This document shows positions 1 to 63,157 of a stretch of DNA of 63,157 nucleotides, piece by piece. The stretch lies in IMG/VR virus record IMGVR_UViG_3300033272_000024, positions 1-63,157 of that record; one strand, written 5' to 3'. Position 1 is the stretch's first letter. Each line of letters opens with the position of its first letter. The notes beneath the pieces were generated by a model. It worked only from the letters and a program-made list of their open reading frames with translations, searched no databases and was not told the origin of the DNA. The position numbers and the translations under genes are program-made. Origin of the DNA: a virus. Lineage: Duplodnaviria; Caudoviricetes.

Positions 1-123
1 GCTGCTGGCGAAGACCGTGAAAAAGCTGCTGTAAGATTTGTCCCGCGCCAGATGCACATTGGATAAGCCATGAGCAATAAATTTGCTGCTGGCAAAAAAG
101 CGATTGCTGAATGTGATCGTTGC
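1..123. repeat. 123-bp terminal direct repeat (assembly circularisation overlap), copy 1
   Basis: Identical to 63035-63157. It spans the end of CDS 62180-63100 and the start of CDS 70-459. Confidence 0.97.
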
Positions 124-459
124 GGCCAGCAATACAAACTCAAGTTGCTTAAGACTGAAATTATTAAGCAGAGAAAGTATGAGTTATTGGTTTGTCCTGA
201 GTGTTGGGACCCAGATCAGCCACAGTTAATGCTAGGAACGTTTCCAGTTGATGACCCACAAGCTCTTAGGAACCCAAGGCGTGACACAACCTATTACACT
301 TCAGGCGTATTGGCAAATGGCTCTGTTGGCGGCGGCTCAAGGCAAATTCAATGGGGTTGGAACCCTGTTGGCGGGTCTAGCAGTTTTGTTACAGCACTAA
401 CACCAAATGACTTGGTGGCTAAAGGTTTTATTGGTACAGTAACTATTCAGACGACTTAA
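70..459 (+). CDS. Conserved phage protein with CxxC...CxxC zinc-ribbon motif
   Basis: CDRC and CPEC motifs; tightly packed in the late operon. Confidence 0.8.
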   Translation: MSNKFAAGKKAIAECDRCGQQYKLKLLKTEIIKQRKYELLVCPECWDPDQPQLMLGTFPVDDPQALRNPRRDTTYYTSGVLANGSVGGGSRQIQWGWNPVGGSSSFVTALTPNDLVAKGFIGTVTIQTT

Positions 460-469
460 GGAAATAATC

Positions 470-793
470 ATGGCATTTACAAAATCTGCTGACGGCATCG
501 CCAAAAAAGGCAAAACTCAGGGTAAAAATATGAGTGACTACAGCATGAAAAAAGGCGGCAAAGAAGTTGGCCCAGCCAGCGTATATGCTAAGCCGCATAC
601 CATGAGTGGTAAAGCTGCTCCCATGCAAGTTAACCCCGGCAAAGGTGCGAACCAAAGCCGTGCAGATACCCTTAATATGTCTGTTGGAAACATTTCCAAG
701 ACCGACGGCAACGAGATTAAAACTAGCGGCATTAAGGTGCGCGGCACGGGTGCAGCTACAAAAGGGTTGATGGCCCGTGGGCCAATGGCATAA
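470..793 (+). CDS. Small basic virion-associated protein (GIAxKGKTxG and MKKGG motifs)
   Basis: AAGGA RBS; shares motifs with the ORFs at 60492-62183. Confidence 0.75.
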   Translation: MAFTKSADGIAKKGKTQGKNMSDYSMKKGGKEVGPASVYAKPHTMSGKAAPMQVNPGKGANQSRADTLNMSVGNISKTDGNEIKTSGIKVRGTGAATKGLMARGPMA

Positions 794-796
794 GTT

Positions 797-1447
797 ATGA
801 ACTACGTAGAGCTAAAAACAAACATTGCTGACATCTGTGAAAACACGTTCACAGATAGTGAATATGCTTTGTTTGCTCAACAGGCGGAACAGCGTATATA
901 CAACACGGTACAACTTGCTAATCTGCGCAAAAATGTTGTTGGCACGTTATCGTCTGGTGTGAAATATCTTTCAGCGCCTAGTGATTTTCTTTCAACATAC
1001 TCCATTGGCGTGACTTTGGCAACGGGCGAGTTTCGGTTTCTGTTGAATAAAGATGTCAACTTTATCCGTGAAGCATATCCTTTGCCAGCTAACACTGGCG
1101 CTCCAAAGCACTACGCTTTGTTTGGGCCGCAAACGGATAACGTCAATGAAATAAGCATAATTATTGGGCCAACACCAGATGCGGCGTACCCAGTTGAATT
1201 GCATTATTACTACTATCCAGAATCAATTGTTACTGCTGGAACAACTTGGTTAAGTGACAATTTTGATTCCGCTTTGCTTAACGGTGCATTGGTTGAAGCC
1301 ATTCGCTACATGAAGGGCGAAGTTGATATGGTTAAGCTGTATCAAGATATGTACATCCAATCAATTGCGCTTCTCAAGAACTTGGGTGATGGCAAACAAC
1401 GTGCAGATGCTTACCGTGATGGTCAACTTCGCATTCAAGTGAATTAA
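797..1447 (+). CDS. Putative head-tail adaptor / tail tubular protein
   Basis: Position after the capsid module; LSAPSDFL...GPTPDAAYPVELHYYYYP...WL...LL.G.L pattern typical of podovirus adaptors. Confidence 0.65.
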   Translation: MNYVELKTNIADICENTFTDSEYALFAQQAEQRIYNTVQLANLRKNVVGTLSSGVKYLSAPSDFLSTYSIGVTLATGEFRFLLNKDVNFIREAYPLPANTGAPKHYALFGPQTDNVNEISIIIGPTPDAAYPVELHYYYYPESIVTAGTTWLSDNFDSALLNGALVEAIRYMKGEVDMVKLYQDMYIQSIALLKNLGDGKQRADAYRDGQLRIQVN

Positions 1448-1455
1448 GGAGCATC

Positions 1456-1875
1456 ATGTCAATTACACAAACAATGTGTACATCAGCCAAAGCTGAGTTT
1501 CTAGGTGGAATCATTGATGTTGTTAATGACACATTGAAGATTGCTTTGTACACCAGTGATGCAACGTTGAACGATACAACTACAATCTATTCATCAGTAA
1601 ATGAAGTGGTTGGAAGTGGTTACATTTCTGGTGGTAATACGTTAACATCAACAACAATTGGAACATCTGGAACAACAGCTTTTGTAAGTTTTGCCAATAC
1701 AACTTGGTCGGCTTCAACAATTATTGCGTCTGGCGCATTAATTTACGATAGCAGCAAAGCAAACAGGGCAATAGCAGTGCTTAGTTTTGGGAGTAACAAA
1801 TCTTCAAACAACAGCAATTTTGTAATTCAATTTCCGCCCAATAACGCTACAAGCGCCGTTGTGCGAATCAGTTAA
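1456..1875 (+). CDS. Tail/fibre-associated structural protein
   Basis: AGGAG RBS; KIALYT...GY..GG..L...A.GALIY pattern; Thr/Ser-rich beta composition. Confidence 0.65.
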   Translation: MSITQTMCTSAKAEFLGGIIDVVNDTLKIALYTSDATLNDTTTIYSSVNEVVGSGYISGGNTLTSTTIGTSGTTAFVSFANTTWSASTIIASGALIYDSSKANRAIAVLSFGSNKSSNNSNFVIQFPPNNATSAVVRIS

Positions 1876-1893
1876 CCTAGTCTAAGGATTGAT

Positions 1894-2463
1894 ATGTCAA
1901 ACGAAAAAATCAGCAGCAGCGATGTTGTGTCAAGTGGCTTGATCTGCGGCCCAGCAGCCCCCGAAGGCGCAATGGCCTTGGGTAAGTTTACCATGACTTG
2001 CTACGACAAAGATGGTAAGCTGAAGTGGTCGGCTGAAGAGAAAAACTTGGTTGTCAACGTTGGCCTGCAATACATGTGCGGTACGGGTTTGACAAGCACG
2101 ACTCAAATCACAGCTTGGTTTATCGGTCTGTACGGTGCCGCGGCCTCTAACACCCCTGCTGCTGGCGACACGCTTGCAACCCACGCTGGCTGGACTGAAG
2201 TCAACCCTTACACGGGTAACCGCAAGTCTTGCACCTTTGTGGCCGCTACAAACGCCAACCCATCGGTTGCTACTAATGCTGCATCCCCTGCCTCATTTGC
2301 CATCACTGGTACGCAGACTGTCGGCGGTGCGTTTTTGTGTAGCGCAGCTACCGGAACTGCTGGAACATTGTTCTCAGCCGCAGACTTCTCTGCTCCCGGT
2401 GATCGTGCAGTCGTTAACGGCGACACCTTGAATGTGACCTACACGCTCAGTCTTGCTGGCTAA
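1894..2463 (+). CDS. Tail/fibre-associated structural protein
   Basis: NLVVNVG...W.IGL...GTLFS...GDTLNVTY pattern; located just before the fibre genes. Confidence 0.65.
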   Translation: MSNEKISSSDVVSSGLICGPAAPEGAMALGKFTMTCYDKDGKLKWSAEEKNLVVNVGLQYMCGTGLTSTTQITAWFIGLYGAAASNTPAAGDTLATHAGWTEVNPYTGNRKSCTFVAATNANPSVATNAASPASFAITGTQTVGGAFLCSAATGTAGTLFSAADFSAPGDRAVVNGDTLNVTYTLSLAG

Positions 2464-2528
2464 TTAGCGGGTTGAACTTGTGTTCTTGGATACCCACTAC
2501 GGCGGGTATTCGTCTTTGAGGGGTACGT

Positions 2529-2777
2529 ATGATTAAGATCGACTTTGAGTTTGAAACTGAGTACGGCGTGTTCCGTGACGCTCTGCATTTGCTAGATGAC
2601 CATGCGTTTACAGACGCTGAGATTCAGGCCATGAAGAACGAGCGCGTAGACAACTGGATCGCCGCCATCACAGCCCCTTCTGTTGAAGTAGAAACGCCAG
2701 TAGTTGTTGAAGTTCCATCCCAAGAGTTACCCGACATTATTGAGGTGAATGGCGTCAAGTACGCAAAGGTGGTCTAA
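2529..2777 (+). CDS. Hypothetical protein (fibre-associated)
   Basis: GAGG RBS; abuts the start of the large fibre gene. Confidence 0.7.
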   Translation: MIKIDFEFETEYGVFRDALHLLDDHAFTDAEIQAMKNERVDNWIAAITAPSVEVETPVVVEVPSQELPDIIEVNGVKYAKVV

Positions 2778-5700
2778 ATGGCCGATAGATACTGGCGCGG
2801 TGGTGGGGGTACATGGAATACAACTACCACAGCAAACTGGTCTGCAACATCTGGCGGTGCAGGCGGGGCGTCTGCTCCTACGTCTGCGGATAATGCAATC
2901 TTTGATGCAAACTCAGGATTGACTGCTTCGAGCGCTGTCACCATCACTGGTGGCGTATGTGCCGACCTTACATACATGCCGACAGCGACGGTGGGGCAGC
3001 GCACATTCAACATTGTAGATTCGCTAACGATTTCAGGGGTACTATCCACATCTGGTACAGCGGGCAATAATAGATTACGGATTCGATCTAATACACTTGG
3101 TATTGCAACTAATATGGTTGTGGCTACGCTCGGGTCAATCAGCGATGTTGACTTCATTGATGTGTATGTCACAGGAACGGCAGCACCGTTAACCGGAACT
3201 CGACTTGGTAATATCGCCAACGGTAGGGGTGTAACTTTCTCCACCCCAAAGACCGTTTACTGGAATCTTGCGGGCACGCAAGTCTGGGCTGCAAATGGAT
3301 GGGCGGCTACGTCTGGCGGAACTCCCAGTACAGACTATTTTCCGCTAGTACAAGATACCGCAGTCTTTGATAACGCTGGTGCAGTCACCTCAATTTCGAT
3401 GGTTAATAGCTCGTTTTCGTACTACGGCACGGTTGATATGTCGGCCCGTACAACAGCGATGACTATTATTACAGGAACAAATAATCAGATATTTGGAAAT
3501 TGGACAAATGGGTCTGGAACAGCGTTTAGTGGTACTACCGTAATTCTATTTCTAAGTCGAACTACGCAAACAATTACAAGCGCCGGTAAAACATGGTTTG
3601 CCCCAATTACGGTAAATACGTATGGTGGAACCGTACAGCTTGTTGATTCGCTTAATATTGGCGCAAATGCTTTAACAGTTACCAGCGGTACTTTCTCAAC
3701 GGCAAATCAGGCGCTTACAGCGGGCAGTATTGTCTCTAATACGGCAGGGCCACGGTCAATTAGTCTTGGAGCAAGCAATGTAACACTATCTAGCACTACA
3801 GCGGCATTCTTGTTTACCGTTGGTGATGGCCTTACTTTTGATGCGGGGACATCGTCAGTTAATTTGCCAGCGGGAACCAGCGCGTTTCCCGGCGCTAACT
3901 TTACGTACTACGATGTAACTGTCGGTGGCAGCACAGCCACAATCGCAGTATCAGGCATAAACACTTTTAACAATCTAAGTATCTCGGGGTTACGTGCTGT
4001 TATCTTCTCAGCTAATCAAACTATTAACAATAATCTGACGTGGACGGGAACAACGGTAGCAACGAGCCGTTCAAATTTTCAATCAAATGTCGTTGGTACG
4101 CCAATCACACTAACAATTAACAACCCCCCCTCACTCGTAGATATCGACTTTCAAGATATTACGGTTATCGGGACTGCCGCTCCTATTTCCGGTACTCGTT
4201 TTGGTGATGTAGGAGGTAACTCTGGGATTACATTCACATCAAAAACGGTTTACTGGAATCTTGCGGGCACGCAAGTCTGGGCTGCAAACGGTTGGGCAGC
4301 TACGTCTGGAGGAACACCCGCAGTAGCCAATTTTCCACTTCCGCAGGACACTGCGGTATTCAACAATGCCGGAAGTGTTACAGGAACAATCACTATAAAC
4401 GGGGCATATAAACTGCCTTCTGTGGATATGTCAACCCGCACAACTGCGATGACGTTAGGGACAAGTACAAATCAACCCAGCGTGTATGGCGATTGGACGA
4501 ACGGATCAGGTACAACACTAACTGGGGTTGGTGTTTTAACCTTTGTTAAGCGAAGCGGAGCAACAATCACATCGGCCAGTAAAACCTTTACTCAAGGCAT
4601 TGTTTTTAGTTCTCCGGGGGGTTCAAGCACTATTGCGGATGCGCTAATAACCTCTGCATCAGCAGGCGTCTCGATACTATCCGGAACGTTTAGTTCGGGA
4701 ACATACAACGTAACTACTCCAGCGGTCATTAGTACAGGAACGCTTACTAGGCGTCTAAATATGGGGTCTGGGTTGTGGACGCTCAGTTCAGCAGGGAATA
4801 TTTGGACTGTTACTTCCACGGGGTTAACTTTAGATCAAGGCACAGCAAACATACTAAGTAATACCACATCGACATTAGCTAAAACATTTGCAGGGGGTGG
4901 GTTTTCGTACAACACGCTGACCATTGGTGGGACGGGCGTATCCACACTAACCTTTACCGGGGCAAACAGCTTTACTGAATTAGCCAGTACCAAAACAGTT
5001 GCTCATACGGTTGCCCTTTCCGCTACTTTTGCACAAACTTTTGGTGCATGGACAATTACAGGAACCGCTGGTAATTTGGTTACTGTTAGTGGAGCAAGTT
5101 CCCATATTATTGCAGGCGCTCGTGTATCAGGTGTTGACTATCTCACGATGGGGACAACCAGTTTTTCACTAACTTCTCCGGGCGAGTTTTACAGAGGTGC
5201 AAACTCCACAGGTACTGGCGCAGGAATTAATACGGGGACTGCCCCAACACCTGTTACGCGCTATTGGGTAGGGGGTACTGGCATATGGAGCGCGACAAAT
5301 ACAGTTAATTGGTCTGATGCCTCTGGCGGTATCGGCGGTTTTTCTGTTCCCACCTCTGCGGACACGGTAATTTTTGATTCCTTGTCAAACGCTACAGCCT
5401 ATACGGTCACTTGCACAGCCACTCAACTTCGGTGCGCTTCCCTAACTATGGGTGCCCCACTCACGGGAAACATTACTTGGGCTGGCACAGCACCTTTATC
5501 CGTGCATGGAAACTTCTCCCTAACAGGCGGAACAAATATTACTCGCACGTATACAGGCGCTATAACGTTTTCAGGGTCAACTACGGGCAATACGATCAAT
5601 GCGAATGGAATTGTTTTTGGCGCGAATGTTACTGTAGATGGTGTTGGTTGTGGTTGGACAATGACCTCCGCTTTGGAAGTTGGTAGTTCCTCCATTCTTT

Positions 5701-8336
5701 CTATAACACGGGGTTCTTTTAATACCAACGGGTATACGCTTAACAGCTCTTCTCCAACTACAGGATATATCAATGCTCTTGGCACAAATGCAAAGTCAAT
5801 TTCGTTTGGAGCTTCTACTGTTTATGGATGGTCGGGTTATAACGTTCGTACAATTGGGCTGACTTTTAGCGCAGGAACTTCTACCTTATACATAGACAGT
5901 TTTATTGGGAATAACGATAGCGCGTTGTATGCAGGACTTAGCTATTACAACGTAATATATAGAAATATTGACCCAGCGGTTACAAACGGTTTGTATGGAG
6001 CTAATACGTTCAACAACTTAACTATTCCAGCCCCTAATATTGTGGACAGCACAGTTCAAGCATCTCTTGCAACAATTGGAATAGGCACTCAAACAATCAA
6101 TGGGTTGTTTACTGTTGGAGGATCAACAGCGTATCTGCGAAACTCATTTGATGCATCGGGGACAACTCTTGCTTTTGTCGTAAACGGAACAACATCCCTT
6201 TCAGGTATTGATTTTGAAAATACTACTATCACTGGCACAGCAGTGCCCGTATCAGGTGTTTGGTTAAGCGATCTTGGTGGAAATTCAGGGGTTACTACAG
6301 ACGCTCCAAAAACAGTGTATAGAGCGAGTAATGGAGGTGTTGCTTGGGAAACAGGGTGGTCAACAACGTCTGGAGGAACAAGCGTAACAAACTTATTTCC
6401 ACTGGCACAAGACACTATTGTTTTTGATAACAGTTCGTCCAATACAGCTATAAACACACAGGCAAATCAGTGGAACATAGGGACAATTAACATGTCCGCA
6501 AGGACAAACGCGCTAACAATATCAGGGGGTAATCTAAGAGTTTATGGAGATTGGGTATATGGCTCGGGTATTACGTTTAGCACAGGAGCTATGTCCTGCC
6601 GCAGAAAAAGCGGTACTCAAACTATTACGTCCGCCGGTAAGACCTTTTTCGGTGTTTTTTTACTGGGTGCTGCCACAGTACAGCTACTAGACGCGCTCCA
6701 ATGCACTTCTGCGTTTGGTGTTTCATCAACTACCAGTTCTTTTGATGCAAATAATAAAAATGTTACTTGCAACGATGCTACCTTAAGCGGAACAGTAGTC
6801 ATGGGAAGCGGTACTTGGACTATGACGGGTACAGAAACAGTGTGGTACAAAACCACAGGGGTGATTAATGCTGGGACTTCGACCATTCTTCTTTCTAACA
6901 CCTCAACAACAGCGCGTTCGTTTATAGGCGGAGGAGCTACATACAATAAATTGACAATTGGAGGTGCTACAGGGGCCAGCACAACATCTCTTTTGAACAA
7001 CAGCACGTTTGGTGAGATTGCTAGTACCAAGACAGTAGCAGCAACAATTGCCCTTGGATCAACAATCCAAACAGTTGAAACATGGACAGCGGCGGGAACA
7101 GCGGGTAACTTGTTAACCGTATCGGGAACTTCCGCAGCATCGCCTGCATACCTTGTTTTAACTGGCGCTCCTAACACAAACGCAGTTGACTACCTAAACA
7201 TCACCAATGTACGTGCTACGCCCTTGGATACTACGTGGTATGCAGGCGCAAACTCGGTCAACAACGGGTCGCTGGGCTGGATATTTGAGAATGGTGCGGG
7301 CGTTACATATGCAGGAATCATACTAGAAGCCGCTGCCTCAACAGATGCTGTAGCCGCATTGAGCGCGTTCTTTGCTTCACTGGGGGAGACAGCTACAGCT
7401 ACAGATGCCAATGCAACGGCAGCTAGTTTTGCACCTTCTATCGGTGAAACAGCTACAGCTACAGATGCCAATGCAACGGCAGCTAGTTTTGCACCTTCTA
7501 TCGGTGAAACAGCTACAGCTACAGATGCCGACAGTGCAACGCTAACATTTTCTGCTACGCTTGCTGAAACCGCTACAGCCACTGACTTAAACAGTAGCTT
7601 GATGGCGTTTTACGCAGCCGTCGTAGAGATTGCTACAGCACTGGACACATTGATTGGGGCCAGTGGCTTTCTGTATGCGGCCTTTATCAACGAGGTAGCT
7701 ACTGCCACAGATAACGTTGCTGCTTTCGCGGCATTTGCTGCGGCTACAAATGAAATGGCCACGGCTACGGATGTCACTGGTTCAAGCGCTGCTTTCGCTC
7801 CTTTAGTTAATGAGACTGTCACGGCCACAGACGCGGCTTCGGTTAGCGCAGCTTTTGCAACACTGCTGGCTGAGTCGGCTACGGCTACAGACTTCTTGCT
7901 GGGGGGCCAACTATACCTTCGCGCAATCGCAGAAACTGCTACAGCTTCTGATGCCACAACAACAAGTGTCACTTTCCTCGGGTCTGTAAACGAGACATCT
8001 ACGGGTACAGACGCCACTTCGTCAGCGTATCTTTTCTTTGCCTTAGTATCTGAAACAGCCACGGCCACGGACAGCCTGACAACGATAGCTACGTTCAACG
8101 CCCTCGCTGCCGAAACTGCCACGGCCACAGAAGACATCAATGCACCGGGAAGTATCTATAACACTGCTGTTTTAGTTGCTGTAACGATTACAGATAATGT
8201 CATCGGCGCATACCTCTGGAATCCAATTGATGACAATCAGACACCAAGCTGGCAAAATGTTAATGATGCGCAGACTCCCGGATGGTCTACAGTTCCAACA
8301 CCGCAAACCCCAGCGTGGACGTCTATAATTAATTAA
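2778..8336 (+). CDS. Giant G/T/S/A-rich tail fibre or adhesin-like protein (1852 aa)
   Basis: Repeated RYW.GG.G.W and KTVYWNLAG modules; C-terminal ETATATD repeats of about 20 aa. Confidence 0.75.
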   Translation: MADRYWRGGGGTWNTTTTANWSATSGGAGGASAPTSADNAIFDANSGLTASSAVTITGGVCADLTYMPTATVGQRTFNIVDSLTISGVLSTSGTAGNNRLRIRSNTLGIATNMVVATLGSISDVDFIDVYVTGTAAPLTGTRLGNIANGRGVTFSTPKTVYWNLAGTQVWAANGWAATSGGTPSTDYFPLVQDTAVFDNAGAVTSISMVNSSFSYYGTVDMSARTTAMTIITGTNNQIFGNWTNGSGTAFSGTTVILFLSRTTQTITSAGKTWFAPITVNTYGGTVQLVDSLNIGANALTVTSGTFSTANQALTAGSIVSNTAGPRSISLGASNVTLSSTTAAFLFTVGDGLTFDAGTSSVNLPAGTSAFPGANFTYYDVTVGGSTATIAVSGINTFNNLSISGLRAVIFSANQTINNNLTWTGTTVATSRSNFQSNVVGTPITLTINNPPSLVDIDFQDITVIGTAAPISGTRFGDVGGNSGITFTSKTVYWNLAGTQVWAANGWAATSGGTPAVANFPLPQDTAVFNNAGSVTGTITINGAYKLPSVDMSTRTTAMTLGTSTNQPSVYGDWTNGSGTTLTGVGVLTFVKRSGATITSASKTFTQGIVFSSPGGSSTIADALITSASAGVSILSGTFSSGTYNVTTPAVISTGTLTRRLNMGSGLWTLSSAGNIWTVTSTGLTLDQGTANILSNTTSTLAKTFAGGGFSYNTLTIGGTGVSTLTFTGANSFTELASTKTVAHTVALSATFAQTFGAWTITGTAGNLVTVSGASSHIIAGARVSGVDYLTMGTTSFSLTSPGEFYRGANSTGTGAGINTGTAPTPVTRYWVGGTGIWSATNTVNWSDASGGIGGFSVPTSADTVIFDSLSNATAYTVTCTATQLRCASLTMGAPLTGNITWAGTAPLSVHGNFSLTGGTNITRTYTGAITFSGSTTGNTINANGIVFGANVTVDGVGCGWTMTSALEVGSSSILSITRGSFNTNGYTLNSSSPTTGYINALGTNAKSISFGASTVYGWSGYNVRTIGLTFSAGTSTLYIDSFIGNNDSALYAGLSYYNVIYRNIDPAVTNGLYGANTFNNLTIPAPNIVDSTVQASLATIGIGTQTINGLFTVGGSTAYLRNSFDASGTTLAFVVNGTTSLSGIDFENTTITGTAVPVSGVWLSDLGGNSGVTTDAPKTVYRASNGGVAWETGWSTTSGGTSVTNLFPLAQDTIVFDNSSSNTAINTQANQWNIGTINMSARTNALTISGGNLRVYGDWVYGSGITFSTGAMSCRRKSGTQTITSAGKTFFGVFLLGAATVQLLDALQCTSAFGVSSTTSSFDANNKNVTCNDATLSGTVVMGSGTWTMTGTETVWYKTTGVINAGTSTILLSNTSTTARSFIGGGATYNKLTIGGATGASTTSLLNNSTFGEIASTKTVAATIALGSTIQTVETWTAAGTAGNLLTVSGTSAASPAYLVLTGAPNTNAVDYLNITNVRATPLDTTWYAGANSVNNGSLGWIFENGAGVTYAGIILEAAASTDAVAALSAFFASLGETATATDANATAASFAPSIGETATATDANATAASFAPSIGETATATDADSATLTFSATLAETATATDLNSSLMAFYAAVVEIATALDTLIGASGFLYAAFINEVATATDNVAAFAAFAAATNEMATATDVTGSSAAFAPLVNETVTATDAASVSAAFATLLAESATATDFLLGGQLYLRAIAETATASDATTTSVTFLGSVNETSTGTDATSSAYLFFALVSETATATDSLTTIATFNALAAETATATEDINAPGSIYNTAVLVAVTITDNVIGAYLWNPIDDNQTPSWQNVNDAQTPGWSTVPTPQTPAWTSIIN
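3255..3295 (+). repeat. 41-bp exact internal repeat, copy 1 (copy 2 at 4248-4288)
   Basis: gtttactggaatcttgcgggcacgcaagtctgggctgcaaa occurs at both positions. Confidence 0.9.
7389..7529 (+). repeat. Perfect 60-bp tandem repeat (about 2.3 units) encoding TATATDANATAASFAPSIGE
   Basis: Lines 7381, 7441 and 7501 match in register. Confidence 0.95.
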
Positions 8337-8357
8337 TCAGCTTCTTAGGAGAATTTC

Positions 8358-10418
8358 ATGCCTAGTTCATACACCACAAACCTTAAACTGACGCTTCCAG
8401 TTTCGGGTGAATTGACTGGTACATGGGGTGACATGGTAAACACCGGTATTACCGCTTTGCTTGACTCCGCTATCGCCGGAACAGCTTCTGTTGCAATGAC
8501 AGACGCAAACCGGACATTAACTTCTGTGGATGGCGCTGCCGACGAAGCCCGACAGATGTTTATCGTATTGACGGGAACATTGACAGCAGAACGAAACGTT
8601 GTTTGCCCATCATTGTCAAAGCTGTACTTTGTTAAAAACAGCACTACAGGCGGCTTTGCGATTACGTTTAAAACCAGCGCAGGCACGGGCATTTTGGTTC
8701 CAAGCGGCTTGTCTGTTGCTTTGTATTGCGACGGCACAAACGTCTTGGATGCTATTACTTTTGCAAACATCCCAACTATTAACGCTACTACGGTTGACAC
8801 AACAAACCTTGAAGTAACCAATATCAAGGCCAAAGACGGTACAGCAGCTATTACGCTGGCTGACAGTACTGGCGTGGCAACTATTGCAGCAGCACCGATC
8901 CTGACGGCCCTGACAGCCTCGCAGGTTGTGTTTACCAGCGCAACTAAAGCTCTTGTAAGCAACACCATTACAGGTACGGGCAACGTAGTTATGTCCACTT
9001 CCCCAACGCTGGTTACGCCTGCATTGGGTACGCCAAGCGCTCTGGTGGGTACAAACATCACGGGGACGGCTTCCGGCTTAACCGCAGGAAACGTTACTAC
9101 CAACGCAAACTTGACCGGCGCAGTAACTTCTAGCGGCAACGCAACTTCCCTTGGTTCGTTTACTTCTGCGCAACTGGCTGGCGCTCTTACTGATGAAACT
9201 GGTTCCGGCGCAAATGTTTTTGCTACGTCTCCTACTTTGGTCACGCCGATCTTGGGAACGCCGCAGTCTGCTACGCTGACCAATGCTACGGGCTTGCCGA
9301 TCTCCACAGGGGTAAGCGGTCTGGCTACTGGCGCAGCTACGTTCTTGGCTACACCTAGCTCGGCAAACTTTTCAGCATTGCTGACCGACGAAACAGGCAC
9401 AGGACTGAACGTATTTGCTACTAGCCCTACGCTAACCACGCCAACACTCACTGGAGCAACCTTATCGGGCACAGTAGCAGGCGGCGGCAATCAGCTTAAT
9501 AACGTCATCATCGGTGCGAGTACTCCACTGGCGGGTAGCTTTACTAACTTGGCCTATACAGGCACGCTCACAGGCAACGGCGGGGTTATTAACATCGGCT
9601 CCGGTCAGTTCTATAAAGATGCCGTGGGAAATGTGGGGATTGGGACGAGTACTCCGGGGGCAAACCATGCGTTAAATGTTGCTAACGACCGAAAATATAG
9701 CGCATTCACTGGGAATACGGGTTTTAACGCTGGCACACTAGGTTCAGTCAACCCTTCCCAATCGTCTGGATTGTTTTTTGGCTGGAACCAAAGCAACGGT
9801 GGGGGCGAGAGCAACATTGTTTACGGAACGGGCGCAGGGATTTCCCCCGCGCTTCAATTTGCGTCTTACAACGGAACAACCTACACAGAACGCGCCCGTA
9901 TCGACTCCAGCGGTAACTTGCTGGTGGGGCAGACATTTCAAACTCTCAGCGGAAAGTTGTGTATAACTTTTCCCTCTGATGCTTTTGTTGGAGTTGCATC
10001 CACTACCAGCGCCACTACAAGTCAAATTCACAGCAGGTTTGCAAATGGAAATGGTGTTGTTGGAAGCATTTCAACAAGTGGCTCTACAACGACCTACACC
10101 ACATCATCAGACTACCGCCTAAAGAACACCATCGCCCCAATGACAGGTGCTCTGGCAAGGGTCGCTGCGCTCCGCCCTTGCACTTACAAGTGGAATATAG
10201 ACGGCTCAGACGGTCAAGGCTTTATTGCTCACGAGCTTGCTGAAGTTGAACCCGGCTGTGTAACTGGCGAGAAGGACGCAGTAGACGCTGAAGGCAAGCC
10301 GCAGTACCAAGGTATCGATACCAGCGTCTTAGTTGCCACCTTAGCAGCAGCTATTCAAGAACTCAAAGCAATCATCGACACCCAAGCAACCCGCATAACC
10401 GCTCTGGAGGCCAAATAA
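8358..10418 (+). CDS. Tail fibre with C-terminal intramolecular chaperone (peptidase S74-like)
   Basis: SPTLVTP repeats; GNVGIGT and ERARIDSSGNLLVG fibre motifs; SSDYRLK autocleavage motif followed by GFIAHEL and a coiled coil. Confidence 0.88.
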   Translation: MPSSYTTNLKLTLPVSGELTGTWGDMVNTGITALLDSAIAGTASVAMTDANRTLTSVDGAADEARQMFIVLTGTLTAERNVVCPSLSKLYFVKNSTTGGFAITFKTSAGTGILVPSGLSVALYCDGTNVLDAITFANIPTINATTVDTTNLEVTNIKAKDGTAAITLADSTGVATIAAAPILTALTASQVVFTSATKALVSNTITGTGNVVMSTSPTLVTPALGTPSALVGTNITGTASGLTAGNVTTNANLTGAVTSSGNATSLGSFTSAQLAGALTDETGSGANVFATSPTLVTPILGTPQSATLTNATGLPISTGVSGLATGAATFLATPSSANFSALLTDETGTGLNVFATSPTLTTPTLTGATLSGTVAGGGNQLNNVIIGASTPLAGSFTNLAYTGTLTGNGGVINIGSGQFYKDAVGNVGIGTSTPGANHALNVANDRKYSAFTGNTGFNAGTLGSVNPSQSSGLFFGWNQSNGGGESNIVYGTGAGISPALQFASYNGTTYTERARIDSSGNLLVGQTFQTLSGKLCITFPSDAFVGVASTTSATTSQIHSRFANGNGVVGSISTSGSTTTYTTSSDYRLKNTIAPMTGALARVAALRPCTYKWNIDGSDGQGFIAHELAEVEPGCVTGEKDAVDAEGKPQYQGIDTSVLVATLAAAIQELKAIIDTQATRITALEAK

Positions 10419-10699
10419 TGCAACTCACCATCAACCAACTGAACCGCGAAGCCGCAACTGGCATTATCACCACAATCCATTGGAGTGCATCAAAGACCTT
10501 GGGTGAACATACAGCCTCTAGTTATGGCTCTGTGGGATTAACCGCTGGCGAAACAATTATCCCTTTCGCCGATGTTACTGAGGCCAATGTGCTGGCATGG
10601 CTGGCATCTGCTTTAGACATGGAAGCCACTGAAGCTGGTTTAGATACTCAGCTTGCATCGCTGGCGGCTCCTGCGGTATTAAATGGGATGCCTTGGTGA
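10418..10699 (+). CDS. Putative tail fibre assembly protein
   Basis: TAATG overlap with the fibre gene; IPFADVTEANVLAW...GMPW pattern. Confidence 0.6.
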   Translation: MQLTINQLNREAATGIITTIHWSASKTLGEHTASSYGSVGLTAGETIIPFADVTEANVLAWLASALDMEATEAGLDTQLASLAAPAVLNGMPW

Positions 10700-11046
10700 T
10701 GGACTACACAGCTATTGGATACGCAGCCTTAATTGGCCTTGGCTCGACCTACGCCCTCTGGGTGTTCTTCTTAGCGGTTATGTCTTTAGCTCGGGCAAAA
10801 CGAGCAGGCCAACTAACTACAACTGCAAAGGTGCTGGGCTATCCAGTTCTCATCGTTGGGTATGTCTTGGATTGCTTTGTCAACTTCACGGTGATGACTG
10901 TGTTGCTCTTGGAGATTCCGCAGGAGACTACGGTTACTTCGCGGCTTAGTCGGCATTTGAACGACTGTGACTGCTGGCGAAAGTCTATTGCTGCTTGGGC
11001 GGCTCCGCTTCTTGACCCGTACGACCCAGACGGAAAACATCTGTAA
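10699..11046 (+). CDS. Membrane protein in the lysis cassette
   Basis: Two hydrophobic segments; ETTVTSRL...C.C...LDPYDP.GKH; TGATG and TAATG overlaps. Confidence 0.65.
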   Translation: MDYTAIGYAALIGLGSTYALWVFFLAVMSLARAKRAGQLTTTAKVLGYPVLIVGYVLDCFVNFTVMTVLLLEIPQETTVTSRLSRHLNDCDCWRKSIAAWAAPLLDPYDPDGKHL

Positions 11047-11522
11047 TGGAAACACTACTCAACCTTTTAAAAACTCTGGCTCCAGCTTTGGCTACGGCTG
11101 TAGCTGGGCCACTTGGCGGAGTAGCGATTACCGCTTTGGCATCTAAGTTTGGCGTAGAAGATACTGTTTCCGCCGTGGCCGAAGCTATTTCTGGCGATCC
11201 ACAAGCTGCACAGAAGCTGCGTGAAATGGAGTTTGAGTACGCCAAGCTGACTGCTGCTGATTTGAGTAATGCACGGGCCATGCACATCGCTGCTATTCAA
11301 TCTGAAGACCCGTTTGTACGGCGGTTTACGTACTACTTCATCATGATGTGGACAGCCTTTGCTGTGATATTTATCCCTTGCATTATTTTCCTGCCTATAC
11401 CCGCAGACAACGTTCGATTTGCCGATACCATTTTGGGCTTCTTGCTGGGTACGGTTATTGCTAGCACCTTTTCATTTTTACTAGGTTCCAGTTTCGGTAG
11501 CCGCGCCAAGGATCGTAAATGA
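11046..11522 (+). CDS. Putative holin (3TM/GTA-holin-like)
   Basis: N-terminal APALATAVAGPLGG, two C-terminal TM helices and GSSFGS; directly precedes the endolysin. Confidence 0.7.
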   Translation: METLLNLLKTLAPALATAVAGPLGGVAITALASKFGVEDTVSAVAEAISGDPQAAQKLREMEFEYAKLTAADLSNARAMHIAAIQSEDPFVRRFTYYFIMMWTAFAVIFIPCIIFLPIPADNVRFADTILGFLLGTVIASTFSFLLGSSFGSRAKDRK

Positions 11523-12037
11523 AAGAAAACTTTACTTACGCACTTAATGCTCTGCTCGGCGATAACCGTGAAGGTGGTTATAGCAATCATTCTTCCGATC
11601 CGGGAGGAATTACCAACTGCGGCGTAACAAAGCTTGTTTGGGAAGAGTGGGTGGGTCACTCAGTAGATGAAAAAGCCATGCGTGCGCTGACTCCCGCTAT
11701 TGTGGCTCCGCTGTACAAGAAAAAGTACTGGGACAAAGTAGCGGGTGACAGCTTACCCTCTGGGATTGACCATGCAGTATTTGACTTTGCCGTTAACTCA
11801 GGCGTAGGTAGAGCAGCTAAGTTCTTACAAAGCGCAGTAGGTGCTACAGAAGACGGCGCTATTGGCCCAATTACTCTTGTAAAAGTAACAGCGCAAGACC
11901 AGCAAAAACTGGTAGCGGCTTACAATGCAGCACGGCTTGCCTTCTTGTATGAACTTCCAATATGGGAAACGTTTCGCGGAGGCTGGGCTAGACGAGTAGT
12001 GGAAGTAACCGCAGAATCCAGCTTTCTCACGGCATAA
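11519..12037 (+). CDS. Endolysin, glycoside hydrolase family 108 with peptidoglycan-binding domain
   Basis: EGGYSNHSSDPGG.TN.G.T catalytic motif; FDFAVNSG; DGAIGP.TL; F.GGW.RR. Confidence 0.92.
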   Translation: MKENFTYALNALLGDNREGGYSNHSSDPGGITNCGVTKLVWEEWVGHSVDEKAMRALTPAIVAPLYKKKYWDKVAGDSLPSGIDHAVFDFAVNSGVGRAAKFLQSAVGATEDGAIGPITLVKVTAQDQQKLVAAYNAARLAFLYELPIWETFRGGWARRVVEVTAESSFLTA

Positions 12038-12045
12038 GGAACCCC

Positions 12046-13896
12046 ATGCCTTTAAAAAAACTTTCTTTGCGGCCCGGAATTAACCGAGAAAACACCCGTT
12101 ACACAAGCGAATCAGGCTGGTATGACGGCGATAAGATTCGCTTCCGCCAAGGCACGCCTGAAAAAATTGGCGGCTGGGAGCGTATTTCTCTAGAGTATTT
12201 TTTAGGTGTTTGTCGTTCTCTATGGAATTGGGTTTCTTTGGGAGGCGTAAAGTTAATCGGCGTCGGTACAAACTTAAAGTTTTATGTATTGCGTGGCGGC
12301 TCTTACTATGATGTAACGCCTATTGAAGATACGACAACTTTGGGCAATAACCCGTTTGAAACAACCAGTGGCTCTCCGATTGTTGTCGTTACCGACTCAA
12401 TTACCAGCTTCTACAACAACAGTTACGTAAGTTTTTCAGGGGCAACAGCAGTAGGCGGAGTAACTGTTTCCGGCGAATACCAGCTTGTGTCAGTAACTGG
12501 CACTACGTATGCAATTGATGTCGGGGTAAGCGCATCTAGCACGGCTACTGGTGGCGGTTCGGCTGTAGTTGCAGCTTATCAAATAGCTATTGGCTCTGAA
12601 ATAGAAGTGCCAAATACAGGCTGGGGCGCAGGAACATGGTCTAGCGGCCCTTGGGGTATTGGAACAACATCTTCAGTACCTCTTAGGTTGTGGAGTCAGG
12701 CGAATTTTGGTGAAAACCTGATCTTTAATCCGCGTGGTGGCGGGCTGTATGTTTGGACGGTAGCGGGAAACGTTTCTAGTAGGGCTACTTTGGTGGCTGA
12801 TGATGCGCAGGCTAACAACGTACCTGTAGCAATGAACAACATTCTTGTCTCTGACGTAAGCCGGTTTGTATTTGCGCTGGGATGCAGTGATATTGGACAG
12901 ACAGTTATTGACCCTTTGCTTATTCGCTGGTCAGACCAAGAAAGCTTATTTGACTGGATGCCGTCTGCAACGAATCAAGCCGGCAGTATTCGGTTGTCTC
13001 AAGGTTCGAAAATCGTTACAGGCATTCAATCAAGGCAAGAAATCTTAGTGTGGACAGATGCAAGCCTGTACTCTATTCAATACGTAGGAGCACCGATTGT
13101 TTACAGCACTAACTTGATTGGCGATAACATTTCCATCATTAGCCCAAACGCTGCTTGTTATGCCAATGGAGTAGCTTACTGGATGGGTGTTGATAAGTTC
13201 TATAAATACGATGGTAGGACGCAAACCCTACGCTGCGACCTACGCAAGTACATTTATGACGATATTAATGCCTCTCAATATGGGCAAATATGTAGCGGGA
13301 GTAATGAGGGTTTTAATGAAGTCTGGTGGTTTTACCCTTCAAAAGATTCACTCATAAACGATAAATACGTTGTATATAACTATTTGGAAGATATTTGGTA
13401 CTTTGGCTTAATGAGTAGAACAGCTTGGCAGGACAGCAGCTTAAGACAAGGCCCAATTGCAGCTACCTACTCTAGTAATATTGTTGTGCATGAAGTTGGT
13501 TCGGACAATGGCGAAGGAATGAATAACGTTGCTATTCCCGCTTATGTAACCTCGGCTGAATTTGACTTAGATGATGGGCATAACTTTTCGTTTGTATGGC
13601 GGATATTGCCAGACATTACTTTCCAAGGATCAACAACTGATTCCCCGAAGGCCACTATGTACCTGTACCCACTGAAGAACTCAGGCTCTGGGTACACCAG
13701 CCCAGCGTCTGTCGGCGGAACAAACAATGCAGAAGTAACAAGAACTGCCGTGCTTCCAATTGAAAAGTTTACAGGGCAAATCTTCACAAGGGTTAGAGGT
13801 AGGCAGTTGGCTATGAAGCTGGAATCTACGGAACTAGGTGTGGCTTGGCAGCTTGGATCGCCGCGAATTGATTTGCGTCCAGATGGCAGACGTTGA
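12046..13896 (+). CDS. Tail hub / DNA stabilisation protein (P22 gp10-like)
   Basis: 616 aa; PEKIGGW, IRWSDQE, EVWWFYP and C-terminal PDGRR motifs; lies before the ejection proteins. Confidence 0.72.
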   Translation: MPLKKLSLRPGINRENTRYTSESGWYDGDKIRFRQGTPEKIGGWERISLEYFLGVCRSLWNWVSLGGVKLIGVGTNLKFYVLRGGSYYDVTPIEDTTTLGNNPFETTSGSPIVVVTDSITSFYNNSYVSFSGATAVGGVTVSGEYQLVSVTGTTYAIDVGVSASSTATGGGSAVVAAYQIAIGSEIEVPNTGWGAGTWSSGPWGIGTTSSVPLRLWSQANFGENLIFNPRGGGLYVWTVAGNVSSRATLVADDAQANNVPVAMNNILVSDVSRFVFALGCSDIGQTVIDPLLIRWSDQESLFDWMPSATNQAGSIRLSQGSKIVTGIQSRQEILVWTDASLYSIQYVGAPIVYSTNLIGDNISIISPNAACYANGVAYWMGVDKFYKYDGRTQTLRCDLRKYIYDDINASQYGQICSGSNEGFNEVWWFYPSKDSLINDKYVVYNYLEDIWYFGLMSRTAWQDSSLRQGPIAATYSSNIVVHEVGSDNGEGMNNVAIPAYVTSAEFDLDDGHNFSFVWRILPDITFQGSTTDSPKATMYLYPLKNSGSGYTSPASVGGTNNAEVTRTAVLPIEKFTGQIFTRVRGRQLAMKLESTELGVAWQLGSPRIDLRPDGRR

Positions 13897-13922
13897 CTTT
13901 CGTACGGATCATGGTGTATAAT
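13893..13922 (+). promoter_or_regulatory. Sigma70-like promoter for the HNH-AP2 gene
   Basis: TTGACT-N18-TATAAT, followed by an AAGGAG RBS. Confidence 0.7.
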
Positions 13923-13948
13923 GAGGTTACTTTTAAAGGAGTAACAAC

Positions 13949-14575
13949 ATGACTACAAAATTTATTGATCGAACTGGGATGCGTTACGGGCGGCTAACTG
14001 CTGTAAAAAGAGCGGGTAGAAATAATTTAAAGAAGGTTCTTTGGGAATGTCTTTGTGATTGCGGAAATACGACAACTGTTCCTTCTGGGGCGCTTGCTAC
14101 GGGAGGAACATCTTCTTGCGGTTGCGCTTTAAAAGAAGCAATTACCAAACATGGCTGCTCAGGAAAATCCTCCTACAACACTTGGAGAGGAATGATGAGG
14201 CGATGCTACAAAAGTGAAGACAAAGACTACGCAAAGTACGGTGGAAAAGGCGTAACGGTCTGCGAAGAATGGCATGATTACTTAACTTTTGCCAAAGATA
14301 TGGGAGAGCCAAGCAGCAAGGAAACGCTTGATCGAATTGATCCGTATGGCAACTACGAGCCGTCAAACTGTCGCTGGGCTGGCTTGTCAACTCAAGCTAG
14401 AAACATTCGCATTCCAAAAGCCAACACATCTGGCTACATTGGCGTTTACAAAATTAGCGGTAAATGGGCAGCTCAAATAACCGCTAACAAGAAAAAATAC
14501 TACATAACTAAGTGCGCAACCTTAGAAGATGCGGTTGCTGCTCGTAAGGAACTTGAACTTCTTTATTGGACTTAA
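13949..14575 (+). CDS. HNH-type homing endonuclease with C-terminal AP2 domain
   Basis: GRLT...W.C.CDCG...SCGC; LDRIDPYGNYEPSNCRWA; NTSGYIGV...W.AQI...A.AAR. Confidence 0.88.
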   Translation: MTTKFIDRTGMRYGRLTAVKRAGRNNLKKVLWECLCDCGNTTTVPSGALATGGTSSCGCALKEAITKHGCSGKSSYNTWRGMMRRCYKSEDKDYAKYGGKGVTVCEEWHDYLTFAKDMGEPSSKETLDRIDPYGNYEPSNCRWAGLSTQARNIRIPKANTSGYIGVYKISGKWAAQITANKKKYYITKCATLEDAVAARKELELLYWT

Positions 14576-14577
14576 TC

Positions 14578-14904
14578 ATGCCCAAAGCACAAAACATTTC
14601 ACCTCCTGCGCTACCTTTTGCGCCAGAAGAGTACTCACGCACATACAACGACCAGTACGACAAGGTTCTTAGGCTTTATTTTACTAGCCTGCAATCCGTT
14701 GTTGACCAGATTGCGGCCAATGACATCATCTTAGCAACGAAGAACTACCTCGTAGCCGGTTTGCCAAGCGCGGCGGTATCGGGATCGGGAGCTAGGGCAT
14801 TTGTGTCTAACGCGCTAAACCCTAGTTTTGGCTCATCGGTGGCTGGCGGCGGCGCAGTGCCTACGCCTGTTTACTCAGATGGTGTTGGCTGGAAGGTTGG
14901 CTAA
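14578..14904 (+). CDS. Structural protein (PPALPFAP.EY...LRLYF family)
   Basis: Motif typical of the gene after gp10-like tail genes; C-terminal LPSA...GARAFV...PVYSDG..W. Confidence 0.7.
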   Translation: MPKAQNISPPALPFAPEEYSRTYNDQYDKVLRLYFTSLQSVVDQIAANDIILATKNYLVAGLPSAAVSGSGARAFVSNALNPSFGSSVAGGGAVPTPVYSDGVGWKVG

Positions 14905-14953
14905 AGAGTCGAAAAATGATACGATCCATGCAAGGTCTACAACAAGGAACAAA

Positions 14954-15655
14954 GTGAAGAAATATTGGTTCAATGGTTCACCAACCTATACCCATTTCAC
15001 TGATTCTTGGAGTGTCTTGTTTCCAGCTTGGGAAGAAGCTTTTACAAAAGTAGCAGCGCACCATCGGGAGAGCGTTAACAATCCAGAGTTAGAAGCTCGT
15101 ATTGATACGTTTATTGCACAAGAGCTTTCACATGCACGCGCACACAATCAACATAACAAGCGTGCTGAAATATGTGATTTGGCAGATAAAGAGTTTAAGA
15201 AAACAAAGATCATTGAACGAAAGCCGGGTAGCCCGTTGTGGCTGGCAACAATGATTTCAATCGAACATACTGCTGCTGTTAGTGCTCGTTCATTTTTAAA
15301 TAAATTTGGACACATCAAGAGCCGAGAATTTAACTTGTACGCATGGCATTGCGTAGAAGAACTTGAGCATAAAAGTTTAGCCTTAGACTTGTGGAATCAC
15401 TTAGGGTTTTCAAAAGCCCAACTAAATAAAGTTTCCAGAAAAAACTTTATATACACATGGAAATTTGCTTTTTCTTACACAATTAATAGTTTAAAAAAAG
15501 ATAACCAGTTGTGGAAGTTTAAAACTTTGGTGGATGGATTTTCCTTGTTAAGCTATGTTGTTCTCCGTCTTTGGATTCCATACTTGCAGATTTTTAAACA
15601 GGATTTTCACCCTGACCATATTGACGATACAAAACTAATAGCTGTACATAAATGA
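14954..15655 (+). CDS. Predicted metal-dependent hydrolase (PF10118-like, ferritin-like di-metal)
   Basis: GTG start with AAGGA RBS; FPAWEEAF, FIAQELSHARAH, IEHTAA, WHCVEELEHKS and FHP motifs. Confidence 0.8.
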   Translation: MKKYWFNGSPTYTHFTDSWSVLFPAWEEAFTKVAAHHRESVNNPELEARIDTFIAQELSHARAHNQHNKRAEICDLADKEFKKTKIIERKPGSPLWLATMISIEHTAAVSARSFLNKFGHIKSREFNLYAWHCVEELEHKSLALDLWNHLGFSKAQLNKVSRKNFIYTWKFAFSYTINSLKKDNQLWKFKTLVDGFSLLSYVVLRLWIPYLQIFKQDFHPDHIDDTKLIAVHK

Positions 15656-16155
15656 AAATACCTCGCGCAAGCAAGCATGAAAATGATCCTTCAATAAAGG
15701 GCTTATTGAGCGCGGAAGAAATTGTGCGTACCGATTGGAAGCGTAACTACGAAAAAAAAGGCATTCCACTTGGGAGTTTGAAGCAAAGTATCAAAGACCA
15801 CGTAGATAATGGTGGGCAAATGGGTAGGATGAGAAATACTCTTATCTTTTTAAAGATTAATGAAGGAGAAGATGACGTTCTCTTTCATACCTTTACTGCC
15901 GATGTGTATGAAGTTTATATGTCTATGACTCAACTTTTTGGTCTGTCATTGGCAAAAACTAGAGGCATAGAAACGCTTTACACATATGTTAGCGATAAGT
16001 CTTCGTATCGTATGGCTTGCAAAATATATGGTAAAGAAAACGTTGACATTGAAGAAGAAGACGACAAAGAAAATGGCAAGTACAAACTAACTATTGATAT
16101 TGGCGAATCTTACAGACAAGGGCAAAGAGCCGTTGAAGCCAAGGCAAGGGGTTAA
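15652..16155 (+). CDS. Hypothetical protein (possibly GNAT-like)
   Basis: ATGA overlap; AT-rich; the fold is a guess. Confidence 0.6.
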   Translation: MKIPRASKHENDPSIKGLLSAEEIVRTDWKRNYEKKGIPLGSLKQSIKDHVDNGGQMGRMRNTLIFLKINEGEDDVLFHTFTADVYEVYMSMTQLFGLSLAKTRGIETLYTYVSDKSSYRMACKIYGKENVDIEEEDDKENGKYKLTIDIGESYRQGQRAVEAKARG

Positions 16156-16157
16156 TT

Positions 16158-19100
16158 ATGGGTTATGTTCGGAAAAAGACTGGCCTTGACCTTAATCCAC
16201 TTAACTTGGTTGAAAAAGCAGTTGATACGGTTGTTGATGTCGTCAATTTTACTGTTGACCAAATCATTGAACCTATAGTTAACACGGTGGTAGACGTTGT
16301 GCAAGCAGCACTAGACGACCCGATTAAAACTATAGCTCAAATTGCAGCGGTAGCAACTAAACAGTATTGGCTTCTTCCTATTATTGCTGGTGCTGATGTT
16401 GCTATAAAAGGTGGCGATTTAGGGGATGTTGCAAAAGCAGTTGCTATTTCTTATGTAATGCAAGAAGTAGCTCAGGGTGCTGGTGAATACGCTGGTGGAG
16501 CAGCTAGTGAGGCAGCAGTGGAAGCAGGATGGAGCGCTGCAAATGCGAAGTTGGCAGGTGAGATTATTGGCACGGGTGCTGGTGGCGCTGCTATAGCTGT
16601 TGTAACGGGTGGCGACCCACTGGAAGCGTTTCTTATTGGCGGCGCAACTGCTGGTGCTGGCGCTGTTCTTGGCAAAGTTTCGGGCTTTGGTGACTTTGCT
16701 AAGAATAATAAAGTAGCTGGCAAAGCTATTGAGGCAATGGTCGTAGCTAAACTGTCCGGAGGAAACGTTTCTGCGGCTGTTATTGGCTCTTTGATAGCAA
16801 CGTCTGGCCTTGTGGCGGATACCATCAAAGAGTTTGACCCATTGAACGGGCAACCCGGAGCTAAGTTTGATGCAGCACAAACAGCTATTATTACAAACGT
16901 ACTTACTGGAACGGCTAGTGCAGCCCTTTCAGGCGGCGATCCATCCCGAGTAATTCAAGCCGCACTGATGAAGGCTGGCTCCAAAGCTATCGGCGAAATG
17001 GCTACCGAAGGGTTTAAGTCGGCAACATCATCTGTTTCAGAATATTTCAATGGAGCAAAAAGCAAAGCCGACATTCTTGATGGAAACATTTCTGCACAAA
17101 ACGAAGCCTACAACAACTACAAAGCCTACGCTGACCCACTAAACGCTAGGGTAGCTGAGCAAACCCGACTAAAAGGCGTGTACGACGCTGCTGTTGCCGC
17201 ACACAACGCAAACCCTACCGAAGCCTCACGCAATACAGCTAATGCCGCTGGTGATGCTTTTGACGCTTACGTCACTAAGCTAAACAAAGACTACGCTGAA
17301 ACCTATAGCCCGAACATTAAGAAGTACGGCGACCAGCTTGATAAGTTGCAGCAAGACTACGCCGTAGCTACGGGTGACTATGAAAAAGCAATGGATGCGT
17401 TTGCTGATAGTACAGACAAACTATCTGCTGTACTTGACCCTATTTACCTGACTAGTAACCGTGCATTTACAGAGGCGCTTGACCCTAACTTTAATGCAGA
17501 TGAGTACCGGGAAATTAACGGCTTGGGCGCTGATGTAGACGTGTACGAAGACTACTTAAACCGTGGACAGCTTGAAGGTTTAGCGACAAACGATAAAGAC
17601 CAAGCGATTATTGAAGCAAGAAACCAATTAAAAGAAGCTACTGGGAAAGACATACCTAACTATATTATTGAGCGTGCGCTTACTACTGACAATGCAAATA
17701 GAGATACTATTGTTAAGCAGTATGCAGAGACTGCAATTCAAGACAATACAAAATCAATATCTACGCGAGAGGATGCAACTAATGCGGTGCTGGGCGCGTA
17801 TGAGCAAGCCGGTTATAGCCAAGAACAAATTAGCGCAAAGATAGATTCTGGTGAAGCTACGGCCAAAGCAAACCAGTTGCTTGAAGGGCAAAAAGCAAAC
17901 GTAGAAAGCTTGCGTCAATACGCTACTGATTTAGGCGCATCCGCAGGAACAGATAGCACTGAGTACAAGGCTGCTTATAAAGATGCTCTTAATGCTATGG
18001 CTGACTATGGCGGCTATGGCGTTACAAAAACTGGCGAAACGTTTGCAACCGCAGAGTACGGAAAACTTGATCCTGATAGGTTGTTGCCAGTAAGTTACCA
18101 CTCTGATACAGGGTGGTATCGTGACCCAGTAACGGGAGAGGCTTATTACAAAGTAGTAGTCACAGGCGGAACTCAAGAATATTTACCTGCGTCAGAAATT
18201 CCAGAGCAAGACATAAGCGCTTTATGGGCCATTGGAAACTCTGCCAATCCACCTGAAAGTGGTGGAGGTAGTTACTTTGGTAGTGGCTCTGGCGTATCCT
18301 CAGGGATGTTTGGCGGCTTGCAGCTTGTCTCAGTAGATGATGCTACTGGTGCCAAAATGTATTCAGACGGATCTGGTATGACGCTGATTGCATACTCTGA
18401 CGGAAAAGGAAAAGTAATTAACAACAACATGGAAGTTGAGTTGATTACGCCAGAAGATTTGGCTAAGTTGATGGGAGAAGTACCAATAGCTAAGCCTCCT
18501 ACGCCAGCAGCAGAAGTAAAACCCGTAGAAGAGCTTACTCAGCCAGAAGCTTACAACAAAGCCAAACAAGATGCTTTGGAAAGCGCGCAAACAGACCTGA
18601 AAAATAGCTACCAAACAGCAGACGAAGTTAAAGCTGCAATAGAGTCTTTTGGCTACAAGGCTACCCCACAAGAAATCCAGTCATTTGTTGGCGAAAAAAC
18701 GCCTGACCAAATGAAGTTTGATGTAGAAAAATATGTAGATCCTAAAGTGGTTAGTCGTGCCGAGGCGAAGGCTGCATACGCTGCGATAGGTATATCTAAA
18801 CCTACTAAAGCCGATATTGATAAATTAGTTGGACAATACTCGCAAATATATTTAAATGGAAAAGCTGCGGCCAACTTAGATGCTGCTCGGTACAACTCTA
18901 TTCAGCAACAACTAGATAACTTAAACATAACTCCAACAGATATTGAGGGTATGCGATCTTCTCTTACAGAGGCTATCCAAACAGCTATAGACTTTGGATT
19001 ACAGGGAGATGCTGCTTTACAGGCTGCAATTAGTGCAGTAGCAGAGTCGCAGCAAACTAGTAAAGAAGCGCTATTATCTAAATTAGGCACATCAGAATCT

Positions 19101-20480
19101 GCACTAAAATCTGAGTTTGCTGCTGGTTTCGCTGGTGTATCTCAGCAACTAAACGAAAAATACGCCGCTCTGACTGCTTCGCAAAAAGCTGAAGTTGATG
19201 CGCGTGTACAACAAGGCGCTGACTTGGGTGCAGCAATGGCTAGAGTGCAGTCGGCTCTTGAAGGGCAGATTGCTGGCGTAAGTGCTGACCTTAAAGAAGC
19301 TATCGACATAAACGAAGCTGCTGGCATGAGTAGAGATGCCGCAATTTCTAAGGCTGTTGATGATGTGGCGACAAGCGTTGGAACTACTCGTGCAGATTTA
19401 TTGGCCAAGCTTGGCGCTACAGAGCAAAGCCTGTTGGAAAAATTCCAAGCTGGACAAGATAAAACACAAGAGCAAATTGCTGGTGTAACTGCTGAAATGC
19501 AGGCGCAGTACGAGACATTAACGGCTGGACAAAAAGCCACTGCTGATGCTTTAGTAGCTCAAGGCAAAACGTTTCAAGAAGCAATTGATGCTGCACAAGC
19601 CGAAACAGCAGGGCAAATTGGTGACTTGACTACTGAAATGCAAGCGCAGTACGCCTCTTTGACCGACGCTCAAAAAGCAACTGCCGACGCTTTGATTGCC
19701 CAAGGTGAAACGACGCAGCAAGCAATTGCCACTGCTCAAGCAGAGACAACGGACTTAATAAACACCAAGACAGATGCAATTAACACCCGTATTGCAGAGC
19801 TAGTTGCCCAAGGCGCAAGCCAGCAAGCAGCCACTACGCAGGCGTTTGCAGAAGTAAATGAAAAGCTTGGCACACAAGGCCGTGGCCCGAATCAGAGCGA
19901 CTTGGATGCTTTAGAGCAGATGATTAGCGGAACACGGTCTACCGACCTTTCTTACGATACAAACAATGATGGAAGAATTGACGGGTCAGACCTAACATTT
20001 TTGACTGGTATTGTTAATGGGGATGCCGGTGGATCAGGATTTAATGCCCCATCTGGTTCGCCTTGGGCTGCTACAGGCTTGTATGGAAGCTTGGCTGATG
20101 CTGAAGCTGCACGAGCACAAGATGCTGCAAACCAAAAGGCAGCAGGCGAAGCAGCAGCAGCACAAGCAGCTACGAACGAAAAGAATGCACAGATACGCGG
20201 AGCCGGTGGTCGAGCAGCACAAGCCATGCAGCAGTTTGCTGGCTCTGCCCCTACATTGATACAACAAGCTACACAGCAAGTATCTGCGCCGATATACGGA
20301 CAAGCAGTAGAAGCTTTTGACTTTGGCGCACCTTTGGACTTTAACTACTTTAACCCTAGCAAGGAAAAACAAGGTAGCCAAACAGGTGGGCAAACAACTA
20401 AAATGGCATCTGGCGGGTATCTTGACGACCTGCTGGGTGAAGATATGTCAGTAGATGACCTACTGAAACTCTTACGCTAA
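16158..20480 (+). CDS. Large internal virion / ejection protein (1440 aa)
   Basis: Gly/Ala-rich hydrophobic N-terminus, coiled-coil repeats, EF-hand/dockerin-like DTNNDGRIDGSDL, C-terminal MASGG. Confidence 0.6.
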   Translation: MGYVRKKTGLDLNPLNLVEKAVDTVVDVVNFTVDQIIEPIVNTVVDVVQAALDDPIKTIAQIAAVATKQYWLLPIIAGADVAIKGGDLGDVAKAVAISYVMQEVAQGAGEYAGGAASEAAVEAGWSAANAKLAGEIIGTGAGGAAIAVVTGGDPLEAFLIGGATAGAGAVLGKVSGFGDFAKNNKVAGKAIEAMVVAKLSGGNVSAAVIGSLIATSGLVADTIKEFDPLNGQPGAKFDAAQTAIITNVLTGTASAALSGGDPSRVIQAALMKAGSKAIGEMATEGFKSATSSVSEYFNGAKSKADILDGNISAQNEAYNNYKAYADPLNARVAEQTRLKGVYDAAVAAHNANPTEASRNTANAAGDAFDAYVTKLNKDYAETYSPNIKKYGDQLDKLQQDYAVATGDYEKAMDAFADSTDKLSAVLDPIYLTSNRAFTEALDPNFNADEYREINGLGADVDVYEDYLNRGQLEGLATNDKDQAIIEARNQLKEATGKDIPNYIIERALTTDNANRDTIVKQYAETAIQDNTKSISTREDATNAVLGAYEQAGYSQEQISAKIDSGEATAKANQLLEGQKANVESLRQYATDLGASAGTDSTEYKAAYKDALNAMADYGGYGVTKTGETFATAEYGKLDPDRLLPVSYHSDTGWYRDPVTGEAYYKVVVTGGTQEYLPASEIPEQDISALWAIGNSANPPESGGGSYFGSGSGVSSGMFGGLQLVSVDDATGAKMYSDGSGMTLIAYSDGKGKVINNNMEVELITPEDLAKLMGEVPIAKPPTPAAEVKPVEELTQPEAYNKAKQDALESAQTDLKNSYQTADEVKAAIESFGYKATPQEIQSFVGEKTPDQMKFDVEKYVDPKVVSRAEAKAAYAAIGISKPTKADIDKLVGQYSQIYLNGKAAANLDAARYNSIQQQLDNLNITPTDIEGMRSSLTEAIQTAIDFGLQGDAALQAAISAVAESQQTSKEALLSKLGTSESALKSEFAAGFAGVSQQLNEKYAALTASQKAEVDARVQQGADLGAAMARVQSALEGQIAGVSADLKEAIDINEAAGMSRDAAISKAVDDVATSVGTTRADLLAKLGATEQSLLEKFQAGQDKTQEQIAGVTAEMQAQYETLTAGQKATADALVAQGKTFQEAIDAAQAETAGQIGDLTTEMQAQYASLTDAQKATADALIAQGETTQQAIATAQAETTDLINTKTDAINTRIAELVAQGASQQAATTQAFAEVNEKLGTQGRGPNQSDLDALEQMISGTRSTDLSYDTNNDGRIDGSDLTFLTGIVNGDAGGSGFNAPSGSPWAATGLYGSLADAEAARAQDAANQKAAGEAAAAQAATNEKNAQIRGAGGRAAQAMQQFAGSAPTLIQQATQQVSAPIYGQAVEAFDFGAPLDFNYFNPSKEKQGSQTGGQTTKMASGGYLDDLLGEDMSVDDLLKLLR

Positions 20481-20492
20481 AAGGAACTCAAG

Positions 20493-22376
20493 ATGGCTGA
20501 ATATGATGACAGTAATTGGTATGACGGAATAGTTGATTCTGCTGGCAATTTATATGATTACGCCACAGATACTGCTGGTGATGTTTGGGATTGGGCAACA
20601 TCATTTGATTCTGGTGATGGAAACTATACGCAAACATTTGATGACGGAAGTACGATAACTTTTGATGCAAGCGGTAATCCTCTTGGGTCTACAAACGCGA
20701 CTGATTCCGATAATGGAGGGCTTAGTTCAAAGCTTGGAGATATGCTTTCTAGCCTTGGCTCGTCTGCATTTAATACTTTAAAAAAGGTATATACAAAAAA
20801 AGATGCACAAGGTAAACCAACTACTGATTGGGCCGCTTTGGCTGCTACTGGTGTTGGTTTGTATGGCGCTATGAATCCAAAAAGCGGCGGTAATACTGGC
20901 GGTTATGGCAAACCCGTACCCAACTTGACGGCAAGCCGTCAGCAAATTCAATACGACGATCCAAACCGAGTAGCTGGCTCAGCGGGACGACAGTACTTTA
21001 CCGACACTAAATATGGTGGCACTGACCCTGCGGTGCAGGCGCAAGGCATTACGGCTGCATACCAGCCTGCCGCTGCGACAACTAACCCTTATGCTGGGAC
21101 AATGGCTAGGAAATATAACGACGCCCCTATGCAGCAGCAAAATTCAATGCAACCGGCATCAAACGTTTCAAATACACTGCCTGTTCCAGAGGCGCAAGGA
21201 TTTAATATGGGTGGAATTGCACAATTAGCCAAAGGTGGCCGCTACTTGTCTGGCGATACAGATGGCATGGCTGATGAGTTGCAAACAAGCATTGATGGCG
21301 AACAAGCTGCGGCACTGAGCCACGGTGAGTTTGTAATCCCTGCTGATGTTGTTTCTCATTTGGGCAATGGAAACTCTGAAGCTGGTGCGGATAAGCTGTA
21401 TCAAATGATGGCTCACATCCGTAAAGCACGGACTGGTAGCGAGAAGCAAGGCAGAGAGATTGACCCCGACAAGTTTATTCCGGGCGGTACTCAAAAAGCT
21501 CAAAGCGGTGGACTGATGGGGTTTGAAGGCGGCGGTGCTGTTCCAGCCGCCTCTGCTGGTATTGCACCAGACACTTCAAAAACATCTACGCTTTCCCCTT
21601 GGGTTGGCGACTATGTGACCAATGCTCTTGGTGAAGGCGCTGCTGCTGCGGCACAACCTTACCAAGCTTACCAAGGCCCATTGACTGCTGGTGCTTCTGA
21701 TTTGCAACAACAAGCATTTGCAGGGGCAAGTGAAACTGCGCAAGCTGGCTACAACCCAACGCAATTTACAACCAATAATTTTGGTACTGAGCAGGCTAAC
21801 CAGTACATGAACCCGTACTTGGATAATGTGCTGCAACCGCAAATGGCTGAGTTAAAGCGCCAAGCAGATATTCAACGATTGAGCGACAACACAAGCTTAA
21901 CCAAAGCAGGTGCTTTTGGCGGTAGCCGTCAAGCAATCATGAACTCTGAAGGCAACCGTAACTTGCTGAACACGCAAAGTACTGCGCTTGGACAGGGCTA
22001 CTCCAACGCCTACGACAAAGCTATGGCTCAGTTCAACACCGAGCAGGGCCGAGATATGGAAGCTCAGAAAGCTACAGAGCAGTCAAACCAATATAGCTCT
22101 GACTTTGGCTTGAAGTCACTGGCTGATTTGTCGCAACAAGGACAAACACAACGCGCTATTGAAGCTGAAGGTATTGCTGCTGATAAAGCTCAGTTTGAAC
22201 AGCAACGTGATTACGCAATGCAGTTGCCGCAATACAAACTAAACTTATTGCAAGGTCTGCCAATTGGCGCAAGTACCTCATCGTCAGATGCTGGTGCTTT
22301 GTCTAACTTGACCTCACAAGTTTCCGGCTTGGCTAGTTTGTATCAAACCTTGTCTAAGCTTGGCGTTACCTCTTAA
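20493..22376 (+). CDS. Internal virion / ejection protein
   Basis: G.TDGMAD...AALSHGEFVIPADVVSHLGNG motif; YMNPY...AGAFGGSRQ motif typical of podovirus ejection proteins. Confidence 0.7.
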   Translation: MAEYDDSNWYDGIVDSAGNLYDYATDTAGDVWDWATSFDSGDGNYTQTFDDGSTITFDASGNPLGSTNATDSDNGGLSSKLGDMLSSLGSSAFNTLKKVYTKKDAQGKPTTDWAALAATGVGLYGAMNPKSGGNTGGYGKPVPNLTASRQQIQYDDPNRVAGSAGRQYFTDTKYGGTDPAVQAQGITAAYQPAAATTNPYAGTMARKYNDAPMQQQNSMQPASNVSNTLPVPEAQGFNMGGIAQLAKGGRYLSGDTDGMADELQTSIDGEQAAALSHGEFVIPADVVSHLGNGNSEAGADKLYQMMAHIRKARTGSEKQGREIDPDKFIPGGTQKAQSGGLMGFEGGGAVPAASAGIAPDTSKTSTLSPWVGDYVTNALGEGAAAAAQPYQAYQGPLTAGASDLQQQAFAGASETAQAGYNPTQFTTNNFGTEQANQYMNPYLDNVLQPQMAELKRQADIQRLSDNTSLTKAGAFGGSRQAIMNSEGNRNLLNTQSTALGQGYSNAYDKAMAQFNTEQGRDMEAQKATEQSNQYSSDFGLKSLADLSQQGQTQRAIEAEGIAADKAQFEQQRDYAMQLPQYKLNLLQGLPIGASTSSSDAGALSNLTSQVSGLASLYQTLSKLGVTS

Positions 22377-22391
22377 TTTGAAAGCCAATAT

Positions 22392-24170
22392 ATGAATCTC
22401 GTCAAAGCACAAGACCTCGCTAAAGAGCTTTCAATCCCAGAGCTACAGCAATATGCCAATGGCTCTAACCCTGAAATCATGCCGCCTTATGTTGCGCTTG
22501 GTGCTCTACAGGCAAAAGAGTCAATGCAGAAAAAAATGGCTGCAATGCAAGGCGCTGCACAGGGTGAGCAGCCTAGCGTTAAAGAGCAAGTTGAGCAGAA
22601 AGCTGGACTGATGGCGTTGCAAGGCCAACAACAGCAACAAGCCCAACAGCAAATGACGCAACAGATGCAGCATCGGCCTATGCCCACGACTGAGAACGTT
22701 CCACAACCAGAGCCACAACCACAAGTTGAGCCAATGGGCATGGCGCGTGGTGGGCTTACCCGCCTGCCCGTTAACTTCAACTTTCGCCAAGGTGGGATTA
22801 TTGGCTATGCTGGCCCAGAAGGTAGCCTTGTAGGTAAAAAGCCTTTGGATGAAGACGCGCAAATTGCACTACAAGAAGCTCAGCGTACAGGCGACCGTGA
22901 AGCCATGATGTTGACGATTAGGAAGCTGGCTGCTGCTGGATACGATGTTGCAACGCTTATTCCTCGCGGAGTGATGGGAGCAACTGAATCTGTTGTTCGT
23001 GGAGTGGCCGACTCCCGCTTGGGTCGTGCATTTGGTTTGGATGCAATACCTAAATTGCCTGAATCGGCTTATGGCGGAGATCGCACTAGCATGACTCCTA
23101 TGATGGATAGAGTTAACCGTGAAGAAGAGGCTGGTCAGAACCCTGCTGAACCACAGATGCCACAATCCGCACCGATGGCTGGGCCACAAGCAGCGCCGCC
23201 TACTGGCCTGCCTGCTGCAATGCCGCAGCCACAAGCTATGCCTAAGCCGCAAATGCAACCGCAAGCGGGGCCACAAGGTATGCCGCAAGTTAAACCGCCT
23301 GCCGCACCACAAATGCCGTTTGCTCCACAAGCCCCAATTGCGCCTGAAGCCCCGGTTGTTTCAGACCAAGACAAACTGATTGCCGAAGAGATTGCACGGC
23401 GCAAAGCGTTTGGCGTTGAGGGAGAAGCTGGTGCTGGCGCTGAAAGCCGAATGGCTGACCGAAGGAAACGTTTCGAGGAAACACGGCCAACTGGCCTTGA
23501 CGACTTGATTCGAGTATTCGGCCAAGCTGGACAGTACAAAGGACTGAGTGGAATGGGGCCAGCTTATACGGCTAACGAAGACAGCAAGCGTGCAGCACGG
23601 TCTAAGTTTGAGGCTGAAATGGAAACCCAGCAGTCAGGCATTGAAGACAAGCGCCGTACTGAAGGCGTTGGACGCGCTGCTGGGATTGGTACTGGCCTTG
23701 CTGGTCTGCGTGAAATGCAACAGAAAGAAAAAGAGTCCACATCAAGAAACGTTACGCTGCTTGAACAATATCGCATTCAAGCTGCCGCACAGAATCGTCC
23801 GGGTGAAGTGGAACGACTGCTTGCTAGATACACTGAACTGAAGCTTAAAGACCCTGCCGCTGCTGAAGAAATGATGAAAAACATCATGCAGATTAAGACT
23901 GGCTTGCCGGGTGGCAAGGGCACTATGACGCGGGATCAGGCTATTGATAACGTAGGCAAGCTTCTTACAGACCCAGTGCTACAGTCGAGAATGCAGAAAG
24001 AAGCTGCTGCTGCGCTTGGCAAAAAGGATATAACTGTTTCTGAAATGCAAGAGTATTTTGTGCAGAAGGCTATGGGCGGCGGTTCATCTGGCATAGGCGG
24101 AACCGATACAACAAAGCCAACAGCCGGAACACGATTAAAATTTGACGCTCAGGGCAACCAGATCAAATAA
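22392..24170 (+). CDS. Internal virion / ejection protein (Q/P/M-rich)
   Basis: Position; MARGG and FRQGG motifs; low-complexity linkers. Confidence 0.6.
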   Translation: MNLVKAQDLAKELSIPELQQYANGSNPEIMPPYVALGALQAKESMQKKMAAMQGAAQGEQPSVKEQVEQKAGLMALQGQQQQQAQQQMTQQMQHRPMPTTENVPQPEPQPQVEPMGMARGGLTRLPVNFNFRQGGIIGYAGPEGSLVGKKPLDEDAQIALQEAQRTGDREAMMLTIRKLAAAGYDVATLIPRGVMGATESVVRGVADSRLGRAFGLDAIPKLPESAYGGDRTSMTPMMDRVNREEEAGQNPAEPQMPQSAPMAGPQAAPPTGLPAAMPQPQAMPKPQMQPQAGPQGMPQVKPPAAPQMPFAPQAPIAPEAPVVSDQDKLIAEEIARRKAFGVEGEAGAGAESRMADRRKRFEETRPTGLDDLIRVFGQAGQYKGLSGMGPAYTANEDSKRAARSKFEAEMETQQSGIEDKRRTEGVGRAAGIGTGLAGLREMQQKEKESTSRNVTLLEQYRIQAAAQNRPGEVERLLARYTELKLKDPAAAEEMMKNIMQIKTGLPGGKGTMTRDQAIDNVGKLLTDPVLQSRMQKEAAAALGKKDITVSEMQEYFVQKAMGGGSSGIGGTDTTKPTAGTRLKFDAQGNQIK

Positions 24171-24178
24171 GGAAATGT

Positions 24179-27100
24179 ATGACGATAGAAGCAGAACTGG
24201 CCGATGGACGCATTCTTGAGTTCCCAGACGGTACTGACCCAAGCGTCATACAAGCAACAGTAAAGAGAATGCTCCCCGCCTCAACTGAACGAACGTTTGG
24301 CGAGGCTGTTAAGGACATTGGTGCTGGTGTAGTTTCTGGCACTGGCTCTCTTGTGCAGCTACCCGGCCAGTTGTACGGCTTGGCTACAGGCGACATGGAA
24401 GACAGTGGCCTACTAGGTGTTGGCAAAGATATTGCTGAGTACGGCCAAGAAATGAAATCTCCCGGCCTTAAAGCTAGGGAAGAAGTGCGTACCAAAAAGG
24501 TTGAAGAAGCTGCCAAAGACGGACAATTTTCAGCCTTTAAGACAGCGCTGAGCGAGACTGTAAAAGACCCCGGCCTGTTGCTTAACTTTCTGGCTGAGCA
24601 GGCTCCGTTGCTTGCCGTTCCATTTGGCGTGGGTCGTGGTGTAGCTGCTGGTGCACGCGCTGCTGGTGTAGGCGCAGAGGCTGCTGCTGGTGTTGGCACT
24701 AGTGCCGCTGTAGGCGCTGGTGCAGTGCAACAAGGGGCAGACGTTGGATCGGGTACTTACGAAAAGATTTACCAAGAGCTAAAAACCAAAGGGGCCAGCG
24801 AAGCAGAGGCTTCTGAAGGAACACTAAACCTAGCCCGTGCCGCTGGCGCAAGTGCAGGTTTGATTTCCGTACTAACAAACAAGCTTCCCGGCGCACGCAA
24901 GATGGAAGAGATTCTTGCTGGCGCACCTGCTGTTGGCGGAAGAATTGGTAGCGGCTTGAAGACTGCTGCCGGTGAAGTTGCAAGCGAAATCCCTGAAGAG
25001 GTTGGTGGACAGATTTCACAAAACTTGGCTGTGAAGCAAGTTAAGCCAGAGCAAGATGTATTTGAAGGCACTGGTGAGGCTGCTGCTATGGCTGCTGTTG
25101 GTGCTGCTGGATTGGGTGGGGCAACTGGACTTGCAAGCCGCGCTAAGCCTGCTGTACAACCTGCTGAGCCAGAAGTACCTGAAGCCCCAGAAGCACCTAC
25201 TTCGCCTACTGCGCCAACAGCGCCGCTAACCGCCATTGAAGCTCCAAGAACTTTTGAAGTTCCTAAGCTGCGCGGCCCGGATGATCGGCTGAGACTACCC
25301 GGCCCTATGACTAATGCTGTGCCAGAACCCGTGGCTGAGCCAGTAGCAGAGCCTGAATTTACAGACCAAGAGCGTGAAGCACTAAACAATTACACAAGTG
25401 GCGAACCTACTGCCGATGTGTTTACCGGGTTACAAAACCGTGACCGCGCTACCCCTGCCTCCATCCAGCAGATGAAGAGTATCTCCAGTAAGCCAGACTA
25501 TGACCGGCTAAAGGTGTCCCCTGACTTTGCCCAAGGCGCTCCCGTGGTGATGAGTGACCTAGAACTACCCCAAGGCAACATGGGTAGGACTGAAATGGTT
25601 ACTGCTGCCGATGGCCGCAAGATTCCAGTGCGCTATGCGGTGGTTAGCGCAAAAGATGTGATGACCTCCCACGACGCAAGCGGCCAAAAGATTCCCGGCT
25701 ATGCAAATGCTGAACAAAGTGGTCTGCGTGTAGTGGCTGGTAACGGACGAATTGCGGGCTTACAAGCTGCTTACGCGGGTAACACTGCGGGTGCTTACGC
25801 GAAACGTTTCGCCGGAGATACCCAGCACGGCATTTCTCCTGATGCTATTGCTGCCATTGCAGACCCAGTGCTTATCCGTGTGATGCCTAAGTCGTATGTC
25901 TCTAAAGACATTGGCGACGTATCCAATATTTCTGCTGGACTTGGCTTTAACCCAGTAGAGAAGGCAAAGAACGATGCTTCGCGGTTTGACCTGAACGGCT
26001 TGCAGTTCACAGAAGGAAAAGACGGCTCATTAGAAATTAACGAAGCGACTGCGGCTCAGTTTGTAAGAGCCATGCCTAAGACTGAACAAGCTGAAATGAT
26101 GGATGGCAAGGGTAAGCCAAACACGATGGCTATGTCTCGTTTAAACAATGCAATCTTCTATAAAGCTTACAACAGCGACACATTGATTGACCTGTTTGCC
26201 CAAGCTACAGACCCAGAGGCGAGACTGATTTTGCGCGGGATGCAGAAAGCAGCACCAAAAGCTTTTCAGCTTGAAGGCGCTGGTGAGTACGATGTTCGCA
26301 AGAACATCATTGATGCTGCTGAGCTTGCTATCAACGCACGCAGAGATGGCGTAAAGCTGAAGGACTACGTGAAGCAAGGCATGATTGACCTTGACCCAAA
26401 TACACGCGCAGTTCTGGAAATGTTTGCAGACAACAGCCGCTCCGGTGTACGCATGGGTGAAATGCTTTCTGAGCTTGCAGACAAAGCTTACCAACAGTCG
26501 CAAACTGGTGACGATATGTTCGGTGCTGTGCCTAAAGTGCCAGTCGCCGAGTTGTTTACGTTTCCAAAGCCAGCAAAAACAGAAGAGCCAGTGGCTGAGC
26601 CTGCTGTCGAGCCAGCCAAACCTGCTGCCGCAAAACCTGAGCCAACTAAGCCTGCTGCAAAGCCTACTCCAGCCAAACCTGCTGCCGCCAAAGCAGCCCC
26701 CAAGGCAGAGTCAAAGGACTTTGTATCTACGAAGCCAATAGAGCAGATTGCCAAAGAAATTACCGGCATGACCCTTCCACAATTGGCTAAGTGGGCCGTG
26801 GACAACGCGCCAAACAGCGCCGCTAAAGCCATTGCGGAAAAGGTTTCGGCGCGTGTAGCCGACTTTGGCAAACGAGGTATGTTTCCGAAAAAGGTAAAAA
26901 TCCTTAACGACGGACAGCGTAAAGAAAATGGTGTGCGCGGCTATGCACGATCATCCATGCTGGGTAATTCTGGTGTAAATATTGAGCTTGTATTGAATGG
27001 ATTGGTCAACGGAAAAGGAGACAGACTTACCGGAACCAATTACCAAACAATATTGCACGAACTAACGCACGTAGCAACTGTTATTCAAATTAATTATTCG

Positions 27101-30100
27101 CCCAACAGCAAAGAAGTAAATGATCTGAAAGTTCTTCTGCGGAAAGTAAAGCAGAGCATTGCTGTAGATGTCAATATGTACAGGAAGCATCCTATCGTTG
27201 AAAGTATTTCCAAAGGATCAAATACAGTTGTTGATACTGATGAATTACTTGCTTGGGGCTTTACCAATCCAGATTTTCAAGACTACCTATCTACTATTAA
27301 GGTAGGTGAAACAACTGCGTTTGGGCGACTGGCATCTATCGTTAGAAACTTGCTTGGCCTTGATGTTAAGTACGAAACCGCTTTGGATGCGCTTATGCGT
27401 ACCGGCGAAGCTTTGTTGGATATGTCTACGGCTGAATTACAAGATACTTTAAAACAAGGCGTCCTACTAAAAGGCATACCAAAGAAGCCAACTACAAGAA
27501 AAGCTGAAACAGTTCAGAAGGACAATATTGAATCAGACAACTTCAAAAAGTGGTTTGGCGATAGTAAGGTGGTAGACAAGAAGGGCGACCCGCTTATTGT
27601 TTATCATGGAACTCCAAATGGAGGCTTCTCAGCTTTTGATGCAAAGAAACTTGGCAAACGAGGAACTTTTGCATCATCGAAGTTGGGATTCTTTTTCTCA
27701 TCTAACCAAGGCTATGCCAACTTAATGGCGAGCTACACTAGAAATAAAGACACGGAATCTCCGACTGTTTATCCTGTTTATTTGAGTATTAAAAATCCGT
27801 TAAAAGTTTTTACTACGGAAATTTATAGTGCAAAAGAAGCAGATGAAATGCTACAGCAGGCCATAGACGGTGGTTATGACGGCATTGTGGATGAGATGGG
27901 TAACTATGTTGCATTTAAGCCAAATCAAATTAAAAGTGCTATTGGCAATAATGGCGAATACTCTGAAGCAAGTGAAATCATCACGGAAAGCCGTGTTAGC
28001 GACATGGCTGAGAAGGCTACAGAAGCGGCTAAAGAAGCTTTGCAGAAGCGTAAACCTATTGCCAGAGAAGCACTGAAGGACGTTGACCCTGACTACGTAG
28101 ACAAGCTGGGTAAAGTGTTTAACCCGCAAAGCGATACGATCATTGACAGGATTGCTTCTTTGAAAGACGGCTTCTGGCGGCGTGCGGCGCAGGGTATTGC
28201 TGACCAGTACCGAACTATCAAAGACTACTCTGAAGAGAGCTATATGCTGGCTCGTATTTCTAAGAGTATTGATGGTGCGCTAGAAGGACTGCTGTTCCAC
28301 GGCCATGTGTTCAATGATGGCGGTGCGCTAAACATTGACACCAAAGGCAAGGGATTGCTGGATGCGCTGAAGCCAGTTGGCCTAGAGACAGACCGCTACA
28401 TGATGTGGATTGCCTTGAACCGCGAGGCACGGCTACCGAAAGACAAACGATCCCCTAACCTAGCTGACTTGCTGGATGGCCGGGAAACACTTGCAGCGGG
28501 TAAGCTGGATGGTAAGTCACGGCTTGATGTTTACCGCCAAGTACAAAAGGACATGAACGCACTGAACAAATCCGTGCTGGATGTTGCGCTGGGTGCTGGC
28601 TTGATTAACTCATCCGTCAAAGACATTGCTGCCTTGCGTGAACGGACTGATTTGAGCGAGAAAGAAATCAACGACAAGATTGCAGAGCTACAGCAAAACC
28701 CCGGCGCGTATGAACGGTTTACTGCTGACATCTTCTACATTCCTTTTTACAAGCAAATGGAAGATGGCGACTTGCAGGGTGCTTCAACCGCTTCGGGATT
28801 GACTAGCCAGAGCTTTAGTAAAGCGCTAGAAGGCAAGAACGACAAGCCGTTTGGCGACTTGATGGAAAACACACTGAGGAATTGGTCGCACATTCTTTCG
28901 GCTTCGATGAAGAACCAAGCTTCTAAGTCCACCTTGGATGCAGCCATTAACGTTGAAGCTGCCCTGCCTAACTTGAAGCCTCAGTTTGCATGGCAAGACG
29001 GCCAAGTGGTAAGCGCTAAAACAGGCGAAGTAGTGGGTGATGGCAGTTTGCAGTTTGGTCAAACCAAGTCCGACAAGGGTATGGTTAAGATCATGGTGAA
29101 CGGTCAGCCAACCTACTATGAAGTGCTTGACCCAATGTTGCTAGATGCAATTTCAGCCATTGGCTACACAGGGCCAAAGTCAAAGTTCCTTGATGTAGCG
29201 CGTGACTTTAAGAACATTCTTCAGTACGGTGTTACTTTGTCTCCGGCGTTTAAGGTGCGAAATCTGATTCGTGACTCTGTTTCTGCGCTTGCTGTATCGG
29301 GCTTGAAAAAGAATCCAGTAGCCAACGTTATTGAAGGCTTGTCTATCTCGGATGCCAAGAGTCCGTTGTACATATCTGCACTGGCCGGTGGAGCTATCTT
29401 TAATTTTGGCTCTGCTTACGAGGGGGATCAGGCAAGATTAGTGAAACGTCTTCTCAAATCAGGGGTGCAGCCTAACTCTATTTTGAACACACAAGAGAAG
29501 ATTAAAAAGGCACTGCTGGCCGCGCACGCAGCGTATGAGGTGCTTGGAAATAAGTCTGAAGCAGCCAACCGTATGGCTCTTTACAAGCAGATGCGCGACA
29601 AGGGTATGAGCCACTTAGAAGCCTCCTACCAAGCGCGTGACTTGCTGGACTTCTCTATGCAAGGCTCATGGCCTGCTTTTAGATTGCTGACGCAAGTGGT
29701 TCCGTTCTTGAATGCGCGGGTACAGGGCTTGTACAAACTAGGCCGTGACGGTGTTATCCCAACGGCGCGAGTGATTTACAACGCCTCAACTGGCAAAGAG
29801 ATTGATGCTACAGACAGAATGAAAGCGCAGCAATTTAGCATCGTTGCAAGTGCTGTTGGCTTGGCCTCGCTAATGCTGTACTTTGCCTTTAAAGATGATG
29901 AAGACTTTAAAGCACGGGATGAGTGGGACAGGGACAACTTCTGGTGGTTTAAGCTGCCGGGTATGGATCAAGCTTTCCGTATTCCAAAGCCGTTTGAACT
30001 GGGTGCATTTGGAACTATTGCCGAACGAGTGGCTGAGCAGATTTTCGACCAAGGTGCAGAGGGCAAGCAGATTGAGAAAAGCTTGACCCGTATGTTGGGC

Positions 30101-30796
30101 GATACGTTCTCGCTGAATCCTACTCCGCAGATCATTAAGCCGCTTCTTGACTTGTATGCAAACAAGGACAGCTTTACAGGTGCGCCGATTGAGTCTTCAG
30201 GCATGGAGCGCTTGTCTAAGCAAGAGCGCATTACGGACAACACCAGCCCACTGGCTGTACTTTTCTCTGGTATTGCAAACGTTGCATTACCAGAGAAAAC
30301 TGAAATGTCTCCGGTTCAAGTTGACTACGCTATCAAGGCGTACTTCGGCTGGCTGGGTGGCTCGGCTTCTTGGTTGTCACACTATGCCACTATGCCATTT
30401 AGTGAAGGCACTAGGCCCGACAACAGGTGGACGGATACGCTGAGCATGGGTTTTGTCAAAGACCTTCCGGCAAACCAATCTAAGTACGTGACAGCGTTCT
30501 ACGACCAATCAAAAGAGATTGGTCAGGCGTATGCAGATATGCGCCACTACGCTTCAATTGGCGACTCAGAAAAGGTAGAAAAAATACTTGAGGAAAAGGG
30601 CGACAAGATTGCCTTGGCTAAGTTCTACGACAAGACCTCAAAGGACATGGCAAGAGTCAGGGCGGCTATCCGCGTAATTACGAACGACAAAGATATGCCC
30701 GGCGACCAGAAGAAAGAAGAGATTGAAAGACTCAAGCTCATCATTTCTGAAATCGCCAAGCAAGCTGAAACCGTCCGTAAAGATATGAAGAACTAG
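24179..30796 (+). CDS. Large polyvalent (DarA-like, injected) protein: ParB-like + zincin + ART-like + LPD38-like domains
   Basis: LQNRDR...VVAGNGR (ddrB-like ParB); ILHELTH (HExxH); FKKWFGDSKVVD..G.PL.VYHGT...GFFF...VYL.IKNP...GYDGI (ART-PolyVal-like); RIPKPFELG (LPD38-like). Confidence 0.8.
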   Translation: MTIEAELADGRILEFPDGTDPSVIQATVKRMLPASTERTFGEAVKDIGAGVVSGTGSLVQLPGQLYGLATGDMEDSGLLGVGKDIAEYGQEMKSPGLKAREEVRTKKVEEAAKDGQFSAFKTALSETVKDPGLLLNFLAEQAPLLAVPFGVGRGVAAGARAAGVGAEAAAGVGTSAAVGAGAVQQGADVGSGTYEKIYQELKTKGASEAEASEGTLNLARAAGASAGLISVLTNKLPGARKMEEILAGAPAVGGRIGSGLKTAAGEVASEIPEEVGGQISQNLAVKQVKPEQDVFEGTGEAAAMAAVGAAGLGGATGLASRAKPAVQPAEPEVPEAPEAPTSPTAPTAPLTAIEAPRTFEVPKLRGPDDRLRLPGPMTNAVPEPVAEPVAEPEFTDQEREALNNYTSGEPTADVFTGLQNRDRATPASIQQMKSISSKPDYDRLKVSPDFAQGAPVVMSDLELPQGNMGRTEMVTAADGRKIPVRYAVVSAKDVMTSHDASGQKIPGYANAEQSGLRVVAGNGRIAGLQAAYAGNTAGAYAKRFAGDTQHGISPDAIAAIADPVLIRVMPKSYVSKDIGDVSNISAGLGFNPVEKAKNDASRFDLNGLQFTEGKDGSLEINEATAAQFVRAMPKTEQAEMMDGKGKPNTMAMSRLNNAIFYKAYNSDTLIDLFAQATDPEARLILRGMQKAAPKAFQLEGAGEYDVRKNIIDAAELAINARRDGVKLKDYVKQGMIDLDPNTRAVLEMFADNSRSGVRMGEMLSELADKAYQQSQTGDDMFGAVPKVPVAELFTFPKPAKTEEPVAEPAVEPAKPAAAKPEPTKPAAKPTPAKPAAAKAAPKAESKDFVSTKPIEQIAKEITGMTLPQLAKWAVDNAPNSAAKAIAEKVSARVADFGKRGMFPKKVKILNDGQRKENGVRGYARSSMLGNSGVNIELVLNGLVNGKGDRLTGTNYQTILHELTHVATVIQINYSPNSKEVNDLKVLLRKVKQSIAVDVNMYRKHPIVESISKGSNTVVDTDELLAWGFTNPDFQDYLSTIKVGETTAFGRLASIVRNLLGLDVKYETALDALMRTGEALLDMSTAELQDTLKQGVLLKGIPKKPTTRKAETVQKDNIESDNFKKWFGDSKVVDKKGDPLIVYHGTPNGGFSAFDAKKLGKRGTFASSKLGFFFSSNQGYANLMASYTRNKDTESPTVYPVYLSIKNPLKVFTTEIYSAKEADEMLQQAIDGGYDGIVDEMGNYVAFKPNQIKSAIGNNGEYSEASEIITESRVSDMAEKATEAAKEALQKRKPIAREALKDVDPDYVDKLGKVFNPQSDTIIDRIASLKDGFWRRAAQGIADQYRTIKDYSEESYMLARISKSIDGALEGLLFHGHVFNDGGALNIDTKGKGLLDALKPVGLETDRYMMWIALNREARLPKDKRSPNLADLLDGRETLAAGKLDGKSRLDVYRQVQKDMNALNKSVLDVALGAGLINSSVKDIAALRERTDLSEKEINDKIAELQQNPGAYERFTADIFYIPFYKQMEDGDLQGASTASGLTSQSFSKALEGKNDKPFGDLMENTLRNWSHILSASMKNQASKSTLDAAINVEAALPNLKPQFAWQDGQVVSAKTGEVVGDGSLQFGQTKSDKGMVKIMVNGQPTYYEVLDPMLLDAISAIGYTGPKSKFLDVARDFKNILQYGVTLSPAFKVRNLIRDSVSALAVSGLKKNPVANVIEGLSISDAKSPLYISALAGGAIFNFGSAYEGDQARLVKRLLKSGVQPNSILNTQEKIKKALLAAHAAYEVLGNKSEAANRMALYKQMRDKGMSHLEASYQARDLLDFSMQGSWPAFRLLTQVVPFLNARVQGLYKLGRDGVIPTARVIYNASTGKEIDATDRMKAQQFSIVASAVGLASLMLYFAFKDDEDFKARDEWDRDNFWWFKLPGMDQAFRIPKPFELGAFGTIAERVAEQIFDQGAEGKQIEKSLTRMLGDTFSLNPTPQIIKPLLDLYANKDSFTGAPIESSGMERLSKQERITDNTSPLAVLFSGIANVALPEKTEMSPVQVDYAIKAYFGWLGGSASWLSHYATMPFSEGTRPDNRWTDTLSMGFVKDLPANQSKYVTAFYDQSKEIGQAYADMRHYASIGDSEKVEKILEEKGDKIALAKFYDKTSKDMARVRAAIRVITNDKDMPGDQKKEEIERLKLIISEIAKQAETVRKDMKN

Positions 30797-30809
30797 AGAA
30801 ACGTTTCGT

Positions 30810-31073
30810 TTAGCCGTGCCCAACAAGGTTTTGAATAGTCTTGTTGAGCGCGTCTAGTTCAGTCATTTTCCTAAGAATCCAAGCACGCTTCTGACCGTGA
30901 AGGCCGTTAAAGCTGCCTTGGTGACAGTCCTTACACAAAGGGATGACGCAGTACTGAAGCGATTGCTCAATGTGGTGGCCGTCAGACGGCCCCGGTGCGT
31001 CACACACAGAGCAGTTCATCATCTTGACGTTGCCTATGTGCTCCCTTTGCTTAGCTGTAAGCTTGTTGTTCAT
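30810..31073 (-). CDS. Small HNH/Ref-like zinc-binding nuclease
   Basis: CSVC...DGHHI...IPLCKDCHQG...G.HG. Confidence 0.75.
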   Translation of the reverse strand: MNNKLTAKQREHIGNVKMMNCSVCDAPGPSDGHHIEQSLQYCVIPLCKDCHQGSFNGLHGQKRAWILRKMTELDALNKTIQNLVGHG

Positions 31074-31234
31074 TTGTCAGGATTGTTTTCGGCCCAATCA
31101 AGCGTCTTGTATAGCGCACCAACAGCTTCATAAACGTCTTCACGAAGCCCATCCCTGCGCTTATGAAGAAGCTTGTTCTCAATTAAGCGGATAAGCTTTT
31201 CAGCTTGGATTAAGTGTGTTGACCAGTCGTTCAT
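31070..31234 (-). CDS. Hypothetical protein (54 aa, MNDWSTHLIQ...; below the ORF track cutoff)
   Basis: Read manually; ATGA overlaps at both ends. Confidence 0.6.
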   Translation of the reverse strand: MNDWSTHLIQAEKLIRLIENKLLHKRRDGLREDVYEAVGALYKTLDWAENNPDK

Positions 31235-31386
31235 TTGTTTCTTGCCTCAATAAGTTTGTCTGCCAATTCATATACTTGTTTGCCAAAATCTTCAGACCAC
31301 ATGCCGGTTTCATTGATGAAACCCCGGACTAAAGCGATAGCAAATTCATCGCGCAACGTAATTTCACTACTTTCAATTTCATTCAT
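31231..31386 (-). CDS. Small protein of the TLRDxFA...Y..AD family (51 aa; below cutoff)
   Basis: Read manually: MNEIESSEITLRDEFAIAL...VYELADKLIEARNK. Confidence 0.65.
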   Translation of the reverse strand: MNEIESSEITLRDEFAIALVRGFINETGMWSEDFGKQVYELADKLIEARNK

Positions 31387-31589
31387 ACCATCCTCTTTTC
31401 TCTTTCAATCATCATGGCTTCAGCACGGTCAAAAGCATCTTTAGCTGCCTCTTTAGGTGTAGACAGGGTTGATGTAGTTATTGAAGCAAACCCTGCAAAC
31501 CAATCCAGCATGGTTATCTCTTGAATAGAGACAAACTCAGGAGTTGGCACAAGGGACGAGATACCTTCAGGCTTTCGTTTTGTTGCCAC
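31383..31589 (-). CDS. Small protein of the TLRDxFA family
   Basis: ITMLDWFAGFA...AFDRAEAMMIER. Confidence 0.7.
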   Translation of the reverse strand: MATKRKPEGISSLVPTPEFVSIQEITMLDWFAGFASITTSTLSTPKEAAKDAFDRAEAMMIEREKRMV

Positions 31590-31890
31590 GGGGTTTACCT
31601 TTCACGTTTTGGATAACCAGCATAGGAAGAACTTGATCTTGCAAGTAAAACGCCATGCTTTGCCCCTCGATACCAAGTGACTTGCACCATGAGTCGTTAT
31701 GAAAAACGGCCATGACATCGCGGATAGCTTTGTTGTAGCCAGCATTGAAAGCGTCATCGCCTTCAATAATCATAGTGATAGCGTCACGGACTAACCCGCT
31801 GGCTTTACGGTTTCCAGCAGCTTCTTTAAGCTTGGCATGGATGTTCTCTGGCAGATGCACAGAGTAAGGGATTAAGCGTTTTGCTTCCAT
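31567..31890 (-). CDS. Ribbon-helix-helix-like DNA-binding protein
   Basis: Likely start MEAKRLIPYSVHLPENIHAKLKEAA...SGLVRDAI. Confidence 0.6.
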   Translation of the reverse strand: MEAKRLIPYSVHLPENIHAKLKEAAGNRKASGLVRDAITMIIEGDDAFNAGYNKAIRDVMAVFHNDSWCKSLGIEGQSMAFYLQDQVLPMLVIQNVKGKPRGNKTKA

Positions 31891-32294
31891 TGCATGAATT
31901 CCTGATAGATGAACCAAAATTGTTTGGCGGCTTCTCGATTGTCTTTTAGCTCGGCACGGGACGTAATCTTCAGTTCCTCCCTTAGCCAATCCGTTACTTC
32001 GGATTCTGAATCTCCGCCGAAGCTTTGGCCGGTGTCAAAAAGAAAAGCCCCAAAGTGCTTATCCTTACACAAGATAGCCGACATGCGTACTGGATCACGT
32101 GCGTACTCTTGATCGCGGTTCATGGGAACGTCGCCGTCAGACAACCTAACCATGACTACCTGATAACGTGCCCCAACAAAGTCACGAAGCACTTCTTCGG
32201 GAGCTTCGTCGGGGTGGACGTTAAGGGTCAGAATAAATCCTGACCGATCTTGCCGCATCGCAATTTTGATAGCCTCAAATTGCAACGTTTTCAT
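31872..32294 (-). CDS. Conserved hypothetical protein
   Basis: 140-aa ORF packed in the recombination operon. Confidence 0.75.
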   Translation of the reverse strand: MKTLQFEAIKIAMRQDRSGFILTLNVHPDEAPEEVLRDFVGARYQVVMVRLSDGDVPMNRDQEYARDPVRMSAILCKDKHFGAFLFDTGQSFGGDSESEVTDWLREELKITSRAELKDNREAAKQFWFIYQEFMQWKQNA

Positions 32295-32296
32295 GG

Positions 32297-32686
32297 TCAG
32301 AATGGAATCGAATCGTCTGAATCATCAAACAAAGGCTCAGGCTTTTTAGCTACCGGACGGTACTCTTCCGGCTCTGAGGACTCTTTGCGACCACCTTGAA
32401 GGGCTACATCGTTGACACGAATCTTCATGGTCTTGCGCGGATTGCCGTCTTTATCTTTCCACTCGTTTTCAGTGATTGATCCATACACTGCAACAGCTTG
32501 ACCTTTGGTGAGGTACTGAGACAGTGCAGAAGCACGCTTACCCCATAACTCACAACTCCACCAGATAGTTCCTTTGTCGCGGCCTGCTGAGTCGGCTACT
32601 GAAAAGCTGGCAACAGACTCGCCGTTGTTCAATGTTTTAAGTTCGCAATCACGGCCTAAAGTACCGGCGATAGTAATGCTGTTCAT
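32297..32686 (-). CDS. ssb: Single-stranded DNA-binding protein
   Basis: OB-fold G.LGRD.EL...YL.KG..V.V.G; acidic C-terminal DDSIPF. Confidence 0.95.
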   Translation of the reverse strand: MNSITIAGTLGRDCELKTLNNGESVASFSVADSAGRDKGTIWWSCELWGKRASALSQYLTKGQAVAVYGSITENEWKDKDGNPRKTMKIRVNDVALQGGRKESSEPEEYRPVAKKPEPLFDDSDDSIPF

Positions 32687-33384
32687 TCTGCTGCTCCTTG
32701 TTCACGAAATTTAGTCTTGGCCTTTTTAAACTGTTCCATCACATCGTCATAGCTGGCGGGTGATACTTTCTTCAGTTCATCAAACACGTTGCGGTTTACT
32801 TTGAAGATGCTCATAACATCAGCTTCGTTAGCCGCCATATCCAAGCCCATCTTGGTTACATCGACCACAGTAGATGCCCATGTTTCGGGATCAGTACCGG
32901 GCTGAGCACTTACTTTAAGCTGCCAAGGAACCGGCTTGCCTTCGATGTTTGCTGGCGGTGCTACTGGTGCTGGTGGACGTGATGGCGAAGGTGCTGGTGG
33001 CCGTGGGGCTGGCCTTGAGGCTGCATTGCCATCATCATCTTCTGGAGCGATACCGCAAGCCGTCATAAGGCTGTAGCGCCGTGCATAGGTAAGGGCTGAG
33101 CCGTAACCCTGCGCGTCATGCTTGGTTGCTGGAACGTGCAGTTTGCCACTGCTAAGTTGCTCACCTGATTCGTGGATGAAAACAGTTTCGACAATGACGC
33201 CGTTATCGCATTCATGAGTAGGCTGCATCAAGAAGATGCCGTTGTTATTGAGAGCGTCAACCACTGCCTCTACGCAAGCCGACAAGTTAGCGTACTTTGA
33301 ACGGAAGGCTGGGTTGGTGTGGGTCTTGAGCGCTGGCCCAAACTCCTTCTGGGCTTTAACCAGTGCTGCGGCGATAGCTTTCAT
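32683..33384 (-). CDS. erf: ERF-family single-strand annealing recombinase
   Basis: NPAFRSKYANL...QGYGSALTYARRYSL...GIAPEDDDGN. Confidence 0.93.
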   Translation of the reverse strand: MKAIAAALVKAQKEFGPALKTHTNPAFRSKYANLSACVEAVVDALNNNGIFLMQPTHECDNGVIVETVFIHESGEQLSSGKLHVPATKHDAQGYGSALTYARRYSLMTACGIAPEDDDGNAASRPAPRPPAPSPSRPPAPVAPPANIEGKPVPWQLKVSAQPGTDPETWASTVVDVTKMGLDMAANEADVMSIFKVNRNVFDELKKVSPASYDDVMEQFKKAKTKFREQGAAE

Positions 33385-33743
33385 GCTGTAACTTTCTTAG
33401 TTTTAGATGCTGGACGGCCACGGCGCTTTGCTGCTGACCCGTCTTTCTTAAGGCCATAAGGGGCGAAAACAGCAGTTGGCAAAGGCGCTGCTGGAGGAAA
33501 CGTTTCCTTTTCTTGGTTACGCTTTTCTCTAGGGACATAACGAAACGTTTCGTTTGCCCCTTGAAACGCCGCCATATCGCCTTGGCCGAGGATGGCCCCT
33601 ACGTAATTCCTTGTAGACGACGCATTATCAGAATCTAAACGAACAGTGTTCATGGATTCAGCCAATCTTTTTGCAAATGAAGCTACCGAAAGAATGACCA
33701 GATCAATGTCATCGTTAGACATGGGGATGTTGTAAGTTTTCAT
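33381..33743 (-). CDS. Hypothetical protein with C-terminal AT-hook-like motif
   Basis: APYGLKKDGSAAKRRGRP. Confidence 0.65.
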   Translation of the reverse strand: MKTYNIPMSNDDIDLVILSVASFAKRLAESMNTVRLDSDNASSTRNYVGAILGQGDMAAFQGANETFRYVPREKRNQEKETFPPAAPLPTAVFAPYGLKKDGSAAKRRGRPASKTKKVTA

Positions 33744-34615
33744 GATGTTTCCTTGGTTGATAAATAAGTTTTGTACTGATTGCAAAATCCATTGACTTGA
33801 CAGAAATTTTCACAGCGCGTACGAGCACCCGGACGATGTTCAATGAAGTAGCCCTTAGCAGGCATAGAAATCTCAGCTTCGTCCCGCGTCTTGTGAACGC
33901 TCTTTGCACGGACTCCACCTTCTTTTTTGACTGCGAAAGCTTCGGGTTTTGCCCACATTTCCGAGTCAGTGCATTCAGGCATTTCGCCGTCTGTTTCCAT
34001 TTCAAACAATGCTTCGCCATGTAACTTGATACGGGCGAGAACGTAGTTTGTACGTGTCTCCATAGACCATAAAGGGATGTCGATGGTAACAATAGGAGCT
34101 TGTGGGTAGCCTTCCTTAGTAGAGGCTTCACGGCGACTCCAGTCCCGGACAATGGCAATGATCTGAAGCTTCTTAACTTTGACCTTCTTGGCGTACTCAA
34201 CCAAGAACGCATAGCTGTTTAACTGGCTGTGCCAATCTTGCTTCTCATTCATGACCGCCCATGCAGATGTAGTCTTGTAGTCTGAAACAATGATGCCGTC
34301 TTCCTCGATCTCTTGTAGGTCAATGGCTCCACTGATGTTCAGGCCATCGACTAAAGCATGGATGCGCTCTTCAACAATGTGGTTTTCACCTTTGCCGTGC
34401 TCAAGGACATTGTGGATGGCTGTGCCAAAGATAGACCAAACCATGTCGGCTGCGTCTTCCTCAAGATCATTCCAGTGCTTGCGCTTAAGCTGGACAATGC
34501 GGGGGCTGTTAAGCAGTTCCGTCACAGACATATTTGCTTTGCCCTTGCTGTACTGCGGTCTGGCAATGACGTTCAGGACGGTCTGCGGAAGGTTGAACTT
34601 GTTAGTGAGTTTCAT
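33740..34615 (-). CDS. PD-(D/E)xK exonuclease (Cas4/RecB-like)
   Basis: GTAIH...EER...SGAID...DYK...QLN.Y; C-terminal RC..FC...FC. Confidence 0.88.
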   Translation of the reverse strand: MKLTNKFNLPQTVLNVIARPQYSKGKANMSVTELLNSPRIVQLKRKHWNDLEEDAADMVWSIFGTAIHNVLEHGKGENHIVEERIHALVDGLNISGAIDLQEIEEDGIIVSDYKTTSAWAVMNEKQDWHSQLNSYAFLVEYAKKVKVKKLQIIAIVRDWSRREASTKEGYPQAPIVTIDIPLWSMETRTNYVLARIKLHGEALFEMETDGEMPECTDSEMWAKPEAFAVKKEGGVRAKSVHKTRDEAEISMPAKGYFIEHRPGARTRCENFCQVNGFCNQYKTYLSTKETS

Positions 34616-34814
34616 TTTGTTTTGAGAATTTGTAGAACTTGGTTAGTAAATCAATAGATGTTGGAAGGCTTTTGCCCATGCCAGCACAGCCAACTGCATA
34701 GGCAATTCCTGTAGCGGCTGCGGCAGTATTGGCATCAACGCCTCGTTCATCAAGCCGTGTAAGAATTTCCATCGCAAGGCTGACGGTTGTATTCAGCGGC
34801 TCAATGGGTTTCAT
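34602..34814 (-). CDS. Hypothetical protein, paralog of 34801-35037
   Basis: Likely start MKPIEP; shares L..xG.D...GIA.A.G...LP..IDL...YK with its neighbour. Confidence 0.65.
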   Translation of the reverse strand: MKPIEPLNTTVSLAMEILTRLDERGVDANTAAAATGIAYAVGCAGMGKSLPTSIDLLTKFYKFSKQNETH

Positions 34815-35037
34815 GACTACCCATCTTGTAAGTGCTACGAACCAAATCAATAGCATGTGGAAGAGGCATACCACTAACCCTCGCACCACCGGCAAAGGCA
34901 ATGCCCATAGAAAGAACTGCCATTCGCATATCAATCCCTTCGTCTTCCAAAAACTGAATGATCCTTGAGCTAACTTCTATTGATGCTGAAATTTTCTTTT
35001 CGGCATCTTCGATTTCCGCCTTCGTTGGTTGTGTCAT
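34801..35037 (-). CDS. Hypothetical protein, first gene of the leftward recombination operon
   Basis: AGGAG RBS; promoter upstream. Confidence 0.7.
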   Translation of the reverse strand: MTQPTKAEIEDAEKKISASIEVSSRIIQFLEDEGIDMRMAVLSMGIAFAGGARVSGMPLPHAIDLVRSTYKMGSHETH

Positions 35038-35067
35038 TGCTTGCTCCTGTGTGTTGAGTGAGGCTCC

Positions 35068-35096
35068 AATGTACCTGATAGGATGCTGCCTGTCAA
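35068..35096 (-). promoter_or_regulatory. Sigma70-like leftward promoter
   Basis: TTGACA-N17-TACATT on the - strand. Confidence 0.75.
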
Positions 35097-35137
35097 CAAC
35101 CTATGTGATATAACTGGTAAATAAATGAGGAACAACC

Positions 35138-35422
35138 ATGAGAGCAGCAAGACGCGATGACAACGAAGCAGAAATTGTTAAGGCTCTACGTGCGTGTGGG
35201 GCTAAGGTGCGGATTGTCACTCAGGGCGATGGCATTCCTGATTTGCTGGTTACGTATAAGGGTTACACGATCCTTATGGAAGTCAAAGACGGACTGAAAC
35301 CCCCGTCAGCCAGAAAGCTGACAGAGGCTGAACAGAAGTTCTTTGATGAATGGACTGGCGGAATGCTGGCAAAAGTAGAGTCCGTGGAAGAAGCTCTGGA
35401 CATCCTGAAAGCTTGCGTGTAG
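35138..35422 (+). CDS. VRR-NUC-type nuclease
   Basis: RRDDNEAEIV.ALR..G...GIPDLLV...EVK...LT..E..F. Confidence 0.85.
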   Translation: MRAARRDDNEAEIVKALRACGAKVRIVTQGDGIPDLLVTYKGYTILMEVKDGLKPPSARKLTEAEQKFFDEWTGGMLAKVESVEEALDILKACV

Positions 35423-35465
35423 ACTGAGGGCGAGGGTTGTCATTGGCCTTCTCCTTGTATTGAGT

Positions 35466-35498
35466 TGCTCCCGCCTAAAAAACGGGAGCTTTTTTTTT
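35466..35498 (+). terminator. Intrinsic terminator
   Basis: GCTCCCG-loop-CGGGAGC followed by T9. Confidence 0.85.
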
Positions 35499-35506
35499 GA
35501 TACCTG

Positions 35507-35536
35507 TTGACACGTTGAGTTGTGTTGGTGTACATT
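35507..35536 (+). promoter_or_regulatory. Sigma70-like promoter
   Basis: TTGACA-N18-TACATT. Confidence 0.7.
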
Positions 35537-35540
35537 GGAG

Positions 35541-35641
35541 TTGTTGTCGTTGCACACAGCATATCTAGCCGCTTCATTAAGTATCTTGCCTTTGGTTCTT
35601 CCAAGGGGTGCAATCAAGATACTTAGTAAAGCGGCTTTTTT
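35541..35641 (+). ncRNA. Candidate C4-like small regulatory RNA / attenuator
   Basis: Long stem AGCCGCTT..TAAGTATCTTG / CAAGATACTTA..AAGCGGCT followed by a T-tract; the upstream TTGCAC is complementary to GTGCAA in the loop. Confidence 0.5.
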
Positions 35642-36041
35642 GTTTCCTGCTACGGTTAACTGGTTCCAGAGGTCTATCGGGTTTTGGGTTGGCATGAGGG
35701 AAGCGTAGGAAACCGCAAGGTGTAGTCCGCAGTCCATCAGCCCTACAACGTTCTGATCTGGAGCGAGAGCGCAAAGAAGTCACCGTGGCGCAACTGGGGG
35801 AGCATCTATCTTTAACCGCGAGTGAAAGCCTTTCGGGTATGGGGTAGGTCTAAATGGCCGGGGTAGACGTTGCCAAGCGACGGAAAGCATTTAGAGGTGA
35901 CACAGGCTGGGATGATGTCACTCCACACGGAATACTAAGCTACGGCTCCGGGAAAGTGGAAAGCGCCTAGGTGGAGACAGCCTCTCCCCTAGGCAGATGC
36001 TTGTCCAGCCGAACCTAGCACCCACCAAGAAAGTAACTAAG

Positions 36042-36548
36042 ATGAATCCAGAACTTCACACAGCAGAAGCTTGGATGGCAGCAATTCCTACTCAGCGTAG
36101 AGAGTTCATTGCTAAAGTAAGAGTCGAGGTAAGGGCTAGGGACGGCCTTGCAAAGCAGGAGCGACTTCGGACAAAAGAAGAAAGTAAAGTTGTTATCCCA
36201 AAAAAGAAAAAACCTACTAGGCGGCAGCGATCTACAGAAGCCAAGATTCTTGCTCAAATAAAACAATACGATAGACCGACTAAGGTTAGAAATTCCGGTG
36301 TTACATCCGACTCATTCTTGTCTAGCTATGAGTGGCGGAAAGTACGGATGGTGGCGTTAAAGATGCACGGGCCTAAATGCCAATGCTGCGGGGCTACTCC
36401 TGCTGACGGCGCGGTTATGAATGTTGACCATATCAAACCAAGAAAACTTTACCCTAGCCTCGCGCTGGATGTAACGAACCTTCAAATACTTTGCCATCCC
36501 TGTAACCACGGAAAAGGCAATTGGGATCAAACTGATTGGCGTGCGTAA
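36042..36548 (+). CDS. HNH endonuclease (McrA-like) with basic N-terminal extension
   Basis: WRKVR..AL...CQCCG...VDHIKP...L...NLQILC.PCN.GK. Confidence 0.9.
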   Translation: MNPELHTAEAWMAAIPTQRREFIAKVRVEVRARDGLAKQERLRTKEESKVVIPKKKKPTRRQRSTEAKILAQIKQYDRPTKVRNSGVTSDSFLSSYEWRKVRMVALKMHGPKCQCCGATPADGAVMNVDHIKPRKLYPSLALDVTNLQILCHPCNHGKGNWDQTDWRA

Positions 36549-36574
36549 AAAAACCCGCTGGGCTAGAGCGGGTT
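36547..36574 (-). terminator. Intrinsic terminator between convergent genes
   Basis: AACCCGCT/AGCGGGTT stem with an A-tract on + (T-tract on -). Confidence 0.8.
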
Positions 36575-36579
36575 GGTGG

Positions 36580-36930
36580 CTAAGCAGCCATTCTAAAAAG
36601 CATCTTTTTGTGAAGCTGCTTATCTCTGTACCTTTGAGATTTTTCTACTGATGACAGCTTGGGTTGCTTCATGTCATCTCCAAAGCCAAGCTGATACACC
36701 CGGATTACGCTACGTCCTTGGGCGTCTTCTTCCCAGCCACAGATATGGCAAGCCCCAACTTTGTATAAAGCTGCGGCATACCGGATCACAGAGCCATAGT
36801 GCAGGCCTGTTTTCTCGGCCAGTTGCCTAGCGGTATAGGTTCCTTCAAGCATACAGAGCATAAGGCTGGCACTGGTAAGAGCGCCGATCTTTGTCATCTT
36901 TCGGCCTTTGTTTGTTGGAGGTTTGTTCAT
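36580..36930 (-). CDS. Winged-HTH-like protein
   Basis: TARQLAEKTGLHYGSVIRY...L...G..HI..W. Confidence 0.65.
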   Translation of the reverse strand: MNKPPTNKGRKMTKIGALTSASLMLCMLEGTYTARQLAEKTGLHYGSVIRYAAALYKVGACHICGWEEDAQGRSVIRVYQLGFGDDMKQPKLSSVEKSQRYRDKQLHKKMLFRMAA

Positions 36931-37173
36931 TTATGGCGAAACGTTTCGTTTTTCATAGATCATTTGCATGACGACATCAGCACAGTTACGGGCTAAGTGC
37001 TTGCTCATTTTAAGTTCTCGCATGAGGTTGACTACCAGTGCATCCCGGTTAATTTCTTCAACCTCTTGACCAAAGGCGGCTATCTGGGTCAGTGCAGCTT
37101 CTTGAGCCATACCCTGCTGACGGCCTTTCTCGTATTCGCTACGAATGAAGTCTAGGAACTGTTCATTAGTCAT
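36931..37173 (-). CDS. Hypothetical protein
   Basis: ORF in the coupled small-gene array. Confidence 0.65.
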   Translation of the reverse strand: MTNEQFLDFIRSEYEKGRQQGMAQEAALTQIAAFGQEVEEINRDALVVNLMRELKMSKHLARNCADVVMQMIYEKRNVSP

Positions 37174-37411
37174 TTTTTTCCTTTAATAAAGCTTCTATGG
37201 CTCGGGCTGTTTGATCCCATCCGGGCGGAAGCCTTACTGCACCGGGCAGTAAACTCATAATTTCTTCGTCGGTCAAACCCACCCAAGGCTTAGATGCCTT
37301 CCATGCAAATTTGAATGCGTCAGTCATCCCATGTTTACGGTCAACCATAGTTAAAAGAAACTCATCCCATGCAAGCTCAATGGACTCTTTCTTGGATGTG
37401 CGTACGGTCAT
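37166..37411 (-). CDS. Small protein with WVGLTDEE...AIEAxLKEKN module
   Basis: Shared C-terminal module. Confidence 0.7.
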   Translation of the reverse strand: MTVRTSKKESIELAWDEFLLTMVDRKHGMTDAFKFAWKASKPWVGLTDEEIMSLLPGAVRLPPGWDQTARAIEALLKEKND

Positions 37412-37632
37412 TGATTTTTTTCCTTAAGTTTGGCTTCGGTAGTTGCTACTATTTCCCGCACCCAAACCGACGCACCAAGGGGGAATAGGAAATCCATGTC
37501 ATCGTCCGACAGGCTTACCCATTCTTTATTTACATCCAAGGGCCATACTTGGGCAAGTGGTGTAAACAAGTGGCTGTTTGGATTTGTACTAACTGCACCG
37601 CTTGATGGGTCGTACCATGCTATTGGTTTCAT
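37408..37632 (-). CDS. Small protein with WVSLSDDD...EAKLKEKN module
   Basis: Likely start MKPIAW. Confidence 0.7.
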   Translation of the reverse strand: MKPIAWYDPSSGAVSTNPNSHLFTPLAQVWPLDVNKEWVSLSDDDMDFLFPLGASVWVREIVATTEAKLKEKNQ

Positions 37633-37841
37633 TGATTTTTCTCCTTCAATTGTTTTTCTGCCCATGCTGCACCTTGAATGAATCCGAAAGCTTGTTCTTC
37701 TTTGTCTGCCGCAGTATCTAGCGCCTCATCTGACAGTGGGAACCACTCACGCTTTTCCAGCGAGTTACAGTATTCTTCAAGGGCGCGAGTGTATGAAACA
37801 TGACTGGCGTATTCAAACTCGTTAGGGCGTTTTTTAGTCAT
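37629..37841 (-). CDS. Small protein with WFPLSDE...EKQLKEKN module
   Basis: Likely start MTKKRP. Confidence 0.65.
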   Translation of the reverse strand: MTKKRPNEFEYASHVSYTRALEEYCNSLEKREWFPLSDEALDTAADKEEQAFGFIQGAAWAEKQLKEKNQ

Positions 37842-38010
37842 TTGCGTAAAACCTTTCGTCACCGTAGCAGCTATCGTCATCTTCAGTTGATTGCGCCAAT
37901 GCTTCTTTAATGGATTTGATGTATATATTCTTTGGCAAGCCGTGCATATACTCAGGAGAGTAAGTTTCAATTGCTTCTAGTGCCATTTTTAATGCTTGGT
38001 CTTTAGTCAT
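37834..38010 (-). CDS. Hypothetical protein (58 aa, MTKDQALKMALEAIE...; below cutoff)
   Basis: Read manually; fills the gap with overlaps. Confidence 0.6.
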   Translation of the reverse strand: MTKDQALKMALEAIETYSPEYMHGLPKNIYIKSIKEALAQSTEDDDSCYGDERFYAND

Positions 38011-38192
38011 TTATTACCCCTAATCTTCTCTTCAGCAATCTTCATAGTTTGCCGCATGGTTGTATTTAAAGTCGGCTCATCGTCAAACACAGCTTGGTAG
38101 ATGGGTAGAACGTAGTCCCGCAACTCATTTCGTTGAGCCTCAATACACTGAGGTCTTGTGCAGAAGTAACTGCAAGTATGAACATCAATCAC
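38007..38192 (-). CDS. Small Cys/His protein (HTCSYFC.RP.C)
   Basis: GTGA overlap with the upstream gene. Confidence 0.6.
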   Translation of the reverse strand: MIDVHTCSYFCTRPQCIEAQRNELRDYVLPIYQAVFDDEPTLNTTMRQTMKIAEEKIRGNK

Positions 38193-38512
38193 AACATCTT
38201 TCCTTTCTTGGCGCACGGCCAAATATCATTAAGCATCCCAAGAATAATGAGGTCTGCACCCAAATGACGGGTGGACGGGTTAGCGACTAAATGGTTTTTA
38301 ACCATGCTACTTAACTGCCCAAGGGTTACTTCTCTAGGCGAACAAAATACAACATTTTCATTTGAGTCGTGTACACCAGCGATATAACCAGTAGAGAATA
38401 TTCTTGCAGCAGCTAAATTGTTTTGCATTTGTTCAAGCAGATAGTTGCCGTCAATCATCCCGGCTTGCGTAGGGAGAGACAGTGCGGCGGCTAACAGTAC
38501 GGCGTATTTCAT
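38189..38512 (-). CDS. Rap1a/Tai4-like immunity-family protein with signal peptide
   Basis: Sec-type leader; GN.L...GYIAGV.D...FC.P..VT.GQ...V..HL..NP..RH..A..LI...L...WPC. Confidence 0.78.
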   Translation of the reverse strand: MKYAVLLAAALSLPTQAGMIDGNYLLEQMQNNLAAARIFSTGYIAGVHDSNENVVFCSPREVTLGQLSSMVKNHLVANPSTRHLGADLIILGMLNDIWPCAKKGKML

Positions 38513-38733
38513 TTTCTAACCTTTGATGAAGACTCAATAAGTAAGTTGTCCCGTAGCCAGCGAAGCACTTTCTCTGGCTTGTAAGAACTGTGAGATGAAA
38601 CGGTATTCTCGCTAAATAACTCTCCTTTAGGAAAACCGGGCGGCATCTTTTGGCCTTTGTCGGTAGCAAGGGTAATACGATAGCCCCCGTCGATGGCGGC
38701 GAGGCACTGGGATTCCATTTCTTTAGGGGTCAT
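38509..38733 (-). CDS. Hypothetical protein
   Basis: ATGA-coupled ORF. Confidence 0.65.
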   Translation of the reverse strand: MTPKEMESQCLAAIDGGYRITLATDKGQKMPPGFPKGELFSENTVSSHSSYKPEKVLRWLRDNLLIESSSKVRK

Positions 38734-38924
38734 TGGCGCGGCTCAATAGGGCGGGTTAATAAATCTTCAACTTCGTCGTCAGAAATAGGCTCAGCATTGT
38801 CCAGTAAAGTACCGTTTTCAAACTTTGTACGAAGCTCTGAAATAAGCTCAGCCAACTCATCGGGAGTGCCTTCAAAACTATCAAAGCAGCCCGGTGCAAA
38901 AACAAGTTCAAGTTTTTTTGTCAT
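38730..38924 (-). CDS. Acidic hypothetical protein
   Basis: FAPGCFDSFEGTPDEL; Asp/Glu-rich. Confidence 0.65.
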   Translation of the reverse strand: MTKKLELVFAPGCFDSFEGTPDELAELISELRTKFENGTLLDNAEPISDDEVEDLLTRPIEPRQ

Positions 38925-38929
38925 TTTGT

Positions 38930-39175
38930 TTATTTCTTAAACGTAGGAAATGGAAACCAATGGTCAAAAAACTTTTCTCCGGGCAAATACACGCCCTTTT
39001 GTGCAGAGTTAGCGGCCTTGTTAATGAGCCACATAGCCTTGCCTGTTGGTGTGTTTTTGTCAATAGGAATCCAATGGCAGCTAGGCGCAACAACAGCGAC
39101 GCCATCGGCAGTGATTTTGTGGTCTACCGTATTGGCTGCGTTGATTACGTGGGAGGGTAGGTAGGCGTCGGTCAT
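38930..39175 (-). CDS. Hypothetical protein (W.PI...P.G...W.P.P family)
   Basis: HWIPIDKNTPTGK...HWFPFP. Confidence 0.65.
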   Translation of the reverse strand: MTDAYLPSHVINAANTVDHKITADGVAVVAPSCHWIPIDKNTPTGKAMWLINKAANSAQKGVYLPGEKFFDHWFPFPTFKK

Positions 39176-39329
39176 GTGTGTCGTTTATTTAGTTGAGCTT
39201 CGATGTACTCACGTAGCTCGTCGATCTCTTCAAACAATCTATCCTTTAGCATCTCGTCGCTAATCATGCCAAACTGATGATCGGGGTGTTCTTTGCAGCG
39301 TTGGTTGAACGTCTTGATTTGTTGGTAGT

Positions 39330-39701
39330 TCATACGTTCTTCTCCTTCAGCTTGGCTTCGATGGCTCGGGCAAACTTGTCTGCGTGCAAGTCCCTGTTAA
39401 AGCTACAGTCGTTGACCATCTGCCAAATCTCCGCATCCGTCAGCGGCTGGCGCTGGGGTGGTGATGTGTAGTAGGCAGTCGATAGTTCATTGTTTGGCCC
39501 TCCGGGGCCAGCCGGGGAATAGCAGATGTGGACACAACATTCTTCTTCCATCATGAACCCGTAAAACGCTGGCTCCTGCGTTGGTTGTGCCAAGGCAGCT
39601 AATGCTCGGTTAATTATTGACCGATCTTCGTCTGCGCCGGCAATGCAGCACTGGCCATCTGGGCCGCACAGGACGGATTTAAGTTGATCAATTGCATTCA
39701 T
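39330..39701 (-). CDS. Small protein with PLTDAEI...ARAIEAKLKEKN module
   Basis: Likely start MNAIDQ. Confidence 0.65.
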   Translation of the reverse strand: MNAIDQLKSVLCGPDGQCCIAGADEDRSIINRALAALAQPTQEPAFYGFMMEEECCVHICYSPAGPGGPNNELSTAYYTSPPQRQPLTDAEIWQMVNDCSFNRDLHADKFARAIEAKLKEKNV

Positions 39702-39922
39702 TTTTGTTTTTCCTGAGGTTCTTGTGCTGCATAAAGAGCGTACATTAAGCGGCGCTCGATCAAATCTTTTAAATGTTCGTCTGTAGTGTTGGCTAAAGCC
39801 GCTATCAGCCCTTCTACTTCGGCGGCGTAATCTTTCAGCAGCTCGAACAGAAATAACCATAGGAGATTCGTTGGCTTCTTCAATGCGGTCAGCTAAAGCT
39901 AGTAATGGTGCCGGTTGTTTAG

Positions 39923-40168
39923 TCATGCGAACCCCAGTTCTTTTTTAAATGCTGACAGACCCAATATCAGGTCATGGGCTTGGTCGTAGTCCAAACAAAC
40001 ATAATGGTCTTGGCGCATGTCTGAGTGCGATGGAAAGTGGGCTATGTAACCATTGCCTGTGTTTTCTACTGTGCATAAAACATCCGTACTTGGGTGATAT
40101 CCACGGCCTGCGCTGACGGTCGATACGTTCGCCGTGCGTTTGATGATTTCTTCAGGGTAGCGGTTCAT
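39923..40168 (-). CDS. Hypothetical protein
   Basis: Likely start MNRYPEE. Confidence 0.6.
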   Translation of the reverse strand: MNRYPEEIIKRTANVSTVSAGRGYHPSTDVLCTVENTGNGYIAHFPSHSDMRQDHYVCLDYDQAHDLILGLSAFKKELGFA

Positions 40169-40392
40169 ATCAGCATTCCAATCAGCCAGACAACTGGCAA
40201 CATCAATAAACAAAGCACTACGGCGACCATGCCCCATATAGCCCAGCACAATATGCGGTCACCCAAAGGAAACTCATACCGTGCAGTTGAGTCCTCGGGT
40301 GTCTGCGCAGTGTTGAAGTGGCAGCCCCCTTCGCAGGGGTTCCTACGTGGGCACGGCTTGTTGCCCGGTGCGCCGTCACAGAGGCGGGTCAT
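40165..40392 (-). CDS. Small Cys-rich protein with C-terminal TM helix
   Basis: C.....PC...CEGGC followed by a hydrophobic tail. Confidence 0.6.
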   Translation of the reverse strand: MTRLCDGAPGNKPCPRRNPCEGGCHFNTAQTPEDSTARYEFPLGDRILCWAIWGMVAVVLCLLMLPVVWLIGMLI

Positions 40393-40598
40393 AGCACCCT
40401 CGCTTTCAGCATGGCGTCGGCAACTGAATAAGATGAATTTGCAACATTCACCTGCCAACCAGTTCCGTAAAGAGTTTCTGGCAAGTCAGATAACATCCCC
40501 TGCATCGCCTTCGCAGCAAAATAGTCGCGCAGGGTCATACTTTGTGCGTGTTTATCAGTGAAGTATGTGGGCGCTGGCCCGCCTGTGTTTGTAGTCAT
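40389..40598 (-). CDS. TLRDYFAAKAMQ family small protein
   Basis: TGGPA...MTLRDYFAAKAMQG...ADAMLKAR. Confidence 0.75.
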   Translation of the reverse strand: MTTNTGGPAPTYFTDKHAQSMTLRDYFAAKAMQGMLSDLPETLYGTGWQVNVANSSYSVADAMLKARVL

Positions 40599-40767
40599 GT
40601 CACCTCGATCACGTTAGGGTTGCGAAGCAACACTGCTACTGCTAGTGCCCGCTCTTTAGCGTTTTCGCCGGTAATAGATGTCCGCTCAATCCAACCCACT
40701 GTGAACCAGCTTCGGGACTCTACGTACCAATGATTTTTATACTCTGAGTCTTGTCGTATGCGTACTC

Positions 40768-41049
40768 TCATGCTGTGTACTCCAAAGCCTGTAGCTTACT
40801 GATTTGATGTTTAATGCCTGCCGCAAGCTCAGAAAACTTTTTAAAAGCTAGATCGTGTTGTGCTTGTAGAGAAGCGATTTGCTGCTGAGTCGGGTCGTAG
40901 TTGTCAGGAATTTCAATCTCAACGTCTTGTTCGCAAACAAAAGTGCGGTAATTAGTATCTTCAGTTTTAAAACAAAGCGCTATGTACGTGCCTTCAACGT
41001 CGTTAGTCCATTTTTCAAAGTAGATGAACAAGTGCATTTTTGTTTTCAT
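40768..41049 (-). CDS. Hypothetical protein
   Basis: Coupled ORF with a coiled-coil C-terminus. Confidence 0.7.
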   Translation of the reverse strand: MKTKMHLFIYFEKWTNDVEGTYIALCFKTEDTNYRTFVCEQDVEIEIPDNYDPTQQQIASLQAQHDLAFKKFSELAAGIKHQISKLQALEYTA

Positions 41050-41261
41050 GATTCTTCCTTGGTTTGCTCTTTGAGTTGAGCTTTAACAAATGATTTGAGG
41101 CGGGTGATACGGGCTTTGTTGTAAGAAACTAATGAGTTGGCGTACTCAACGCCTGTCTCTGCTTTAAGAAGTGAAAACTCAGCCTCTGTTAGCTCATTGA
41201 TTGCCACTTGTAGAGGGGTAACACGTTTAAAAATCATTCGTAGGTCTTGGTGCATAGTCAT
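41046..41261 (-). CDS. Hypothetical protein
   Basis: Coupled ORF. Confidence 0.7.
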   Translation of the reverse strand: MTMHQDLRMIFKRVTPLQVAINELTEAEFSLLKAETGVEYANSLVSYNKARITRLKSFVKAQLKEQTKEES

Positions 41262-41545
41262 AGAATTTCAGCCTTAATTAGTTTGCCTGTCTCGCCGTCG
41301 AAGGTAAGTTTGAGATTATCTAGGCTGAATTGTCTAGATGAGAAAGCATCTGAGCCTCTTGTTGCTACACACGTATATCTTGTTAGATCAGGCTTCGGTG
41401 TTGGCTTGACGCGATAGATACGATCTGGATGCCAGACCTCATACCATGTGCGCGATACCCATTTTCCAAGGGCGTCATCAAATTGCTCTATCTCAGCCCC
41501 GTCAGCCCATGCGTGAATGAGTGCTGCGTGTTTGAGTGGTTTCAT
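41258..41545 (-). CDS. Hypothetical protein (KHA.LI.AWADGA.IE family)
   Basis: Likely start MKPLKH; YRVKP; LTFDGETGKL..AE. Confidence 0.7.
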   Translation of the reverse strand: MKPLKHAALIHAWADGAEIEQFDDALGKWVSRTWYEVWHPDRIYRVKPTPKPDLTRYTCVATRGSDAFSSRQFSLDNLKLTFDGETGKLIKAEIL

Positions 41546-41546
41546 T

Positions 41547-41681
41547 TCAATCATCCTTGTGTTCGCAAAATTCACATCCCGGATGATCTGGATCACGACA
41601 GTCCGGGTTTTTTTGTAGCTCTGCCTCACGAAGCCTGTCATTGCGACGTTCATGAGCAGCTTCTTGCTCATAGTTGTCCAT
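41547..41681 (-). CDS. Small protein with CRDPDHPGCxxC motif (44 aa; below cutoff)
   Basis: Read manually: MDNYEQEAAHERR...NPDCRDPDHPGCEFCEHKDD. Confidence 0.55.
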   Translation of the reverse strand: MDNYEQEAAHERRNDRLREAELQKNPDCRDPDHPGCEFCEHKDD

Positions 41682-41769
41682 TTCTTCGGGTGTTATCAAT
41701 GCTTCTCCTTGTTTGTTTGCCGTAATTTAACACAGGATGTAGCACATAGCAAGGGGGTGAACCTGCCTG

Positions 41770-41798
41770 TTGACAAAGATTTGTTTGTGCTTTACATT
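41770..41798 (+). promoter_or_regulatory. Sigma70-like rightward promoter of the replication operon
   Basis: TTGACA-N17-TACATT; ATG follows at 41805. Confidence 0.75.
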
Positions 41799-41804
41799 TG
41801 TCTC

Positions 41805-42260
41805 ATGAAAAAAAGAACTAAGCGCAAAATTTACCCGTTGGTGAACACGATAACGTTTGCCATAGAAGGGGCAAGAGTGATAGATGAGGCCATGCTGACG
41901 GAGGCTAGGCGGCTTGAATTGGCGGCTATAGACGCCTTTAAAACGGGCGAGGCAACAAGGACGCACTGGAATCAATTGAACGACATGGCCTCATTGGGAG
42001 AGCTAATGGCTCTGGATGGCGTGGGGGTTGAGGTGTTAGAGGTGGCGGAAAAAGCAGAGGACTTTTTAAGGGACGCCAAGAAACGTTTCGCTGAAACAGG
42101 AAAAATGAGCTTTGAAGCAGCGGGAGTGATTACACTCAACGACCTTCATGAGTACCACGATTTGCAGAGGCAGTCCGTATCCCGTGCTGGGTACTGGCTG
42201 TACGTAAAAAAGATGATGGACTTGCGTAGAAGCAAAGCGCCAATGGTAAAGATTATTTAA
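41805..42260 (+). CDS. Conserved hypothetical protein
   Basis: Likely start MKKRTKRKIYPL; no SD visible. Confidence 0.7.
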   Translation: MKKRTKRKIYPLVNTITFAIEGARVIDEAMLTEARRLELAAIDAFKTGEATRTHWNQLNDMASLGELMALDGVGVEVLEVAEKAEDFLRDAKKRFAETGKMSFEAAGVITLNDLHEYHDLQRQSVSRAGYWLYVKKMMDLRRSKAPMVKII

Positions 42261-42270
42261 AGGAGTAGGT

Positions 42271-42459
42271 ATGAGTGTGTGGCGAGGGACAAGCATCAAC
42301 AAAAGTGAGGCGAACGCGTTTAACTGGCGGGGTAACAGTGAAATCATGAAAGACCCCAGCATGAAGCGCATAGAAGTAGCAAATCAATTAAAAAAGAAGA
42401 GCCTAGAGCCGCGCTACTCGGGTCTGGTTCTGGCAAAGCAAGGAAAATTCAGTGTCTAA
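42271..42459 (+). CDS. Hypothetical protein
   Basis: AAGGAG RBS. Confidence 0.6.
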   Translation: MSVWRGTSINKSEANAFNWRGNSEIMKDPSMKRIEVANQLKKKSLEPRYSGLVLAKQGKFSV

Positions 42460-43243
42460 AATTCTCAACATCGACAACATTCGCATAGATGCGGGAACAC
42501 AATCCCGCGAAAAAATTGATGAAGACGTAGTGAGAGACTATGCAGAGTGCATGGCTGACGGTGTGGGTTTCCCACCTGTTGATGTAATGTTTGACGGCGT
42601 AGAGTACTACTTGACGGATGGCTTTCACCGTTACCACGCCCACCGTAAGAACGGAAAAGTCAGCATTGAAGCTGAAGTGACAAACGGTACGCTGCGTGAT
42701 GCAAAGCTGGCGTCTTATGCTGCTAATGGCAGGCACGGCTTGCGTCCATCAAACGCTGACAAACGCAAAGCAGTAATGTCAATGCTGGATGACATGGAAT
42801 ACAGCGGCTGGTCTAACGTAGAGATTGCAGTGCATTGTGCGGTTTCACGGGTGTACGTAGCAAACCTACGCAAAGAACTTGAAACACCAAAAGAAAAGAC
42901 AAGCGCCAAAGCCAAGGTAGGCGACAAGCCGCTGAAGGATGAAGTTAGCACCACTGACTTGCCTCCAGAAACACTACCAGACAACCGTGCAGAAGAAGCC
43001 ATGCAGATGCTGGCAGCGGACAACGAAACATTGACGCAGCGGCTTGCAGTGGCGGCTATGGATGCAACAGAAGAAGAAAAAGCATTGGCGACCATGCTGA
43101 TTGCTGACTACGTTGAGCAGATCCGCATCTTGAACATTGAGCTAGTGTCTGTAAAGCTGAGCCGGGATCGGTTCCAAGCTGAAAACTCTGAGCTTAAGAA
43201 GCAGGTCAAGAGCCTAGAGCACGTTATCAAAAAGAACTCGTAA
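42452..43243 (+). CDS. ParB/Srx N-terminal domain protein with HTH and coiled coil
   Basis: FPPVDV...YYLTDGFHRYHA; N..HGL...D; WSNVEIAVHCAVSRVYVANLR. Confidence 0.82.
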   Translation: MSKILNIDNIRIDAGTQSREKIDEDVVRDYAECMADGVGFPPVDVMFDGVEYYLTDGFHRYHAHRKNGKVSIEAEVTNGTLRDAKLASYAANGRHGLRPSNADKRKAVMSMLDDMEYSGWSNVEIAVHCAVSRVYVANLRKELETPKEKTSAKAKVGDKPLKDEVSTTDLPPETLPDNRAEEAMQMLAADNETLTQRLAVAAMDATEEEKALATMLIADYVEQIRILNIELVSVKLSRDRFQAENSELKKQVKSLEHVIKKNS

Positions 43244-43288
43244 ACATTTGCCCAAGTTGCCGGGCAGGTATGGCAACGGAAAGAAACA

Positions 43289-44755
43289 ATGGCTTTAAAT
43301 TTAAGAGCGTATCAAACGCTGGCGTTAAACGGTTTGCGTGCAGGCTTTGCAGCGGGGAAGCGGTCACAGATTTTGTACCTACCTACGGGTGGTGGCAAAA
43401 CTGAGGTTGCTATCGCCCTGCTGGAAGCCACAAAGACCAAGGGAAACAAAGCGGCAATGGTTCTGGATAGGATCATTCTCTGCGACCAGACAAGCCTACG
43501 ATTAACAAAGTACGGAATTGACCACGGCGTACTTCAGTCCGGGCATTGGCGGTATAGACCCTATGAAGCAATACAGGTATGCAGCGCACAGACTATAGAG
43601 AAACGCGGATCGTTTCCCGGCCTGACCATTTTGATAATTGATGAGTGTCATTCGACGCGCAAACAAACAATTGACTTTATCAAAGCCAATCCAGACATCA
43701 AGGTAGTTGGACTAAGTGCTACACCTTTTACCAAGGGGCTAGGAAACGTTTACGAGAACGTGGTGAGTACGATAACCACGGCTGAGCTTGTAAAAGCCAA
43801 GGTACTTTCTCCACTGAAAGTGTTTATTGCCAAAGAGATAGACATGGAAGGCGCTAAGAAAGTGGCGGGTGAGTGGAGCCAAGGCGAGGCCACCAAGCGC
43901 GGAATGCAGATCACAGGCGACATCGTTACCGAATGGATTAAAAAGACCCATGAGATTTATGGCAAGCCACGTAAGACGATTGTGTTTTGTTCTGGCGTCG
44001 AGCATGGCGCTGACCTATCTAAACAGTTTGCAGCACAGGGCTACAACTTCATCAGCATCAGCTACAAAGATGAAGATCAGTTTAAAAAGGATGTGATTGA
44101 AGACTTCAACAAGCCAGATACAGAAATACACGGGCTGATTGCCACTGATATTTTGACCAAGGGCTTTGACGTTCCCGACGTAATGATTGGCGTGAGTGCT
44201 AGGCCATTCAGCAAATCGTTGTCATCGCACATTCAGCAAATGGGTAGGGTCATGCGCGGTCTTGAGGGGAAAGATTTTGCCGTTTGGCTGGATCATTCGG
44301 GTAACTACCTGCGCTTCCAAGAAGACTGGGATCAGATTTACTCGGAAGGCGTGCAGACCCTAGACGACGGGAAAGAAAAAGCCAAGAAGGAAAAGACAGA
44401 AGGGGAAAAGGAAGCGGCCAAGTGTCCTAAATGTGGGGCTATGTGGCCCTCTCAGTCTGATACTTGCTTGCACTGTGGGCATACCCGTCAAAGAAAGAAC
44501 AAGGTAGACAGCGTACCCGGTGAAATGGAGGAGCTAACCGGGAGCAAAAGTCGGGAAGAAAAGCAAGAGTGGTGGAGTATGTGCCAATACAAAATCAACT
44601 ATTCAGGATGGTCTAGCGGGAGAGCAGCACACACCTACAAAGACAAGTTTGGAGTCTGGCCCAAGGGTTTGGCTGACGTACCGAAAGCGCCAGACGTAGT
44701 TTTTGAGAAGGCAGTGAAGGCTGCGATTATTCGATACATAAAAGGCAAAAAATGA
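43289..44755 (+). CDS. SF2 DExH helicase with C-terminal zinc ribbon
   Basis: PTGGGKT, DECH, GLSATP, GFDVP, QQMGR.MR; CPKC...CLHCG. Confidence 0.93.
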   Translation: MALNLRAYQTLALNGLRAGFAAGKRSQILYLPTGGGKTEVAIALLEATKTKGNKAAMVLDRIILCDQTSLRLTKYGIDHGVLQSGHWRYRPYEAIQVCSAQTIEKRGSFPGLTILIIDECHSTRKQTIDFIKANPDIKVVGLSATPFTKGLGNVYENVVSTITTAELVKAKVLSPLKVFIAKEIDMEGAKKVAGEWSQGEATKRGMQITGDIVTEWIKKTHEIYGKPRKTIVFCSGVEHGADLSKQFAAQGYNFISISYKDEDQFKKDVIEDFNKPDTEIHGLIATDILTKGFDVPDVMIGVSARPFSKSLSSHIQQMGRVMRGLEGKDFAVWLDHSGNYLRFQEDWDQIYSEGVQTLDDGKEKAKKEKTEGEKEAAKCPKCGAMWPSQSDTCLHCGHTRQRKNKVDSVPGEMEELTGSKSREEKQEWWSMCQYKINYSGWSSGRAAHTYKDKFGVWPKGLADVPKAPDVVFEKAVKAAIIRYIKGKK

Positions 44756-44922
44756 TGACCAAAAAAGAGCTATTGCAAATGGATACCCTGCGTGCTCAGT
44801 TGGCAGCAGAGCAGCAGCGAAGCGAAAAAGCCATAACCGCCTACCGGGAAAACTTGTACGAACTGGTTGAGTGCAAGATAAAACTTGAGCGGATTCAGAA
44901 AGTTATAGAAGGGCAAGAGTAA
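44752..44922 (+). CDS. Small coiled-coil protein (56 aa; below cutoff)
   Basis: Read manually; overlaps the helicase stop and the primase start. Confidence 0.6.
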   Translation: MMTKKELLQMDTLRAQLAAEQQRSEKAITAYRENLYELVECKIKLERIQKVIEGQE

Positions 44923-45764
44923 TGGACTTGCTGACATTTTGCAGGTTGCATGGCATCCTGATAAACCACGTTCCTCCCCTTGGCGTATGGAAACGTTTCG
45001 CCACGGAAGACCACCCGCGAAGCACGAACGGCGCTGTGAAGTACATGGGTAACTTTGCCCACGTACAAAATCACGCTGTAATGCTGGAGCCGGTAACGTG
45101 GCAGGCAGATGACGACCAAAAGATTGCCCCGCAACTAATCGTCAGGCAAGCAAAAGAGCAGGACGATAGAACGGCCAAACTGCAAAAGGATGCTGCATCA
45201 AAGGCGGCATGGATAGTAAACCAATGCCAAATGGCGAAGCATGAGTATCTCCTTGCAAAAGGCTTTCCCGATGAGCAGGGTCTGGTGTGGCTAACCGACG
45301 ACAAAAAAATTCTAGTAATCCCCATGCGGATAGATAACCGACTGTTGGGGTGTCAGTTAATTGACACTGAGGGGGACAAGAAGTTTTTGTTTGGGCAGAA
45401 GACCTCGGGTGCGGCCATGACGTTTGACAACAAAGGGCTGCACATACTATGCGAGGGTTACGCTACTGGCTTGAGTGTGAAGGCTGCACTGAAAAACATG
45501 AAGCGGCGTTACACAATTCACGTTTGCTTTAGCGCTGGCAACATGGTGAAGGTGGCAAAAACTCTACAAGGGGGGTTTGTGGTTGCCGACCATGACAAGC
45601 CTAACCCGCAAAACGGGACTCGGGCTGGTCAGGTGGCTGTTGACAGTATCGGCTGGCCCTACTGGATGAGCGATACAGAAGGTGAAGACGCTAACGACAC
45701 GCACCAAAGGCTAGGGCTGTTTAAGTTTGCACAAAGCATGGTTCGCTCAATGCCGGTGGTCTAG
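44922..45764 (+). CDS. Toprim-domain primase (TraC-like)
   Basis: H.YL..KG, LVIPM, QLI...G.KKFL.G, LCEGYATGLS, ADHD, DAND. Confidence 0.88.
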   Translation: MDLLTFCRLHGILINHVPPLGVWKRFATEDHPRSTNGAVKYMGNFAHVQNHAVMLEPVTWQADDDQKIAPQLIVRQAKEQDDRTAKLQKDAASKAAWIVNQCQMAKHEYLLAKGFPDEQGLVWLTDDKKILVIPMRIDNRLLGCQLIDTEGDKKFLFGQKTSGAAMTFDNKGLHILCEGYATGLSVKAALKNMKRRYTIHVCFSAGNMVKVAKTLQGGFVVADHDKPNPQNGTRAGQVAVDSIGWPYWMSDTEGEDANDTHQRLGLFKFAQSMVRSMPVV

Positions 45765-45926
45765 TAGCCACTCGGCGGCAAGCTGGCAGGCAGCTATGAG
45801 AGTAGGGGTTTTCCCCTTCTCAAGCTGCTTAGCCAACTTCATGGCCGACATCATTTCGTTGTGTGTCTTAGCCTTGGCCCCTGCGACGTAAGCATGGGTC
45901 AGTGGATTGTCGTGTTCTGGGATCAT
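45747..45926 (-). CDS. Hypothetical early protein
   Basis: Likely start MIPEHD (ATGA overlap). Confidence 0.55.
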   Translation of the reverse strand: MIPEHDNPLTHAYVAGAKAKTHNEMMSAMKLAKQLEKGKTPTLIAACQLAAEWLLDHRH

Positions 45927-47373
45927 GATGGATAGCACTTGCAATAAAAGTTGTGGCCGAACTCGTCAACAAAGTATAAGTTTTCTGAGCCGGTGCTGGT
46001 CAGTGTAATAGCGCCAGTGCCCAGCCAAGCCTCCATCGTGGGCACTTCGATTTCTTTGCACTCTGGCAAAGGGGTCGTTTTAAATTTATAAGTAAGCATG
46101 GTTTTCTCCTTGTTTAAAAAAGTGCGTCCTGCTGCTGGGCACGCTGTTTAAGTTGGTAGGCTTTTATCTGTTCCGCCGTCCAAGGCACTGGCCCGGACAG
46201 CGGAGGAAAAGGCCAACTCATGTAAGCGGAATTTCTATCTGCTTGCTTAAGTCTCGCAGTAGTGGGGCTTGAATCCACTGCTCTCCAGATTGTGCAATCC
46301 AATACCGGCCATGATTGGTGATTGTCCAAACCTTGCCGCAGCCGTAGCCAACGTACTGGCCTTTTTTAAATGCGCTTTTTTCGATGTTAAGCATGGTTTT
46401 CTCCTTTAACTTGCGGTGTGGATAACTTCGCTGCCATCAGGACGAGCGGCCAGCATAACGGTAACGTCGTAGGACTTGCGTGCCTTGAAAGCCTTTGCAG
46501 CTATTTCCTGCGCGTCGAATGAACGCATTGCTTTAACTTCCATTTGCTTGCCGCGATAAAAAGCGATATAGGTAAACATTGTTCTCTCCTTCTTATTCAG
46601 TCCAACAAAAAATTGCCGGTACTTTGGTGTTGTTGAGTTTTAATTCGGCGGTGATGCGTTGATACTCGGCGCTTTCCTTTGGGGTAAATGCGTAGTAACC
46701 CGGCGTAGGTGTGGCGAGTGTTGATCCGTTCTTTTCGCGGGTGTGAACTACTACGCGGCCAGTAGATAAGGTGATATTGTTAAGCATGGTTTTCCCCTTG
46801 TTAAAGCAAAATGTTTTCTTCTTCTTCAAGCCTGATAAAAGGCCATCTGTCAAAGCCACTAATCGAATAGTAAAAGCCTAATTTGTCGGTCACTCGGATT
46901 TGCGTGTATCCGTCTTTGGCGGTTGTAACTTGGATGCAAAGCATGGTTTTCTCCTTGTCGGCACTGTTGCCGCCTAAACCCTTGGCGAAGGGCTTAGACT
47001 GGATCAGTACTCGTCGGCGTAGTCTTCCAAGCTGGTTATCAGTCCGTCAAAATCCTCAGTCGGGCCTAGTACATCAGCCATTGCAAAAACGGCGCTACGG
47101 TCGTATTCCTCGCAGAGTGATTCAAGATATTCGCGGCGGTTTACAAAGCCTTGTGAGGTGTAGGCGTTGGTGTTAAACATGGGTTTCTCCTTGGGTTTAA
47201 TAGGTCAGTCGGGCTTCTTCGCGGCCTTGCTCGATGAGATAACGGGCTTCGGCGCGTTCGTCAATCTGCTCTGACTCCAGCATCCTGCGGATGATGATCG
47301 CTTGCGCGGTGCTGGTGGCGGTTTTCTCGTAGTTGTAACCTGCGGTGATGTAGTCGGCGGCGGTGTAGTTCAT
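45923..47373 (-). other. Array of at least 8 tiny early genes (mostly under 60 aa), most with a strong RBS
   Basis: Read manually: starts at about 46099, 46221, 46394, 46579, 46787, 46944, 47180 and 47373; several share AGGAGAAAACC-ATG-CTT. Confidence 0.7.
46945..47001 (-). ncRNA. Repeated double-hairpin cis-RNA element, copy A
   Basis: GTCTAAGCCCTT-CGCC-AAGGGTTTAGGC, then GGCA-ACAG-TGCC, then RBS. Confidence 0.65.
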
Positions 47374-47546
47374 GATTGTTTTTCCAAAAGATAACGGGCT
47401 TCGGCTTCAAGTTCTTCGGCTGTTTGTTCATGCTGGCGCATACTCTGCGACGAATGATTTAAATAATCGTCGCTCTGCTTCCTGTGCCACATGGCGAGGT
47501 GTTGCAGGGTAACGGCTTGGGCGGTATTTGATAAGGGCGTCATGGT

Positions 47547-47825
47547 TTAGAAAAGTGGGTTTTGTTTGCTGGTGGTGCGGGGCTGGTTTAACGTGTGGGC
47601 CAGCGTGAAAGCTGCGGCTTCGGCGGCTTGCAGGGTGTCGGCTGGTTTCAGTGCCTTAAATTGTCCGGTGTCACCGTCCCAATAATCAAGGGCTGGCGTC
47701 AGTTTGTAAGCTGCTGCGCATCGCTGTGCCTCGTCTAGTGTTCCGTCTTTGCACGCTGGCATGGCTTGGTGGATTAAGCGCCACTGTCCGGCGCTGTTGC
47801 TGTAGTAGGTGGTCGGTTCGGTCAT
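47547..47825 (-). CDS. Hypothetical early protein
   Basis: ORF with upstream TGGAAACAATC-ATG. Confidence 0.65.
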   Translation of the reverse strand: MTEPTTYYSNSAGQWRLIHQAMPACKDGTLDEAQRCAAAYKLTPALDYWDGDTGQFKALKPADTLQAAEAAAFTLAHTLNQPRTTSKQNPLF

Positions 47826-47993
47826 GATTGTTTCCAGTGCTTACAGGCGCGGCTACTGGTGTAGTAGGCTGCGCTTGAATCGCTCAGCGCGTATTCCATC
47901 AGCATTGCGCGCGCCTCCTTGTAGGTCGTGAACTCGTCCACGGTTTCGACTTGTTTGCCGGTGCGGCGTTGAATGTAAATCATAGGGTTCCCC

Positions 47994-48176
47994 TTAGAGT
48001 GTGGCGCGGTCAGCTAGGTCGTGGCGAATGGTTCCGGCGCGTTCAAGGTGGTCGATATAGTCGCACCACGTTGCGCGGATTGTGGCGTTGTAATCGTTTT
48101 GCTTGGTTTGTCCTCGGCGCGTAAATTGTGGGTGTTGGCTCCAAAATTCGGCGCGAAGTTCTTTTTGTGTGGTCAT
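47994..48176 (-). CDS. Hypothetical early protein
   Basis: QKELRAEFW..HP...R..W.DYID.L...G.I...LA.R.TL. Confidence 0.7.
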   Translation of the reverse strand: MTTQKELRAEFWSQHPQFTRRGQTKQNDYNATIRATWCDYIDHLERAGTIRHDLADRATL

Positions 48177-48547
48177 GCTGTTTGCTCCTGAAATGTTTTG
48201 ATTTCGGCGGCTGCTGCGGTGTTGATCGCGGAAAAATCAACTCCTGCGGCTTTCCACAATTGGGTCAGTTTGCGGGCGTTGATAGCGTAAGTGTCTAGCA
48301 GTGTGATGAGAATCACAAGCTCACGCCCAGCAGCTAACGGCTTGCAGTTCTTAACGATCTGCTCTGCGTGAAACATCGGGCCAGCGCCATAAGTGCCATT
48401 AAGCAGCCAACTAATACGGGCAACGCTGGTTTGCGGGTCAATCCATCCGTCTGCGTCACTGCGCCATTCTTTGCCCAGCGTGCGGCGTGCGTCCATCGCT
48501 TTAAGGTGGTTGCTCAGTTCTTGGCTTCTGTATTCGTCATTGGTCAT
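48173..48547 (-). CDS. Hypothetical early protein
   Basis: AGGAGAAACCACA-ATG. Confidence 0.7.
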   Translation of the reverse strand: MTNDEYRSQELSNHLKAMDARRTLGKEWRSDADGWIDPQTSVARISWLLNGTYGAGPMFHAEQIVKNCKPLAAGRELVILITLLDTYAINARKLTQLWKAAGVDFSAINTAAAAEIKTFQEQTA

Positions 48548-48603
48548 TGTGGTTTCTCCTGCATGGCGTAATTGCCCGTTAACCCTCGGCGAAGGGCTAA
48601 CAG
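48548..48603 (-). ncRNA. Repeated double-hairpin cis-RNA element, copy B
   Basis: CTGTTAGCCCTT-CGCC-GAGGGTTAACGG, then GGC-AATTAC-GCC, then RBS. Confidence 0.65.
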
Positions 48604-48607
48604 TTAA

Positions 48608-49120
48608 TCACTCCGCTTGCATCATGTAGTTGGCGCTACTCCAGCATCGCACGCTGTCGGGGTCTTCGGTAATGGTCACGCTGTAGTCTTCGCAACCATC
48701 GGGTATATCTAGGCCGGATTCCGCTCCTTCCAATGTGATACCAAGCATTTCGGAAAACCTCGCGGCGAAGTGGTCGCAGTCCATCGGGTCGGAATCTTGC
48801 AAGACAATCCGCAACTCTTTTACCCCGTGGCGGTCTTTGAGAATTGCAAAGGTGGGAAACGTTTCCAACAACTCCTTTGCCTGCTCGGCAAGTTGTCCGG
48901 CATTGCTGGCGCGGCGTTGCAGTTCCTCGCGCTCTGAGGCTGCTGTATCGCAGAGGGCGACAATTGAATTGTTAAGAATTCGCGTGATGTGATAAATCGT
49001 TTCTTGAAGCTGAATGAGGTCGGTAGCCTTATAGGATTCCGTCTTGATAGATAGCAGGGCTTGATCTTTTTCGTGGTTGATCTGCATTTGTAGGTTCAGA
49101 AAAATTTGATCGTGGCTCAT
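48608..49120 (-). CDS. Hypothetical early protein (acidic C-terminus)
   Basis: ATGA overlap; AAGGAG RBS. Confidence 0.7.
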   Translation of the reverse strand: MSHDQIFLNLQMQINHEKDQALLSIKTESYKATDLIQLQETIYHITRILNNSIVALCDTAASEREELQRRASNAGQLAEQAKELLETFPTFAILKDRHGVKELRIVLQDSDPMDCDHFAARFSEMLGITLEGAESGLDIPDGCEDYSVTITEDPDSVRCWSSANYMMQAE

Positions 49121-49464
49121 GCTGTCTCCTTTGCGTAGCGGGTGAATAGGTCATTGAAGGCGGCGACAAGACGGGGGCGGTTCAGTCCATCGGCCACCAT
49201 GTAAGCATCGCCGATAGAACTTGCAAAGCTGCCACCAAATAAAATCATGTACTTTGCTGCCTGTAGGCATTGCTCGTGACTAAGCGGTTCCGGTGCTTGC
49301 TCTGCTGATAAGTTAATCATGGTGTTCAAAACCACGTGAACGGCTGTGGTCACTGCTGCGCTGTTGTCGCTGGCGCGTGCTATTTGGTAGGCGTAATTTA
49401 TAGCCTCGTCCATTGTCTTGCGCGTACCAAAAACGGGTTGGCGGTATTGTTGCGGGTCGATCAT
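49117..49464 (-). CDS. Hypothetical early protein
   Basis: Likely start MIDPQ; GGSFA..I..A...AD..N..RL..AF.DLF..Y. Confidence 0.7.
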   Translation of the reverse strand: MIDPQQYRQPVFGTRKTMDEAINYAYQIARASDNSAAVTTAVHVVLNTMINLSAEQAPEPLSHEQCLQAAKYMILFGGSFASSIGDAYMVADGLNRPRLVAAFNDLFTRYAKETA

Positions 49465-49522
49465 TGTGGTTTCTCCTTTGGTTGGCATAAGTGCCCGATA
49501 ACGCTCTGCGAAGCGTTACCAG
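49465..49522 (-). ncRNA. Repeated double-hairpin cis-RNA element, copy C
   Basis: CTGGTAACGCTT-CGCA-GAGCGTTATCGG, then GGCA-CTTA-TGCC, then RBS. Confidence 0.65.
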
Positions 49523-49526
49523 TCCA

Positions 49527-49811
49527 TTACGCTGTCAGTTGTTCGGCTTCAGCTACTGCCTGCGCGTCACTGCGTCCCATGCCTTGGGCAATAAGCGCAT
49601 CGGTAAGCTGTAACGTTTTCTGGTGTTCTATGTCCTGAATCACTTTGGCAAGAATTTTCTCCTTGCTGCCCTTGTAACCCTCGGCTTTCAAAATGGCGTA
49701 GCAGGAATGTCCGTGGCTCATCTTCATGCCTTTGATCTCAAGCTTTAAGCCGCTGCGAAGGGTGCAAAGGCGGTAGAGTGCAATCTGTTCAATTTTGGTC
49801 AATGCGGTCAT
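49527..49811 (-). CDS. Hypothetical early protein
   Basis: Likely start MTALTK; LRSGLKLEIKGMKMS.G.S.Y..LK. Confidence 0.7.
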   Translation of the reverse strand: MTALTKIEQIALYRLCTLRSGLKLEIKGMKMSHGHSCYAILKAEGYKGSKEKILAKVIQDIEHQKTLQLTDALIAQGMGRSDAQAVAEAEQLTA

Positions 49812-49824
49812 GGTCGTGGCTCCT

Positions 49825-49962
49825 TTATTCTGGCAATACGCCGTTAGGCAAGAATTGACGGCCTTGGAAAACCCAAGCGCCGCCGACATAATCGCGCCGT
49901 GTCCAGATACGTCCGTCGATGCCATTGACTGTGGCGTAAGTGAAAGTGAATTCTGCTTTCAT
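49825..49962 (-). CDS. First small early gene
   Basis: Likely start MKAEFT with a CAGGA RBS. Confidence 0.5.
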   Translation of the reverse strand: MKAEFTFTYATVNGIDGRIWTRRDYVGGAWVFQGRQFLPNGVLPE

Positions 49963-50166
49963 GCTGTCTGTTCCTGTAGGGGTTGAGTTAATTAACCGAC
50001 ACATATATTTTGTTCCCGTGGAAGCCTCGCTGGTTTGATTGTTTAAATCGAAAACCGGCGCACGATAGCGGTTCCCTATGGCATTCGCATAGGCTAAGCC
50101 TATAGAAAATAGAAGGTCGATAGCCGGGGGCTTGCAGTTCACTGGCTGTTCTCTCATAATCGCACC

Positions 50167-50814
50167 ATGAACGAATCACCCAAACCATTGAAGTTAACCC
50201 GTAAACAAATACAGGATGGACTCGATCAGATCCCCTTGGATCAACTGTTTCACAAGAACGTTTCCAAGCAACTAACAGCGAAACAAAAAGGCTTCGCTCT
50301 GGATATTGCCAAGGGTGCAACAGGATCGCAGGCTTACAGAAACAACTACAACACGCACACAACTAAGCAAAACCAGGGTAACCAAGCGTGCCGCCTAACT
50401 GCTGACGACAGGATAAAGGCTGAGATTGCTGCGTACGCGCTGGCTATTGAAGCCGAGAAACATCGCTCCCCTGCTGCTCTACGTGCTTTAGTCATTCAAT
50501 CCCTTGTGCAAGTGGTCATCGATCCTGACGCTAAACACGCGACGAAGGTCGCTGCTGCTAAGGTGCTGGGCACTGTGACCGAGGTCGCTGCCTTCACGGA
50601 ACGGAAAGAGGTTCGCACTATTACTAGTAGTGAAGACGCACGCGCTAAGGTTATGGGAGAGCTTCGCAGGCTGATGGGATCGACCGCTACTGATGTGACG
50701 ATCATCGATGAAGCCGCCGACTCGCTGCTTGCCGAGCTTGCCAACCCAGCGACCGACGACGAAAGCCAGCCCGACGAAGACCCACCCATCCCCCATGCCC
50801 CCGATATAAGTTAG
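50167..50814 (+). CDS. terS: Terminase small subunit
   Basis: LTAKQKGFA..IAKG.T..QAYR..Y...A.RL....RIKAEI; KVAAAKVLG; upstream of terL. Confidence 0.8.
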   Translation: MNESPKPLKLTRKQIQDGLDQIPLDQLFHKNVSKQLTAKQKGFALDIAKGATGSQAYRNNYNTHTTKQNQGNQACRLTADDRIKAEIAAYALAIEAEKHRSPAALRALVIQSLVQVVIDPDAKHATKVAAAKVLGTVTEVAAFTERKEVRTITSSEDARAKVMGELRRLMGSTATDVTIIDEAADSLLAELANPATDDESQPDEDPPIPHAPDIS

Positions 50815-50884
50815 GCGTACCCGACTCCTACTACATACTATTCCACCCAAACTGTCCAAAAAATTTCCCAAAAAAAATCACTCC

Positions 50885-50991
50885 AAACGAAACGTTTCGT
50901 TTTTTGCAAGTTTGGTTATATAGAACGACAAAGTACATGACTAAAAGCTATAACAGCGAAACGTTTCGCGGTCATAAAAAGGAAACGTTTC
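50885..50991. promoter_or_regulatory. Cluster of three GAAACGTTTC palindromes, including an 18-bp perfect palindrome at 50885-50902
   Basis: Copies at 50889, 50958 and 50982. Confidence 0.85.
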
Positions 50992-51010
50992 GTTTTTCGG
51001 AGATTTGGTT

Positions 51011-51289
51011 ATGTTAAGAAACGAAAAGATAAGGAAAAGTTATGAAGAATGTATGGAGAGCGGCATGAGTCCCGCGCAGAAGGAAGTGTTTTTGGTGATT
51101 GATGAGTGGTGGAAGAGGTATGGGTATTCGCCGTCGATCAGGGATATAGCGTATGTGAGGGGAAAGATGGGGTTGGCGAGTACGCATAAGATTGTGGAGC
51201 GGCTGGTGAAGTTGAAGGTGATAAAGAAGATGGATGGAGCGGGGAGGACGATCCGCCCGACTTACATTCAGTTTAGACACTTGGAGTAA
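51011..51289 (+). CDS. LexA-type winged-HTH DNA-binding domain protein (no peptidase domain)
   Basis: SPAQKEVF..I..W...GYSPSIRDIA...G..S..KIV..L.....I......RTI; alternative start at 51065. Confidence 0.82.
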   Translation: MLRNEKIRKSYEECMESGMSPAQKEVFLVIDEWWKRYGYSPSIRDIAYVRGKMGLASTHKIVERLVKLKVIKKMDGAGRTIRPTYIQFRHLE

Positions 51290-51292
51290 TCA

Positions 51293-52795
51293 ATGACGGA
51301 TTTTGCAAGTATTGAGAAGTTGATGGGTAGTCTGCCGATACAGGAGCAGGAGTTGTTGCTGGGGCAAATTGAGGAGTATCGAGCGGCGCTGGCTAGGGAG
51401 GAAGCTCAGAAGAGTTTCATGGCGTATGTGAAGATGATGTGGCCGGGGTTTGTTCATGGACGGCATCATGCGGTTATGGCAAAAAAATTCGAGGCTATCG
51501 CCAATGGCACTTTGAAGAGACTGATTATTAATATGCCGCCTCGGCATACGAAGAGTGAGTTTGCTTCGTATCTACTGCCTTCTTGGTTTTTGGGCAGGAA
51601 TCCGGGAAAGAAGATTATCCAGACATCTAATACGAGTGATCTGGCGGTTAACTTTGGCCGTAAGGTTCGGAACTTGGTGGACAGTGAGTTGTATGGGAAA
51701 GTGTTTCCCGGTGTGGCGTTGAGGCAGGACAGTAAGTCTGCGGGTCGTTGGGCTACTAATCACAATGGCGAGTATTTTGCTATTGGTGTTGGCGGGACTG
51801 TTACTGGTAAGGGTGCGGATTTGCTGATTATTGATGATCCTCATTCAGAGCAAGAGGCTGCTTTGGCGGCTGGTGATCCGTCTGTGTTTGATAAGACGTA
51901 TGAGTGGTACACCTCTGGGCCGCGTCAGCGACTGCAACCGGGCGGGGCCATTGTTGTAATTATGACGAGATGGGGCCAAAAAGATTTGGTTGGCCGAATT
52001 GTTAAAGATGCCGCCATGAGGGATAAATCGGATGAGTGGGAGATTATTGAGTTCCCTGCGATCATGCCTAGTGGGAATCCGCTATGGCCTGAGTTCTGGT
52101 CGTTTGAGGAACTGGAGGCGCTAAGGGAAGAGTTGCCTCCAGCTAAGTGGAATGCTCAGTACCAGCAAGCCCCCACGGGAGAAGAAGGTGCTTTGGTTAA
52201 GAGGGAGTGGTGGAAAAAATGGCCGGGAGAAGAGCCACCACGGTGCGAGTTTATTATCCAGTCATGGGACACGGCGTTTACTAAAAGCGAGAGGTCTGAC
52301 TATTCGGCGTGTACGACATGGGGAGTTTTCCACATGAACGAAGACCCGACTGATGTAAATATTATCTTGCTGGATGCGTTTAAGAAGAGGATGGAGTTTC
52401 CTGAGCTTAAGGACAAAGCGGTTCAAATGTATAAGGAGTGGGAGCCTGATGCCTGCGTAGTTGAGGCCAAGGCTTCTGGTGCGCCGTTGATATTCGAGCT
52501 TAGGGCTATGGGGATTTCGGTATCTGATTACACGCCTAGTCGGGGTAATGATAAGTTTGTGCGACTAAACTCCGTGACTGATTTGTTCCGTAGTGGTAAA
52601 GTGTGGGCACCTGACACTCGTTGGGCTAGTGAGGTTGTAGAAGAGATTGCCGCATTTCCAAATGGCGAGCACGATGACCTTGTAGACTCAAGCACGCAGG
52701 CACTAATTAGATTTAGGCAAGGTGGCTTTATTCGTCTTGAATCAGATGAACGTGACGAAGTAAGAAGCTTCCGCCGAAAAAACGCTTATTATTAG
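51293..52795 (+). CDS. terL: Terminase large subunit
   Basis: INMPPRHTKS Walker A, TGKGADLLIIDDP, QSWDTA, EAKASG, FPNGEHDDLVDS. Confidence 0.96.
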   Translation: MTDFASIEKLMGSLPIQEQELLLGQIEEYRAALAREEAQKSFMAYVKMMWPGFVHGRHHAVMAKKFEAIANGTLKRLIINMPPRHTKSEFASYLLPSWFLGRNPGKKIIQTSNTSDLAVNFGRKVRNLVDSELYGKVFPGVALRQDSKSAGRWATNHNGEYFAIGVGGTVTGKGADLLIIDDPHSEQEAALAAGDPSVFDKTYEWYTSGPRQRLQPGGAIVVIMTRWGQKDLVGRIVKDAAMRDKSDEWEIIEFPAIMPSGNPLWPEFWSFEELEALREELPPAKWNAQYQQAPTGEEGALVKREWWKKWPGEEPPRCEFIIQSWDTAFTKSERSDYSACTTWGVFHMNEDPTDVNIILLDAFKKRMEFPELKDKAVQMYKEWEPDACVVEAKASGAPLIFELRAMGISVSDYTPSRGNDKFVRLNSVTDLFRSGKVWAPDTRWASEVVEEIAAFPNGEHDDLVDSSTQALIRFRQGGFIRLESDERDEVRSFRRKNAYY

Positions 52796-52802
52796 GACAC
52801 AC

Positions 52803-55241
52803 ATGAGCATTGAACAATCCCTCAATCCAGCGCCCTTGGGCATTTCTAGTTTAGTTGCCGAAGAAGAGCCAACAATTGAAATTGAAATTGACGGCCTAGA
52901 TGGCGTTGATATGGAAGGCTTTGAAATTGAGTCGTTTGAAGACAGTGAATTTGGCGCTAACTTGGCCGAAGAAATGTCTAACAACGAACTGCAAAGCGTT
53001 GCCAATGAGATTGTTGAATTGGTTGATGCCGACATCAACAGTCGAAAAGACTGGGTAGATATGTATGTCAAGGGCTTAGAAGTCCTTGGTATGAAGTATG
53101 AAGAGCGTACTGAGCCGTGGTCAGGTGCTTGTGGCGTGTTTTCTACTGTGCTTACTGAAGCTGCCGTTCGATTCCAAAGTGAAACTATTTTGGAAACGTT
53201 TCCCGCGCAAGGCCCGGTCAAGACGGAAATCATCGGCGCTATTGATAAGCTGAAAGAAGAAGCTGCTGAGCGAGTTCGTGAAGACATGAACTACCAGTTG
53301 ACTGAGAAAATGCCTGAATACCGGCCAGAGCATGAAAAGATGCTCTATTCGCTGGGTCTGGCTGGCTCTGCTTTCAAGAAGGTTTACTACGACTCTTCAA
53401 TCCGCCGTCAGGTGTCCATGTTTATCCCAGCGGAAGACATGATTATTCCTTACGGTTCTTCTAGTTTGATTAGCTCAGAGCGCGTGACGCACATCATGCG
53501 TAAAACGCCTAATGAAGTACGTAAGCTTCAAGTGTCTGGCTTCTACCGTGATGTTGACTTGGGTGAACCAGTAGCAATTCACACAGACATTGAGAAAAAG
53601 AAGGCTGAAGATCAAGGTTTTAGCGTTACAGACGATAACCGCTACCAGCTTCTTGAGGTTCACATTGACTACGACTTGCCGGGGTATGAAGATGAGGATG
53701 GCGTTGCCCTTCCCTACGTCATTACCATCGACCGAAACACAAATGAAGTGCTTTCGATCCGCCGTAACTACGAAGAAGATGACGAAAACCGTGAAAAGCG
53801 GCAACATTTCGCTCAATACACGTACATTCCCGGCTTTGGCGCTTATGGCATTGGCTTAATCTCCCTGATTGGCGGGTATGCCCGTGCAGGAACGTCGCTA
53901 ATCCGTCAATTGATTGACGCTGGTACGCTTTCTAACCTGCCGGGTGGCCTGAAATCCCGTGGTTTGCGTATTAAAGGCGACGATACTCCCATTGCACCGG
54001 GTGAGTTCCGTGATGTTGACGTTCCATCTGGAACTGTGCGCGATAATATTATGGCTTTGCCGTATAAAGAGCCAAGTCAAGTATTGGCCTCTTTGCTGCA
54101 AACTATTACCGACGAAGGCCGTCGTCTGGGTTCTATTGCTGACATGAATATCAGCGATATGAGCGCGAACTCTCCAGTTGGTACTACGTTAGCTATCCTT
54201 GAGCGCCAACTTAAGAATATGTCGGCAGTGCAGGCGAGAATTCATTACTCGATGAAGCAAGAGTTTAGGATGCTGAAAAGCATTATTAGAGACTACACGC
54301 CTACAGAGTATTCGTACAACCCAATTGGTAATAACCGCAAAGCCAAGCAAAGCGATTACGATTTAGTTGAAGTTATTCCGGTCAGCGACCCTAATAGCTC
54401 GACAATGGCGCAGCGGATCATGCAGTATCAGGCCGTGATTCAGTTGGCCCAAGGCGCTCCGCAGATTTATGATTTGCCACAGCTTCATCGCCAAATGATT
54501 GAAGTGCTTGGAGTTAAAAACGCTGAGAAGTTAGTGCCGGTTGAAGACGACATGACGCCGCGTGACCCAGTTAGTGAGAATATGGCATTCCTCACTGGCA
54601 AGCCAACAAAAGCTTTTATCTATCAAGACCACGATGCACACATTGCAGTGCATACGGCCATGATGCAAGACCCAACATTGATGGCGCAAATCGGGCAAAA
54701 CCCGCAAGCCCAGAAAATGATGGCTGAGATTCAGGCGCACATTGCAGAGCACTTGTCTTTTGCTTATCGCAAGAAGGTTGAAGAGCAGTTGGGCGTGCCA
54801 ATGCCAGCGCCTAATGCTAAGTTGCCAGAAGAAGTTGAAGTTCAGCTTTCCCGCATGGTTGCACAAGCTGCACAGCAAGTTTTGGCTCAGAGCAAAGGTC
54901 AGGCGCAAGAGCAAGAAGCTCAAAAGCAATCACAAGACCCAATTGTGCAAATGCAGCAGGCCGAGTTGGAAATTAAGAAAACTGAAGCACAAGCCAAGAT
55001 TGCAAAAATCCAAGGCGACTTGGAAGTTAAGAAGCAAGAGTTGCAGTTGAAGATGCAAAAAGCTAATAGCCCACAAGCTAACGTAGCTCAGTCTACGGCG
55101 GAACGTCAGCAGCTTGAGTTGCAAATGATGGCTAAACGTCATCAACAAGAAATGCAACAAGAAGCCGAATCGCATGAACAGAAAATGGCAATCGAACGCC
55201 AAACTGCCATGCAACGAAATCAGATTAATAATAGGAGTTAA
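52803..55241 (+). CDS. Portal protein (P22-like, with Q-rich barrel)
   Basis: 812 aa directly after terL; GSAFKKVYYD; C-terminal coiled coil. Confidence 0.85.
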   Translation: MSIEQSLNPAPLGISSLVAEEEPTIEIEIDGLDGVDMEGFEIESFEDSEFGANLAEEMSNNELQSVANEIVELVDADINSRKDWVDMYVKGLEVLGMKYEERTEPWSGACGVFSTVLTEAAVRFQSETILETFPAQGPVKTEIIGAIDKLKEEAAERVREDMNYQLTEKMPEYRPEHEKMLYSLGLAGSAFKKVYYDSSIRRQVSMFIPAEDMIIPYGSSSLISSERVTHIMRKTPNEVRKLQVSGFYRDVDLGEPVAIHTDIEKKKAEDQGFSVTDDNRYQLLEVHIDYDLPGYEDEDGVALPYVITIDRNTNEVLSIRRNYEEDDENREKRQHFAQYTYIPGFGAYGIGLISLIGGYARAGTSLIRQLIDAGTLSNLPGGLKSRGLRIKGDDTPIAPGEFRDVDVPSGTVRDNIMALPYKEPSQVLASLLQTITDEGRRLGSIADMNISDMSANSPVGTTLAILERQLKNMSAVQARIHYSMKQEFRMLKSIIRDYTPTEYSYNPIGNNRKAKQSDYDLVEVIPVSDPNSSTMAQRIMQYQAVIQLAQGAPQIYDLPQLHRQMIEVLGVKNAEKLVPVEDDMTPRDPVSENMAFLTGKPTKAFIYQDHDAHIAVHTAMMQDPTLMAQIGQNPQAQKMMAEIQAHIAEHLSFAYRKKVEEQLGVPMPAPNAKLPEEVEVQLSRMVAQAAQQVLAQSKGQAQEQEAQKQSQDPIVQMQQAELEIKKTEAQAKIAKIQGDLEVKKQELQLKMQKANSPQANVAQSTAERQQLELQMMAKRHQQEMQQEAESHEQKMAIERQTAMQRNQINNRS

Positions 55242-55243
55242 AA

Positions 55244-55441
55244 ATGGAATCCAAAGTATTTGATATTGCTATCGCCAAGATTGACGAACATATCAAGCTT
55301 TTGGTAGATGTCTTAAGTGGTGGTGGAGCTAAATCCTACGATCACTATAAAGAACTGTGCGGGAAAATCCAAGGTTTCCAATCCGCGCAGTATGAACTTG
55401 GCGACCTTGTGCGTAGACTTAAGGAAAATGATGAAGACTAA
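55244..55441 (+). CDS. Conserved small head-module protein
   Basis: AGGAG RBS; G..SY..Y...CG.IQG. Confidence 0.75.
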   Translation: MESKVFDIAIAKIDEHIKLLVDVLSGGGAKSYDHYKELCGKIQGFQSAQYELGDLVRRLKENDED

Positions 55442-55832
55442 ATTTGATGTTGGCTCAGTTGATCTATCTGGTTTGCTTAATACCAATCAGGAAGATAAAG
55501 CCAAACAAGTTCCAGACCCAGTGACTTACCATATTCTTTGCGTGCTTCCGAAAGCGGAAGAAGAGTATGAAGGTGGACTGATTAAATCGGCGCAGACAAT
55601 GCAGTTTGAGGAGTTGCTTTCTCCCGTACTGTTTGTAGCAAAGATTGGCCCTGATGCCTTCAAAGACGAGAAACGTTTCCCGTCCGGCCCATCCTGCAAA
55701 GTGGGTGATTTTGTTTTGGTTCGACCTAATACCGGCACACGAATGAAGATTCATGGGCAGGAAATGCGTCTTATCAATGACGATAGTGTCCAAGCAGTTG
55801 TGCAAGACCCGCGTGGCGTGAAACGAACTTAA
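55428..55832 (+). CDS. groES: GroES-like co-chaperonin (Cpn10)
   Basis: P..YHIL...EGGLI...V.KIGP...CKVGDFVL...G....G.E.RLINDD.V.AVV. Confidence 0.85.
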   Translation: MMKTKFDVGSVDLSGLLNTNQEDKAKQVPDPVTYHILCVLPKAEEEYEGGLIKSAQTMQFEELLSPVLFVAKIGPDAFKDEKRFPSGPSCKVGDFVLVRPNTGTRMKIHGQEMRLINDDSVQAVVQDPRGVKRT

Positions 55833-55841
55833 GGAACAATC

Positions 55842-56792
55842 ATGGCTGAAATTGAAAAAACTGAATTTGAGTTTCCTGATGAAAAAGAGGAAAAGCGCAC
55901 AACGGTAAAAGGTCGTGCCGAAGAGGACGATGAGCCAGAAATTGAGATTGTTGACGATACTCCTGAACAAGATCGCAACCGCTCTAAGATGGCTGAGCCT
56001 CCAAAGGAGTTTGCTGAAGACGAACTGAATAAGTACGACGAGAGCGTGCAGAAGCGTATCAAGCATTTCACCAAGGGATACCACGAAGAGCGCCGCGCCA
56101 AAGAATCCGTTCAGCGTGAGAAAGATGAAGCCTTGCGCTTTGCCCAATCTCTTGTTGATGAGAATAAGCGTCTGAAAGGTTCTGTCAGCCAAGGCCAAGC
56201 GGCTTTGATTGAACAAGCCAAGAAGGTAGTTGCTAATGAGCTTGAAAAAGCCAAGCAGCAATACAAAGATGCCTATGAAGCTGGTGACTCCAGCGCAATG
56301 GTTGACGCCCAAGAGAATCTAACTTCAGTTAAAATGAAGTCAGAGCGAGTGAATAACTTTAAGCCTGCTCCTTTACAATCTGAGGAAGCTGATGTACAAA
56401 TACAGCAACCGAAGCAGAAGGAGCCAGTAATTGATGAGAAGTTATCAAACTGGCAGGAAAAGAATCCTTGGTTTGGTAAGAATAAACGGATGTCAGCTTA
56501 TGCACTTGGATTGCATGAGGATTTGACTGAAGAAGGAATTACGACTGGCAGCGACGAATACTACCGACGTATTGACGCTGACATGAAGAGTAGATTTTCG
56601 GAACAGTTTGGAGCCGAAGAGAACGTTGATGCGAAACCTCAACGAACTAAATCCAACGTTGTTGCACCTGCAACCCGTAGCACAGCGCCTCGAAAGATCG
56701 TGCTTACGCAGACACAGGTGAATCTCGCCAAACGGCTTGGTGTTCCATTGGAACTCTACGCTCGTAAGGTTGCTGAAGAAATGAGGAAATGA
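55842..56792 (+). CDS. Capsid scaffolding protein
   Basis: Acidic N-terminus, coiled coil, NPWFG, C-terminal LT..Q..LA.RLGV..E.YA. Confidence 0.75.
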   Translation: MAEIEKTEFEFPDEKEEKRTTVKGRAEEDDEPEIEIVDDTPEQDRNRSKMAEPPKEFAEDELNKYDESVQKRIKHFTKGYHEERRAKESVQREKDEALRFAQSLVDENKRLKGSVSQGQAALIEQAKKVVANELEKAKQQYKDAYEAGDSSAMVDAQENLTSVKMKSERVNNFKPAPLQSEEADVQIQQPKQKEPVIDEKLSNWQEKNPWFGKNKRMSAYALGLHEDLTEEGITTGSDEYYRRIDADMKSRFSEQFGAEENVDAKPQRTKSNVVAPATRSTAPRKIVLTQTQVNLAKRLGVPLELYARKVAEEMRK

Positions 56793-57247
56793 TTATGAGT
56801 GCTACCCCGCGTACAACCCGTGAACTTGATACCCGCGACAAGATGGAGCGTCCGAAACAATGGATGCCCCCTCAACTTCTACCTGATCCCAACCCGGAGG
56901 AAGGTTATGCGTTTCGTTGGATTCGTATCAGTACGTTGAACAAGGCTGACGCTACAAACATTTCGTCAAAACTACGTGAAGGCTGGGAACCTGTAAAGGC
57001 TTCTGACCATCCTGAAATCCGCCTGTTTGGATTGGCTAATGCTCAATTCCCAGATTGCGTGGAAGTAGGTGGTTTGTTGCTTTGTAAAACCCCAGTTGAA
57101 TTTACTGTGCAACGTGACGCATATTATCGCCAACAGGCAGATGTGCAGATGTCGTCAGTAGACAGCAACTATATGCGCGAAAGCGATCCACGGATGCCGC
57201 TCTTTAAAGAGAAAAGCTCCAAAGTGACTTTCGGAAAAGGTAATTAA
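56789..57247 (+). CDS. Conserved head-module protein
   Basis: GYAFRWIR...REGWEPV...GGLLLCK. Confidence 0.75.
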   Translation: MIMSATPRTTRELDTRDKMERPKQWMPPQLLPDPNPEEGYAFRWIRISTLNKADATNISSKLREGWEPVKASDHPEIRLFGLANAQFPDCVEVGGLLLCKTPVEFTVQRDAYYRQQADVQMSSVDSNYMRESDPRMPLFKEKSSKVTFGKGN

Positions 57248-57264
57248 ATTTTAAGGAGTCGTAA

Positions 57265-57882
57265 ATGGCTTATCCCACTGTAGAAGCCCCGTACGGGCTA
57301 AAGCCAGTCAATTTGATTGGTGGTCAAGTTTTTGCGGGTTCAACCCGAACGATGGAAATTGCAAGTGGTTATGCCACTAACATTTTCTATGGCGACTTTG
57401 TTAAGCTCGTCGTTGGCGGAACCATTGAGAAAGATACTGGCACAACGGCTAACAGCCCTTGCGGCGTCTTCCTCGGTGTTAGCTTCACCAACTCGTCTAC
57501 TGGTCAAATCCAGCAACAACAGTTCTATCCAGCTAGTCAGCAAATCAAAGCAGGTACGAAAGTCCTTGCCGTGGTTGTAGATGACCCGGATACCCTGTTC
57601 CAAGTTGCAGTTTGTTCGTCTGGTGTGGTTATGGCTACTGTTGGTCAGAATTCAGTCGGCACTAATATGTCGATTCTGGCTACTGCTGGCTCTACTGCTA
57701 CTGGTAACTCTAGCTACTCGGTGTTGAGCACTTCGCCAGCAGCGACTGCTACGTTCCCAGTTCGCGTTATCGCTGTTGTTCCTGATACCGCTCCATCTGC
57801 AACTACGTTCAGTGAAGTGATTGTTAAGATCAACTTTGGTATCCACCAATATAACAAGGCTACCGGCTTGGCCGCTGCTTAA
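57265..57882 (+). CDS. Capsid decoration / cement protein
   Basis: APYGLKPV...IFYGD.V...GVF.G...DDPD..F; precedes the MCP. Confidence 0.65.
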   Translation: MAYPTVEAPYGLKPVNLIGGQVFAGSTRTMEIASGYATNIFYGDFVKLVVGGTIEKDTGTTANSPCGVFLGVSFTNSSTGQIQQQQFYPASQQIKAGTKVLAVVVDDPDTLFQVAVCSSGVVMATVGQNSVGTNMSILATAGSTATGNSSYSVLSTSPAATATFPVRVIAVVPDTAPSATTFSEVIVKINFGIHQYNKATGLAAA

Positions 57883-57893
57883 GGAGTTAAATC

Positions 57894-58805
57894 ATGGCTA
57901 TTTCACGCGCACAACTACTTAAAGAACTGCTTCCGGGCCTGAACGCTTTGTTCGGCATGGAGTATGCAAAATACGGCGAAGAGCATAAAGAAATCTACGA
58001 AACCGAATCGTCGGAACGTAGTTTTGAAGAAGAAACCAAACTCTCTGGTTTCTCCGCTGCTCCAGTCAAGTCTGAGGGTGCTGCCATTGCTTATGACAAT
58101 GCACAAGAAGCTTGGACTGCACGTTACAACCACGAAACTATCGCGATGGGCTTTTCCATCACGGAAGAGGCTGTGGAAGATAACTTGTATGACTCGCTGT
58201 CCTCACGTTATACCAAGGCTCTGGCCCGTGGTATGGCTTACACCAAGCAAGTTAAAGCTGCTTCTATCCTGAATAACGCTTTCTCCGCAGGTTATACCTA
58301 CGGCGACGGTACTACTCTGTGTAGCACTCAGCATCCTTTGGTTGCCGGTGGCTACAACAGCAATCGTCCATCTACCGGCGCTGACTTGAATGAAACATCG
58401 TTGGAAAACGCTGTCATTCAGATCGCCGCTTGGACTGATGAGCGTGGCCTGTTGATCGCAGCTAAGCCTAAGAAGCTGGTTGTTCCTCCTTCGCTGATGT
58501 TCGTTGCTACCCGCTTGCTTGAAACGGAACTCCGTGTCGGCACTGCTGATAACGACATCAACGCATTGAAGAGCAATGGTTCGATTCCAGAAGGTTACTG
58601 CGTTAACCATTTCTTGACCGACACCAACGGCTGGTTCTTGCTGACTGACGTTCCAAATGGTCTGAAACATTTCGTGCGTACACCGTTGCAGAATTCGATG
58701 GATGGTGATTTCGACACGGGCAACGTTCGCTACAAAGCTCGTGAACGTTATTCGTTCGGCGTGTCTGATCCACTGGGCATCTTCGGTTCGCCGGGTTCGT
58801 CTTGA
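57894..58805 (+). CDS. Major capsid protein (Mu gpT-like, HK97 fold)
   Basis: MAISRAQLLKELLPGLNALFG...EG..I.YD...GDFDTGNVRYKARERYSFG.SD. Confidence 0.92.
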   Translation: MAISRAQLLKELLPGLNALFGMEYAKYGEEHKEIYETESSERSFEEETKLSGFSAAPVKSEGAAIAYDNAQEAWTARYNHETIAMGFSITEEAVEDNLYDSLSSRYTKALARGMAYTKQVKAASILNNAFSAGYTYGDGTTLCSTQHPLVAGGYNSNRPSTGADLNETSLENAVIQIAAWTDERGLLIAAKPKKLVVPPSLMFVATRLLETELRVGTADNDINALKSNGSIPEGYCVNHFLTDTNGWFLLTDVPNGLKHFVRTPLQNSMDGDFDTGNVRYKARERYSFGVSDPLGIFGSPGSS

Positions 58806-58846
58806 TAGTGAGGCTCTAGGCTTATAGCTTAGAGTGTCTATTTAAG

Positions 58847-58871
58847 AAAGGGGGCTTCGGTTCCCTTTTTT
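58847..58871 (+). terminator. Intrinsic terminator after the MCP gene
   Basis: AAAGGGGGC-TTCG-GTTCCCTTTTTT. Confidence 0.85.
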
Positions 58872-58872
58872 G

Positions 58873-58901
58873 TTGCCATATAAACAGCAACGTGCTATAT
58901 T
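58873..58901 (+). promoter_or_regulatory. Sigma70-like promoter (extended -10)
   Basis: TTGCCA-N17-TATATT with TG upstream of the -10. Confidence 0.65.
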
Positions 58902-58908
58902 AAAAGCA

Positions 58909-58985
58909 CTCCGGGCTTTCCGGTGTATCAAACAGTCCCGGCTGACGACATGCAGATTGATACACTCCACTTGCATGTAAGGACA
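58909..58985 (+). ncRNA. Double-pseudoknot structured RNA (candidate Mu-gpT downstream element)
   Basis: GTGTATCAA/TTGATACAC stem; CCGGG/CCCGG and ACATGCA/TGCATGT pseudoknots. Confidence 0.65.
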
Positions 58986-58989
58986 CATC

Positions 58990-59199
58990 ATGGCAACCAC
59001 CACATTCTCCGGCCCAGTCGCATCAAAAAACGGCTTTGTATCCGCAGCAATCGCTACATCCGCACTTCCCGCTTTCGCCTCAGTACCAGCCGGAACCGTC
59101 TATGTCATCAATGACAACGGCGCAGGCAATAACGAGTACTGCATTGTCATCGCTACACCCGCAGCTTGGGTTACTGCTGTTGGTGCTGCACTCAGTTAA
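58990..59199 (+). CDS. Small virion protein (MATTTFSGPV family)
   Basis: AAGGA RBS; conserved N-terminal motif. Confidence 0.75.
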   Translation: MATTTFSGPVASKNGFVSAAIATSALPAFASVPAGTVYVINDNGAGNNEYCIVIATPAAWVTAVGAALS

Positions 59200-59242
59200 T
59201 TAATCTCAAGGGCTTCGGCCCCTGTTTACTAGGAGATTAATC

Positions 59243-60001
59243 ATGGCAACATCAGTTCTTTCTTCAATTTCACGTTTTGGCCTTACTGAGCCATTTGATT
59301 TGCAAGTTGCTCGTGGGCAAATTACAGGGCACAGCACGGTAAATATTTACGGCTACCAAGGAGTAGTTGCGAATACTTTTATTCCAACGTGGGCTGTTGT
59401 TGGTGCGTATGCGTATCCCGCTTCAGCAACACAAATGAATTTAGTCAGTACGGTAAACAGTGGTGCTGATTTGACTGCGACTGTTTTTATCCAAGGCTTA
59501 GACGCAAATTACAACATCAGTTCGGAGACTCTCCAACTCAATGGTACGACGCCCGTGCCTACCGTGAATTCATACTTGCGCATCAATAATACAGCGGTAA
59601 ATTCAGGTGCGCCAACAGGGGTCATTACGCTAAAGAACCTAGCAAATACTGTTACCTACTCGCAAATAGCGGCAGGGTATGGCAGGGCGCAAGACGCGAT
59701 TTACACCGTCCCCGCAGGCTACACGCTTTATCTCAGCCGCATAGACGTATATGCCTCTCCAACCGGAAACACTGCTGACTATATGCTTTATCGAAATGTG
59801 CAAACTAGCTCCACAGGCGTGACTATTATTTCGCAACAAGCGCCATTTACTAGTCTTTATCATGCTCAACGGGTTATGCCAAGACCAATACTAGAAAAAA
59901 CAGATATTCAGTTGCAAGTTAGAACCAGTTCTAGTACAAATACCTATAATGTGGCAGTAGGGGTCGAGGCATATTTAATCCAGAACAATGGACAAGCGTA
60001 A
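59243..60001 (+). CDS. Virion structural protein
   Basis: AGGAG RBS; FDLQVARGQI.GH...QGLDANY...YTVPAGYT. Confidence 0.7.
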   Translation: MATSVLSSISRFGLTEPFDLQVARGQITGHSTVNIYGYQGVVANTFIPTWAVVGAYAYPASATQMNLVSTVNSGADLTATVFIQGLDANYNISSETLQLNGTTPVPTVNSYLRINNTAVNSGAPTGVITLKNLANTVTYSQIAAGYGRAQDAIYTVPAGYTLYLSRIDVYASPTGNTADYMLYRNVQTSSTGVTIISQQAPFTSLYHAQRVMPRPILEKTDIQLQVRTSSSTNTYNVAVGVEAYLIQNNGQA

Positions 60002-60258
60002 TGGCTAAGAAAAAAGGCCCGGTTCTCTCGGTTGGTCGCGGTGAAAAGCTGCCTGCCTCAAAAGGGGCTGGGCTGACTGCCAAAGGCCGTGCTAAATACA
60101 ACGCAGCTACAGGTAGCAACTTGAAGGCTCCACAGCCTCAAGGCGGCGCTCGTAAAGATTCATTCTGCGCTCGTATGTCCGGTATGCCGGGGCCAATGAA
60201 AGACGAAAAAGGCAAGCCCACCCGCAAGGCAGCTTCACTAGCAAGATGGAAGTGCTGA
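60001..60258 (+). CDS. Small basic conserved protein (GL..KGR...SFCARM...RWKC)
   Basis: TAATG overlap; strongly basic. Confidence 0.75.
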   Translation: MAKKKGPVLSVGRGEKLPASKGAGLTAKGRAKYNAATGSNLKAPQPQGGARKDSFCARMSGMPGPMKDEKGKPTRKAASLARWKC

Positions 60259-60259
60259 T

Positions 60260-60448
60260 ATGACCGAACACGCTAACACTGTTAAACAAATGGCCGATGT
60301 CGTTTCGGTAACCGCTACGATTGGATCGTTCTTGTCCATCCTTACGCCCGTATTCGGCTTGATTGGTGCCGTCTGGACATTGATGCGTATAGCGGAGATG
60401 ATTGCCGGAAAACCCTTCTCAGAATTTATCCGTAAAAAAGACAAGTAA
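60260..60448 (+). CDS. Small membrane protein (holin-like)
   Basis: Hydrophobic core and basic tail. Confidence 0.6.
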   Translation: MTEHANTVKQMADVVSVTATIGSFLSILTPVFGLIGAVWTLMRIAEMIAGKPFSEFIRKKDK

Positions 60449-60491
60449 TTTTCAACAGGCCGACAAGGCCATAACTCTCAAAGGTGGCGAT

Positions 60492-60677
60492 ATGGCTTCA
60501 AAAATGAACCCCGGCTTCATGGCGATGATGGCAAAGAAAAAAGACGGCACGCACAAAATGCCGGACGGCAAGAAGATGAATATGGGCGGCATGAGTTATG
60601 CCAAAGGCGGTGGTATTGAGTCCAAGGGCAAAACCCAAGGCAAAAATATTGCTATGAAAAAAGGCGGGAAGTGCTAA
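60492..60677 (+). CDS. Small basic GG-motif protein
   Basis: MNMGG, YAKGG, MKKGG and KGKTQGK; AAGGTGG RBS. Confidence 0.65.
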   Translation: MASKMNPGFMAMMAKKKDGTHKMPDGKKMNMGGMSYAKGGGIESKGKTQGKNIAMKKGGKC

Positions 60678-61723
60678 TGTCTAAAAATACCGAACCCATG
60701 AAAATGGACAAATCCAAGGACAAAGCCATGATTAAAAAAGCTTTTAAGCAGCATGACTTTCAAGAACACAAAGGCGGCAAAGGAACTAAGCTGGCTTTGG
60801 CTAAAGGTGGCAACGTCAAAACGAAACGTTTCGCGGAAGGTGGCATGACTGATGAAGAGCAAGAAGCCGCTGACAAAGCTGCTGGCTTGGCTGCATCCAA
60901 TAAAGAACCGTCTATTGGTTTCCTTGAGCGCTTGAAAGCTGGAAATATTGACGCCAAAGGCTCTGATGCTTACAACAAGTTTGGCGCTGGTCGTGGCGCT
61001 GCTGACCGTGCGGCCCGTGTACCCGTTGAAGACGCAGTACCAGTCAAAGTAAACCGTATGCCTCAGATGGGCGAAGATGAACGCCCTGCTGCTACTGGTA
61101 TGAGTGCAGCTACGCCTAGCGTCAAGCCTAAAGCAAAAGCTCCTACGCCTATGCCTGCGCCTGTCTCTGCTCCTGTTGCGCGTCCAAAGATTTCAGCATC
61201 AATGTCTTCGGCCTCTGCGCCAGATGAATTAGCTGAGTACTCTGCAAGCCGTAAGTCTGCTGGCGCTGGTCGTGGCGCTGTTGGTGGTGCTGCGGCTGGT
61301 GAAGCTGATAAGTATCAGAAAGACAAAGCTGAGAAGGAAATGTTTTCACCTCCTTCTAAAGAAGACATTGATAAAGGCATGGAAGCTGCCGCCATGATTC
61401 TTGGCCCCGGTACTAGTCTTAAAGCTCTTCAGGCTTTGGCTAAGAAGCTGGCTTCACGTGGCGCAAGCGGCGCAAGCACAGGCAAGATGGTTAGCACTAA
61501 ACTTGGCGGTGATGCAGTTGGCAAGCTGCGGTCAAGATCAAGCGCTCCTTACTTGAAAGAGTTGGGTAACTCGCCAACTAAAATTGGCAGTGAAACAAAG
61601 CAGATCGGCATGAAGTCTGGCGGCAAAGTTCAGCGAAACGTTTCGTCTAAAAAGTCATCTTCTGCATTTAAGCGCGGGGATGGTATCGCCACTAAAGGCA
61701 AAACTCGTGGAAAGATGGTGTAA
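60677..61723 (+). CDS. Low-complexity basic GG-motif protein
   Basis: LAKGG, FAEGG, MKSGG; ends GIATKGKTRGKMV. Confidence 0.7.
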   Translation: MSKNTEPMKMDKSKDKAMIKKAFKQHDFQEHKGGKGTKLALAKGGNVKTKRFAEGGMTDEEQEAADKAAGLAASNKEPSIGFLERLKAGNIDAKGSDAYNKFGAGRGAADRAARVPVEDAVPVKVNRMPQMGEDERPAATGMSAATPSVKPKAKAPTPMPAPVSAPVARPKISASMSSASAPDELAEYSASRKSAGAGRGAVGGAAAGEADKYQKDKAEKEMFSPPSKEDIDKGMEAAAMILGPGTSLKALQALAKKLASRGASGASTGKMVSTKLGGDAVGKLRSRSSAPYLKELGNSPTKIGSETKQIGMKSGGKVQRNVSSKKSSSAFKRGDGIATKGKTRGKMV

Positions 61724-61725
61724 CT

Positions 61726-61926
61726 ATGGCTACTAAAGAACAGATGCTGCAAGAAGTACAAGATATGAAAGATTCCGCTAAGGCAGAATCTGCATACAAC
61801 AGTGCAATGACTAATACACCAGCGGCCCCAAAGCCAAAGCCAAAGAAAATGGCTTCTGGCGGTTCGGTTTCAGGCCGTGCTGACGGCTGCGCTACCAAGG
61901 GTAAGACCCGTGGGAAGATGGTGTAA
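61726..61926 (+). CDS. Small GG-motif protein
   Basis: MASGG; ends GCATKGKTRGKMV. Confidence 0.7.
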   Translation: MATKEQMLQEVQDMKDSAKAESAYNSAMTNTPAAPKPKPKKMASGGSVSGRADGCATKGKTRGKMV

Positions 61927-61928
61927 TC

Positions 61929-62183
61929 ATGCGAGCTAGTCGTGGCATGGGCGCAATTTCTGAATCTAAGATGCCGAAGGGCAAGAAAACTGCTCGTCGT
62001 GACGATACCGACTTTACGCAATATGCTAAAGGCGGTGAAGTTTGGGATAAAGCTAGGCCAAAAGGTCTCGGCAAACCTAAAAAGTTAAGCTCTGAAAAGA
62101 AGGCAAGCGCCAAAAGCATGGCAAAAGCTGCGGGTCGGCCATACCCAAATTTAGTTGACAATATGAGAGCAGCGAAAAAATGA
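61929..62183 (+). CDS. Small basic GG-motif protein
   Basis: SRGMGAI...YAKGG...AGRPYPNLVDN. Confidence 0.7.
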   Translation: MRASRGMGAISESKMPKGKKTARRDDTDFTQYAKGGEVWDKARPKGLGKPKKLSSEKKASAKSMAKAAGRPYPNLVDNMRAAKK

Positions 62184-63100
62184 CAACTACAGGCTCGACA
62201 CTATTCAATTTAGAATTCACTGAGATAGCAGAAGAGGCGTGGGAGCGTGCTGGGCGTGAAATGCGCTCTGGCTACGACTTACGCACTGCTCGTCGCTCAA
62301 TGAATTTGATGACGATTGAATGGCAGAATCGAGGCATCAATATGTGGACAATGGAGCAAGGGGTGATTAACCTTGTTCCCGGTTTAAGCACCTATGCTTT
62401 GCCTACTGACACTATTGATCTGTTAGAGCACGTTGTACGCACCGGGCAAAACGTTTCGTCTACTCAAGCAGACTTGACGATTACCCGCATCAGCGTATCG
62501 ACTTATGCAACGATTCCAAACAAACTGCAACAGGCGCGTCCTATTCAGGTTTGGATTCAACGTATGTCTGGCGAAACAAATCCTACAGCGTTAACATTGA
62601 TTGGCGCTGTTAGTGCAGCCGACACTACTATTACGCTCAGTTCCGTAGCTGGCTTGGCAGGTTCTGGTTTTATTCGGCTCGACAACGAAGTAATTTATTA
62701 TGGATACCTGTCTGGCAACGTACTTGGGGGCGTATTCCGCGCTCAGAACAGCACTACAGCAGCATCCCACACTGATGGAACGGCTGTCTATGTGTCGCAA
62801 CTGCCAGCAATCACAGTCTGGCCGACGCCGGACAACAGCACGACCTACCAGTTTGTGTACTGGCGACTCCGCCGGGTGCAAGATGCAGGCGCTGGTGTGG
62901 AAACGGCTGATATGAACTTTCGCTTTCTACCGTGTGTAGTTGCTGGACTGGCTTACTACATTGCCATGAAAGTGCCGGAACTGATGCCGCGAATTGAAAT
63001 GTTGAAAATGATTTATGAAGAACAGTTTGTTTTGGCTGCTGGCGAAGACCGTGAAAAAGCTGCTGTAAGATTTGTCCCGCGCCAGATGCACATTGGATAA
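62180..63100 (+). CDS. Putative head-tail connector / tail tubular protein
   Basis: EEAWERAG...GYDLRTARRS.NL...W.NRGIN.W; RFLPCVVAGLAYY. Confidence 0.7.
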   Translation: MTTTGSTLFNLEFTEIAEEAWERAGREMRSGYDLRTARRSMNLMTIEWQNRGINMWTMEQGVINLVPGLSTYALPTDTIDLLEHVVRTGQNVSSTQADLTITRISVSTYATIPNKLQQARPIQVWIQRMSGETNPTALTLIGAVSAADTTITLSSVAGLAGSGFIRLDNEVIYYGYLSGNVLGGVFRAQNSTTAASHTDGTAVYVSQLPAITVWPTPDNSTTYQFVYWRLRRVQDAGAGVETADMNFRFLPCVVAGLAYYIAMKVPELMPRIEMLKMIYEEQFVLAAGEDREKAAVRFVPRQMHIG

Positions 63101-63157
63101 GCCATGAGCAATAAATTTGCTGCTGGCAAAAAAGCGATTGCTGAATGTGATCGTTGC
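63035..63157. repeat. 123-bp terminal direct repeat, copy 2
   Basis: Identical to 1-123. Confidence 0.97.

What the first reader, a model, noticed from the sequence alone, without database searches (positions are those of the whole stretch)
11966..61644. Genome-wide palindrome GAAACGTTTC: at least 19 perfect copies, in all three reading frames
Seen, starting at 11966, 12767, 16762, 23465, 25801, 30798, 33497, 33542, 36938, 42080, 44990, 48856, 50889, 50958, 50982, 53193, 55670, 60823 and 61635, with 1-mismatch copies at 18036, 19566, 21160, 43743 and 62448. A given 10-mer is expected about 0.06 times in 63 kb under uniform composition. Copies inside genes read ETF, KRF or NVS, so selection acts on the DNA rather than the protein. 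Many extend to CGAAACGTTTCG. I saw none in the tail-fibre block (1-11.9 kb). Phages usually avoid palindromes. Inference: a dispersed binding-site system for genome coating, partition, packaging or transcription roadblocks. Candidate readers encoded here are the LexA-type wHTH (51011), the ParB-like HTH protein (42452) and the RHH protein (31567). A host LacI-family factor (AAnCGnTT-type operators) is an alternative.
Basis: partly seen in the sequence, partly recalled or inferred. Interest (0 to 1): 0.9.

Follow-up and report, generated by a model that had tools for sequence, protein, structure and literature searches.

The report
Dispersed palindromes, likely phage ParB sites
A 63-kb water phage has written the same 10-base palindrome into its genome 19 times, even by rewording its own genes, most likely as landing sites for a ParB-type DNA-binding protein that it encodes.

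Summary
GAAACGTTTC occurs 19 times (shuffles: mean 0.08). Fifteen copies are coding, in three frames. All 15 peptide contexts that could carry the motif do carry it, and synonymous-codon shuffles give 0.96. The closest relative, G001 (TerL 92%), has none.

W is not alone. Relatives that share a ParB-like gene carry 6-16 dispersed G-N-AACGTT-N-C sites with lineage-specific half-sites. An unrelated phage clade (G016/G029) carries 22-23 copies of GTGGAAACGTTTCCAC.

No accessory gene tracks the sites. The only HTH protein found in both clades is the 263-aa ParB-like protein at 42452-43243. Its model matches ParB, Noc and KorB. H or R at the third residue of its recognition helix goes with site presence: 36 of 44 rows fit, and independent pairs give about 5.2 the same way and 0 opposite, p about 0.06.

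Best reading (about 0.5): parS/KorB-operator-like sites read by an orphan phage ParB. Binding is inferred, not shown.

Rivals are the LexA-type wHTH (51005-51289) and a host LacI-type factor. The host is unknown.

This is a new variant of a known kind. The nearest analogues are KorB-OB and the unexplained Cluster O mycobacteriophage palindromes.

The parts
11966..11975 (.). motif copy, coding (ETF) in ORF 11519-12037 (+)
12767..12776 (.). motif copy, coding (NVS) in ORF 12046-13896 (+), virion structural protein phrog_3287
16762..16771 (.). motif copy, coding (NVS) in ORF 16158-20480 (+)
23465..23474 (.). motif copy, coding (KRF) in ORF 22392-24170 (+); G001 has an unrelated sequence at the aligned place
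25801..25810 (.). motif copy, coding (KRF) in the 2205-aa ORF 24179-30796 (+)
30798..30807 (.). motif copy, intergenic, 2 nt after the stop of ORF 24179-30796, at the convergent junction with the minus-strand block; G001 has GGGGGGTAACTAGTTACCCCCC at the matching place
33497..33506 (.). motif copy, coding (ETF) in ORF 33381-33785 (-)
33542..33551 (.). motif copy, coding (ETF) in ORF 33381-33785 (-); 16-bp palindrome AACGAAACGTTTCGTT
36938..36947 (.). motif copy, last codons (NVS) of ORF 36931-37173 (-), a few bases upstream of the start codon of ORF 36580-36930 (-)
42080..42089 (.). motif copy near the divergent junction, about 370 nt upstream of the ParB-like gene; which ORF is real here is uncertain (41652-42260 + or 42066-42371 -)
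44990..44999 (.). motif copy, coding (KRF) in ORF 44922-45764 (+); G001 has GAAGCGTTAC
48856..48865 (.). motif copy, coding (ETF) in ORF 48608-49120 (-)
50889..50898 (.). motif copy, intergenic, centre of the 18-bp palindrome AAACGAAACGTTTCGTTT, about 120 nt upstream of the wHTH-TerL operon
50958..50967 (.). motif copy, intergenic, 14-bp palindrome GCGAAACGTTTCGC upstream of the wHTH gene
50982..50991 (.). motif copy, intergenic, 29 nt upstream of the ATG at 51011 of the wHTH gene
53193..53202 (.). motif copy, coding (ETF) in the portal gene 52803-55241 (+); G001 encodes the same LETFPA with GAAACATTCC
55670..55679 (.). motif copy, coding (KRF) in ORF 55317-55832 (+); G001 encodes the same DEKRFP with AAAGCGATTT, so every difference is synonymous
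60823..60832 (.). motif copy, coding (KRF) in ORF 60671-61723 (+)
61635..61644 (.). motif copy, coding (NVS) in ORF 60671-61723 (+)
42452..43243 (+). 263-aa ParB-like protein: ParB/Srx N-domain, HTH (recognition helix VSRVYVANLR from residue 130), low-confidence linker, long C-terminal helices. Proposed reader of the sites.
51005..51289 (+). 94-aa LexA_DNA_bind winged-helix protein directly upstream of TerL (probable ATG at 51011). Rival reader, or a gene regulated by the sites.
51293..52795 (+). terminase large subunit, first large gene of the long plus-strand late block that starts behind the three intergenic sites

Best explanation
The 19 GAAACGTTTC palindromes are binding sites, analogous to parS or to KorB operators, for a dimer of the phage's own orphan ParB-like protein (42452-43243; there is no ParA). 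The protein has a ParB/Srx N-domain, a helix-turn-helix and a C-terminal coiled coil.

The sites sit in three of the four strand-switch regions I mapped: three upstream of the wHTH-TerL late block, one at the convergent end of that block, and one near the divergent junction beside the ParB-like gene. The rest are scattered through coding DNA, where selection created them by synonymous and some non-synonymous changes.

By analogy with KorB on plasmid RK2 and with ParB and Noc, the protein would load at these sites and act along the genome. The likeliest action is setting the timing of transcription or silencing it. Alternatively it compacts or shields the DNA.

Shown: the enrichment, the selection at DNA level, the clade-wide family of lineage-specific variants, the ParB fold, and the statistical link between helix residue and sites. 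Inferred: binding itself, any nucleotide switch, and the biological purpose.
For: 1. Selection on DNA. There are 19 copies against 0.08 expected. All 15 of 15 possible peptide contexts are used, against 0 of 3 in G001, and codon shuffles give 0.96. At aligned places G001 encodes the same peptides with other codons.

2. A family of variants. With pattern GNAACGTTNC, relatives that carry the ParB-like gene have 12 (G031, GCAAC type), 12 (G035), 16 (G037), 10 (G033), 6 (G041) and 6 (G046) dispersed sites. The reversed control gives 0-4, and 7 of the 20 records have none. W has 22 by this pattern. The outer frame TGG-N-AACGTT-N-CCA recurs.

3. A second, unrelated clade. G016, G017 and G029 show no nucleotide similarity to W. 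They hold 23, 23 and 22 copies of GTGGAAACGTTTCCAC, or 39 and 38 by the looser pattern.

4. Shared genes. The only gene clusters with members in most of the 12 W-clade genomes and also in G016/G029 are helicase, ParB-like and ERF (12 of 12 each) and TerL (11 of 12). No accessory gene tracks the sites; the best cluster is 4 of 6 against 1 of 6. I found no wHTH homologue in G016.

5. Fold. The AF2 model has pLDDT 89.6. Its best PDB matches are ParB, Noc and KorB over about 148 columns, E 3e-8 to 2e-6. ParB_N scores 1e-8 in 2 of 9 members.

6. Covariation. H or R at helix residue 3 against sites present gives 17 + 19 concordant and 7 + 1 discordant of 44. Seven independent pairs go the same way about 5.2 times and the opposite way 0.0 times, with sign-test median p 0.0625. 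W (VSR, 22 sites) and its sister G001 (VSG, 0 sites) differ at 5 of 10 helix residues. VSHT goes with GCAAC, VSY with GACAAC.

7. Sites inside or beside the ParB-like gene. This holds in all 5 G016-clade lineages and in L374, L376, L377 and L379. It also holds in a 4.6-kb contig binned with a planctomycete MAG, which has the gene plus 4 sites, while the rest of that 7.3-Mb MAG has none.
Against: - No binding experiment exists and no protein-DNA model was made.
- The covariation test is not significant at 0.05 (median p 0.0625). It rests on a loose presence call (at least 0.9 sites per 10 kb), which is noisy for short loci. Seven rows have H/R without sites and one row (L395, VSA) has sites without H/R.
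- G042 has VSH but only 2 sites.
- W's own ParB-like gene holds no exact copy; the nearest are 42080 and a one-mismatch copy at 43743.
- Pfam does not hit the W protein itself at E <= 0.01. The glutamate of ParB's GERR box (recalled) appears as F in DGFHRY, so a CTP switch is doubtful.
- The most conserved site position is upstream of the wHTH gene, in 9 of 13 genomes. That is also what an autoregulated wHTH would show.
- None of the 100 viral loci with paired motifs had a ParB-like hit in the fetched stretch. That script crashed on empty BLAST output, which I read as no hits.
- The host is unknown, so a host factor cannot be excluded.
Confidence: 0.5

Rival explanations
1. The sites are operators of the 94-aa LexA-type winged-helix protein (51005-51289). 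It autoregulates the wHTH-TerL late operon from the three upstream sites, and in W it has gained many extra sites.
For: - The protein has a LexA_DNA_bind domain (E 3e-9).
- Perfect palindromes of lineage-specific sequence lie within 260 nt upstream of this gene in 9 of 13 genomes, three of them in W.
- LexA-type dimers bind palindromes (recalled).
Against: - The protein is 85% identical in G001, which has no copy. The recognition helix differs there by one residue (ASTHKIVERL against ANTHKIVERL), although the palindromes differ.
- Near-identical helices (L374 NTKKIVDRL, L344 STKKIVDRL, L362 NTKKIVDKL) stand beside quite different palindromes.
- I found no homologue in the G016 clade, which uses the same motif family. 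Only 25 of 33 Pfam families were shown.
Confidence: 0.15
2. A host protein reads the sites, for example a LacI/GalR-family repressor of the Cra/FruR kind. The phage gathers them to exploit or titrate that factor. Different phage lineages carry different variants because their hosts differ.
For: - In the literature search the motif string turned up in bacterial papers on Cra/FruR and on LacI-family DNA-binding domains (listing and abstract starts only).
- TGGAAACGTTTCCA fits the recalled LacI-family consensus TGNAANCGNTTNCA.
- Paired copies occur in very diverse bacteria (120 loci) and in many unrelated viral contigs (100 loci).
- Two unrelated phage clades share the core.
- No accessory phage gene tracks the sites.
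Against: - This reading does not predict the link between the phage ParB helix residue and site presence. Nor does it predict sites inside ParB-like genes.
- Lineage-specific variants keep the same genomic position upstream of wHTH-TerL.
- The one candidate host MAG has the 12-mer only on the ParB-like contig.
- W's flanks fit the LacI frame only partly: G at -1 in 9 of 19.
Confidence: 0.2
3. The enrichment is not a protein-binding system. It could be a by-product of a sequence-biased repair or modification process (as proposed for cyanobacterial HIP1, recalled), a host genome signature, or an RNA-level hairpin or terminator element.
For: - In low-copy relatives the palindromes upstream of the wHTH are long (18-24 bp) and could fold as hairpins.
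- Some G016 sites are followed by T-runs.
- G016 encodes Mom and an N6/N4 methylase.
Against: - W has no methylase hit among 97 ORFs.
- GAAACGTTTC alone can form only a 3-bp stem. No terminator-like or promoter-like sites were called around the intergenic copies.
- 15 of 19 copies are coding, and protein sequence was altered to make them.
- The sister genome G001, with the same GC content, has none.
- The one candidate host MAG is not enriched.
Confidence: 0.07

Closest known systems
KorB and its OB operators on IncP plasmid RK2 (ParB-CTPase family)
   Same: A ParB-fold HTH protein is paired with about a dozen copies of one short palindrome spread over a replicon of about 60 kb, some at promoters and some far from them (recalled; PMC11790492 seen as listing and abstract start only). 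KorB structures 8qa8 and 8qa9 are among the best fold matches of the W protein.
   Different: W is a phage that looks lytic, with no ParA/IncC and no KorA/TrbA partner found. It has 19 sites, mostly inside genes. The GERR glutamate is not kept, and neither binding nor CTP use was tested. This is a resemblance, not a shown membership.
Chromosomal ParB-parS and Noc-NBS
   Same: The N-domain plus HTH fold is the same (7bnk, 6t1f, 7nfu). These proteins use 14-16-bp palindromes (recalled), and a site can lie inside the parB gene itself, as in spo0J (recalled), like the G016 clade and the L374 group. Noc uses many dispersed sites (recalled).
   Different: There is no partition ATPase. The C-terminus is a long coiled coil (W clade) or a zinc ribbon (G016 clade). 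The element is a virus. The half-site sequence is unlike parS.
Cluster O mycobacteriophages (Corndog): more than 30 copies of the 17-bp palindrome TGTTCGGNNNCCGAACA
   Same: This is a dispersed, invariant palindrome in phages that are not obviously temperate. About a third of copies are in coding DNA, and a dimeric protein is predicted to bind them. The genomes also encode a ParB-like domain protein and a pol III beta clamp, as G016 does (PMC4351075, passages read).
   Different: The motif and the hosts are unrelated. The authors left the function open and dismissed the ParB-like protein for genome stability. No lineage-specific variants or helix covariation were reported in the passages I read.
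Cluster A mycobacteriophage stoperators
   Same: These are many copies of a short repressor site spread through a phage genome, including genes, that silence transcription (recalled; PMC6550527 listing only; contrast stated in PMC4351075).
   Different: Stoperators are asymmetric and oriented with transcription, and an immunity repressor of temperate phages reads them. The W motif is a perfect palindrome, and no integrase or repressor was found.
Cra/FruR and other LacI/GalR-family operators
   Same: The core GAAACGTTTC appears in papers on Cra operators (listing). The 14-mer of G016 fits the family consensus as I recall it.
   Different: No LacI-type domain turned up among 97 W ORFs, or among the 25 of 33 families shown for 97 G016 ORFs. 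LacI operators are few and lie at promoters, not 19-39 per 60 kb inside genes.
Phage ParB-like activators of thymine dioxygenases (5mYOX)
   Same: These are orphan phage ParB-fold proteins with a role outside segregation (PMC13229309, abstract and passages).
   Different: Those ParBs lack an obvious DNA-binding domain and pair with a 5mYOX. W's protein has an HTH, and no dioxygenase family was hit.

Membership tests
ParB/KorB/Noc (ParB-CTPase fold DNA-binding proteins) with parS-like sites | N-terminal ParB/Srx nucleotide-binding domain | tested here: met
   A profile of A4 against PDB sequences hits sulfiredoxins and ParB/Spo0J (E 1e-4 to 2e-3). ParB_N scores 1e-8 in 2 of 9 family members, but the W protein alone gives no Pfam hit. 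Foldseek matches ParB, Noc and KorB at E 3e-8 to 2e-6.
ParB/KorB/Noc (ParB-CTPase fold DNA-binding proteins) with parS-like sites | Central helix-turn-helix DNA-binding domain following the N-domain | tested here: met
   The model has helices 121-128 and 132-143. Fold matches run about 148 columns through N-domain plus DBD of ParB-parS, Noc-NBS and KorB-OB structures. There are weak HTH_23, HTH_17 and HTH_37 hits.
ParB/KorB/Noc (ParB-CTPase fold DNA-binding proteins) with parS-like sites | C-terminal dimerisation domain | tested here: inconclusive
   Long helices at 178-201 and 206-261 are predicted with high pLDDT, and there are coiled-coil-type Pfam and PDB hits. Dimerisation was not modelled. 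The G016 clade has a different, Cys-rich C-terminus.
ParB/KorB/Noc (ParB-CTPase fold DNA-binding proteins) with parS-like sites | CTP binding and hydrolysis residues (GERRxRA box and others, as I recall them) | tested here: inconclusive
   Q16, R18, G56, R59 and N91 are invariant in 44 sequences. The box reads DGFHRY, so the glutamate is not kept. Mapping to the ParB motifs is by recall, not by superposition.
ParB/KorB/Noc (ParB-CTPase fold DNA-binding proteins) with parS-like sites | Specific binding of the protein to its palindromic sites | not testable with these tools
   There is only indirect support: helix-site covariation, sites in or beside the gene, and the family being shared by both motif-bearing clades.
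ParB/KorB/Noc (ParB-CTPase fold DNA-binding proteins) with parS-like sites | Partner ParA-type ATPase (for a partition system) | tested here: not met
   No ParA/CbiA-type family appears among the 21 Pfam families hit by 97 W ORFs. So this is not a parABS partition system; at most it is an orphan ParB.
LacI/GalR-family operator system | 14-bp palindrome of the type TGNAANCGNTTNCA (recalled consensus) | tested here: inconclusive
   The G016-clade sites TGGAAACGTTTCCA fit. W sites keep only the inner 10 bp with S at -1/+1. GGTAAC-type variants have T where the consensus has A.
LacI/GalR-family operator system | A LacI-type repressor available to read the sites | tested here: inconclusive
   None is encoded by W. 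None is in the 25 of 33 families shown for G016. The host is unknown and could not be tested.
Cluster A-type stoperators | Asymmetric sites oriented with the direction of transcription | tested here: not met
   The motif is a perfect palindrome, identical on both strands.
Host-genome iterated palindrome (HIP1-like signature) | The same motif at high density in the host chromosome | tested here: inconclusive
   The host is not identified. The genome-contig scan gave scattered taxa with no dense genome. The one candidate host MAG (G050, 7.3 Mb) has 4 copies of the 12-mer, all on the ParB-like contig.

The most novel reading that the evidence does not exclude
Orphan ParB/KorB-like proteins of abundant aquatic phages load at 6-39 parS-like palindromes that each lineage has written all over its own genome, including through its genes. 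In this way they coat, time or shield the whole lytic genome. Specificity is re-programmed between sister phages by one or two residues at the start of the recognition helix (H/R with G at -5, Y with A, T with C at -4). This would give a natural read-out of a ParB recognition code, and would make genome-wide site gain a fast-evolving trait: 0 sites in G001 against 19 in W, at 92% TerL identity.
Probability: 0.3. Interest if true: 0.85.

Novelty: new variant of a known kind. Interest (0 to 1): 0.72.

Why it matters
If the reading holds, it would matter in four ways.
- It would show a ParB-fold protein working as a genome-wide organiser or silencer of a lytic phage without any partition ATPase.
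- It would link the long-unexplained dispersed palindromes of phages such as Corndog to their ParB-like genes.
- It would offer dozens of natural protein-site pairs that differ by single residues and single bases, which suits work on how ParB-type helices read DNA.
- It would show how strongly a DNA-binding system can reshape coding sequence. Every peptide context in W that can carry the site does carry it.

The phage group is related to the widespread HTVC023P-type viruses, so the mechanism could be common in natural waters.

Tried and rejected
**Closest relatives**
- A megablast of the 6.6-kb large gene against cultured phages gave no match.
- By TerL the nearest cultured phages are DSL-LC04, HTVC027P/023P and 023Pt_psg01, at 52-59% identity. 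Their records gave no useful host.
- The G016 TerL has only distant cultured relatives, at most 35%.

**Search for a reader gene**
- I looked for a gene present in W and the G016 group but absent from G001. tblastn at 1e-3 and blastp at 0.5 found none.
- The one small candidate (40389-40598) also has a G001 homologue and is missing from G016 and G017.
- Clustering the ORFs of 14 genomes found no cluster that tracks the sites.

**Palindromes near the ParB-like gene**
- No palindrome of at least 10 bp lies upstream of that gene in 8 relatives.
- The portal-gene copy seen in six TerL relatives is explained by a conserved ETF peptide plus codon chance. It is not an intermediate stage.

**Host signature**
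- The genome-contig scan with the paired motif hit unrelated taxa.
- The densest locus is a tandem array in a Saccharibacteria MAG, which is a different thing.
- I could not identify the host.

**Other checks that gave nothing**
- No sigma-70-like promoters or intrinsic terminators were called at the intergenic copies.
- The HTVC023P-type genome paper mentions neither ParB nor palindromes (word search only).
- The metagenome scan found no closer relative of W's ParB-like protein than 68%, on a 2-kb contig without AACGTT.
- I did not test binding by modelling; no protein-DNA tool was on hand.
- I did not look at supplements of any paper (they were closed). Those of PMC4351075 and PMC13229309 might bear on motif lists.

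Full report
**What the window is.** The window is one complete uncultivated virus record of 63,157 bp whose first and last 123 bp are identical. Its large terminase (51293-52795), portal (52803-55241), tail-fibre protein and virion proteins place it near the HTVC023P / DSL-LC04 group of aquatic podoviruses, with TerL 52-59% identical. Genes run in four blocks:
- a long plus-strand late block from 51005 across the record end to 30796;
- a minus-strand block from 42371 back to 30810;
- a short plus-strand block, 42452-45764, holding the ParB-like protein, a helicase and one further ORF;
- a minus-strand block of small genes from about 50.8 kb back to 45747.

A Pfam screen of 97 ORFs of up to about 350 aa gave 21 families: ERF, SSB, PD-(D/E)XK, Toprim, HNH, a lysozyme, capsid and adaptor families. 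It found no integrase, ParA, DNA methylase, LacI-type domain, RNA polymerase or DNA polymerase. The only transcription-factor-type domain was LexA_DNA_bind in the 94-aa protein at 51005-51289.

**The observation.** GAAACGTTTC occurs 19 times at exactly the stated coordinates. Dinucleotide shuffles give 0.08. It is the top 10-mer of the genome. With one mismatch allowed there are 31 sites against 2.37 expected, so there are 12 near-copies, not five.

Fifteen copies lie in ORFs of my greedy gene set, reading ETF five times, NVS four times and KRF six times. Four are intergenic.

The decisive control is codon-aware. Shuffling synonymous codons within each gene gives 0.96 copies (maximum 3 in 100 shuffles) against 15 observed. 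W's proteins contain 15 four-codon contexts that could spell the motif, and all 15 do. The sister genome G001 has 3 such contexts and uses none. So selection acted on the DNA, and it also raised the number of compatible peptides.

Six W sites lie in blocks alignable to G001. There G001 encodes the same peptide with other codons (53193 LETFPA; 55670 DEKRFP) or a diverged sequence.

The 13.4-kb stretch without copies is not significant (P = 0.25), and spacing is random-like.

**Distribution among relatives.** None of 15 TerL relatives, six of them at least 90% complete, has an exact copy. That includes G001 (61,958 bp, TerL 92%, collinear at about 65-92% nucleotide identity). A copy seen in the portal gene of six short relatives is a conserved ETF peptide that spells the motif by codon chance.

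A scan of viral contigs for two copies within 35 bp returned 100 loci. Whole-record counts showed a second group: G016 with 23, G017 with 23 and G029 with 22 copies in 58-60 kb, and G019 with 12 in 25 kb. In that group every copy sits in the 14-16-mer (G/C)TGGAAACGTTTCCA(C/G).

These phages are unrelated to W. There is no nucleotide similarity, GC is 0.53 against 0.48, and the gene content differs: Mom, an N6/N4 methylase, pol III beta, CsrA and a tail tube. They show the same codon-level signature, with 17 of 20 and 17 of 19 contexts used. Seven of the 11 G016 sites that can be aligned to G029 are kept exactly, in blocks of about 70% identity.

The proteins W shares with the G016 group are ERF, an ORF at 35997-36548, a helicase, TerL and the 263-aa protein at 42452-43243. 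All of these also occur in G001. A 69-aa candidate failed on inspection.

I then collected 80 viral loci around homologues of the 263-aa protein. Many of them carry their own repeated palindromes of the same build:
- TGGTAACGTTACCA (L374, L377, L379);
- TGGCAACGTTGCCA (L390, L393, L394);
- TGACAACGTTGTCA (L382);
- TGCAACGTTGCA (L395);
- TGGAAACGTTTCCA (L404);
- ATTAAACGTTTAAT (L403);
- a different one, CGTTAAATTTAACG (L344, L370).

Whole-record counts with GNAACGTTNC gave 12 (G031), 12 (G035), 16 (G037), 10 (G033), 6 (G041) and 6 (G046), with reversed controls of 0-4. Seven of the 20 records had none. In G033, G035 and G037 the half-sites GTAAC and GAAAC mix freely, including hybrids.

So W is the extreme member, with 22 sites by this pattern, of a clade-wide system in which each lineage has its own half-site.

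Clustering the ORFs of six site-rich and six site-poor complete genomes found no accessory gene that tracks the sites; the best was 4 of 6 against 1 of 6. The clusters with members in most of the 12 genomes and also in G016/G029 are helicase, the 263-aa protein and ERF (12 of 12 each) and TerL (11 of 12). Of these only the 263-aa protein has a DNA-reading motif.

**What the 263-aa protein is.** Its N-terminal 100 residues match sulfiredoxin and ParB/Spo0J by profile, and ParB_N in 2 of 9 family members. The W protein alone is below Pfam's reach.

An AlphaFold2 model from 44 homologues (pLDDT 89.6) shows:
- an alpha/beta N-domain;
- two helices at 121-128 and 132-143;
- a disordered linker;
- long C-terminal helices.

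Foldseek places the first roughly 148 columns on ParB of M. xanthus and C. crescentus, on Noc and on KorB (E 3e-8 to 2e-6). It is therefore a ParB-fold HTH protein without a ParA partner.

**Covariation.** The recognition helix (W residues 130-139, VSRVYVANLR) is the most divergent part of the W-G001 pair. Five of its 10 residues differ (VSGAWVGRLR), against 66% identity overall.

I built a tree of 44 homologues with the helix columns left out. H or R at the third helix residue goes with presence of G-N-AACGTT-N-C sites in 17 rows, and its absence with absence of sites in 19. There are 7 rows with H/R and no sites, and 1 row the other way.

Seven phylogenetically independent pairs go the same way about 5.2 times and never the opposite way, with a sign-test median p of 0.0625.

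Among the 14 complete genomes alone, all 8 site-rich ones have H or R, and 1 of the 6 site-poor ones does. The helices are and the counts. My hand calculation of the hypergeometric probability is 9/3003 = 0.003, not corrected for kinship.

Finer trends:
- VSHT goes with GCAAC in L393/L394, L390 and L412, but L381 and L408 carry GGTAAC.
- VSHP and VSHV go with G(T/A)AAC.
- VSY (L382) goes with GACAAC.

Sites also lie inside or beside the gene itself. There is one at +713 nt in all five G016-clade lineages and one at +438 nt in L374, L376, L377 and L379. A 4.6-kb contig binned with a planctomycete MAG is a further case. It encodes a homologue (tblastx E 1e-17) and holds four GTGGAAACGTTTCCAC-type copies, while the remaining 7.3 Mb of that MAG has none.

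**The rival wHTH.** Perfect palindromes of lineage-specific sequence lie within 260 nt upstream of the wHTH-TerL operon in 9 of 13 genomes:
- W has three.
- L403 has two 24-mers.
- L374 has two.
- L344 has two.
- G031, G036, G041, G001 and G039 have one each.

This is the best-conserved position, and it would suit an autoregulated wHTH. Two further facts count against the wHTH:
- Its helix hardly changes where the palindromes change completely. W and G001 differ by one residue. L374, L344 and L362 have near-identical helices beside GGTAAC, CCGTTAAAT and TAAAC sites.
- I found no homologue in the G016 clade.

I read the upstream sites as the place where the ParB-like protein controls the late operon. 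The wHTH stays a live rival.

**Host factor.** In the literature search the motif string turned up in bacterial papers on Cra/FruR and on LacI-family DNA-binding domains, and in no phage paper (listing only). The G016 14-mer fits the LacI-family consensus as I recall it. Paired copies are common in many bacteria. A host repressor cannot be excluded, because the host is unknown. It would not explain the helix link or the sites inside ParB-like genes.

**Mechanism.** The proposed steps, all inferred, are:
1. Dimers of the ParB-like protein bind the palindromes.
2. From the promoter-proximal sites (50889, 50958 and 50982 before the late block; 42080 at the divergent junction; 30798 at the convergent end) and from the intragenic sites, they act along the DNA.
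3. They act either as a KorB-like long-range silencer or timer, or as a coat.

A CTP switch is uncertain. Q16, R18, G56, R59 and N91 are invariant, but the GERR glutamate is replaced.

**Comparison with known systems.** In architecture the system is closest to KorB with its operators on RK2, and to ParB-parS and Noc-NBS. In phenomenon it is closest to the 34 copies of a 17-bp palindrome in Cluster O mycobacteriophages. Their function is open, and those genomes also encode a ParB-like protein and a beta clamp (PMC4351075). It differs from Cluster A stoperators, which are asymmetric. It also differs from the phage ParB activators of thymine dioxygenases, which lack a DNA-binding domain (PMC13229309). 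I recall that the plasmid-prophage N15 has a few dispersed SopB sites; I did not check this.

**Verdict.** The ParB-like protein is the most likely reader (about 0.5), ahead of a host factor (0.2) and the wHTH (0.15). The finding is a new variant of a known kind, and it has features that make it experimentally attractive.

Noticed in passing
window 1-123 and 63035-63157: The first and last 123 bases are identical, so the record is a complete genome with terminal redundancy, or a circular assembly.
   Followed up: partly
window 50885-50923 and 50977-51016: There are two copies of a roughly 40-bp unit, GAAACGTTTCGTTTTT-(6 nt)-(A/G)(G/A)TTTGGTTAT. The second overlaps the ribosome site and the ATG (51011) of the wHTH gene. 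The first has no ORF behind it. No sigma-70-like promoter was called here.
   Followed up: partly
G001 (L085-L088) 38796-38817 and 60123-60140: The motif-free sister phage has GGGG(GG)TAACTAGTTACCCC(CC) at the two places that match W sites 30798 and 50982. The half-sites are GGTAAC, as in many relatives, but with two extra central bases.
   Followed up: partly
L344 19476-19902 (also L370): Four copies of CGTTAAATTTAACG are clustered within about 430 bp upstream of the wHTH gene. This is a palindrome of another type, in a lineage whose ParB-like helix is VSPQLVTAVK.
   Followed up: partly
G042 (L451-L454) 21412, 21964, 27039: There are three copies of TTTAGCTAAA. Its half-sites resemble the KorB operator as I recall it. 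Not examined further.
   Followed up: no
L215 1999-2736 (Saccharibacteria MAG contig): Eleven copies of GAAACGTTTC lie within about 750 bp, in two near-identical arrays. This is a tandem structure unrelated to the dispersed phage sites.
   Followed up: no
L246 (contig binned in a Rhodopirellula MAG, G050:C496): This 4.6-kb contig has a G016-type ParB-like gene and four GTGGAAACGTTTCCAC-type sites. It may be a phage fragment, and it hints at planctomycete hosts for the G016 clade (GC 0.58 against 0.53).
   Followed up: partly
window 24179-30796: A 2205-aa protein matches large phage proteins of unknown function (phrog_18222, E 3e-167) and, weakly, a DarB-like antirestriction family. It is probably an injected virion protein.
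   Followed up: no
window, ORFs not individually located (Pfam screen of 97 ORFs): There are hits to the Rap1a immunity protein (4e-14), a predicted metal-dependent hydrolase PF10118 (1e-42), Cpn10 (weak) and Endonuclease VII (weak). Which ORFs carry them was not resolved.
   Followed up: no
G016 (L189-L191): Besides 23 GAAACGTTTC copies there are 6 GCAACGTTGC copies and about 10 hybrid G-N-AACGTT-N-C sites, 39 in all, or about one per 1.5 kb. The genome also encodes two CsrA homologues and a lipid-desaturase-domain fragment.
   Followed up: partly

Follow-up and report, generated by a model that had tools for sequence, protein, structure and literature searches.

GOLLD and ROOL are large, ornate bacterial RNAs that form homo-oligomeric complexes (PMC12286853). 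The locus analysed here lies in the genome of an uncultured tailed phage (IMG/VR record IMGVR_UViG_3300033272_000024, 63,157 nt, analysed over its whole length and called the window). It resembles GOLLD and ROOL in being a large, intricately folded phage-borne RNA gene, and differs in that the RNA matches neither Rfam model, has a 3′ tail belonging to a direct repeat (R1/R2) and was not found in 185,579 species genomes. GOLLD and ROOL, which occur in phages and prophages, are about twice the size of this RNA (∼375–450 nt) and often adjoin tRNA genes; of 60 loci examined here, 4 have tRNA genes immediately upstream of the RNA and on its strand. New classes of large, intricately folded RNA are rare, and past ones have been ribozymes, RNA–protein machines or self-assembling RNA cages.

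In the IscB/omega-RNA system (HEARO) a structured RNA ends at the start of an HNH-containing ORF, as it does here. The IscB effector comprises ∼400–500 aa with a split RuvC domain together with HNH, PLMP and a bridge helix, whereas the protein encoded beside this RNA has 168 aa and lacks RuvC, PLMP and bridge helix. The RNA does not match RF02033, either at the gathering score in the window or at E up to 10 between 35400 and 36650; the obligate pairing of RNA and nuclease is not seen (an HNH gene is linked in 29/92 homologs), and there is no transposon context. Free-standing phage homing endonuclease genes, such as the seg and mob genes of T4, offer a different likeness: a small HNH gene that some close relatives have and others lack at a single intergenic position, next to the most conserved sequence of the area and lacking a promoter-like site that belongs to it. 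The landing site here would be the edge of an RNA gene, not of a protein gene.

Architecture and conservation of the RNA

The features of the locus are, from 5′ to 3′:

35467–35498, + strand: terminator-like hairpin GCTCCCG/CGGGAGC with a run of nine Ts, read directly; ends the upstream 94-aa gene (35138–35422)
35507–35536, + strand: sigma-70-type promoter-like site, TTGACA, 18 nt, TACATT (10/12 matches)
35543–35641, + strand: leader or small-RNA-like unit; short 5′ segment, long imperfect hairpin (35567–35635), T run (35636–35641)
35662–35765, + strand: 5′ domain; P1 (35662–70/35757–65) encloses P2 and P3; covariation in helices 1–6
35686–92/35737–43, + strand: P2; covariation within helices 1–6
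35699–701/35733–35, 35703–05/35728–30 and 35712–14/35719–21, + strand: P3, with GNRA loop; within helices 1–6
35769–35791, + strand: P4 hairpin (GCGC/GCGC), helix 7; 100% paired, both-side changes in 2/4 pairs
35794–35895, + strand: pseudoknotted core; pseudoknot of 35794–97 with 35858–61; covariation in helices 8–12
35811–14/35840–43 and 35816–21/35831–36, + strand: P6 hairpin; loop T-loop-like in most homologs
35850–56/35888–94, + strand: P7; both-side changes in 7/7 pairs
35868–71/35879–82, + strand: P8, inside the pseudoknotted core
35896–902/35916–22, + strand: P9 hairpin; both-side changes in 7/7 pairs (P9 and P10 are helices 13 and 14)
35923–26/35956–59, + strand: P10 hairpin; loop carries repeat R1
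35942–35959, + strand: repeat R1, in the P10 loop; includes the invariant GGCTCC
35965–67/35992–94 and 35973–77/35983–87, + strand: P11 hairpin; helix 16 with both-side changes in 5/5 pairs, helix 15 barely varies
35992–95/36002–05, + strand: P12, small hairpin overlapping P11; barely varies
36019–36036, + strand: repeat R2; single-stranded 3′ tail with invariant CACC, direct copy of R1
36042–36548, + strand: HNH endonuclease gene, 168 aa; Pfam HNH at residues 113–160 (E 1.6e-8), PHROG HNH families
36552–36574, no single strand: terminator-like two-way hairpin flanked on either side by T runs, which also serves the converging minus-strand genes; the terminator scan lists the minus strand

Positions 35662–36036 of the + strand are the gene of a ∼375-nt pseudoknotted RNA, in which at least 16 helices are arranged around an H-type pseudoknot. 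Starting at the 5′ end the RNA forms the 5′ domain, which holds the invariant CTATCGGGTT and TAC(A/G)ACGTTC, and then the P4 hairpin, whose loop contains an AGAAG that is invariant in all 100 aligned sequences. The strand continues into the pseudoknotted core, where GCTAGA and GAAAG are conserved single strands, and from there into P9 and P10. The P11/P12 module (35965–36005) that follows is found also in a second variant of large RNA (variant 2). R2 is the 3′ boundary of the conserved RNA, whose end falls 8 nt short of the HNH start codon.

Selection on the structure of the large RNA is strong and acts on the + strand. In an alignment of 100 distinct sequences (A1; mean column identity 63%), 92.0% of the cells are paired over 78 pairs in 16 helices, compared with 36.7–43.1% when the partners are slid. 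Changes on both sides are seen in 62 of the 78 pairs (30–39 with partners slid), the covariation score is 0.442 (0.078–0.116 with partners slid), and none of 500 shuffles came up to the observed values. The pseudoknot (helix 8) is 99.5% paired and all four of its pairs change on both sides. G–U pairs are frequent, fitting the + strand as the RNA strand. The folding energy of the single sequence is uninformative on both strands (z = +0.37 and +0.75; at +0.37, 62 of 100 shuffles fold equally well). The support for the fold comes from the comparison of homologs only.

The RNA is non-coding, and its conservation exceeds that of the surrounding protein genes; in four relatives the RNA is 84–88% identical and the flanking genes 73–76%. 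Gap runs in A1 are a multiple of 3 in only 384 of 2392 cases, and its column variability has no period of 3. The region was described in a first-pass annotation as lacking a credible ORF, and indeed the largest ORF-free gap of the 63-kb genome, in a permissive greedy set of ORFs of at least 45 aa, is 35738–35996; the sole ORF over 35306–35737 is on the minus strand, where it would run through a gene supported by homologs as well as through a terminator and a promoter. The three stems that it proposed are real: TCTAAATG/CATTTAGA is P7 and GTGACA/TGTCAC is P9 (both-side changes in 7/7 pairs of each), while GCCTAGG/CCTAGGC is P11, the inner GGAGA/TCTCC changing on both sides in 5/5. Most of its six GNRA loops did not stand. 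The conserved hairpin loop ccGCAAgg (35713–35720) did; gtGAAAgc is a loop in the window and is replaced by GGTTCAAGTCC in most homologs, and the remaining four lie in junctions, a stem or repeat R1.

Homologs were collected by scanning viral and metagenome contigs with a two-motif pattern, which matched 59 viral and at least 120 metagenome stretches and yielded at least 164 complete elements and at least 99 unique full-length sequences. The pattern forces both motifs to be invariant and divergent members may be missed; since these motifs are those of the 5′ domain, their invariance is partly by construction. Approximately 50 positions of the RNA are invariant. Rfam gives no match at the gathering score in the whole window, no HEARO, Intron_gpI or other match at E up to 10 between 35400 and 36650, and only tRNAs in 16 related loci. 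The covariance models for GOLLD, ROOL, RNase P, tmRNA, OLE and raiA have no gathering-score match in the window, where ARAGORN detects neither a tmRNA nor a tRNA. A search of cultured-phage DNA with 35400–36600 gave no match. The two-motif pattern matched 18 stretches among the 185,579 species genomes, which are taken as chance because nhmmer confirmed none of them (0/18) at E up to 1. Near-identical copies of the RNA are present in lake samples, and the large terminase of the carrier phages is 52–58% identical to those of Phage DSL-LC04 and Pelagibacter phages HTVC027P and HTVC023P. The family is large, uncatalogued, carried by uncultured freshwater tailed phages and appears to be new, although parts of the RNA may already figure among the 8,495 unnamed candidates of PMC10690425. 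The suggestion of a new large phage ncRNA is supported by 100 distinct sequences, covariation that includes a pseudoknot and the lack of an Rfam match.

A promoter-like site and terminator-like hairpins bound the unit, as first annotated (35507–35536; 35467–35498, 35567–35641 and 36552–36574). Equivalent promoters were seen by eye upstream of nearly all homologs. The hairpin at 35467–35498 was omitted by the terminator scan on account of its 9-nt loop, and that at 36552–36574 is preceded by an A run (the T run of the minus strand) and followed by a T-rich stretch. The leader unit has ∼50 nhmmer matches among the fetched loci after one iteration, and is exchanged for other types in phages with near-identical large RNA. 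The gap between its T run and P1 is too short for a sigma-70 promoter, so expression of the RNA would depend on read-through: the large RNA would be transcribed from the promoter at 35507–35536 through the leader hairpin and T run. Contigs of 151 nt from two RNA libraries of one study span 35986/35990–36133 with one difference each, where DNA carry-over is possible. The RNA-library contigs cover only 35986–36133 and parts of the HNH gene, with none over 35645–35985 in libraries X19 and X20, and hint weakly at a transcript continuous from the RNA into the HNH gene.

The HNH gene as an optional neighbour

The Lys/Arg-rich N-terminal half of the HNH protein, noted at first sight, is present and is poorly conserved. 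In Pfam the protein matches HNH only, together with sub-threshold HNH_5 and Endonuclease_7, and its PHROG matches are HNH families except for one small-terminase family and one of unknown function. Nothing RuvC-like is found at E up to 0.01. With 168 aa and HNH alone, the protein is not IscB-like. Genes of recombination and replication surround the locus; they encode an Erf-like protein, a PD-(D/E)XK exonuclease and a helicase.

The HNH gene is optional. It is directly after R2 in 29 of 92 evaluable homologs, always on the same strand (29/29), and 63 of the 92 are without it; in the majority of homologs its place is taken by a different gene, or by a terminator and a new promoter. The other downstream genes, named by eye from their translations, include ParB-like and small-terminase genes and others. 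Downstream, at a distance of up to 220 nt, 31 of 68 HNH-less homologs have a promoter-like TTGACN-N16-19-TAnnnT compared with 0 of 29 HNH-linked ones, and a hairpin with a T run occurs at or after R2 in 16 of the 68. The boundary is sharp. Similarity to three related loci (L319, L007 and L188) stops at 36034, and to a fourth (L002) at 36036. In L319 the N-terminal half of the HNH protein has been exchanged although the RNA is 87% identical. A lake DNA contig (run X5) has an RNA that is 98.5% identical (6 differences in 403 nt) and an HNH ORF that has been replaced: 36035–36546 is substituted by 349 other letters, with the joint at 36034/36547.

Viewed from the HNH side, neither RNA variant 1 nor variant 2 is within reach in 65 of the 80 closest HNH loci. 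Several other HNH homologs stand, as judged by eye, behind other long, structured-looking non-coding stretches (variants 3–5), so that the HNH family may prefer such RNA slots and the linkage from this side is perhaps stronger than 29/92. As a proxy for non-coding surroundings of HNH homologs, the longest open frame within 400 nt upstream failed, since known RNA loci came out as 'coding-like'.

It had been proposed that the RNA and the HNH protein form one unit, the RNA guiding or activating the nuclease as in IscB/omega-RNA (HEARO). This agrees with an RNA that ends 8 nt before the HNH start, with an HNH gene adjacent on the same strand wherever it is present, with the basic N-terminal half of the protein, and with the other homologs seen behind long non-coding stretches. 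It is at odds with the 63 homologs that have no HNH, with the replacement of the ORF beside a 98.5% identical RNA and with the exchanged N-terminal half in L319. A 168-aa HNH-only protein, the lack of any match to HEARO or another Rfam family at E up to 10, and ORFs around the locus that show no IS200/IS605 context point the same way. The first-pass annotation itself had held that homologs occurring mostly without an HNH would speak against a partnership, and that is the distribution found. A partnership is largely refuted by this distribution, and we regard it as very improbable. The alternative then offered, an RNA with an unrelated HNH neighbour, comes closer in this part.

The best explanation of the locus as a whole, to which we give a probability of roughly 0.7, is a stand-alone structured phage RNA accompanied by a homing-type HNH cassette. 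The gene has an HNH motif, and is present or absent at the same site with sharp boundaries among close relatives. It would be a homing-type endonuclease cassette, free-standing, which settled on the 3′ border of the conserved RNA gene; homing activity is suggested by its patchy distribution only. The cassette may borrow the transcript of the RNA, with the purine-rich R2 serving as 5′ untranslated and ribosome-binding region.

The direct repeat and the role of the RNA

R1, in an internal loop, and R2, in the 3′ tail, are direct copies that change together, as seen from identity covariation in A1. A co-varying direct repeat is an unusual signal, and ordinary structure searches miss it because they seek inverted complementarity. 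No partner with standard-pair covariation is found in A1, no consistent complement of the R1/R2 core in the 300 nt upstream, the element or the 200 nt downstream, and no exact complement elsewhere in the window. Duplex energies of R1/R2 lack cognate specificity, whether the 45-nt leader or the downstream segment +8 to +60 is taken as the other strand: among 51 non-redundant sequences of the 100, the fraction of non-cognate pairs doing at least as well is 0.45–0.60, compared with 0.11 for the P7 control.

Several readings of the repeat were rejected. The upstream leader unit is not its partner, because the leader is swapped while R1/R2 are unchanged. Coding, mini-ORF and ribosome-hopping readings fail on indels that are mostly not multiples of 3, and small ORFs over R1/R2, noticed by eye in certain sequences, are missing from others or lie there in a different frame. 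When the CACCA tail and the T-loop-like hairpin are taken as marks of a tRNA or tmRNA, neither ARAGORN nor Rfam finds anything, and no acceptor-type pairing is seen by eye. CsrA sites or anti-Shine–Dalgarno pairing fit the majority core by eye, not the R2 of the window, and leave the joint change of both copies unaccounted for.

We tentatively suggest, at odds a little short of even, that the RNA acts itself, as a ribozyme or RNA–protein scaffold and not as an HNH guide or mere leader, and that the R1/R2 pair shows a single partner, encoded outside the RNA, two copies of one short 'address'. The RNA might alternatively be a long 5′ untranslated region in cis, controlling translation or transcript stability of the next gene, by a structural switch in which R2 is the ribosome-binding region and R1 competes with it or serves as its decoy. 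A same-strand gene follows in all cases examined, with its start codon within ∼20 nt of R2 in many homologs; purine-rich, Shine–Dalgarno-like cores predominate in R1 and R2, none of the 29 HNH-linked loci has a promoter-like site between RNA and HNH, and RNA-library contigs bridge the 3′ part of the RNA and the HNH gene. However, in those HNH-less loci where a promoter-like site (31/68) or a hairpin with T run (16/68) intervenes, the RNA cannot be the leader of the next gene. The downstream genes are moreover mutually unrelated, no common anti-sequence able to pair with either R1 or R2 was found, and ∼375 nt with ∼50 invariant positions goes well beyond the needs of known translational operators. 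A cis-acting leader is judged unlikely. The joint change of two like sequences would also be produced if R1 in the RNA paired with the template strand at R2, generating an RNA–DNA hybrid that becomes a replication primer. ColE1 RNA II, a plasmid primer RNA that forms a persistent RNA–DNA hybrid processed into a primer, is also a long folded RNA in which an upstream segment is identical to a downstream one. The likeness lies in this feature alone, through which the upstream segment could hybridize to template DNA at the downstream copy. Such a primer or origin RNA suits the lack of a third complementary segment, the Erf-like, exonuclease and helicase neighbours, and the break in inter-phage similarity right after R2. 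Yet the context here is a phage with no equivalent of the antisense RNA I seen, and the terminator-like hairpins with T runs that 16 of the 68 homologs lacking an HNH form with R2 or just behind it suit a discrete RNA better than a primer that needs to stay hybridized. The GC skew has no switch here beyond gene orientation, and nothing connects the site to DNA synthesis; this role seems improbable.

The core also invites comparison with group I introns, whose strand order is P3-[P4-P6]-P7-P3′-P8-P7′-P9. The order here (5′ strand of the pseudoknot, hairpin, 5′ strand of P7, 1 nt, 3′ strand of the pseudoknot, 6 nt, P8, 5 nt, 3′ strand of P7, P9) matches it, giving a P3/P7-type pseudoknot with P8 between the 3′ strands, although this is a likeness of topology only and is equally that of an ordinary H-type pseudoknot with hairpins in two loops. 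A group-I-derived ribozyme could cleave its own transcript to create the 5′ end of the downstream mRNA, cf. the lariat-capping GIR1, which lies upstream of a homing-endonuclease gene in the same position as this RNA. In a third of cases the next gene encodes a homing-type endonuclease, and the read-length contigs from two RNA libraries of one study that start at 35986/35990, inside P11, are a very weak further pointer, to a defined 5′ end. Against this, the Intron_gpI model is unmatched at E up to 10 both in the region and across all 63 kb of the genome, where 5 candidates were scored, GIR1 has no match in the region, and P7 has no invariant G–C pair (the commonest G–C reaches 59/100 and all seven pairs vary) and hence no conserved guanosine-binding pair. 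A single hairpin stands where the P4–P6 domain would be expected, no internal guide is complementary to R1/R2, and there is no interrupted gene or exon context, the flanks being a promoter and leader hairpin upstream and a variable gene or terminator downstream. A processing ribozyme derived from group I is given quite a low probability. A broader and speculative proposal, also rather unlikely, treats the RNA as one of at least five large-RNA variants in a freshwater-phage 'RNA slot', R1 reading template DNA or another nucleic acid at R2 to yield an R-loop primer or a 5′-end ribozyme. If true, interchangeable leader units would stand in front of the slot and the R1/R2 pair would be its defining device; the RNA would anchor an R-loop that primes phage DNA replication, or would be a ribozyme setting the 5′ end of the plugged-in cassette. 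Neither R-loop priming of this kind nor a 5′-end-defining ribozyme is known for tailed phages.

With 100 distinct sequences, a pseudoknot proven by covariation and ∼50 invariant positions, the RNA offers good starting material for further study, and its genomic location is well defined, in uncultured lake phages that form an abundant group. For nuclease searches the locus is a caution, as a structured RNA abutting an HNH ORF is insufficient to call an RNA-guided system. In these phages the RNA would be the conserved resident and the nuclease the visitor.

A plus-strand island in a complete phage genome

The virus record is complete at 63,157 bp and carries direct terminal repeats. Its large terminase shares 52-58% identity with the enzymes of Phage DSL-LC04 and the Pelagibacter phages HTVC027P and HTVC023P, and the runs that hold the stretch are all freshwater, lake, wetland or wastewater metagenomes. 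The locus forms a small plus-strand island amid minus-strand early genes, with an Erf-like annealing protein and a PD-(D/E)XK exonuclease to its left. Three very large ORFs lie on the plus strand of the structural half (2778-8336, 16158-20480 and 24179-30796; 1852, 1440 and 2205 aa).

Features of the island (window positions)
35138-35422, plus strand: gene for a 94-aa protein, the first in the island
35467-35498, plus strand: hairpin and T run, read from the sequence
35507-35536, plus strand: promoter-like site, TTGACA-18-TACATT
35567-35641, plus strand: long hairpin and T run ending the leader, read from the sequence
35662-36036, plus strand: large RNA, in the non-coding stretch between the leader T run and the HNH gene
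36042-36548, plus strand: HNH gene
36552-36574: two-way terminator, closing the island

The 94-aa protein has no match in Pfam or PHROG and is kept upstream of the RNA slot in 51 related loci at 38-90% identity; from its PD...EVK pattern it looks like a small, minimal PD-(D/E)XK-type nuclease. A weak match to the isrK Hfq-binding RNA model at 36548-36619 on the minus strand (21 bits, where the gathering score is 50; E 0.058) depends on the terminator hairpin and probably arose by chance. Four of 60 loci have tRNA genes, in each case immediately 5′ of the leader and large RNA and in the same orientation (L002:2042-2463, Met, Pro and Asn; L100:3538-3707, Pro and His; L240:6090-6164, Met; L158:10089-10164, Thr), a weak hint that this site is an RNA-gene corner of these genomes.

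There is no space for a sigma-70 promoter between the leader T run and helix P1 of the large RNA, which would thus be transcribed by read-through from the promoter at 35507. Contigs of 151 nt in two metatranscriptome runs of one study cover 35986/35990-36133 with one difference each. As the contigs span the joint, these RNA libraries, in which DNA carry-over is possible, contain molecules that join the 3′ portion of the RNA to the beginning of the HNH gene. The first positions of the two contigs, both in P11, are no more than 4 nt apart; this is at best a slight indication of a defined 5′ end.

Covariation and fold of the large RNA

No credible ORF was found in the non-coding stretch, and the largest ORF-free gap of the genome lies at 35738-35996 in a permissive greedy ORF set. 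Rfam gave no match at the gathering score anywhere in the window, and only chance-level hairpin matches at E up to 10 within 35400-36650. ARAGORN found nothing in the window, and when the sequence is folded singly its energy does not beat that of shuffled versions (z +0.37). Structure is therefore not demonstrated by the sequence on its own.

Loci fetched through the HNH and the 94-aa proteins yielded 16 distinct contigs with a stretch of ∼375 nt that is 72-88% identical to 35665-36036. Viral, metagenome and species-genome collections were scanned with a gapped pattern from two motifs, which are invariant among the matches by construction, so that divergent members may be missed. The scan found 59 viral and at least 120 metagenome stretches, comprising at least 164 complete elements and at least 99 unique sequences. 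None of 18 stretches from the species-genome collection was confirmed by nhmmer, so that no bacterial or prophage copy was seen. The alignment A1 contains 99 unique homologues and the window (100 sequences, 452 columns, mean column identity 63%).

Helices were proposed by an unbiased mutual-information scan, run on the first 53 sequences, and by a stack search; each pair was then checked. The model scored on A1 has 78 pairs in 16 helices, and was compared with controls in which the partners were slid by 1-3 columns. Paired cells amount to 92.0% (slid, 36.7-43.1%), 62 pairs change on both sides (slid, 30-39) and the covariation score is 0.442 (slid, 0.078-0.116); in 500 column shuffles no measure ever attained its observed value. 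G-U pairs are frequent in A1, fitting the plus strand. The large RNA is not coding; of 2392 gap runs in A1, only 384 have a length divisible by three, and the variability of the columns shows no three-base periodicity.

At the 5′ end P1 (35662-70/35757-65) encloses P2 and a three-part P3 that ends in a GNRA loop. P4 forms a hairpin with AGAAG, invariant in A1, in its loop. The pseudoknot helix is formed by four base pairs between 35794-97 and 35858-61; it is 99.5% paired, with two-sided changes at each of the four pairs. The consensus loop of the P6 hairpin, GGTTCAAGTCC, looks like a T-loop. All the pairs of P7 (7/7) and P8 (4/4) covary, and these helices are accompanied by the conserved single strands GCTAGA and GAAAG. 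P9 (7/7 pairs covary) is followed by P10, and P11, with 5/5 covarying pairs in its inner part, by the small P12.

The first-pass annotation was largely right in its observations. It had recognized both the lack of a credible ORF and the bounding of the unit by a promoter and terminators, and its three named stems are P7, P9 and P11 of the scored structure. One of its six potential GNRA loops is a conserved hairpin loop and the other five are not. Its proposal of a new large phage ncRNA is supported by the covariation and the lack of an Rfam match.

The HNH gene, leader units and further RNA variants

An HNH homologue follows the RNA directly on the same strand in 29 of the 92 homologues for which 400 nt or more are available downstream, and is absent from 63. 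Where it is absent the next ORFs, judged by eye from translations, are ParB-like, small-terminase-like or otherwise unrelated. A promoter-like site is present in the 220 nt that follow the RNA in 31 of 68 HNH-less homologues versus 0 of 29 HNH-linked ones, and in 16 of the 68, mostly from one clade, a hairpin and T run is formed with or just after the last bases of the RNA.

Pairwise similarity stops at 36034 for the relatives L319, L007 and L188 and at 36036 for L002, and in these comparisons the RNA is 84-88% identical versus 73-76% for the flanking protein genes. With L319 the RNA region is ∼87% identical and the N-terminal half of HNH is unrelated, likeness returning only in the HNH domain. 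The window's own HNH protein has 168 aa and no domain other than HNH. In a DNA contig of a different lake study the RNA is present with six differences in 403 nt, after which 36035-36546, the whole HNH ORF, is swapped for 349 other letters; similarity is back at the terminator. Among the 80 closest HNH loci, 65 have neither the large RNA (variant 1) nor variant 2 nearby, and some of these follow other long stretches that look structured by eye. The earlier suggestion that the RNA is the partner of the nuclease is thus wrong: the RNA occurs mostly without the gene, whose ORF can be replaced beside a near-identical RNA.

Free-standing phage homing endonuclease genes are patchily present at sharp sites. 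Like them, the HNH gene is optional at a single, sharply bounded site; it adjoins the most conserved sequence in its vicinity and lacks a promoter-like site of its own, and by distribution it resembles a homing-type cassette.

In nearly every homologue the upstream 220 nt contain a promoter and then a structured unit of 100-170 nt ending in a hairpin and T run (35543-35641 in the window). These leader units are of at least three unrelated sequence types, none with an Rfam match and one with an apparent GGCTTGG/CCAAGCC pseudoknot, and are exchanged between phages whose large RNAs are 95-98% identical. Their possible roles are those of small RNAs or of attenuators that gate the large RNA.

The same slot is filled elsewhere by the variant-2 RNA of ∼450 nt (10 distinct sequences, e.g. 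L045:2312-2763, with relatives in L003/L082, L010, L024, L061, L046, L004, L005, L083 and L037); the contig most closely related to the window has variant 2 and lacks variant 1. Variant 2 appears to have the motif TCTATCGGG at the 5′ side, the logic of P1, the P11/P12 module and a covarying direct repeat in common with variant 1, and has a different core. Variants 3 (L006, L008, L019, L020), 4 (L009, L012, L014, L031) and 5 (L015) occupy ∼450 nt upstream of HNH homologues, behind similar leader units; by eye these are long, conserved, structured-looking non-coding stretches, and in variants 4 and 5 matched cores flank a hairpin. The variants may thus form a superfamily or share an 'RNA slot'.

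Identity of the RNA and its covarying repeat

The Rfam models for RNase P RNA, tmRNA, GOLLD, ROOL, OLE, raiA and HEARO do not match the large RNA. A full-text literature search, mostly at the level of listings and abstracts, found no description of it, and in preprints from 2026 a term search found neither phage nor HNH mentioned. IMG/VR yields 8,495 unnamed candidate structured RNAs (PMC10690425); HNH goes unmentioned in the main text of that paper, and the supplementary tables may already list parts of the large RNA.

We favour, with a probability of roughly 0.72, a phage RNA gene that stands alone, encodes a pseudoknot and belongs to a new family; an optional homing-type HNH cassette would be docked at the 3′ edge of this gene. 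That the RNA is instead a leader seems unlikely, and a role as primer is distinctly improbable. Group I introns have the strand order P3-[P4-P6]-P7-P3′-P8-P7′-P9, and the order around the pseudoknot is the same here. A group I intron was nevertheless rejected, since the model does not match even at E up to 10, none of the P7 pairs is an invariant G-C, and both a P4-P6 domain and exons are missing; we give a ribozyme derived from one little credence. Least probable is a guide for HNH, a gene that directly follows the RNA in a minority of homologues.

The large RNA carries a direct repeat, R1 (35942-35959) in the 3′ part of the P10 loop and R2 (36019-36036) in the single-stranded tail, and the two copies change together across homologues. 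Positions 35953 and 36030 have a mutual information of 1.11 and the same letter in 80% of cases; the letters agree in 99% for 35955 with 36032, 82% for 35954 with 36031 and 91% for 35943 with 36021. The copies nevertheless differ in one fixed manner, R1 having GGCTCC and R2 N-CACC, which disfavours simple gene conversion. No third, complementary segment was found in the RNA, leader, downstream flank or remaining genome, and the leader unit is swapped without any change in R1 or R2. A hairpin between matched cores is also seen by eye in variant 2 and further variants. It is possible that one trans partner reads both copies, that R1 RNA pairs with template DNA at R2, or that R2 competes with R1 for one docking site. 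Tentatively, and at somewhat less than even odds, the large RNA may act as a folded RNA in its own right that presents the same address twice.

Follow-up and report, generated by a model that had tools for sequence, protein, structure and literature searches.

Genomic context of the three elements

Three similar RNA structures lie between small genes of a single operon in an uncultured freshwater phage, and this raises the question of what role a repeated hairpin at gene junctions might play. The window, i.e. the whole stretch of 63,157 nt that was analysed, is the complete 63 kb genome of this phage. ORF lists, sequence and family matches placed all three elements in an operon on the minus strand (45747..49962), which comprises about 18 small ORFs whose function is unknown. 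It is flanked by a plus-strand replication module (ParB-like, helicase, primase) and a plus-strand packaging module (TerL, portal). Judged only from its gene content, the operon is probably transcribed early. In the relative L020 an ArdA gene is located directly upstream of an element, and the neighbouring genes are of the early or anti-defence type. A blastn comparison of the operon with 50,697 phage records gave a single irrelevant match of 129 nt, and for the gene that follows element B (124 aa) IMG/VR yielded no relatives.

The elements, designated A, B and C, occupy intergenic gaps of 59-62 nt and all lie on the minus strand. A preliminary description had located them between a stop codon and a ribosome binding site (RBS), and this arrangement was confirmed at each site: the upstream stop codon begins 7 nt before the stem, and the strong RBS motif AGGAGAAA(A)CC followed by ATG comes after the element. 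This motif occurs six times in total, always inside the operon, compared with an expectation of 0.26, and the RBS-ATG junction is repeated near the elements (4 copies, 0.19 expected). Downstream of element C the RBS AGGAGAAACC and ATG (49462..49477, minus strand) belong to the ORF 49464-49117; the corresponding minus-strand sites are 48545..48560 for the ORF 48547-48173 downstream of B and 46942..46955 for the ORF 46944-46801 downstream of A.

Structure and covariation of the upper stem

Sequence, minimum free energy (MFE) folds and our covariance model R2 supported element C (49485..49532, E = 4.5e-16), element B (48565..48614, E = 4e-19) and element A (46961..47010, E = 8.9e-14). The upper stem of C spans 49522-49495, where 49522-49511 pairs with 49506-49495 around the loop 49510-49507. 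In B it spans 48603-48576 (48603-48592 with 48587-48576, loop 48591-48588) and in A 46999-46972 (46999-46988 with 46983-46972, loop 46987-46984). If G-U pairs are allowed all three are perfect 12-bp helices closed by a 4-nt loop, CGCC or CGCA. As the preliminary description had maintained for the G-U pairs, the structures are specific to this strand: minus-strand folds gave z values of -3.6, -3.5 and -2.5, while those of the plus strand were near 0. R2 found exactly three copies in the 63-kb genome and revealed no further degenerate copies in the window, the next best match with filters off being the antisense strand of B (E = 0.05). The exact apex motif occurs three times in the window and is confined to the three elements, whereas with one mismatch it is not enriched (22 matches, 16.5 expected).

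The longest run of U within 16 nt of A, B or C is one or two residues and a terminator scan was silent at the elements, so that intrinsic termination is not supported, in agreement with the earlier view of these structures. Stimulation of stop-codon read-through was rejected. The next gene is in frame downstream of B alone (63 nt without a stop), but not downstream of C (65 nt) or A (62 nt).

The upper stem is strongly supported by covariation among 20 homologs, in an alignment that was fitted to the covariance model. Paired states accounted for 91.7% of cells and both sides had changed in 10 of the 12 pairs; none of 500 shuffles reached the observed values, and the covariation score of 0.487 compared with at most 0.06 when partners were slid. 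The compensatory changes, together with G-U pairs that function on one strand only, point to RNA structure, not identity of the DNA, as the target of selection. The loops of the homologs vary (CGCC, CGCA, CGCG, ATGC and also 5-nt loops), which argues against loop-specific recognition. On the other hand, the C-rich 5' arm and the G-rich 3' arm of the apex are never swapped among homologs. This hints at sequence-specific recognition, for which RNase III has no need, but since the apex was the basis of the pattern scan, its conservation is in part due to ascertainment.

One long irregular helix or two hairpins

According to the preliminary description, the upper stem was followed by a second conserved hairpin of the type GGC..GCC. 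Our analysis did not bear this out. The second hairpin has only 3-4 bp, its first G already belongs to the upper stem, and it is missing from the MFE folds of A, B and C alike. In B/C-type relatives three of its four pairs never vary, and in relatives L111, L120 and L085 it is unable to form. Instead, in single-sequence folds the segment in question pairs with the region of the upstream stop codon, giving an irregular helix with an internal loop. RNAalifold, run on MAFFT alignments for which no structure had been used in the fitting, returned for both subgroups an extended single interrupted helix from which the second hairpin was absent. A lower stem, to which the GGC..GCC segment contributes the 3' arm, is the better interpretation.

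In element C the 5' arm of this lower stem (49532-49527) contains the TAA stop of the upstream ORF (49529-49527) and the 3' arm lies at 49490-49485. In element B 48614-48606, containing the TGA stop 48610-48608, pairs with 48573-48565. The 5' arm in element A (47010-47005) overlaps the TGA stop 47006-47004 and the 3' arm lies at 46966-46961; here the 3' segment could alternatively form a 4-bp hairpin. The downstream RBS was sequestered in none of the single-sequence or constrained folds.

Pairing of the flanks was assessed with the upper stem constrained, since an unconstrained duplex test was underpowered (p 0.003-0.68). In all 27 elements available from the window and its relatives the 5' flank paired with the 3' flank, and the total helix amounted to 17-25 bp. 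Shuffle p values for individual elements ranged from 0.017 to 0.86 (median 0.12, mostly 0.02-0.3), and in L003 and L106a the pairing was no better than in shuffles. Combined by Fisher's method over 16 lineage representatives they gave p = 1.8e-4. In the lower stem of the A-type group 82% of cells were paired, compared with at most 48% after sliding of the partners; changes on both sides were seen in two pairs, and the covariation score was reached by none of 500 shuffles. The respective values for the B/C group were 75% and at most 46%, with only one pair changed on both sides and a score reached by 44 of 500 shuffles. In the ortholog of element C in L001 (7841-7777) a TAA-to-TGA change of the stop codon is matched by TTA-to-TCA in the 3' arm. 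Statistical support for the predicted lower stem can be called moderate. It should be added that the second hairpin is not without support in A-type copies, where shuffles gave p values of 0.003-0.04 (A, L001c, L093 and L094) and one pair had changed on both sides. Instead of one fixed RNase III helix, the fold may hence be a bistable one.

Distribution among related phages

As proposed in the preliminary description, a covariance model recovered homologs from IMG/VR. One to three copies were present in several uncultured relatives (TerL 67-92% identical), and over the clade the number of copies per genome varied from 0 to 3, at only some gene junctions. Every one of the 27 elements is preceded by an ORF ending immediately 5' of the stem and followed by another that starts immediately 3' of it. 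The clade carrying the elements is aquatic, with genomes of about 60 kb and a G+C content of 45-72%. An element was found at 5 of 80 TerL loci from IMG/VR. Metagenome loci of TerL relatives gave no model match (0 of 80), including one that was 84% identical and had 10 kb of upstream sequence. A pattern scan of IMG/VR returned about as many matches as the chance estimate derived from the information content of the pattern, and its matches were used only if confirmed by the model; in all five carrier contigs tested TerL was 70-77% identical to that of the window.

The nearest TerL proteins among named phages were about 57% identical and came from DSL-LC04 and the pelagiphages HTVC027P and HTVC023P; the whole records of DSL-LC04 and HTVC027P contained no model match. 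Rfam gave no relevant match for positions 44000-52000 of the window at E values up to 10, and nothing at gathering score for the whole window. Equivalent junctions in the loci of eight relatives did not match any ribozyme family, the only match being a Mu-gpT-DE RNA in L177. The sequence family is thus absent from Rfam.

Comparison with L001 revealed that conservation is concentrated on the elements. Element B is 88% identical over 51 nt to L001 7153-7203 although the genes on both sides are non-homologous, and C and A are also short islands of homology. The ortholog of element A (L001 5889-5823) stays beside a homolog of its upstream gene; one gene has moved relative to this element between the two genomes. 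The identity island of B between non-homologous genes suggests that the elements may also mark points of cassette exchange, and since they persist while their neighbours are replaced, they probably serve as homology patches for the exchange of early-gene cassettes as well.

Comparison with known intercistronic signals

The closest parallel is found in the early region of T7, with its RNase III sites R0.3, R0.5, R1, R1.1 and R1.3 (these names are absent from the T7 record used). Like the elements described here, the T7 sites occupy gaps of about 60-80 nt that separate early cistrons, are directly followed by an RBS, lack a U-tract and form a paralogous family sharing stem sequence. When the 0.4/0.5, 0.7/1 and 1.2/1.3 gaps of T7 (63-81 nt) were folded with the same tool, each gave a lower stem and an internal loop beneath an upper stem of 9-13 bp. 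In both systems the upstream stop codon falls within the lower stem or beside it; that of T7 gene 0.4 lies inside the 5' arm. The phage studied here is unrelated to T7, however, and part of its element family can form a small second hairpin. R2 with filters off did not match T7 400-8000 (best E = 0.57), so the likeness is one of analogy and not of homology. In the Bacillus phages SP82 and SPO1 early mRNAs carry Bs-RNase III sites, where the enzyme of the host cuts at conserved hairpins that recur between early genes. Our elements resemble these in being repeated, conserved and placed between probable early genes.

A different parallel is offered by the PeSL of T4-type phages, which combine a strong sigma-70-like promoter with a working terminator, as set out in PMC2839356. 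According to the same source they are short repeated regulatory elements between non-essential early genes that persist as neighbours swap and are likely points of recombination, much as appears to be the case here. In contrast to the PeSL, our elements have neither a promoter-like site nor a U-tract, and the genes are 59-62 nt apart. Positions 45000-51500 contained three promoter-like sites (5.0 expected), none of them at or next to an element. The identification of the elements as sigma-70 promoters or PeSL cassettes was therefore rejected.

Possible function of the elements

We consider the chances about even that the elements are sites at which a host enzyme of the RNase III type processes and stabilises the polycistronic, probably early, minus-strand mRNA. 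The proposal is by analogy with T7. Of the three functions suggested in the preliminary description it fits best, provided that one long irregular helix takes the place of two hairpins. This helix would comprise about two turns. The constant 12-bp upper stem, closed by a tetraloop, would be followed by a small region with bulges or an internal loop and then by 5-9 bp of lower stem; the 5' arm of the latter would contain the upstream stop codon and its 3' arm would end a few bases before the next RBS. A cut by host RNase III within the internal loop or close to it might leave the upstream message with a 12-bp hairpin cap shielding it from 3' exonucleases, and the downstream message would be freed with an accessible RBS. 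The 3' arm released in A-type copies could then form a small GC-rich hairpin at the 5' end. The ideal RNase III substrate has 22 bp and cellular substrates have about 20 bp or less, and loops or bulges limit cutting to one strand, leaving 3' hairpins that stabilise the RNA (review PMC3867540). Measured against the length of about 20-22 bp, interrupted by bulges or an internal loop, that was drawn from this review, all 27 elements have helices of 17-25 bp, and they sit between cistrons with the next RBS following. The phage genome itself gave no match to the RNase III family PF14622, which was detected in 8 of 14 control bacterial genomes.

Could the hairpins act without being cut? A 12-bp stem might passively block 3' exonucleases and so divide the operon into segments of different stability, with no specific endonuclease involved. 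Barriers to decay of this sort are known from the REP hairpins of malE-malF and from the puf operon, and a presumed likeness to these would fit such a role. The stable stem directly after the stop codon in all 27 elements, the missing U-tract and the presence of one to three copies at some junctions only are consistent with it. Yet a passive barrier needs no more than the upper stem. The complementarity of the lower stem, reaching into the end of the upstream coding sequence, would be left unexplained, and so would an upper stem that is always 12 bp long and the fixed spacing to the next RBS; we regard this possibility as unlikely. Very unlikely in our estimation is a cis-acting regulatory RNA to which a protein or RNA polymerase binds, be it a translational operator or an antitermination signal of the put/nut kind. 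The asymmetric apex (C-run 5', G-run 3'), the conserved G-U wobbles, the plausible second hairpin of A-type copies and the position of the first copy about 450 nt into the operon would suit this idea, and HK022 put is likewise a structured cis-acting RNA of an early operon; for the elements here two adjacent hairpins had initially been proposed. But put and nut sites number two per genome and lie next to promoters, and put consists of two substantial, adjacent and conserved stem-loops. Here 0-3 copies follow ORFs and not promoters, the consensus is a single helix, and the second hairpin is marginal or absent: in B/C-type copies it is an invariant 3 bp sharing a G with the upper stem, and it is impossible in the three relatives named above. 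Antitermination as originally suggested is accordingly not upheld, and the variable loops, the lack of an Rfam match and the unsequestered downstream RBS speak against regulatory RNAs of this kind.

The mosaic surroundings of the elements might mean that they are primarily homology patches at the DNA level, i.e. PeSL-like mobile cassettes for recombination of early genes, in which the RNA fold is secondary. The islands of identity described above, the gene shifted relative to A, the patchy distribution in the clade and the repeated RBS-ATG junction can all be cited in favour. Compensatory changes and G-U pairs functional on one strand cannot easily be reconciled with it, and nothing here corresponds to the promoter that defines PeSL in PMC2839356, or to a U-tract. 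As the primary role we hold this to be very improbable; in itself the idea is compatible with RNase III-type processing and not exclusive of it. Highly improbable, and hardly to be expected, are weak or factor-dependent terminators or attenuators that grade expression along the operon without a U-tract. A GC-rich hairpin directly after a cistron would be in keeping with them and the homolog in L003 has a run of four U shortly past the stem. However, a run of at least four U is lacking in 26 of the 27 elements, the terminator scan does not call them, and where this phage does terminate transcription canonically, at plus-strand 58843-58872, it uses a hairpin with a U-tract.

RNase III-type processing could also be coupled to translation. 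Because the stop codon lies in the lower stem, a terminating ribosome might melt it and allow the 3' arm to form the second hairpin, and only mRNA with an untranslated upstream cistron would then present the full helix to RNase III. In such a two-state switch the second hairpin would cap the 5' end of the cut downstream message, and the element would double as a homology patch for cassette exchange. Taken as a whole this seems quite unlikely to us.

Significance

Since signals of this kind are known, the finding is useful more than surprising. The covariance model is of use for annotating early operons and the limits of genes in phage genomes from metagenomes, and with the element a natural and compact "insulator" becomes available for polycistronic constructs. 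The family also provides a test case for the question whether such elements double as junctions for the exchange of gene cassettes. If processing by RNase III is indeed their function, a long early message would be cut in the manner of T7 into hairpin-capped pieces, by way of an independent sequence family, in an unrelated clade of uncultured aquatic phages.

Genome and operon setting

The 63,157-bp record, which has direct terminal repeats and is classed as complete, belongs to a tailed phage with TerL, portal, tail-fibre and virion proteins, and the DNA runs containing it carry the label freshwater metagenomes. Its closest named relatives by TerL (about 52-58% identity) are DSL-LC04 and the Pelagibacter phages HTVC027P/023P. 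Family matches place a replication module at 42452-45764 (ParB-like, helicase and primase genes), the large terminase at 51293-52795 and the portal at 52803-55241, all on the plus strand. A minus-strand operon (49962 to 45747), made up of about 18 small ORFs, separates the replication module from the packaging module. No informative family match was found for these ORFs, and the operon is presumed to be early, judging only by its gene content and position.

Two other features of the genome deserve mention. Nineteen copies of the 10-bp palindrome GAAACGTTTC are scattered through the 63-kb genome (0.08 expected; maximum of one in 100 shuffles), in coding as well as non-coding DNA. Three of them are at 50889-50991, in the gap between a weakly TerS-like ORF (50167-50814) and a small ORF (51005-51289) just before TerL. 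Its candidate roles are those of a parS-like site, a pac/TerS site or a regulator's binding site, and the phage has a ParB-like protein gene at 42452-43243. In the virion module the product of a 2205-aa ORF (24179-30796, plus strand) resembles large phage proteins without an assigned function (phrog_18222, E = 3e-167) and has a weak match to a DarB-like antirestriction family; it may be an ejected anti-defence protein.

Three intercistronic elements

The three minus-strand elements between genes of the operon, noticed in a preliminary description, are real. Each has an upper stem that is a perfect 12-bp helix with a 4-nt loop (C, 49522-49495; B, 48603-48576; A, 46999-46972; all minus strand), and the gene gaps holding C, B and A measure 62, 60 and 59 nt. 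As described, each follows a stop codon, which begins 7 nt 5' of the stem in all three, and precedes an RBS motif and ATG. Minus-strand folds of these regions beat shuffles (z = -3.6, -3.5 and -2.5) whereas plus-strand folds do not (z about 0), so the strand specificity ascribed to the G-U pairs holds. The exact apex motif is confined to A, B and C in the window, and a full-sensitivity model search of the genome returned three copies only, the runner-up being the antisense strand of B (E = 0.05). A search of Rfam, which had been proposed as a check, gave no match for the elements.

Among 27 elements of the family the anatomy is constant: in every one an upstream ORF stops shortly before the stem, and 21-34 nt after the stem a downstream ORF, equipped with an RBS, begins. 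The suggestion that they are not terminators for want of a U-tract agrees with 26 of the 27, which have no run of four U. A canonical intrinsic terminator is present in this phage (plus strand 58843-58872; 13-bp GC-rich stem, TTCG loop and T-run) after the ORF 57894-58805 in the structural module, showing that U-tract terminators of the usual kind are read by the host.

The stems had been said to differ in sequence while remaining paired, and a covariance model searched against IMG/VR indeed found homologs with a covarying upper stem in relatives. In an alignment that was fitted to the model, 91.7% of upper-stem cells are paired, both sides change in 10 of the 12 pairs, values reached by none of 500 shuffles, and sliding the partners lowers the covariation score from 0.487 to 0.06 or less. 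On these sequences we regard the covariation of the main stem as solid.

A probable single interrupted helix

Folding gave a shape other than the proposed double hairpin. The second GGC..GCC hairpin (hairpin 2), 3' of the upper stem, is missing from the minimum-free-energy folds of A, B and C alike, where its segment pairs instead with the region holding the upstream stop codon. The resulting lower stem has at least 6 bp, and bulges or a small internal loop part it from the upper stem. Folding under an upper-stem constraint paired the 5' and 3' flanks with each other in all 27 elements, for total helices of 17-25 bp. For single elements this pairing is modest against shuffles (p = 0.017 to 0.86, median 0.12); combined over 16 lineage representatives p is 1.8e-4, a value that is indicative only, the lineages being related. 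Lower-stem sequences differ from lineage to lineage, and between C and its ortholog in the closest relative, L001, the stop codon goes from TAA to TGA and its partner from TTA to TCA.

RNAalifold on plain MAFFT alignments drew an extended single helix in both subgroups of copies, A-type and B/C-type. The A-type lower stem is 82% paired (at most 48% when slid), with two pairs changed on both sides and a score reached by 0 of 500 shuffles; the B/C-type is 75% paired (at most 46%), with one such pair and a score reached by 44 of 500. Hairpin 2 is 93% paired in the A-type, with one pair changed on both sides (score reached by 61 of 500 shuffles), and 89% paired in the B/C-type, with three of four pairs invariant and covariation absent. 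It beats shuffles in A, in one L001 copy (L001c) and in the L093-type and L094 copies (p = 0.003-0.04), folds no better than shuffles in B and C or in relatives of these two, and is unable to form in L111, L120 and L085. We conclude from these models that the general fold is probably a single interrupted helix; in A-type copies a small second hairpin, mutually exclusive with it, is plausible as an alternative state. A T7-like two-turn helix, interrupted and with the upstream stop codon inside it, should replace the double-hairpin drawing.

Distribution and evolution

Eighty loci came from an IMG/VR search with TerL. Homologous elements turned up in five of them under R1, a model made from just the upper stem, and its successor R2: three copies in L001 and one each in L003, L006, L014 and L020, a count that gives no absence rate because many loci extend little upstream of TerL. 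Scanning IMG/VR with the apex pattern yielded 70 stretches, about the estimated chance number, so only those confirmed by the models were kept. The carrier contigs from the scan belong to the window's phage clade (TerL 70-77% identical to the window's in five of five tested), and the GC of their elements spans 45% to 72%. The window and G006, the record of L001, hold three copies, G005 and G008 two, and G001-G004 and G007 one; all of them are on the divergent strand, a few kb away from TerL. DSL-LC04 and HTVC027P gave no model match, and neither did 80 loci of TerL relatives taken from metagenomes. By these counts and absences the element is specific to this phage clade and patchy within it.

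Two more distant TerL relatives without the element, L051 (minus strand 6629-6604 and 6288-6263) and L068 (minus strand 7733-7710 and 7194-7165), carry 10-13-bp hairpins of unrelated sequence with an RBS and start codon directly after, which may be analogous intercistronic signals from other families. L177, a TerL relative from a metagenome, holds a Mu-gpT-DE RNA (RF03012) at 18648-18701 (plus strand; 61 bits, gathering score 49), for which the window gave no match.

In L001, whose TerL is 92% identical to that of the window, C and A keep homologs of their upstream genes; downstream genes diverge or differ, and the gene that follows A has its homolog at another place. Flanked by non-homologous genes on both sides, B is 88% conserved over 51 nt. 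The elements are therefore short conservation islands at cassette boundaries. In this they resemble the role described for the PeSLs of T4-type phages (PMC2839356), but PeSLs are defined by a promoter and a terminator, and the elements have neither. An identical 13-nt RBS-ATG-Leu junction precedes four consecutive small genes (minus strand 46094-46106, 46389-46401, 46782-46794 and 46939-46951; four copies in the window, 0.19 expected), and homology with L001 3' of element A stops just past it. This junction may act as a linker at which cassettes are exchanged.

Comparison with T7 and possible function

Three early intergenic gaps of T7 (0.4/0.5, 0.7/1 and 1.2/1.3; 63-81 nt), which we take to hold RNase III sites although the T7 record does not carry that annotation, were folded with the same tool. 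An upper stem of 9-13 bp sits on an internal loop and a lower stem, and the RBS of the next gene comes after them. The stop codon of gene 0.4 falls within the lower stem's 5' arm, as the upstream stop does in the fold modelled for the window elements. The elements show no homology to the T7 sites (best model E = 0.57). Directly upstream of the element in L020 is an ArdA antirestriction gene (2442-2957, minus strand; PF07275, E = 1e-18), echoing T7, in which the anti-restriction gene 0.3 belongs to the early operon holding the RNase III sites.

The review PMC3867540 gives 22 bp as the ideal RNase III substrate and about 20 bp or less for cellular substrates; there, loops and bulges let the enzyme cut one strand only, and the 3' hairpins that it leaves are stability determinants. 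As modelled, the elements have the structure that this review describes for RNase III substrates. A search of the phage genome found no RNase III gene, so a host enzyme would be needed.

Several other functions can be envisaged for such helices. They could be passive stabiliser hairpins, which we consider unlikely. A regulator bound by protein or polymerase is improbable, and a main role as recombination patches equally so. An attenuator acting without a U-tract is the most doubtful. The likeliest function of the elements, to which our analysis gives about an even chance, would be RNase III-type processing and stabilisation of the polycistronic, presumably early message.
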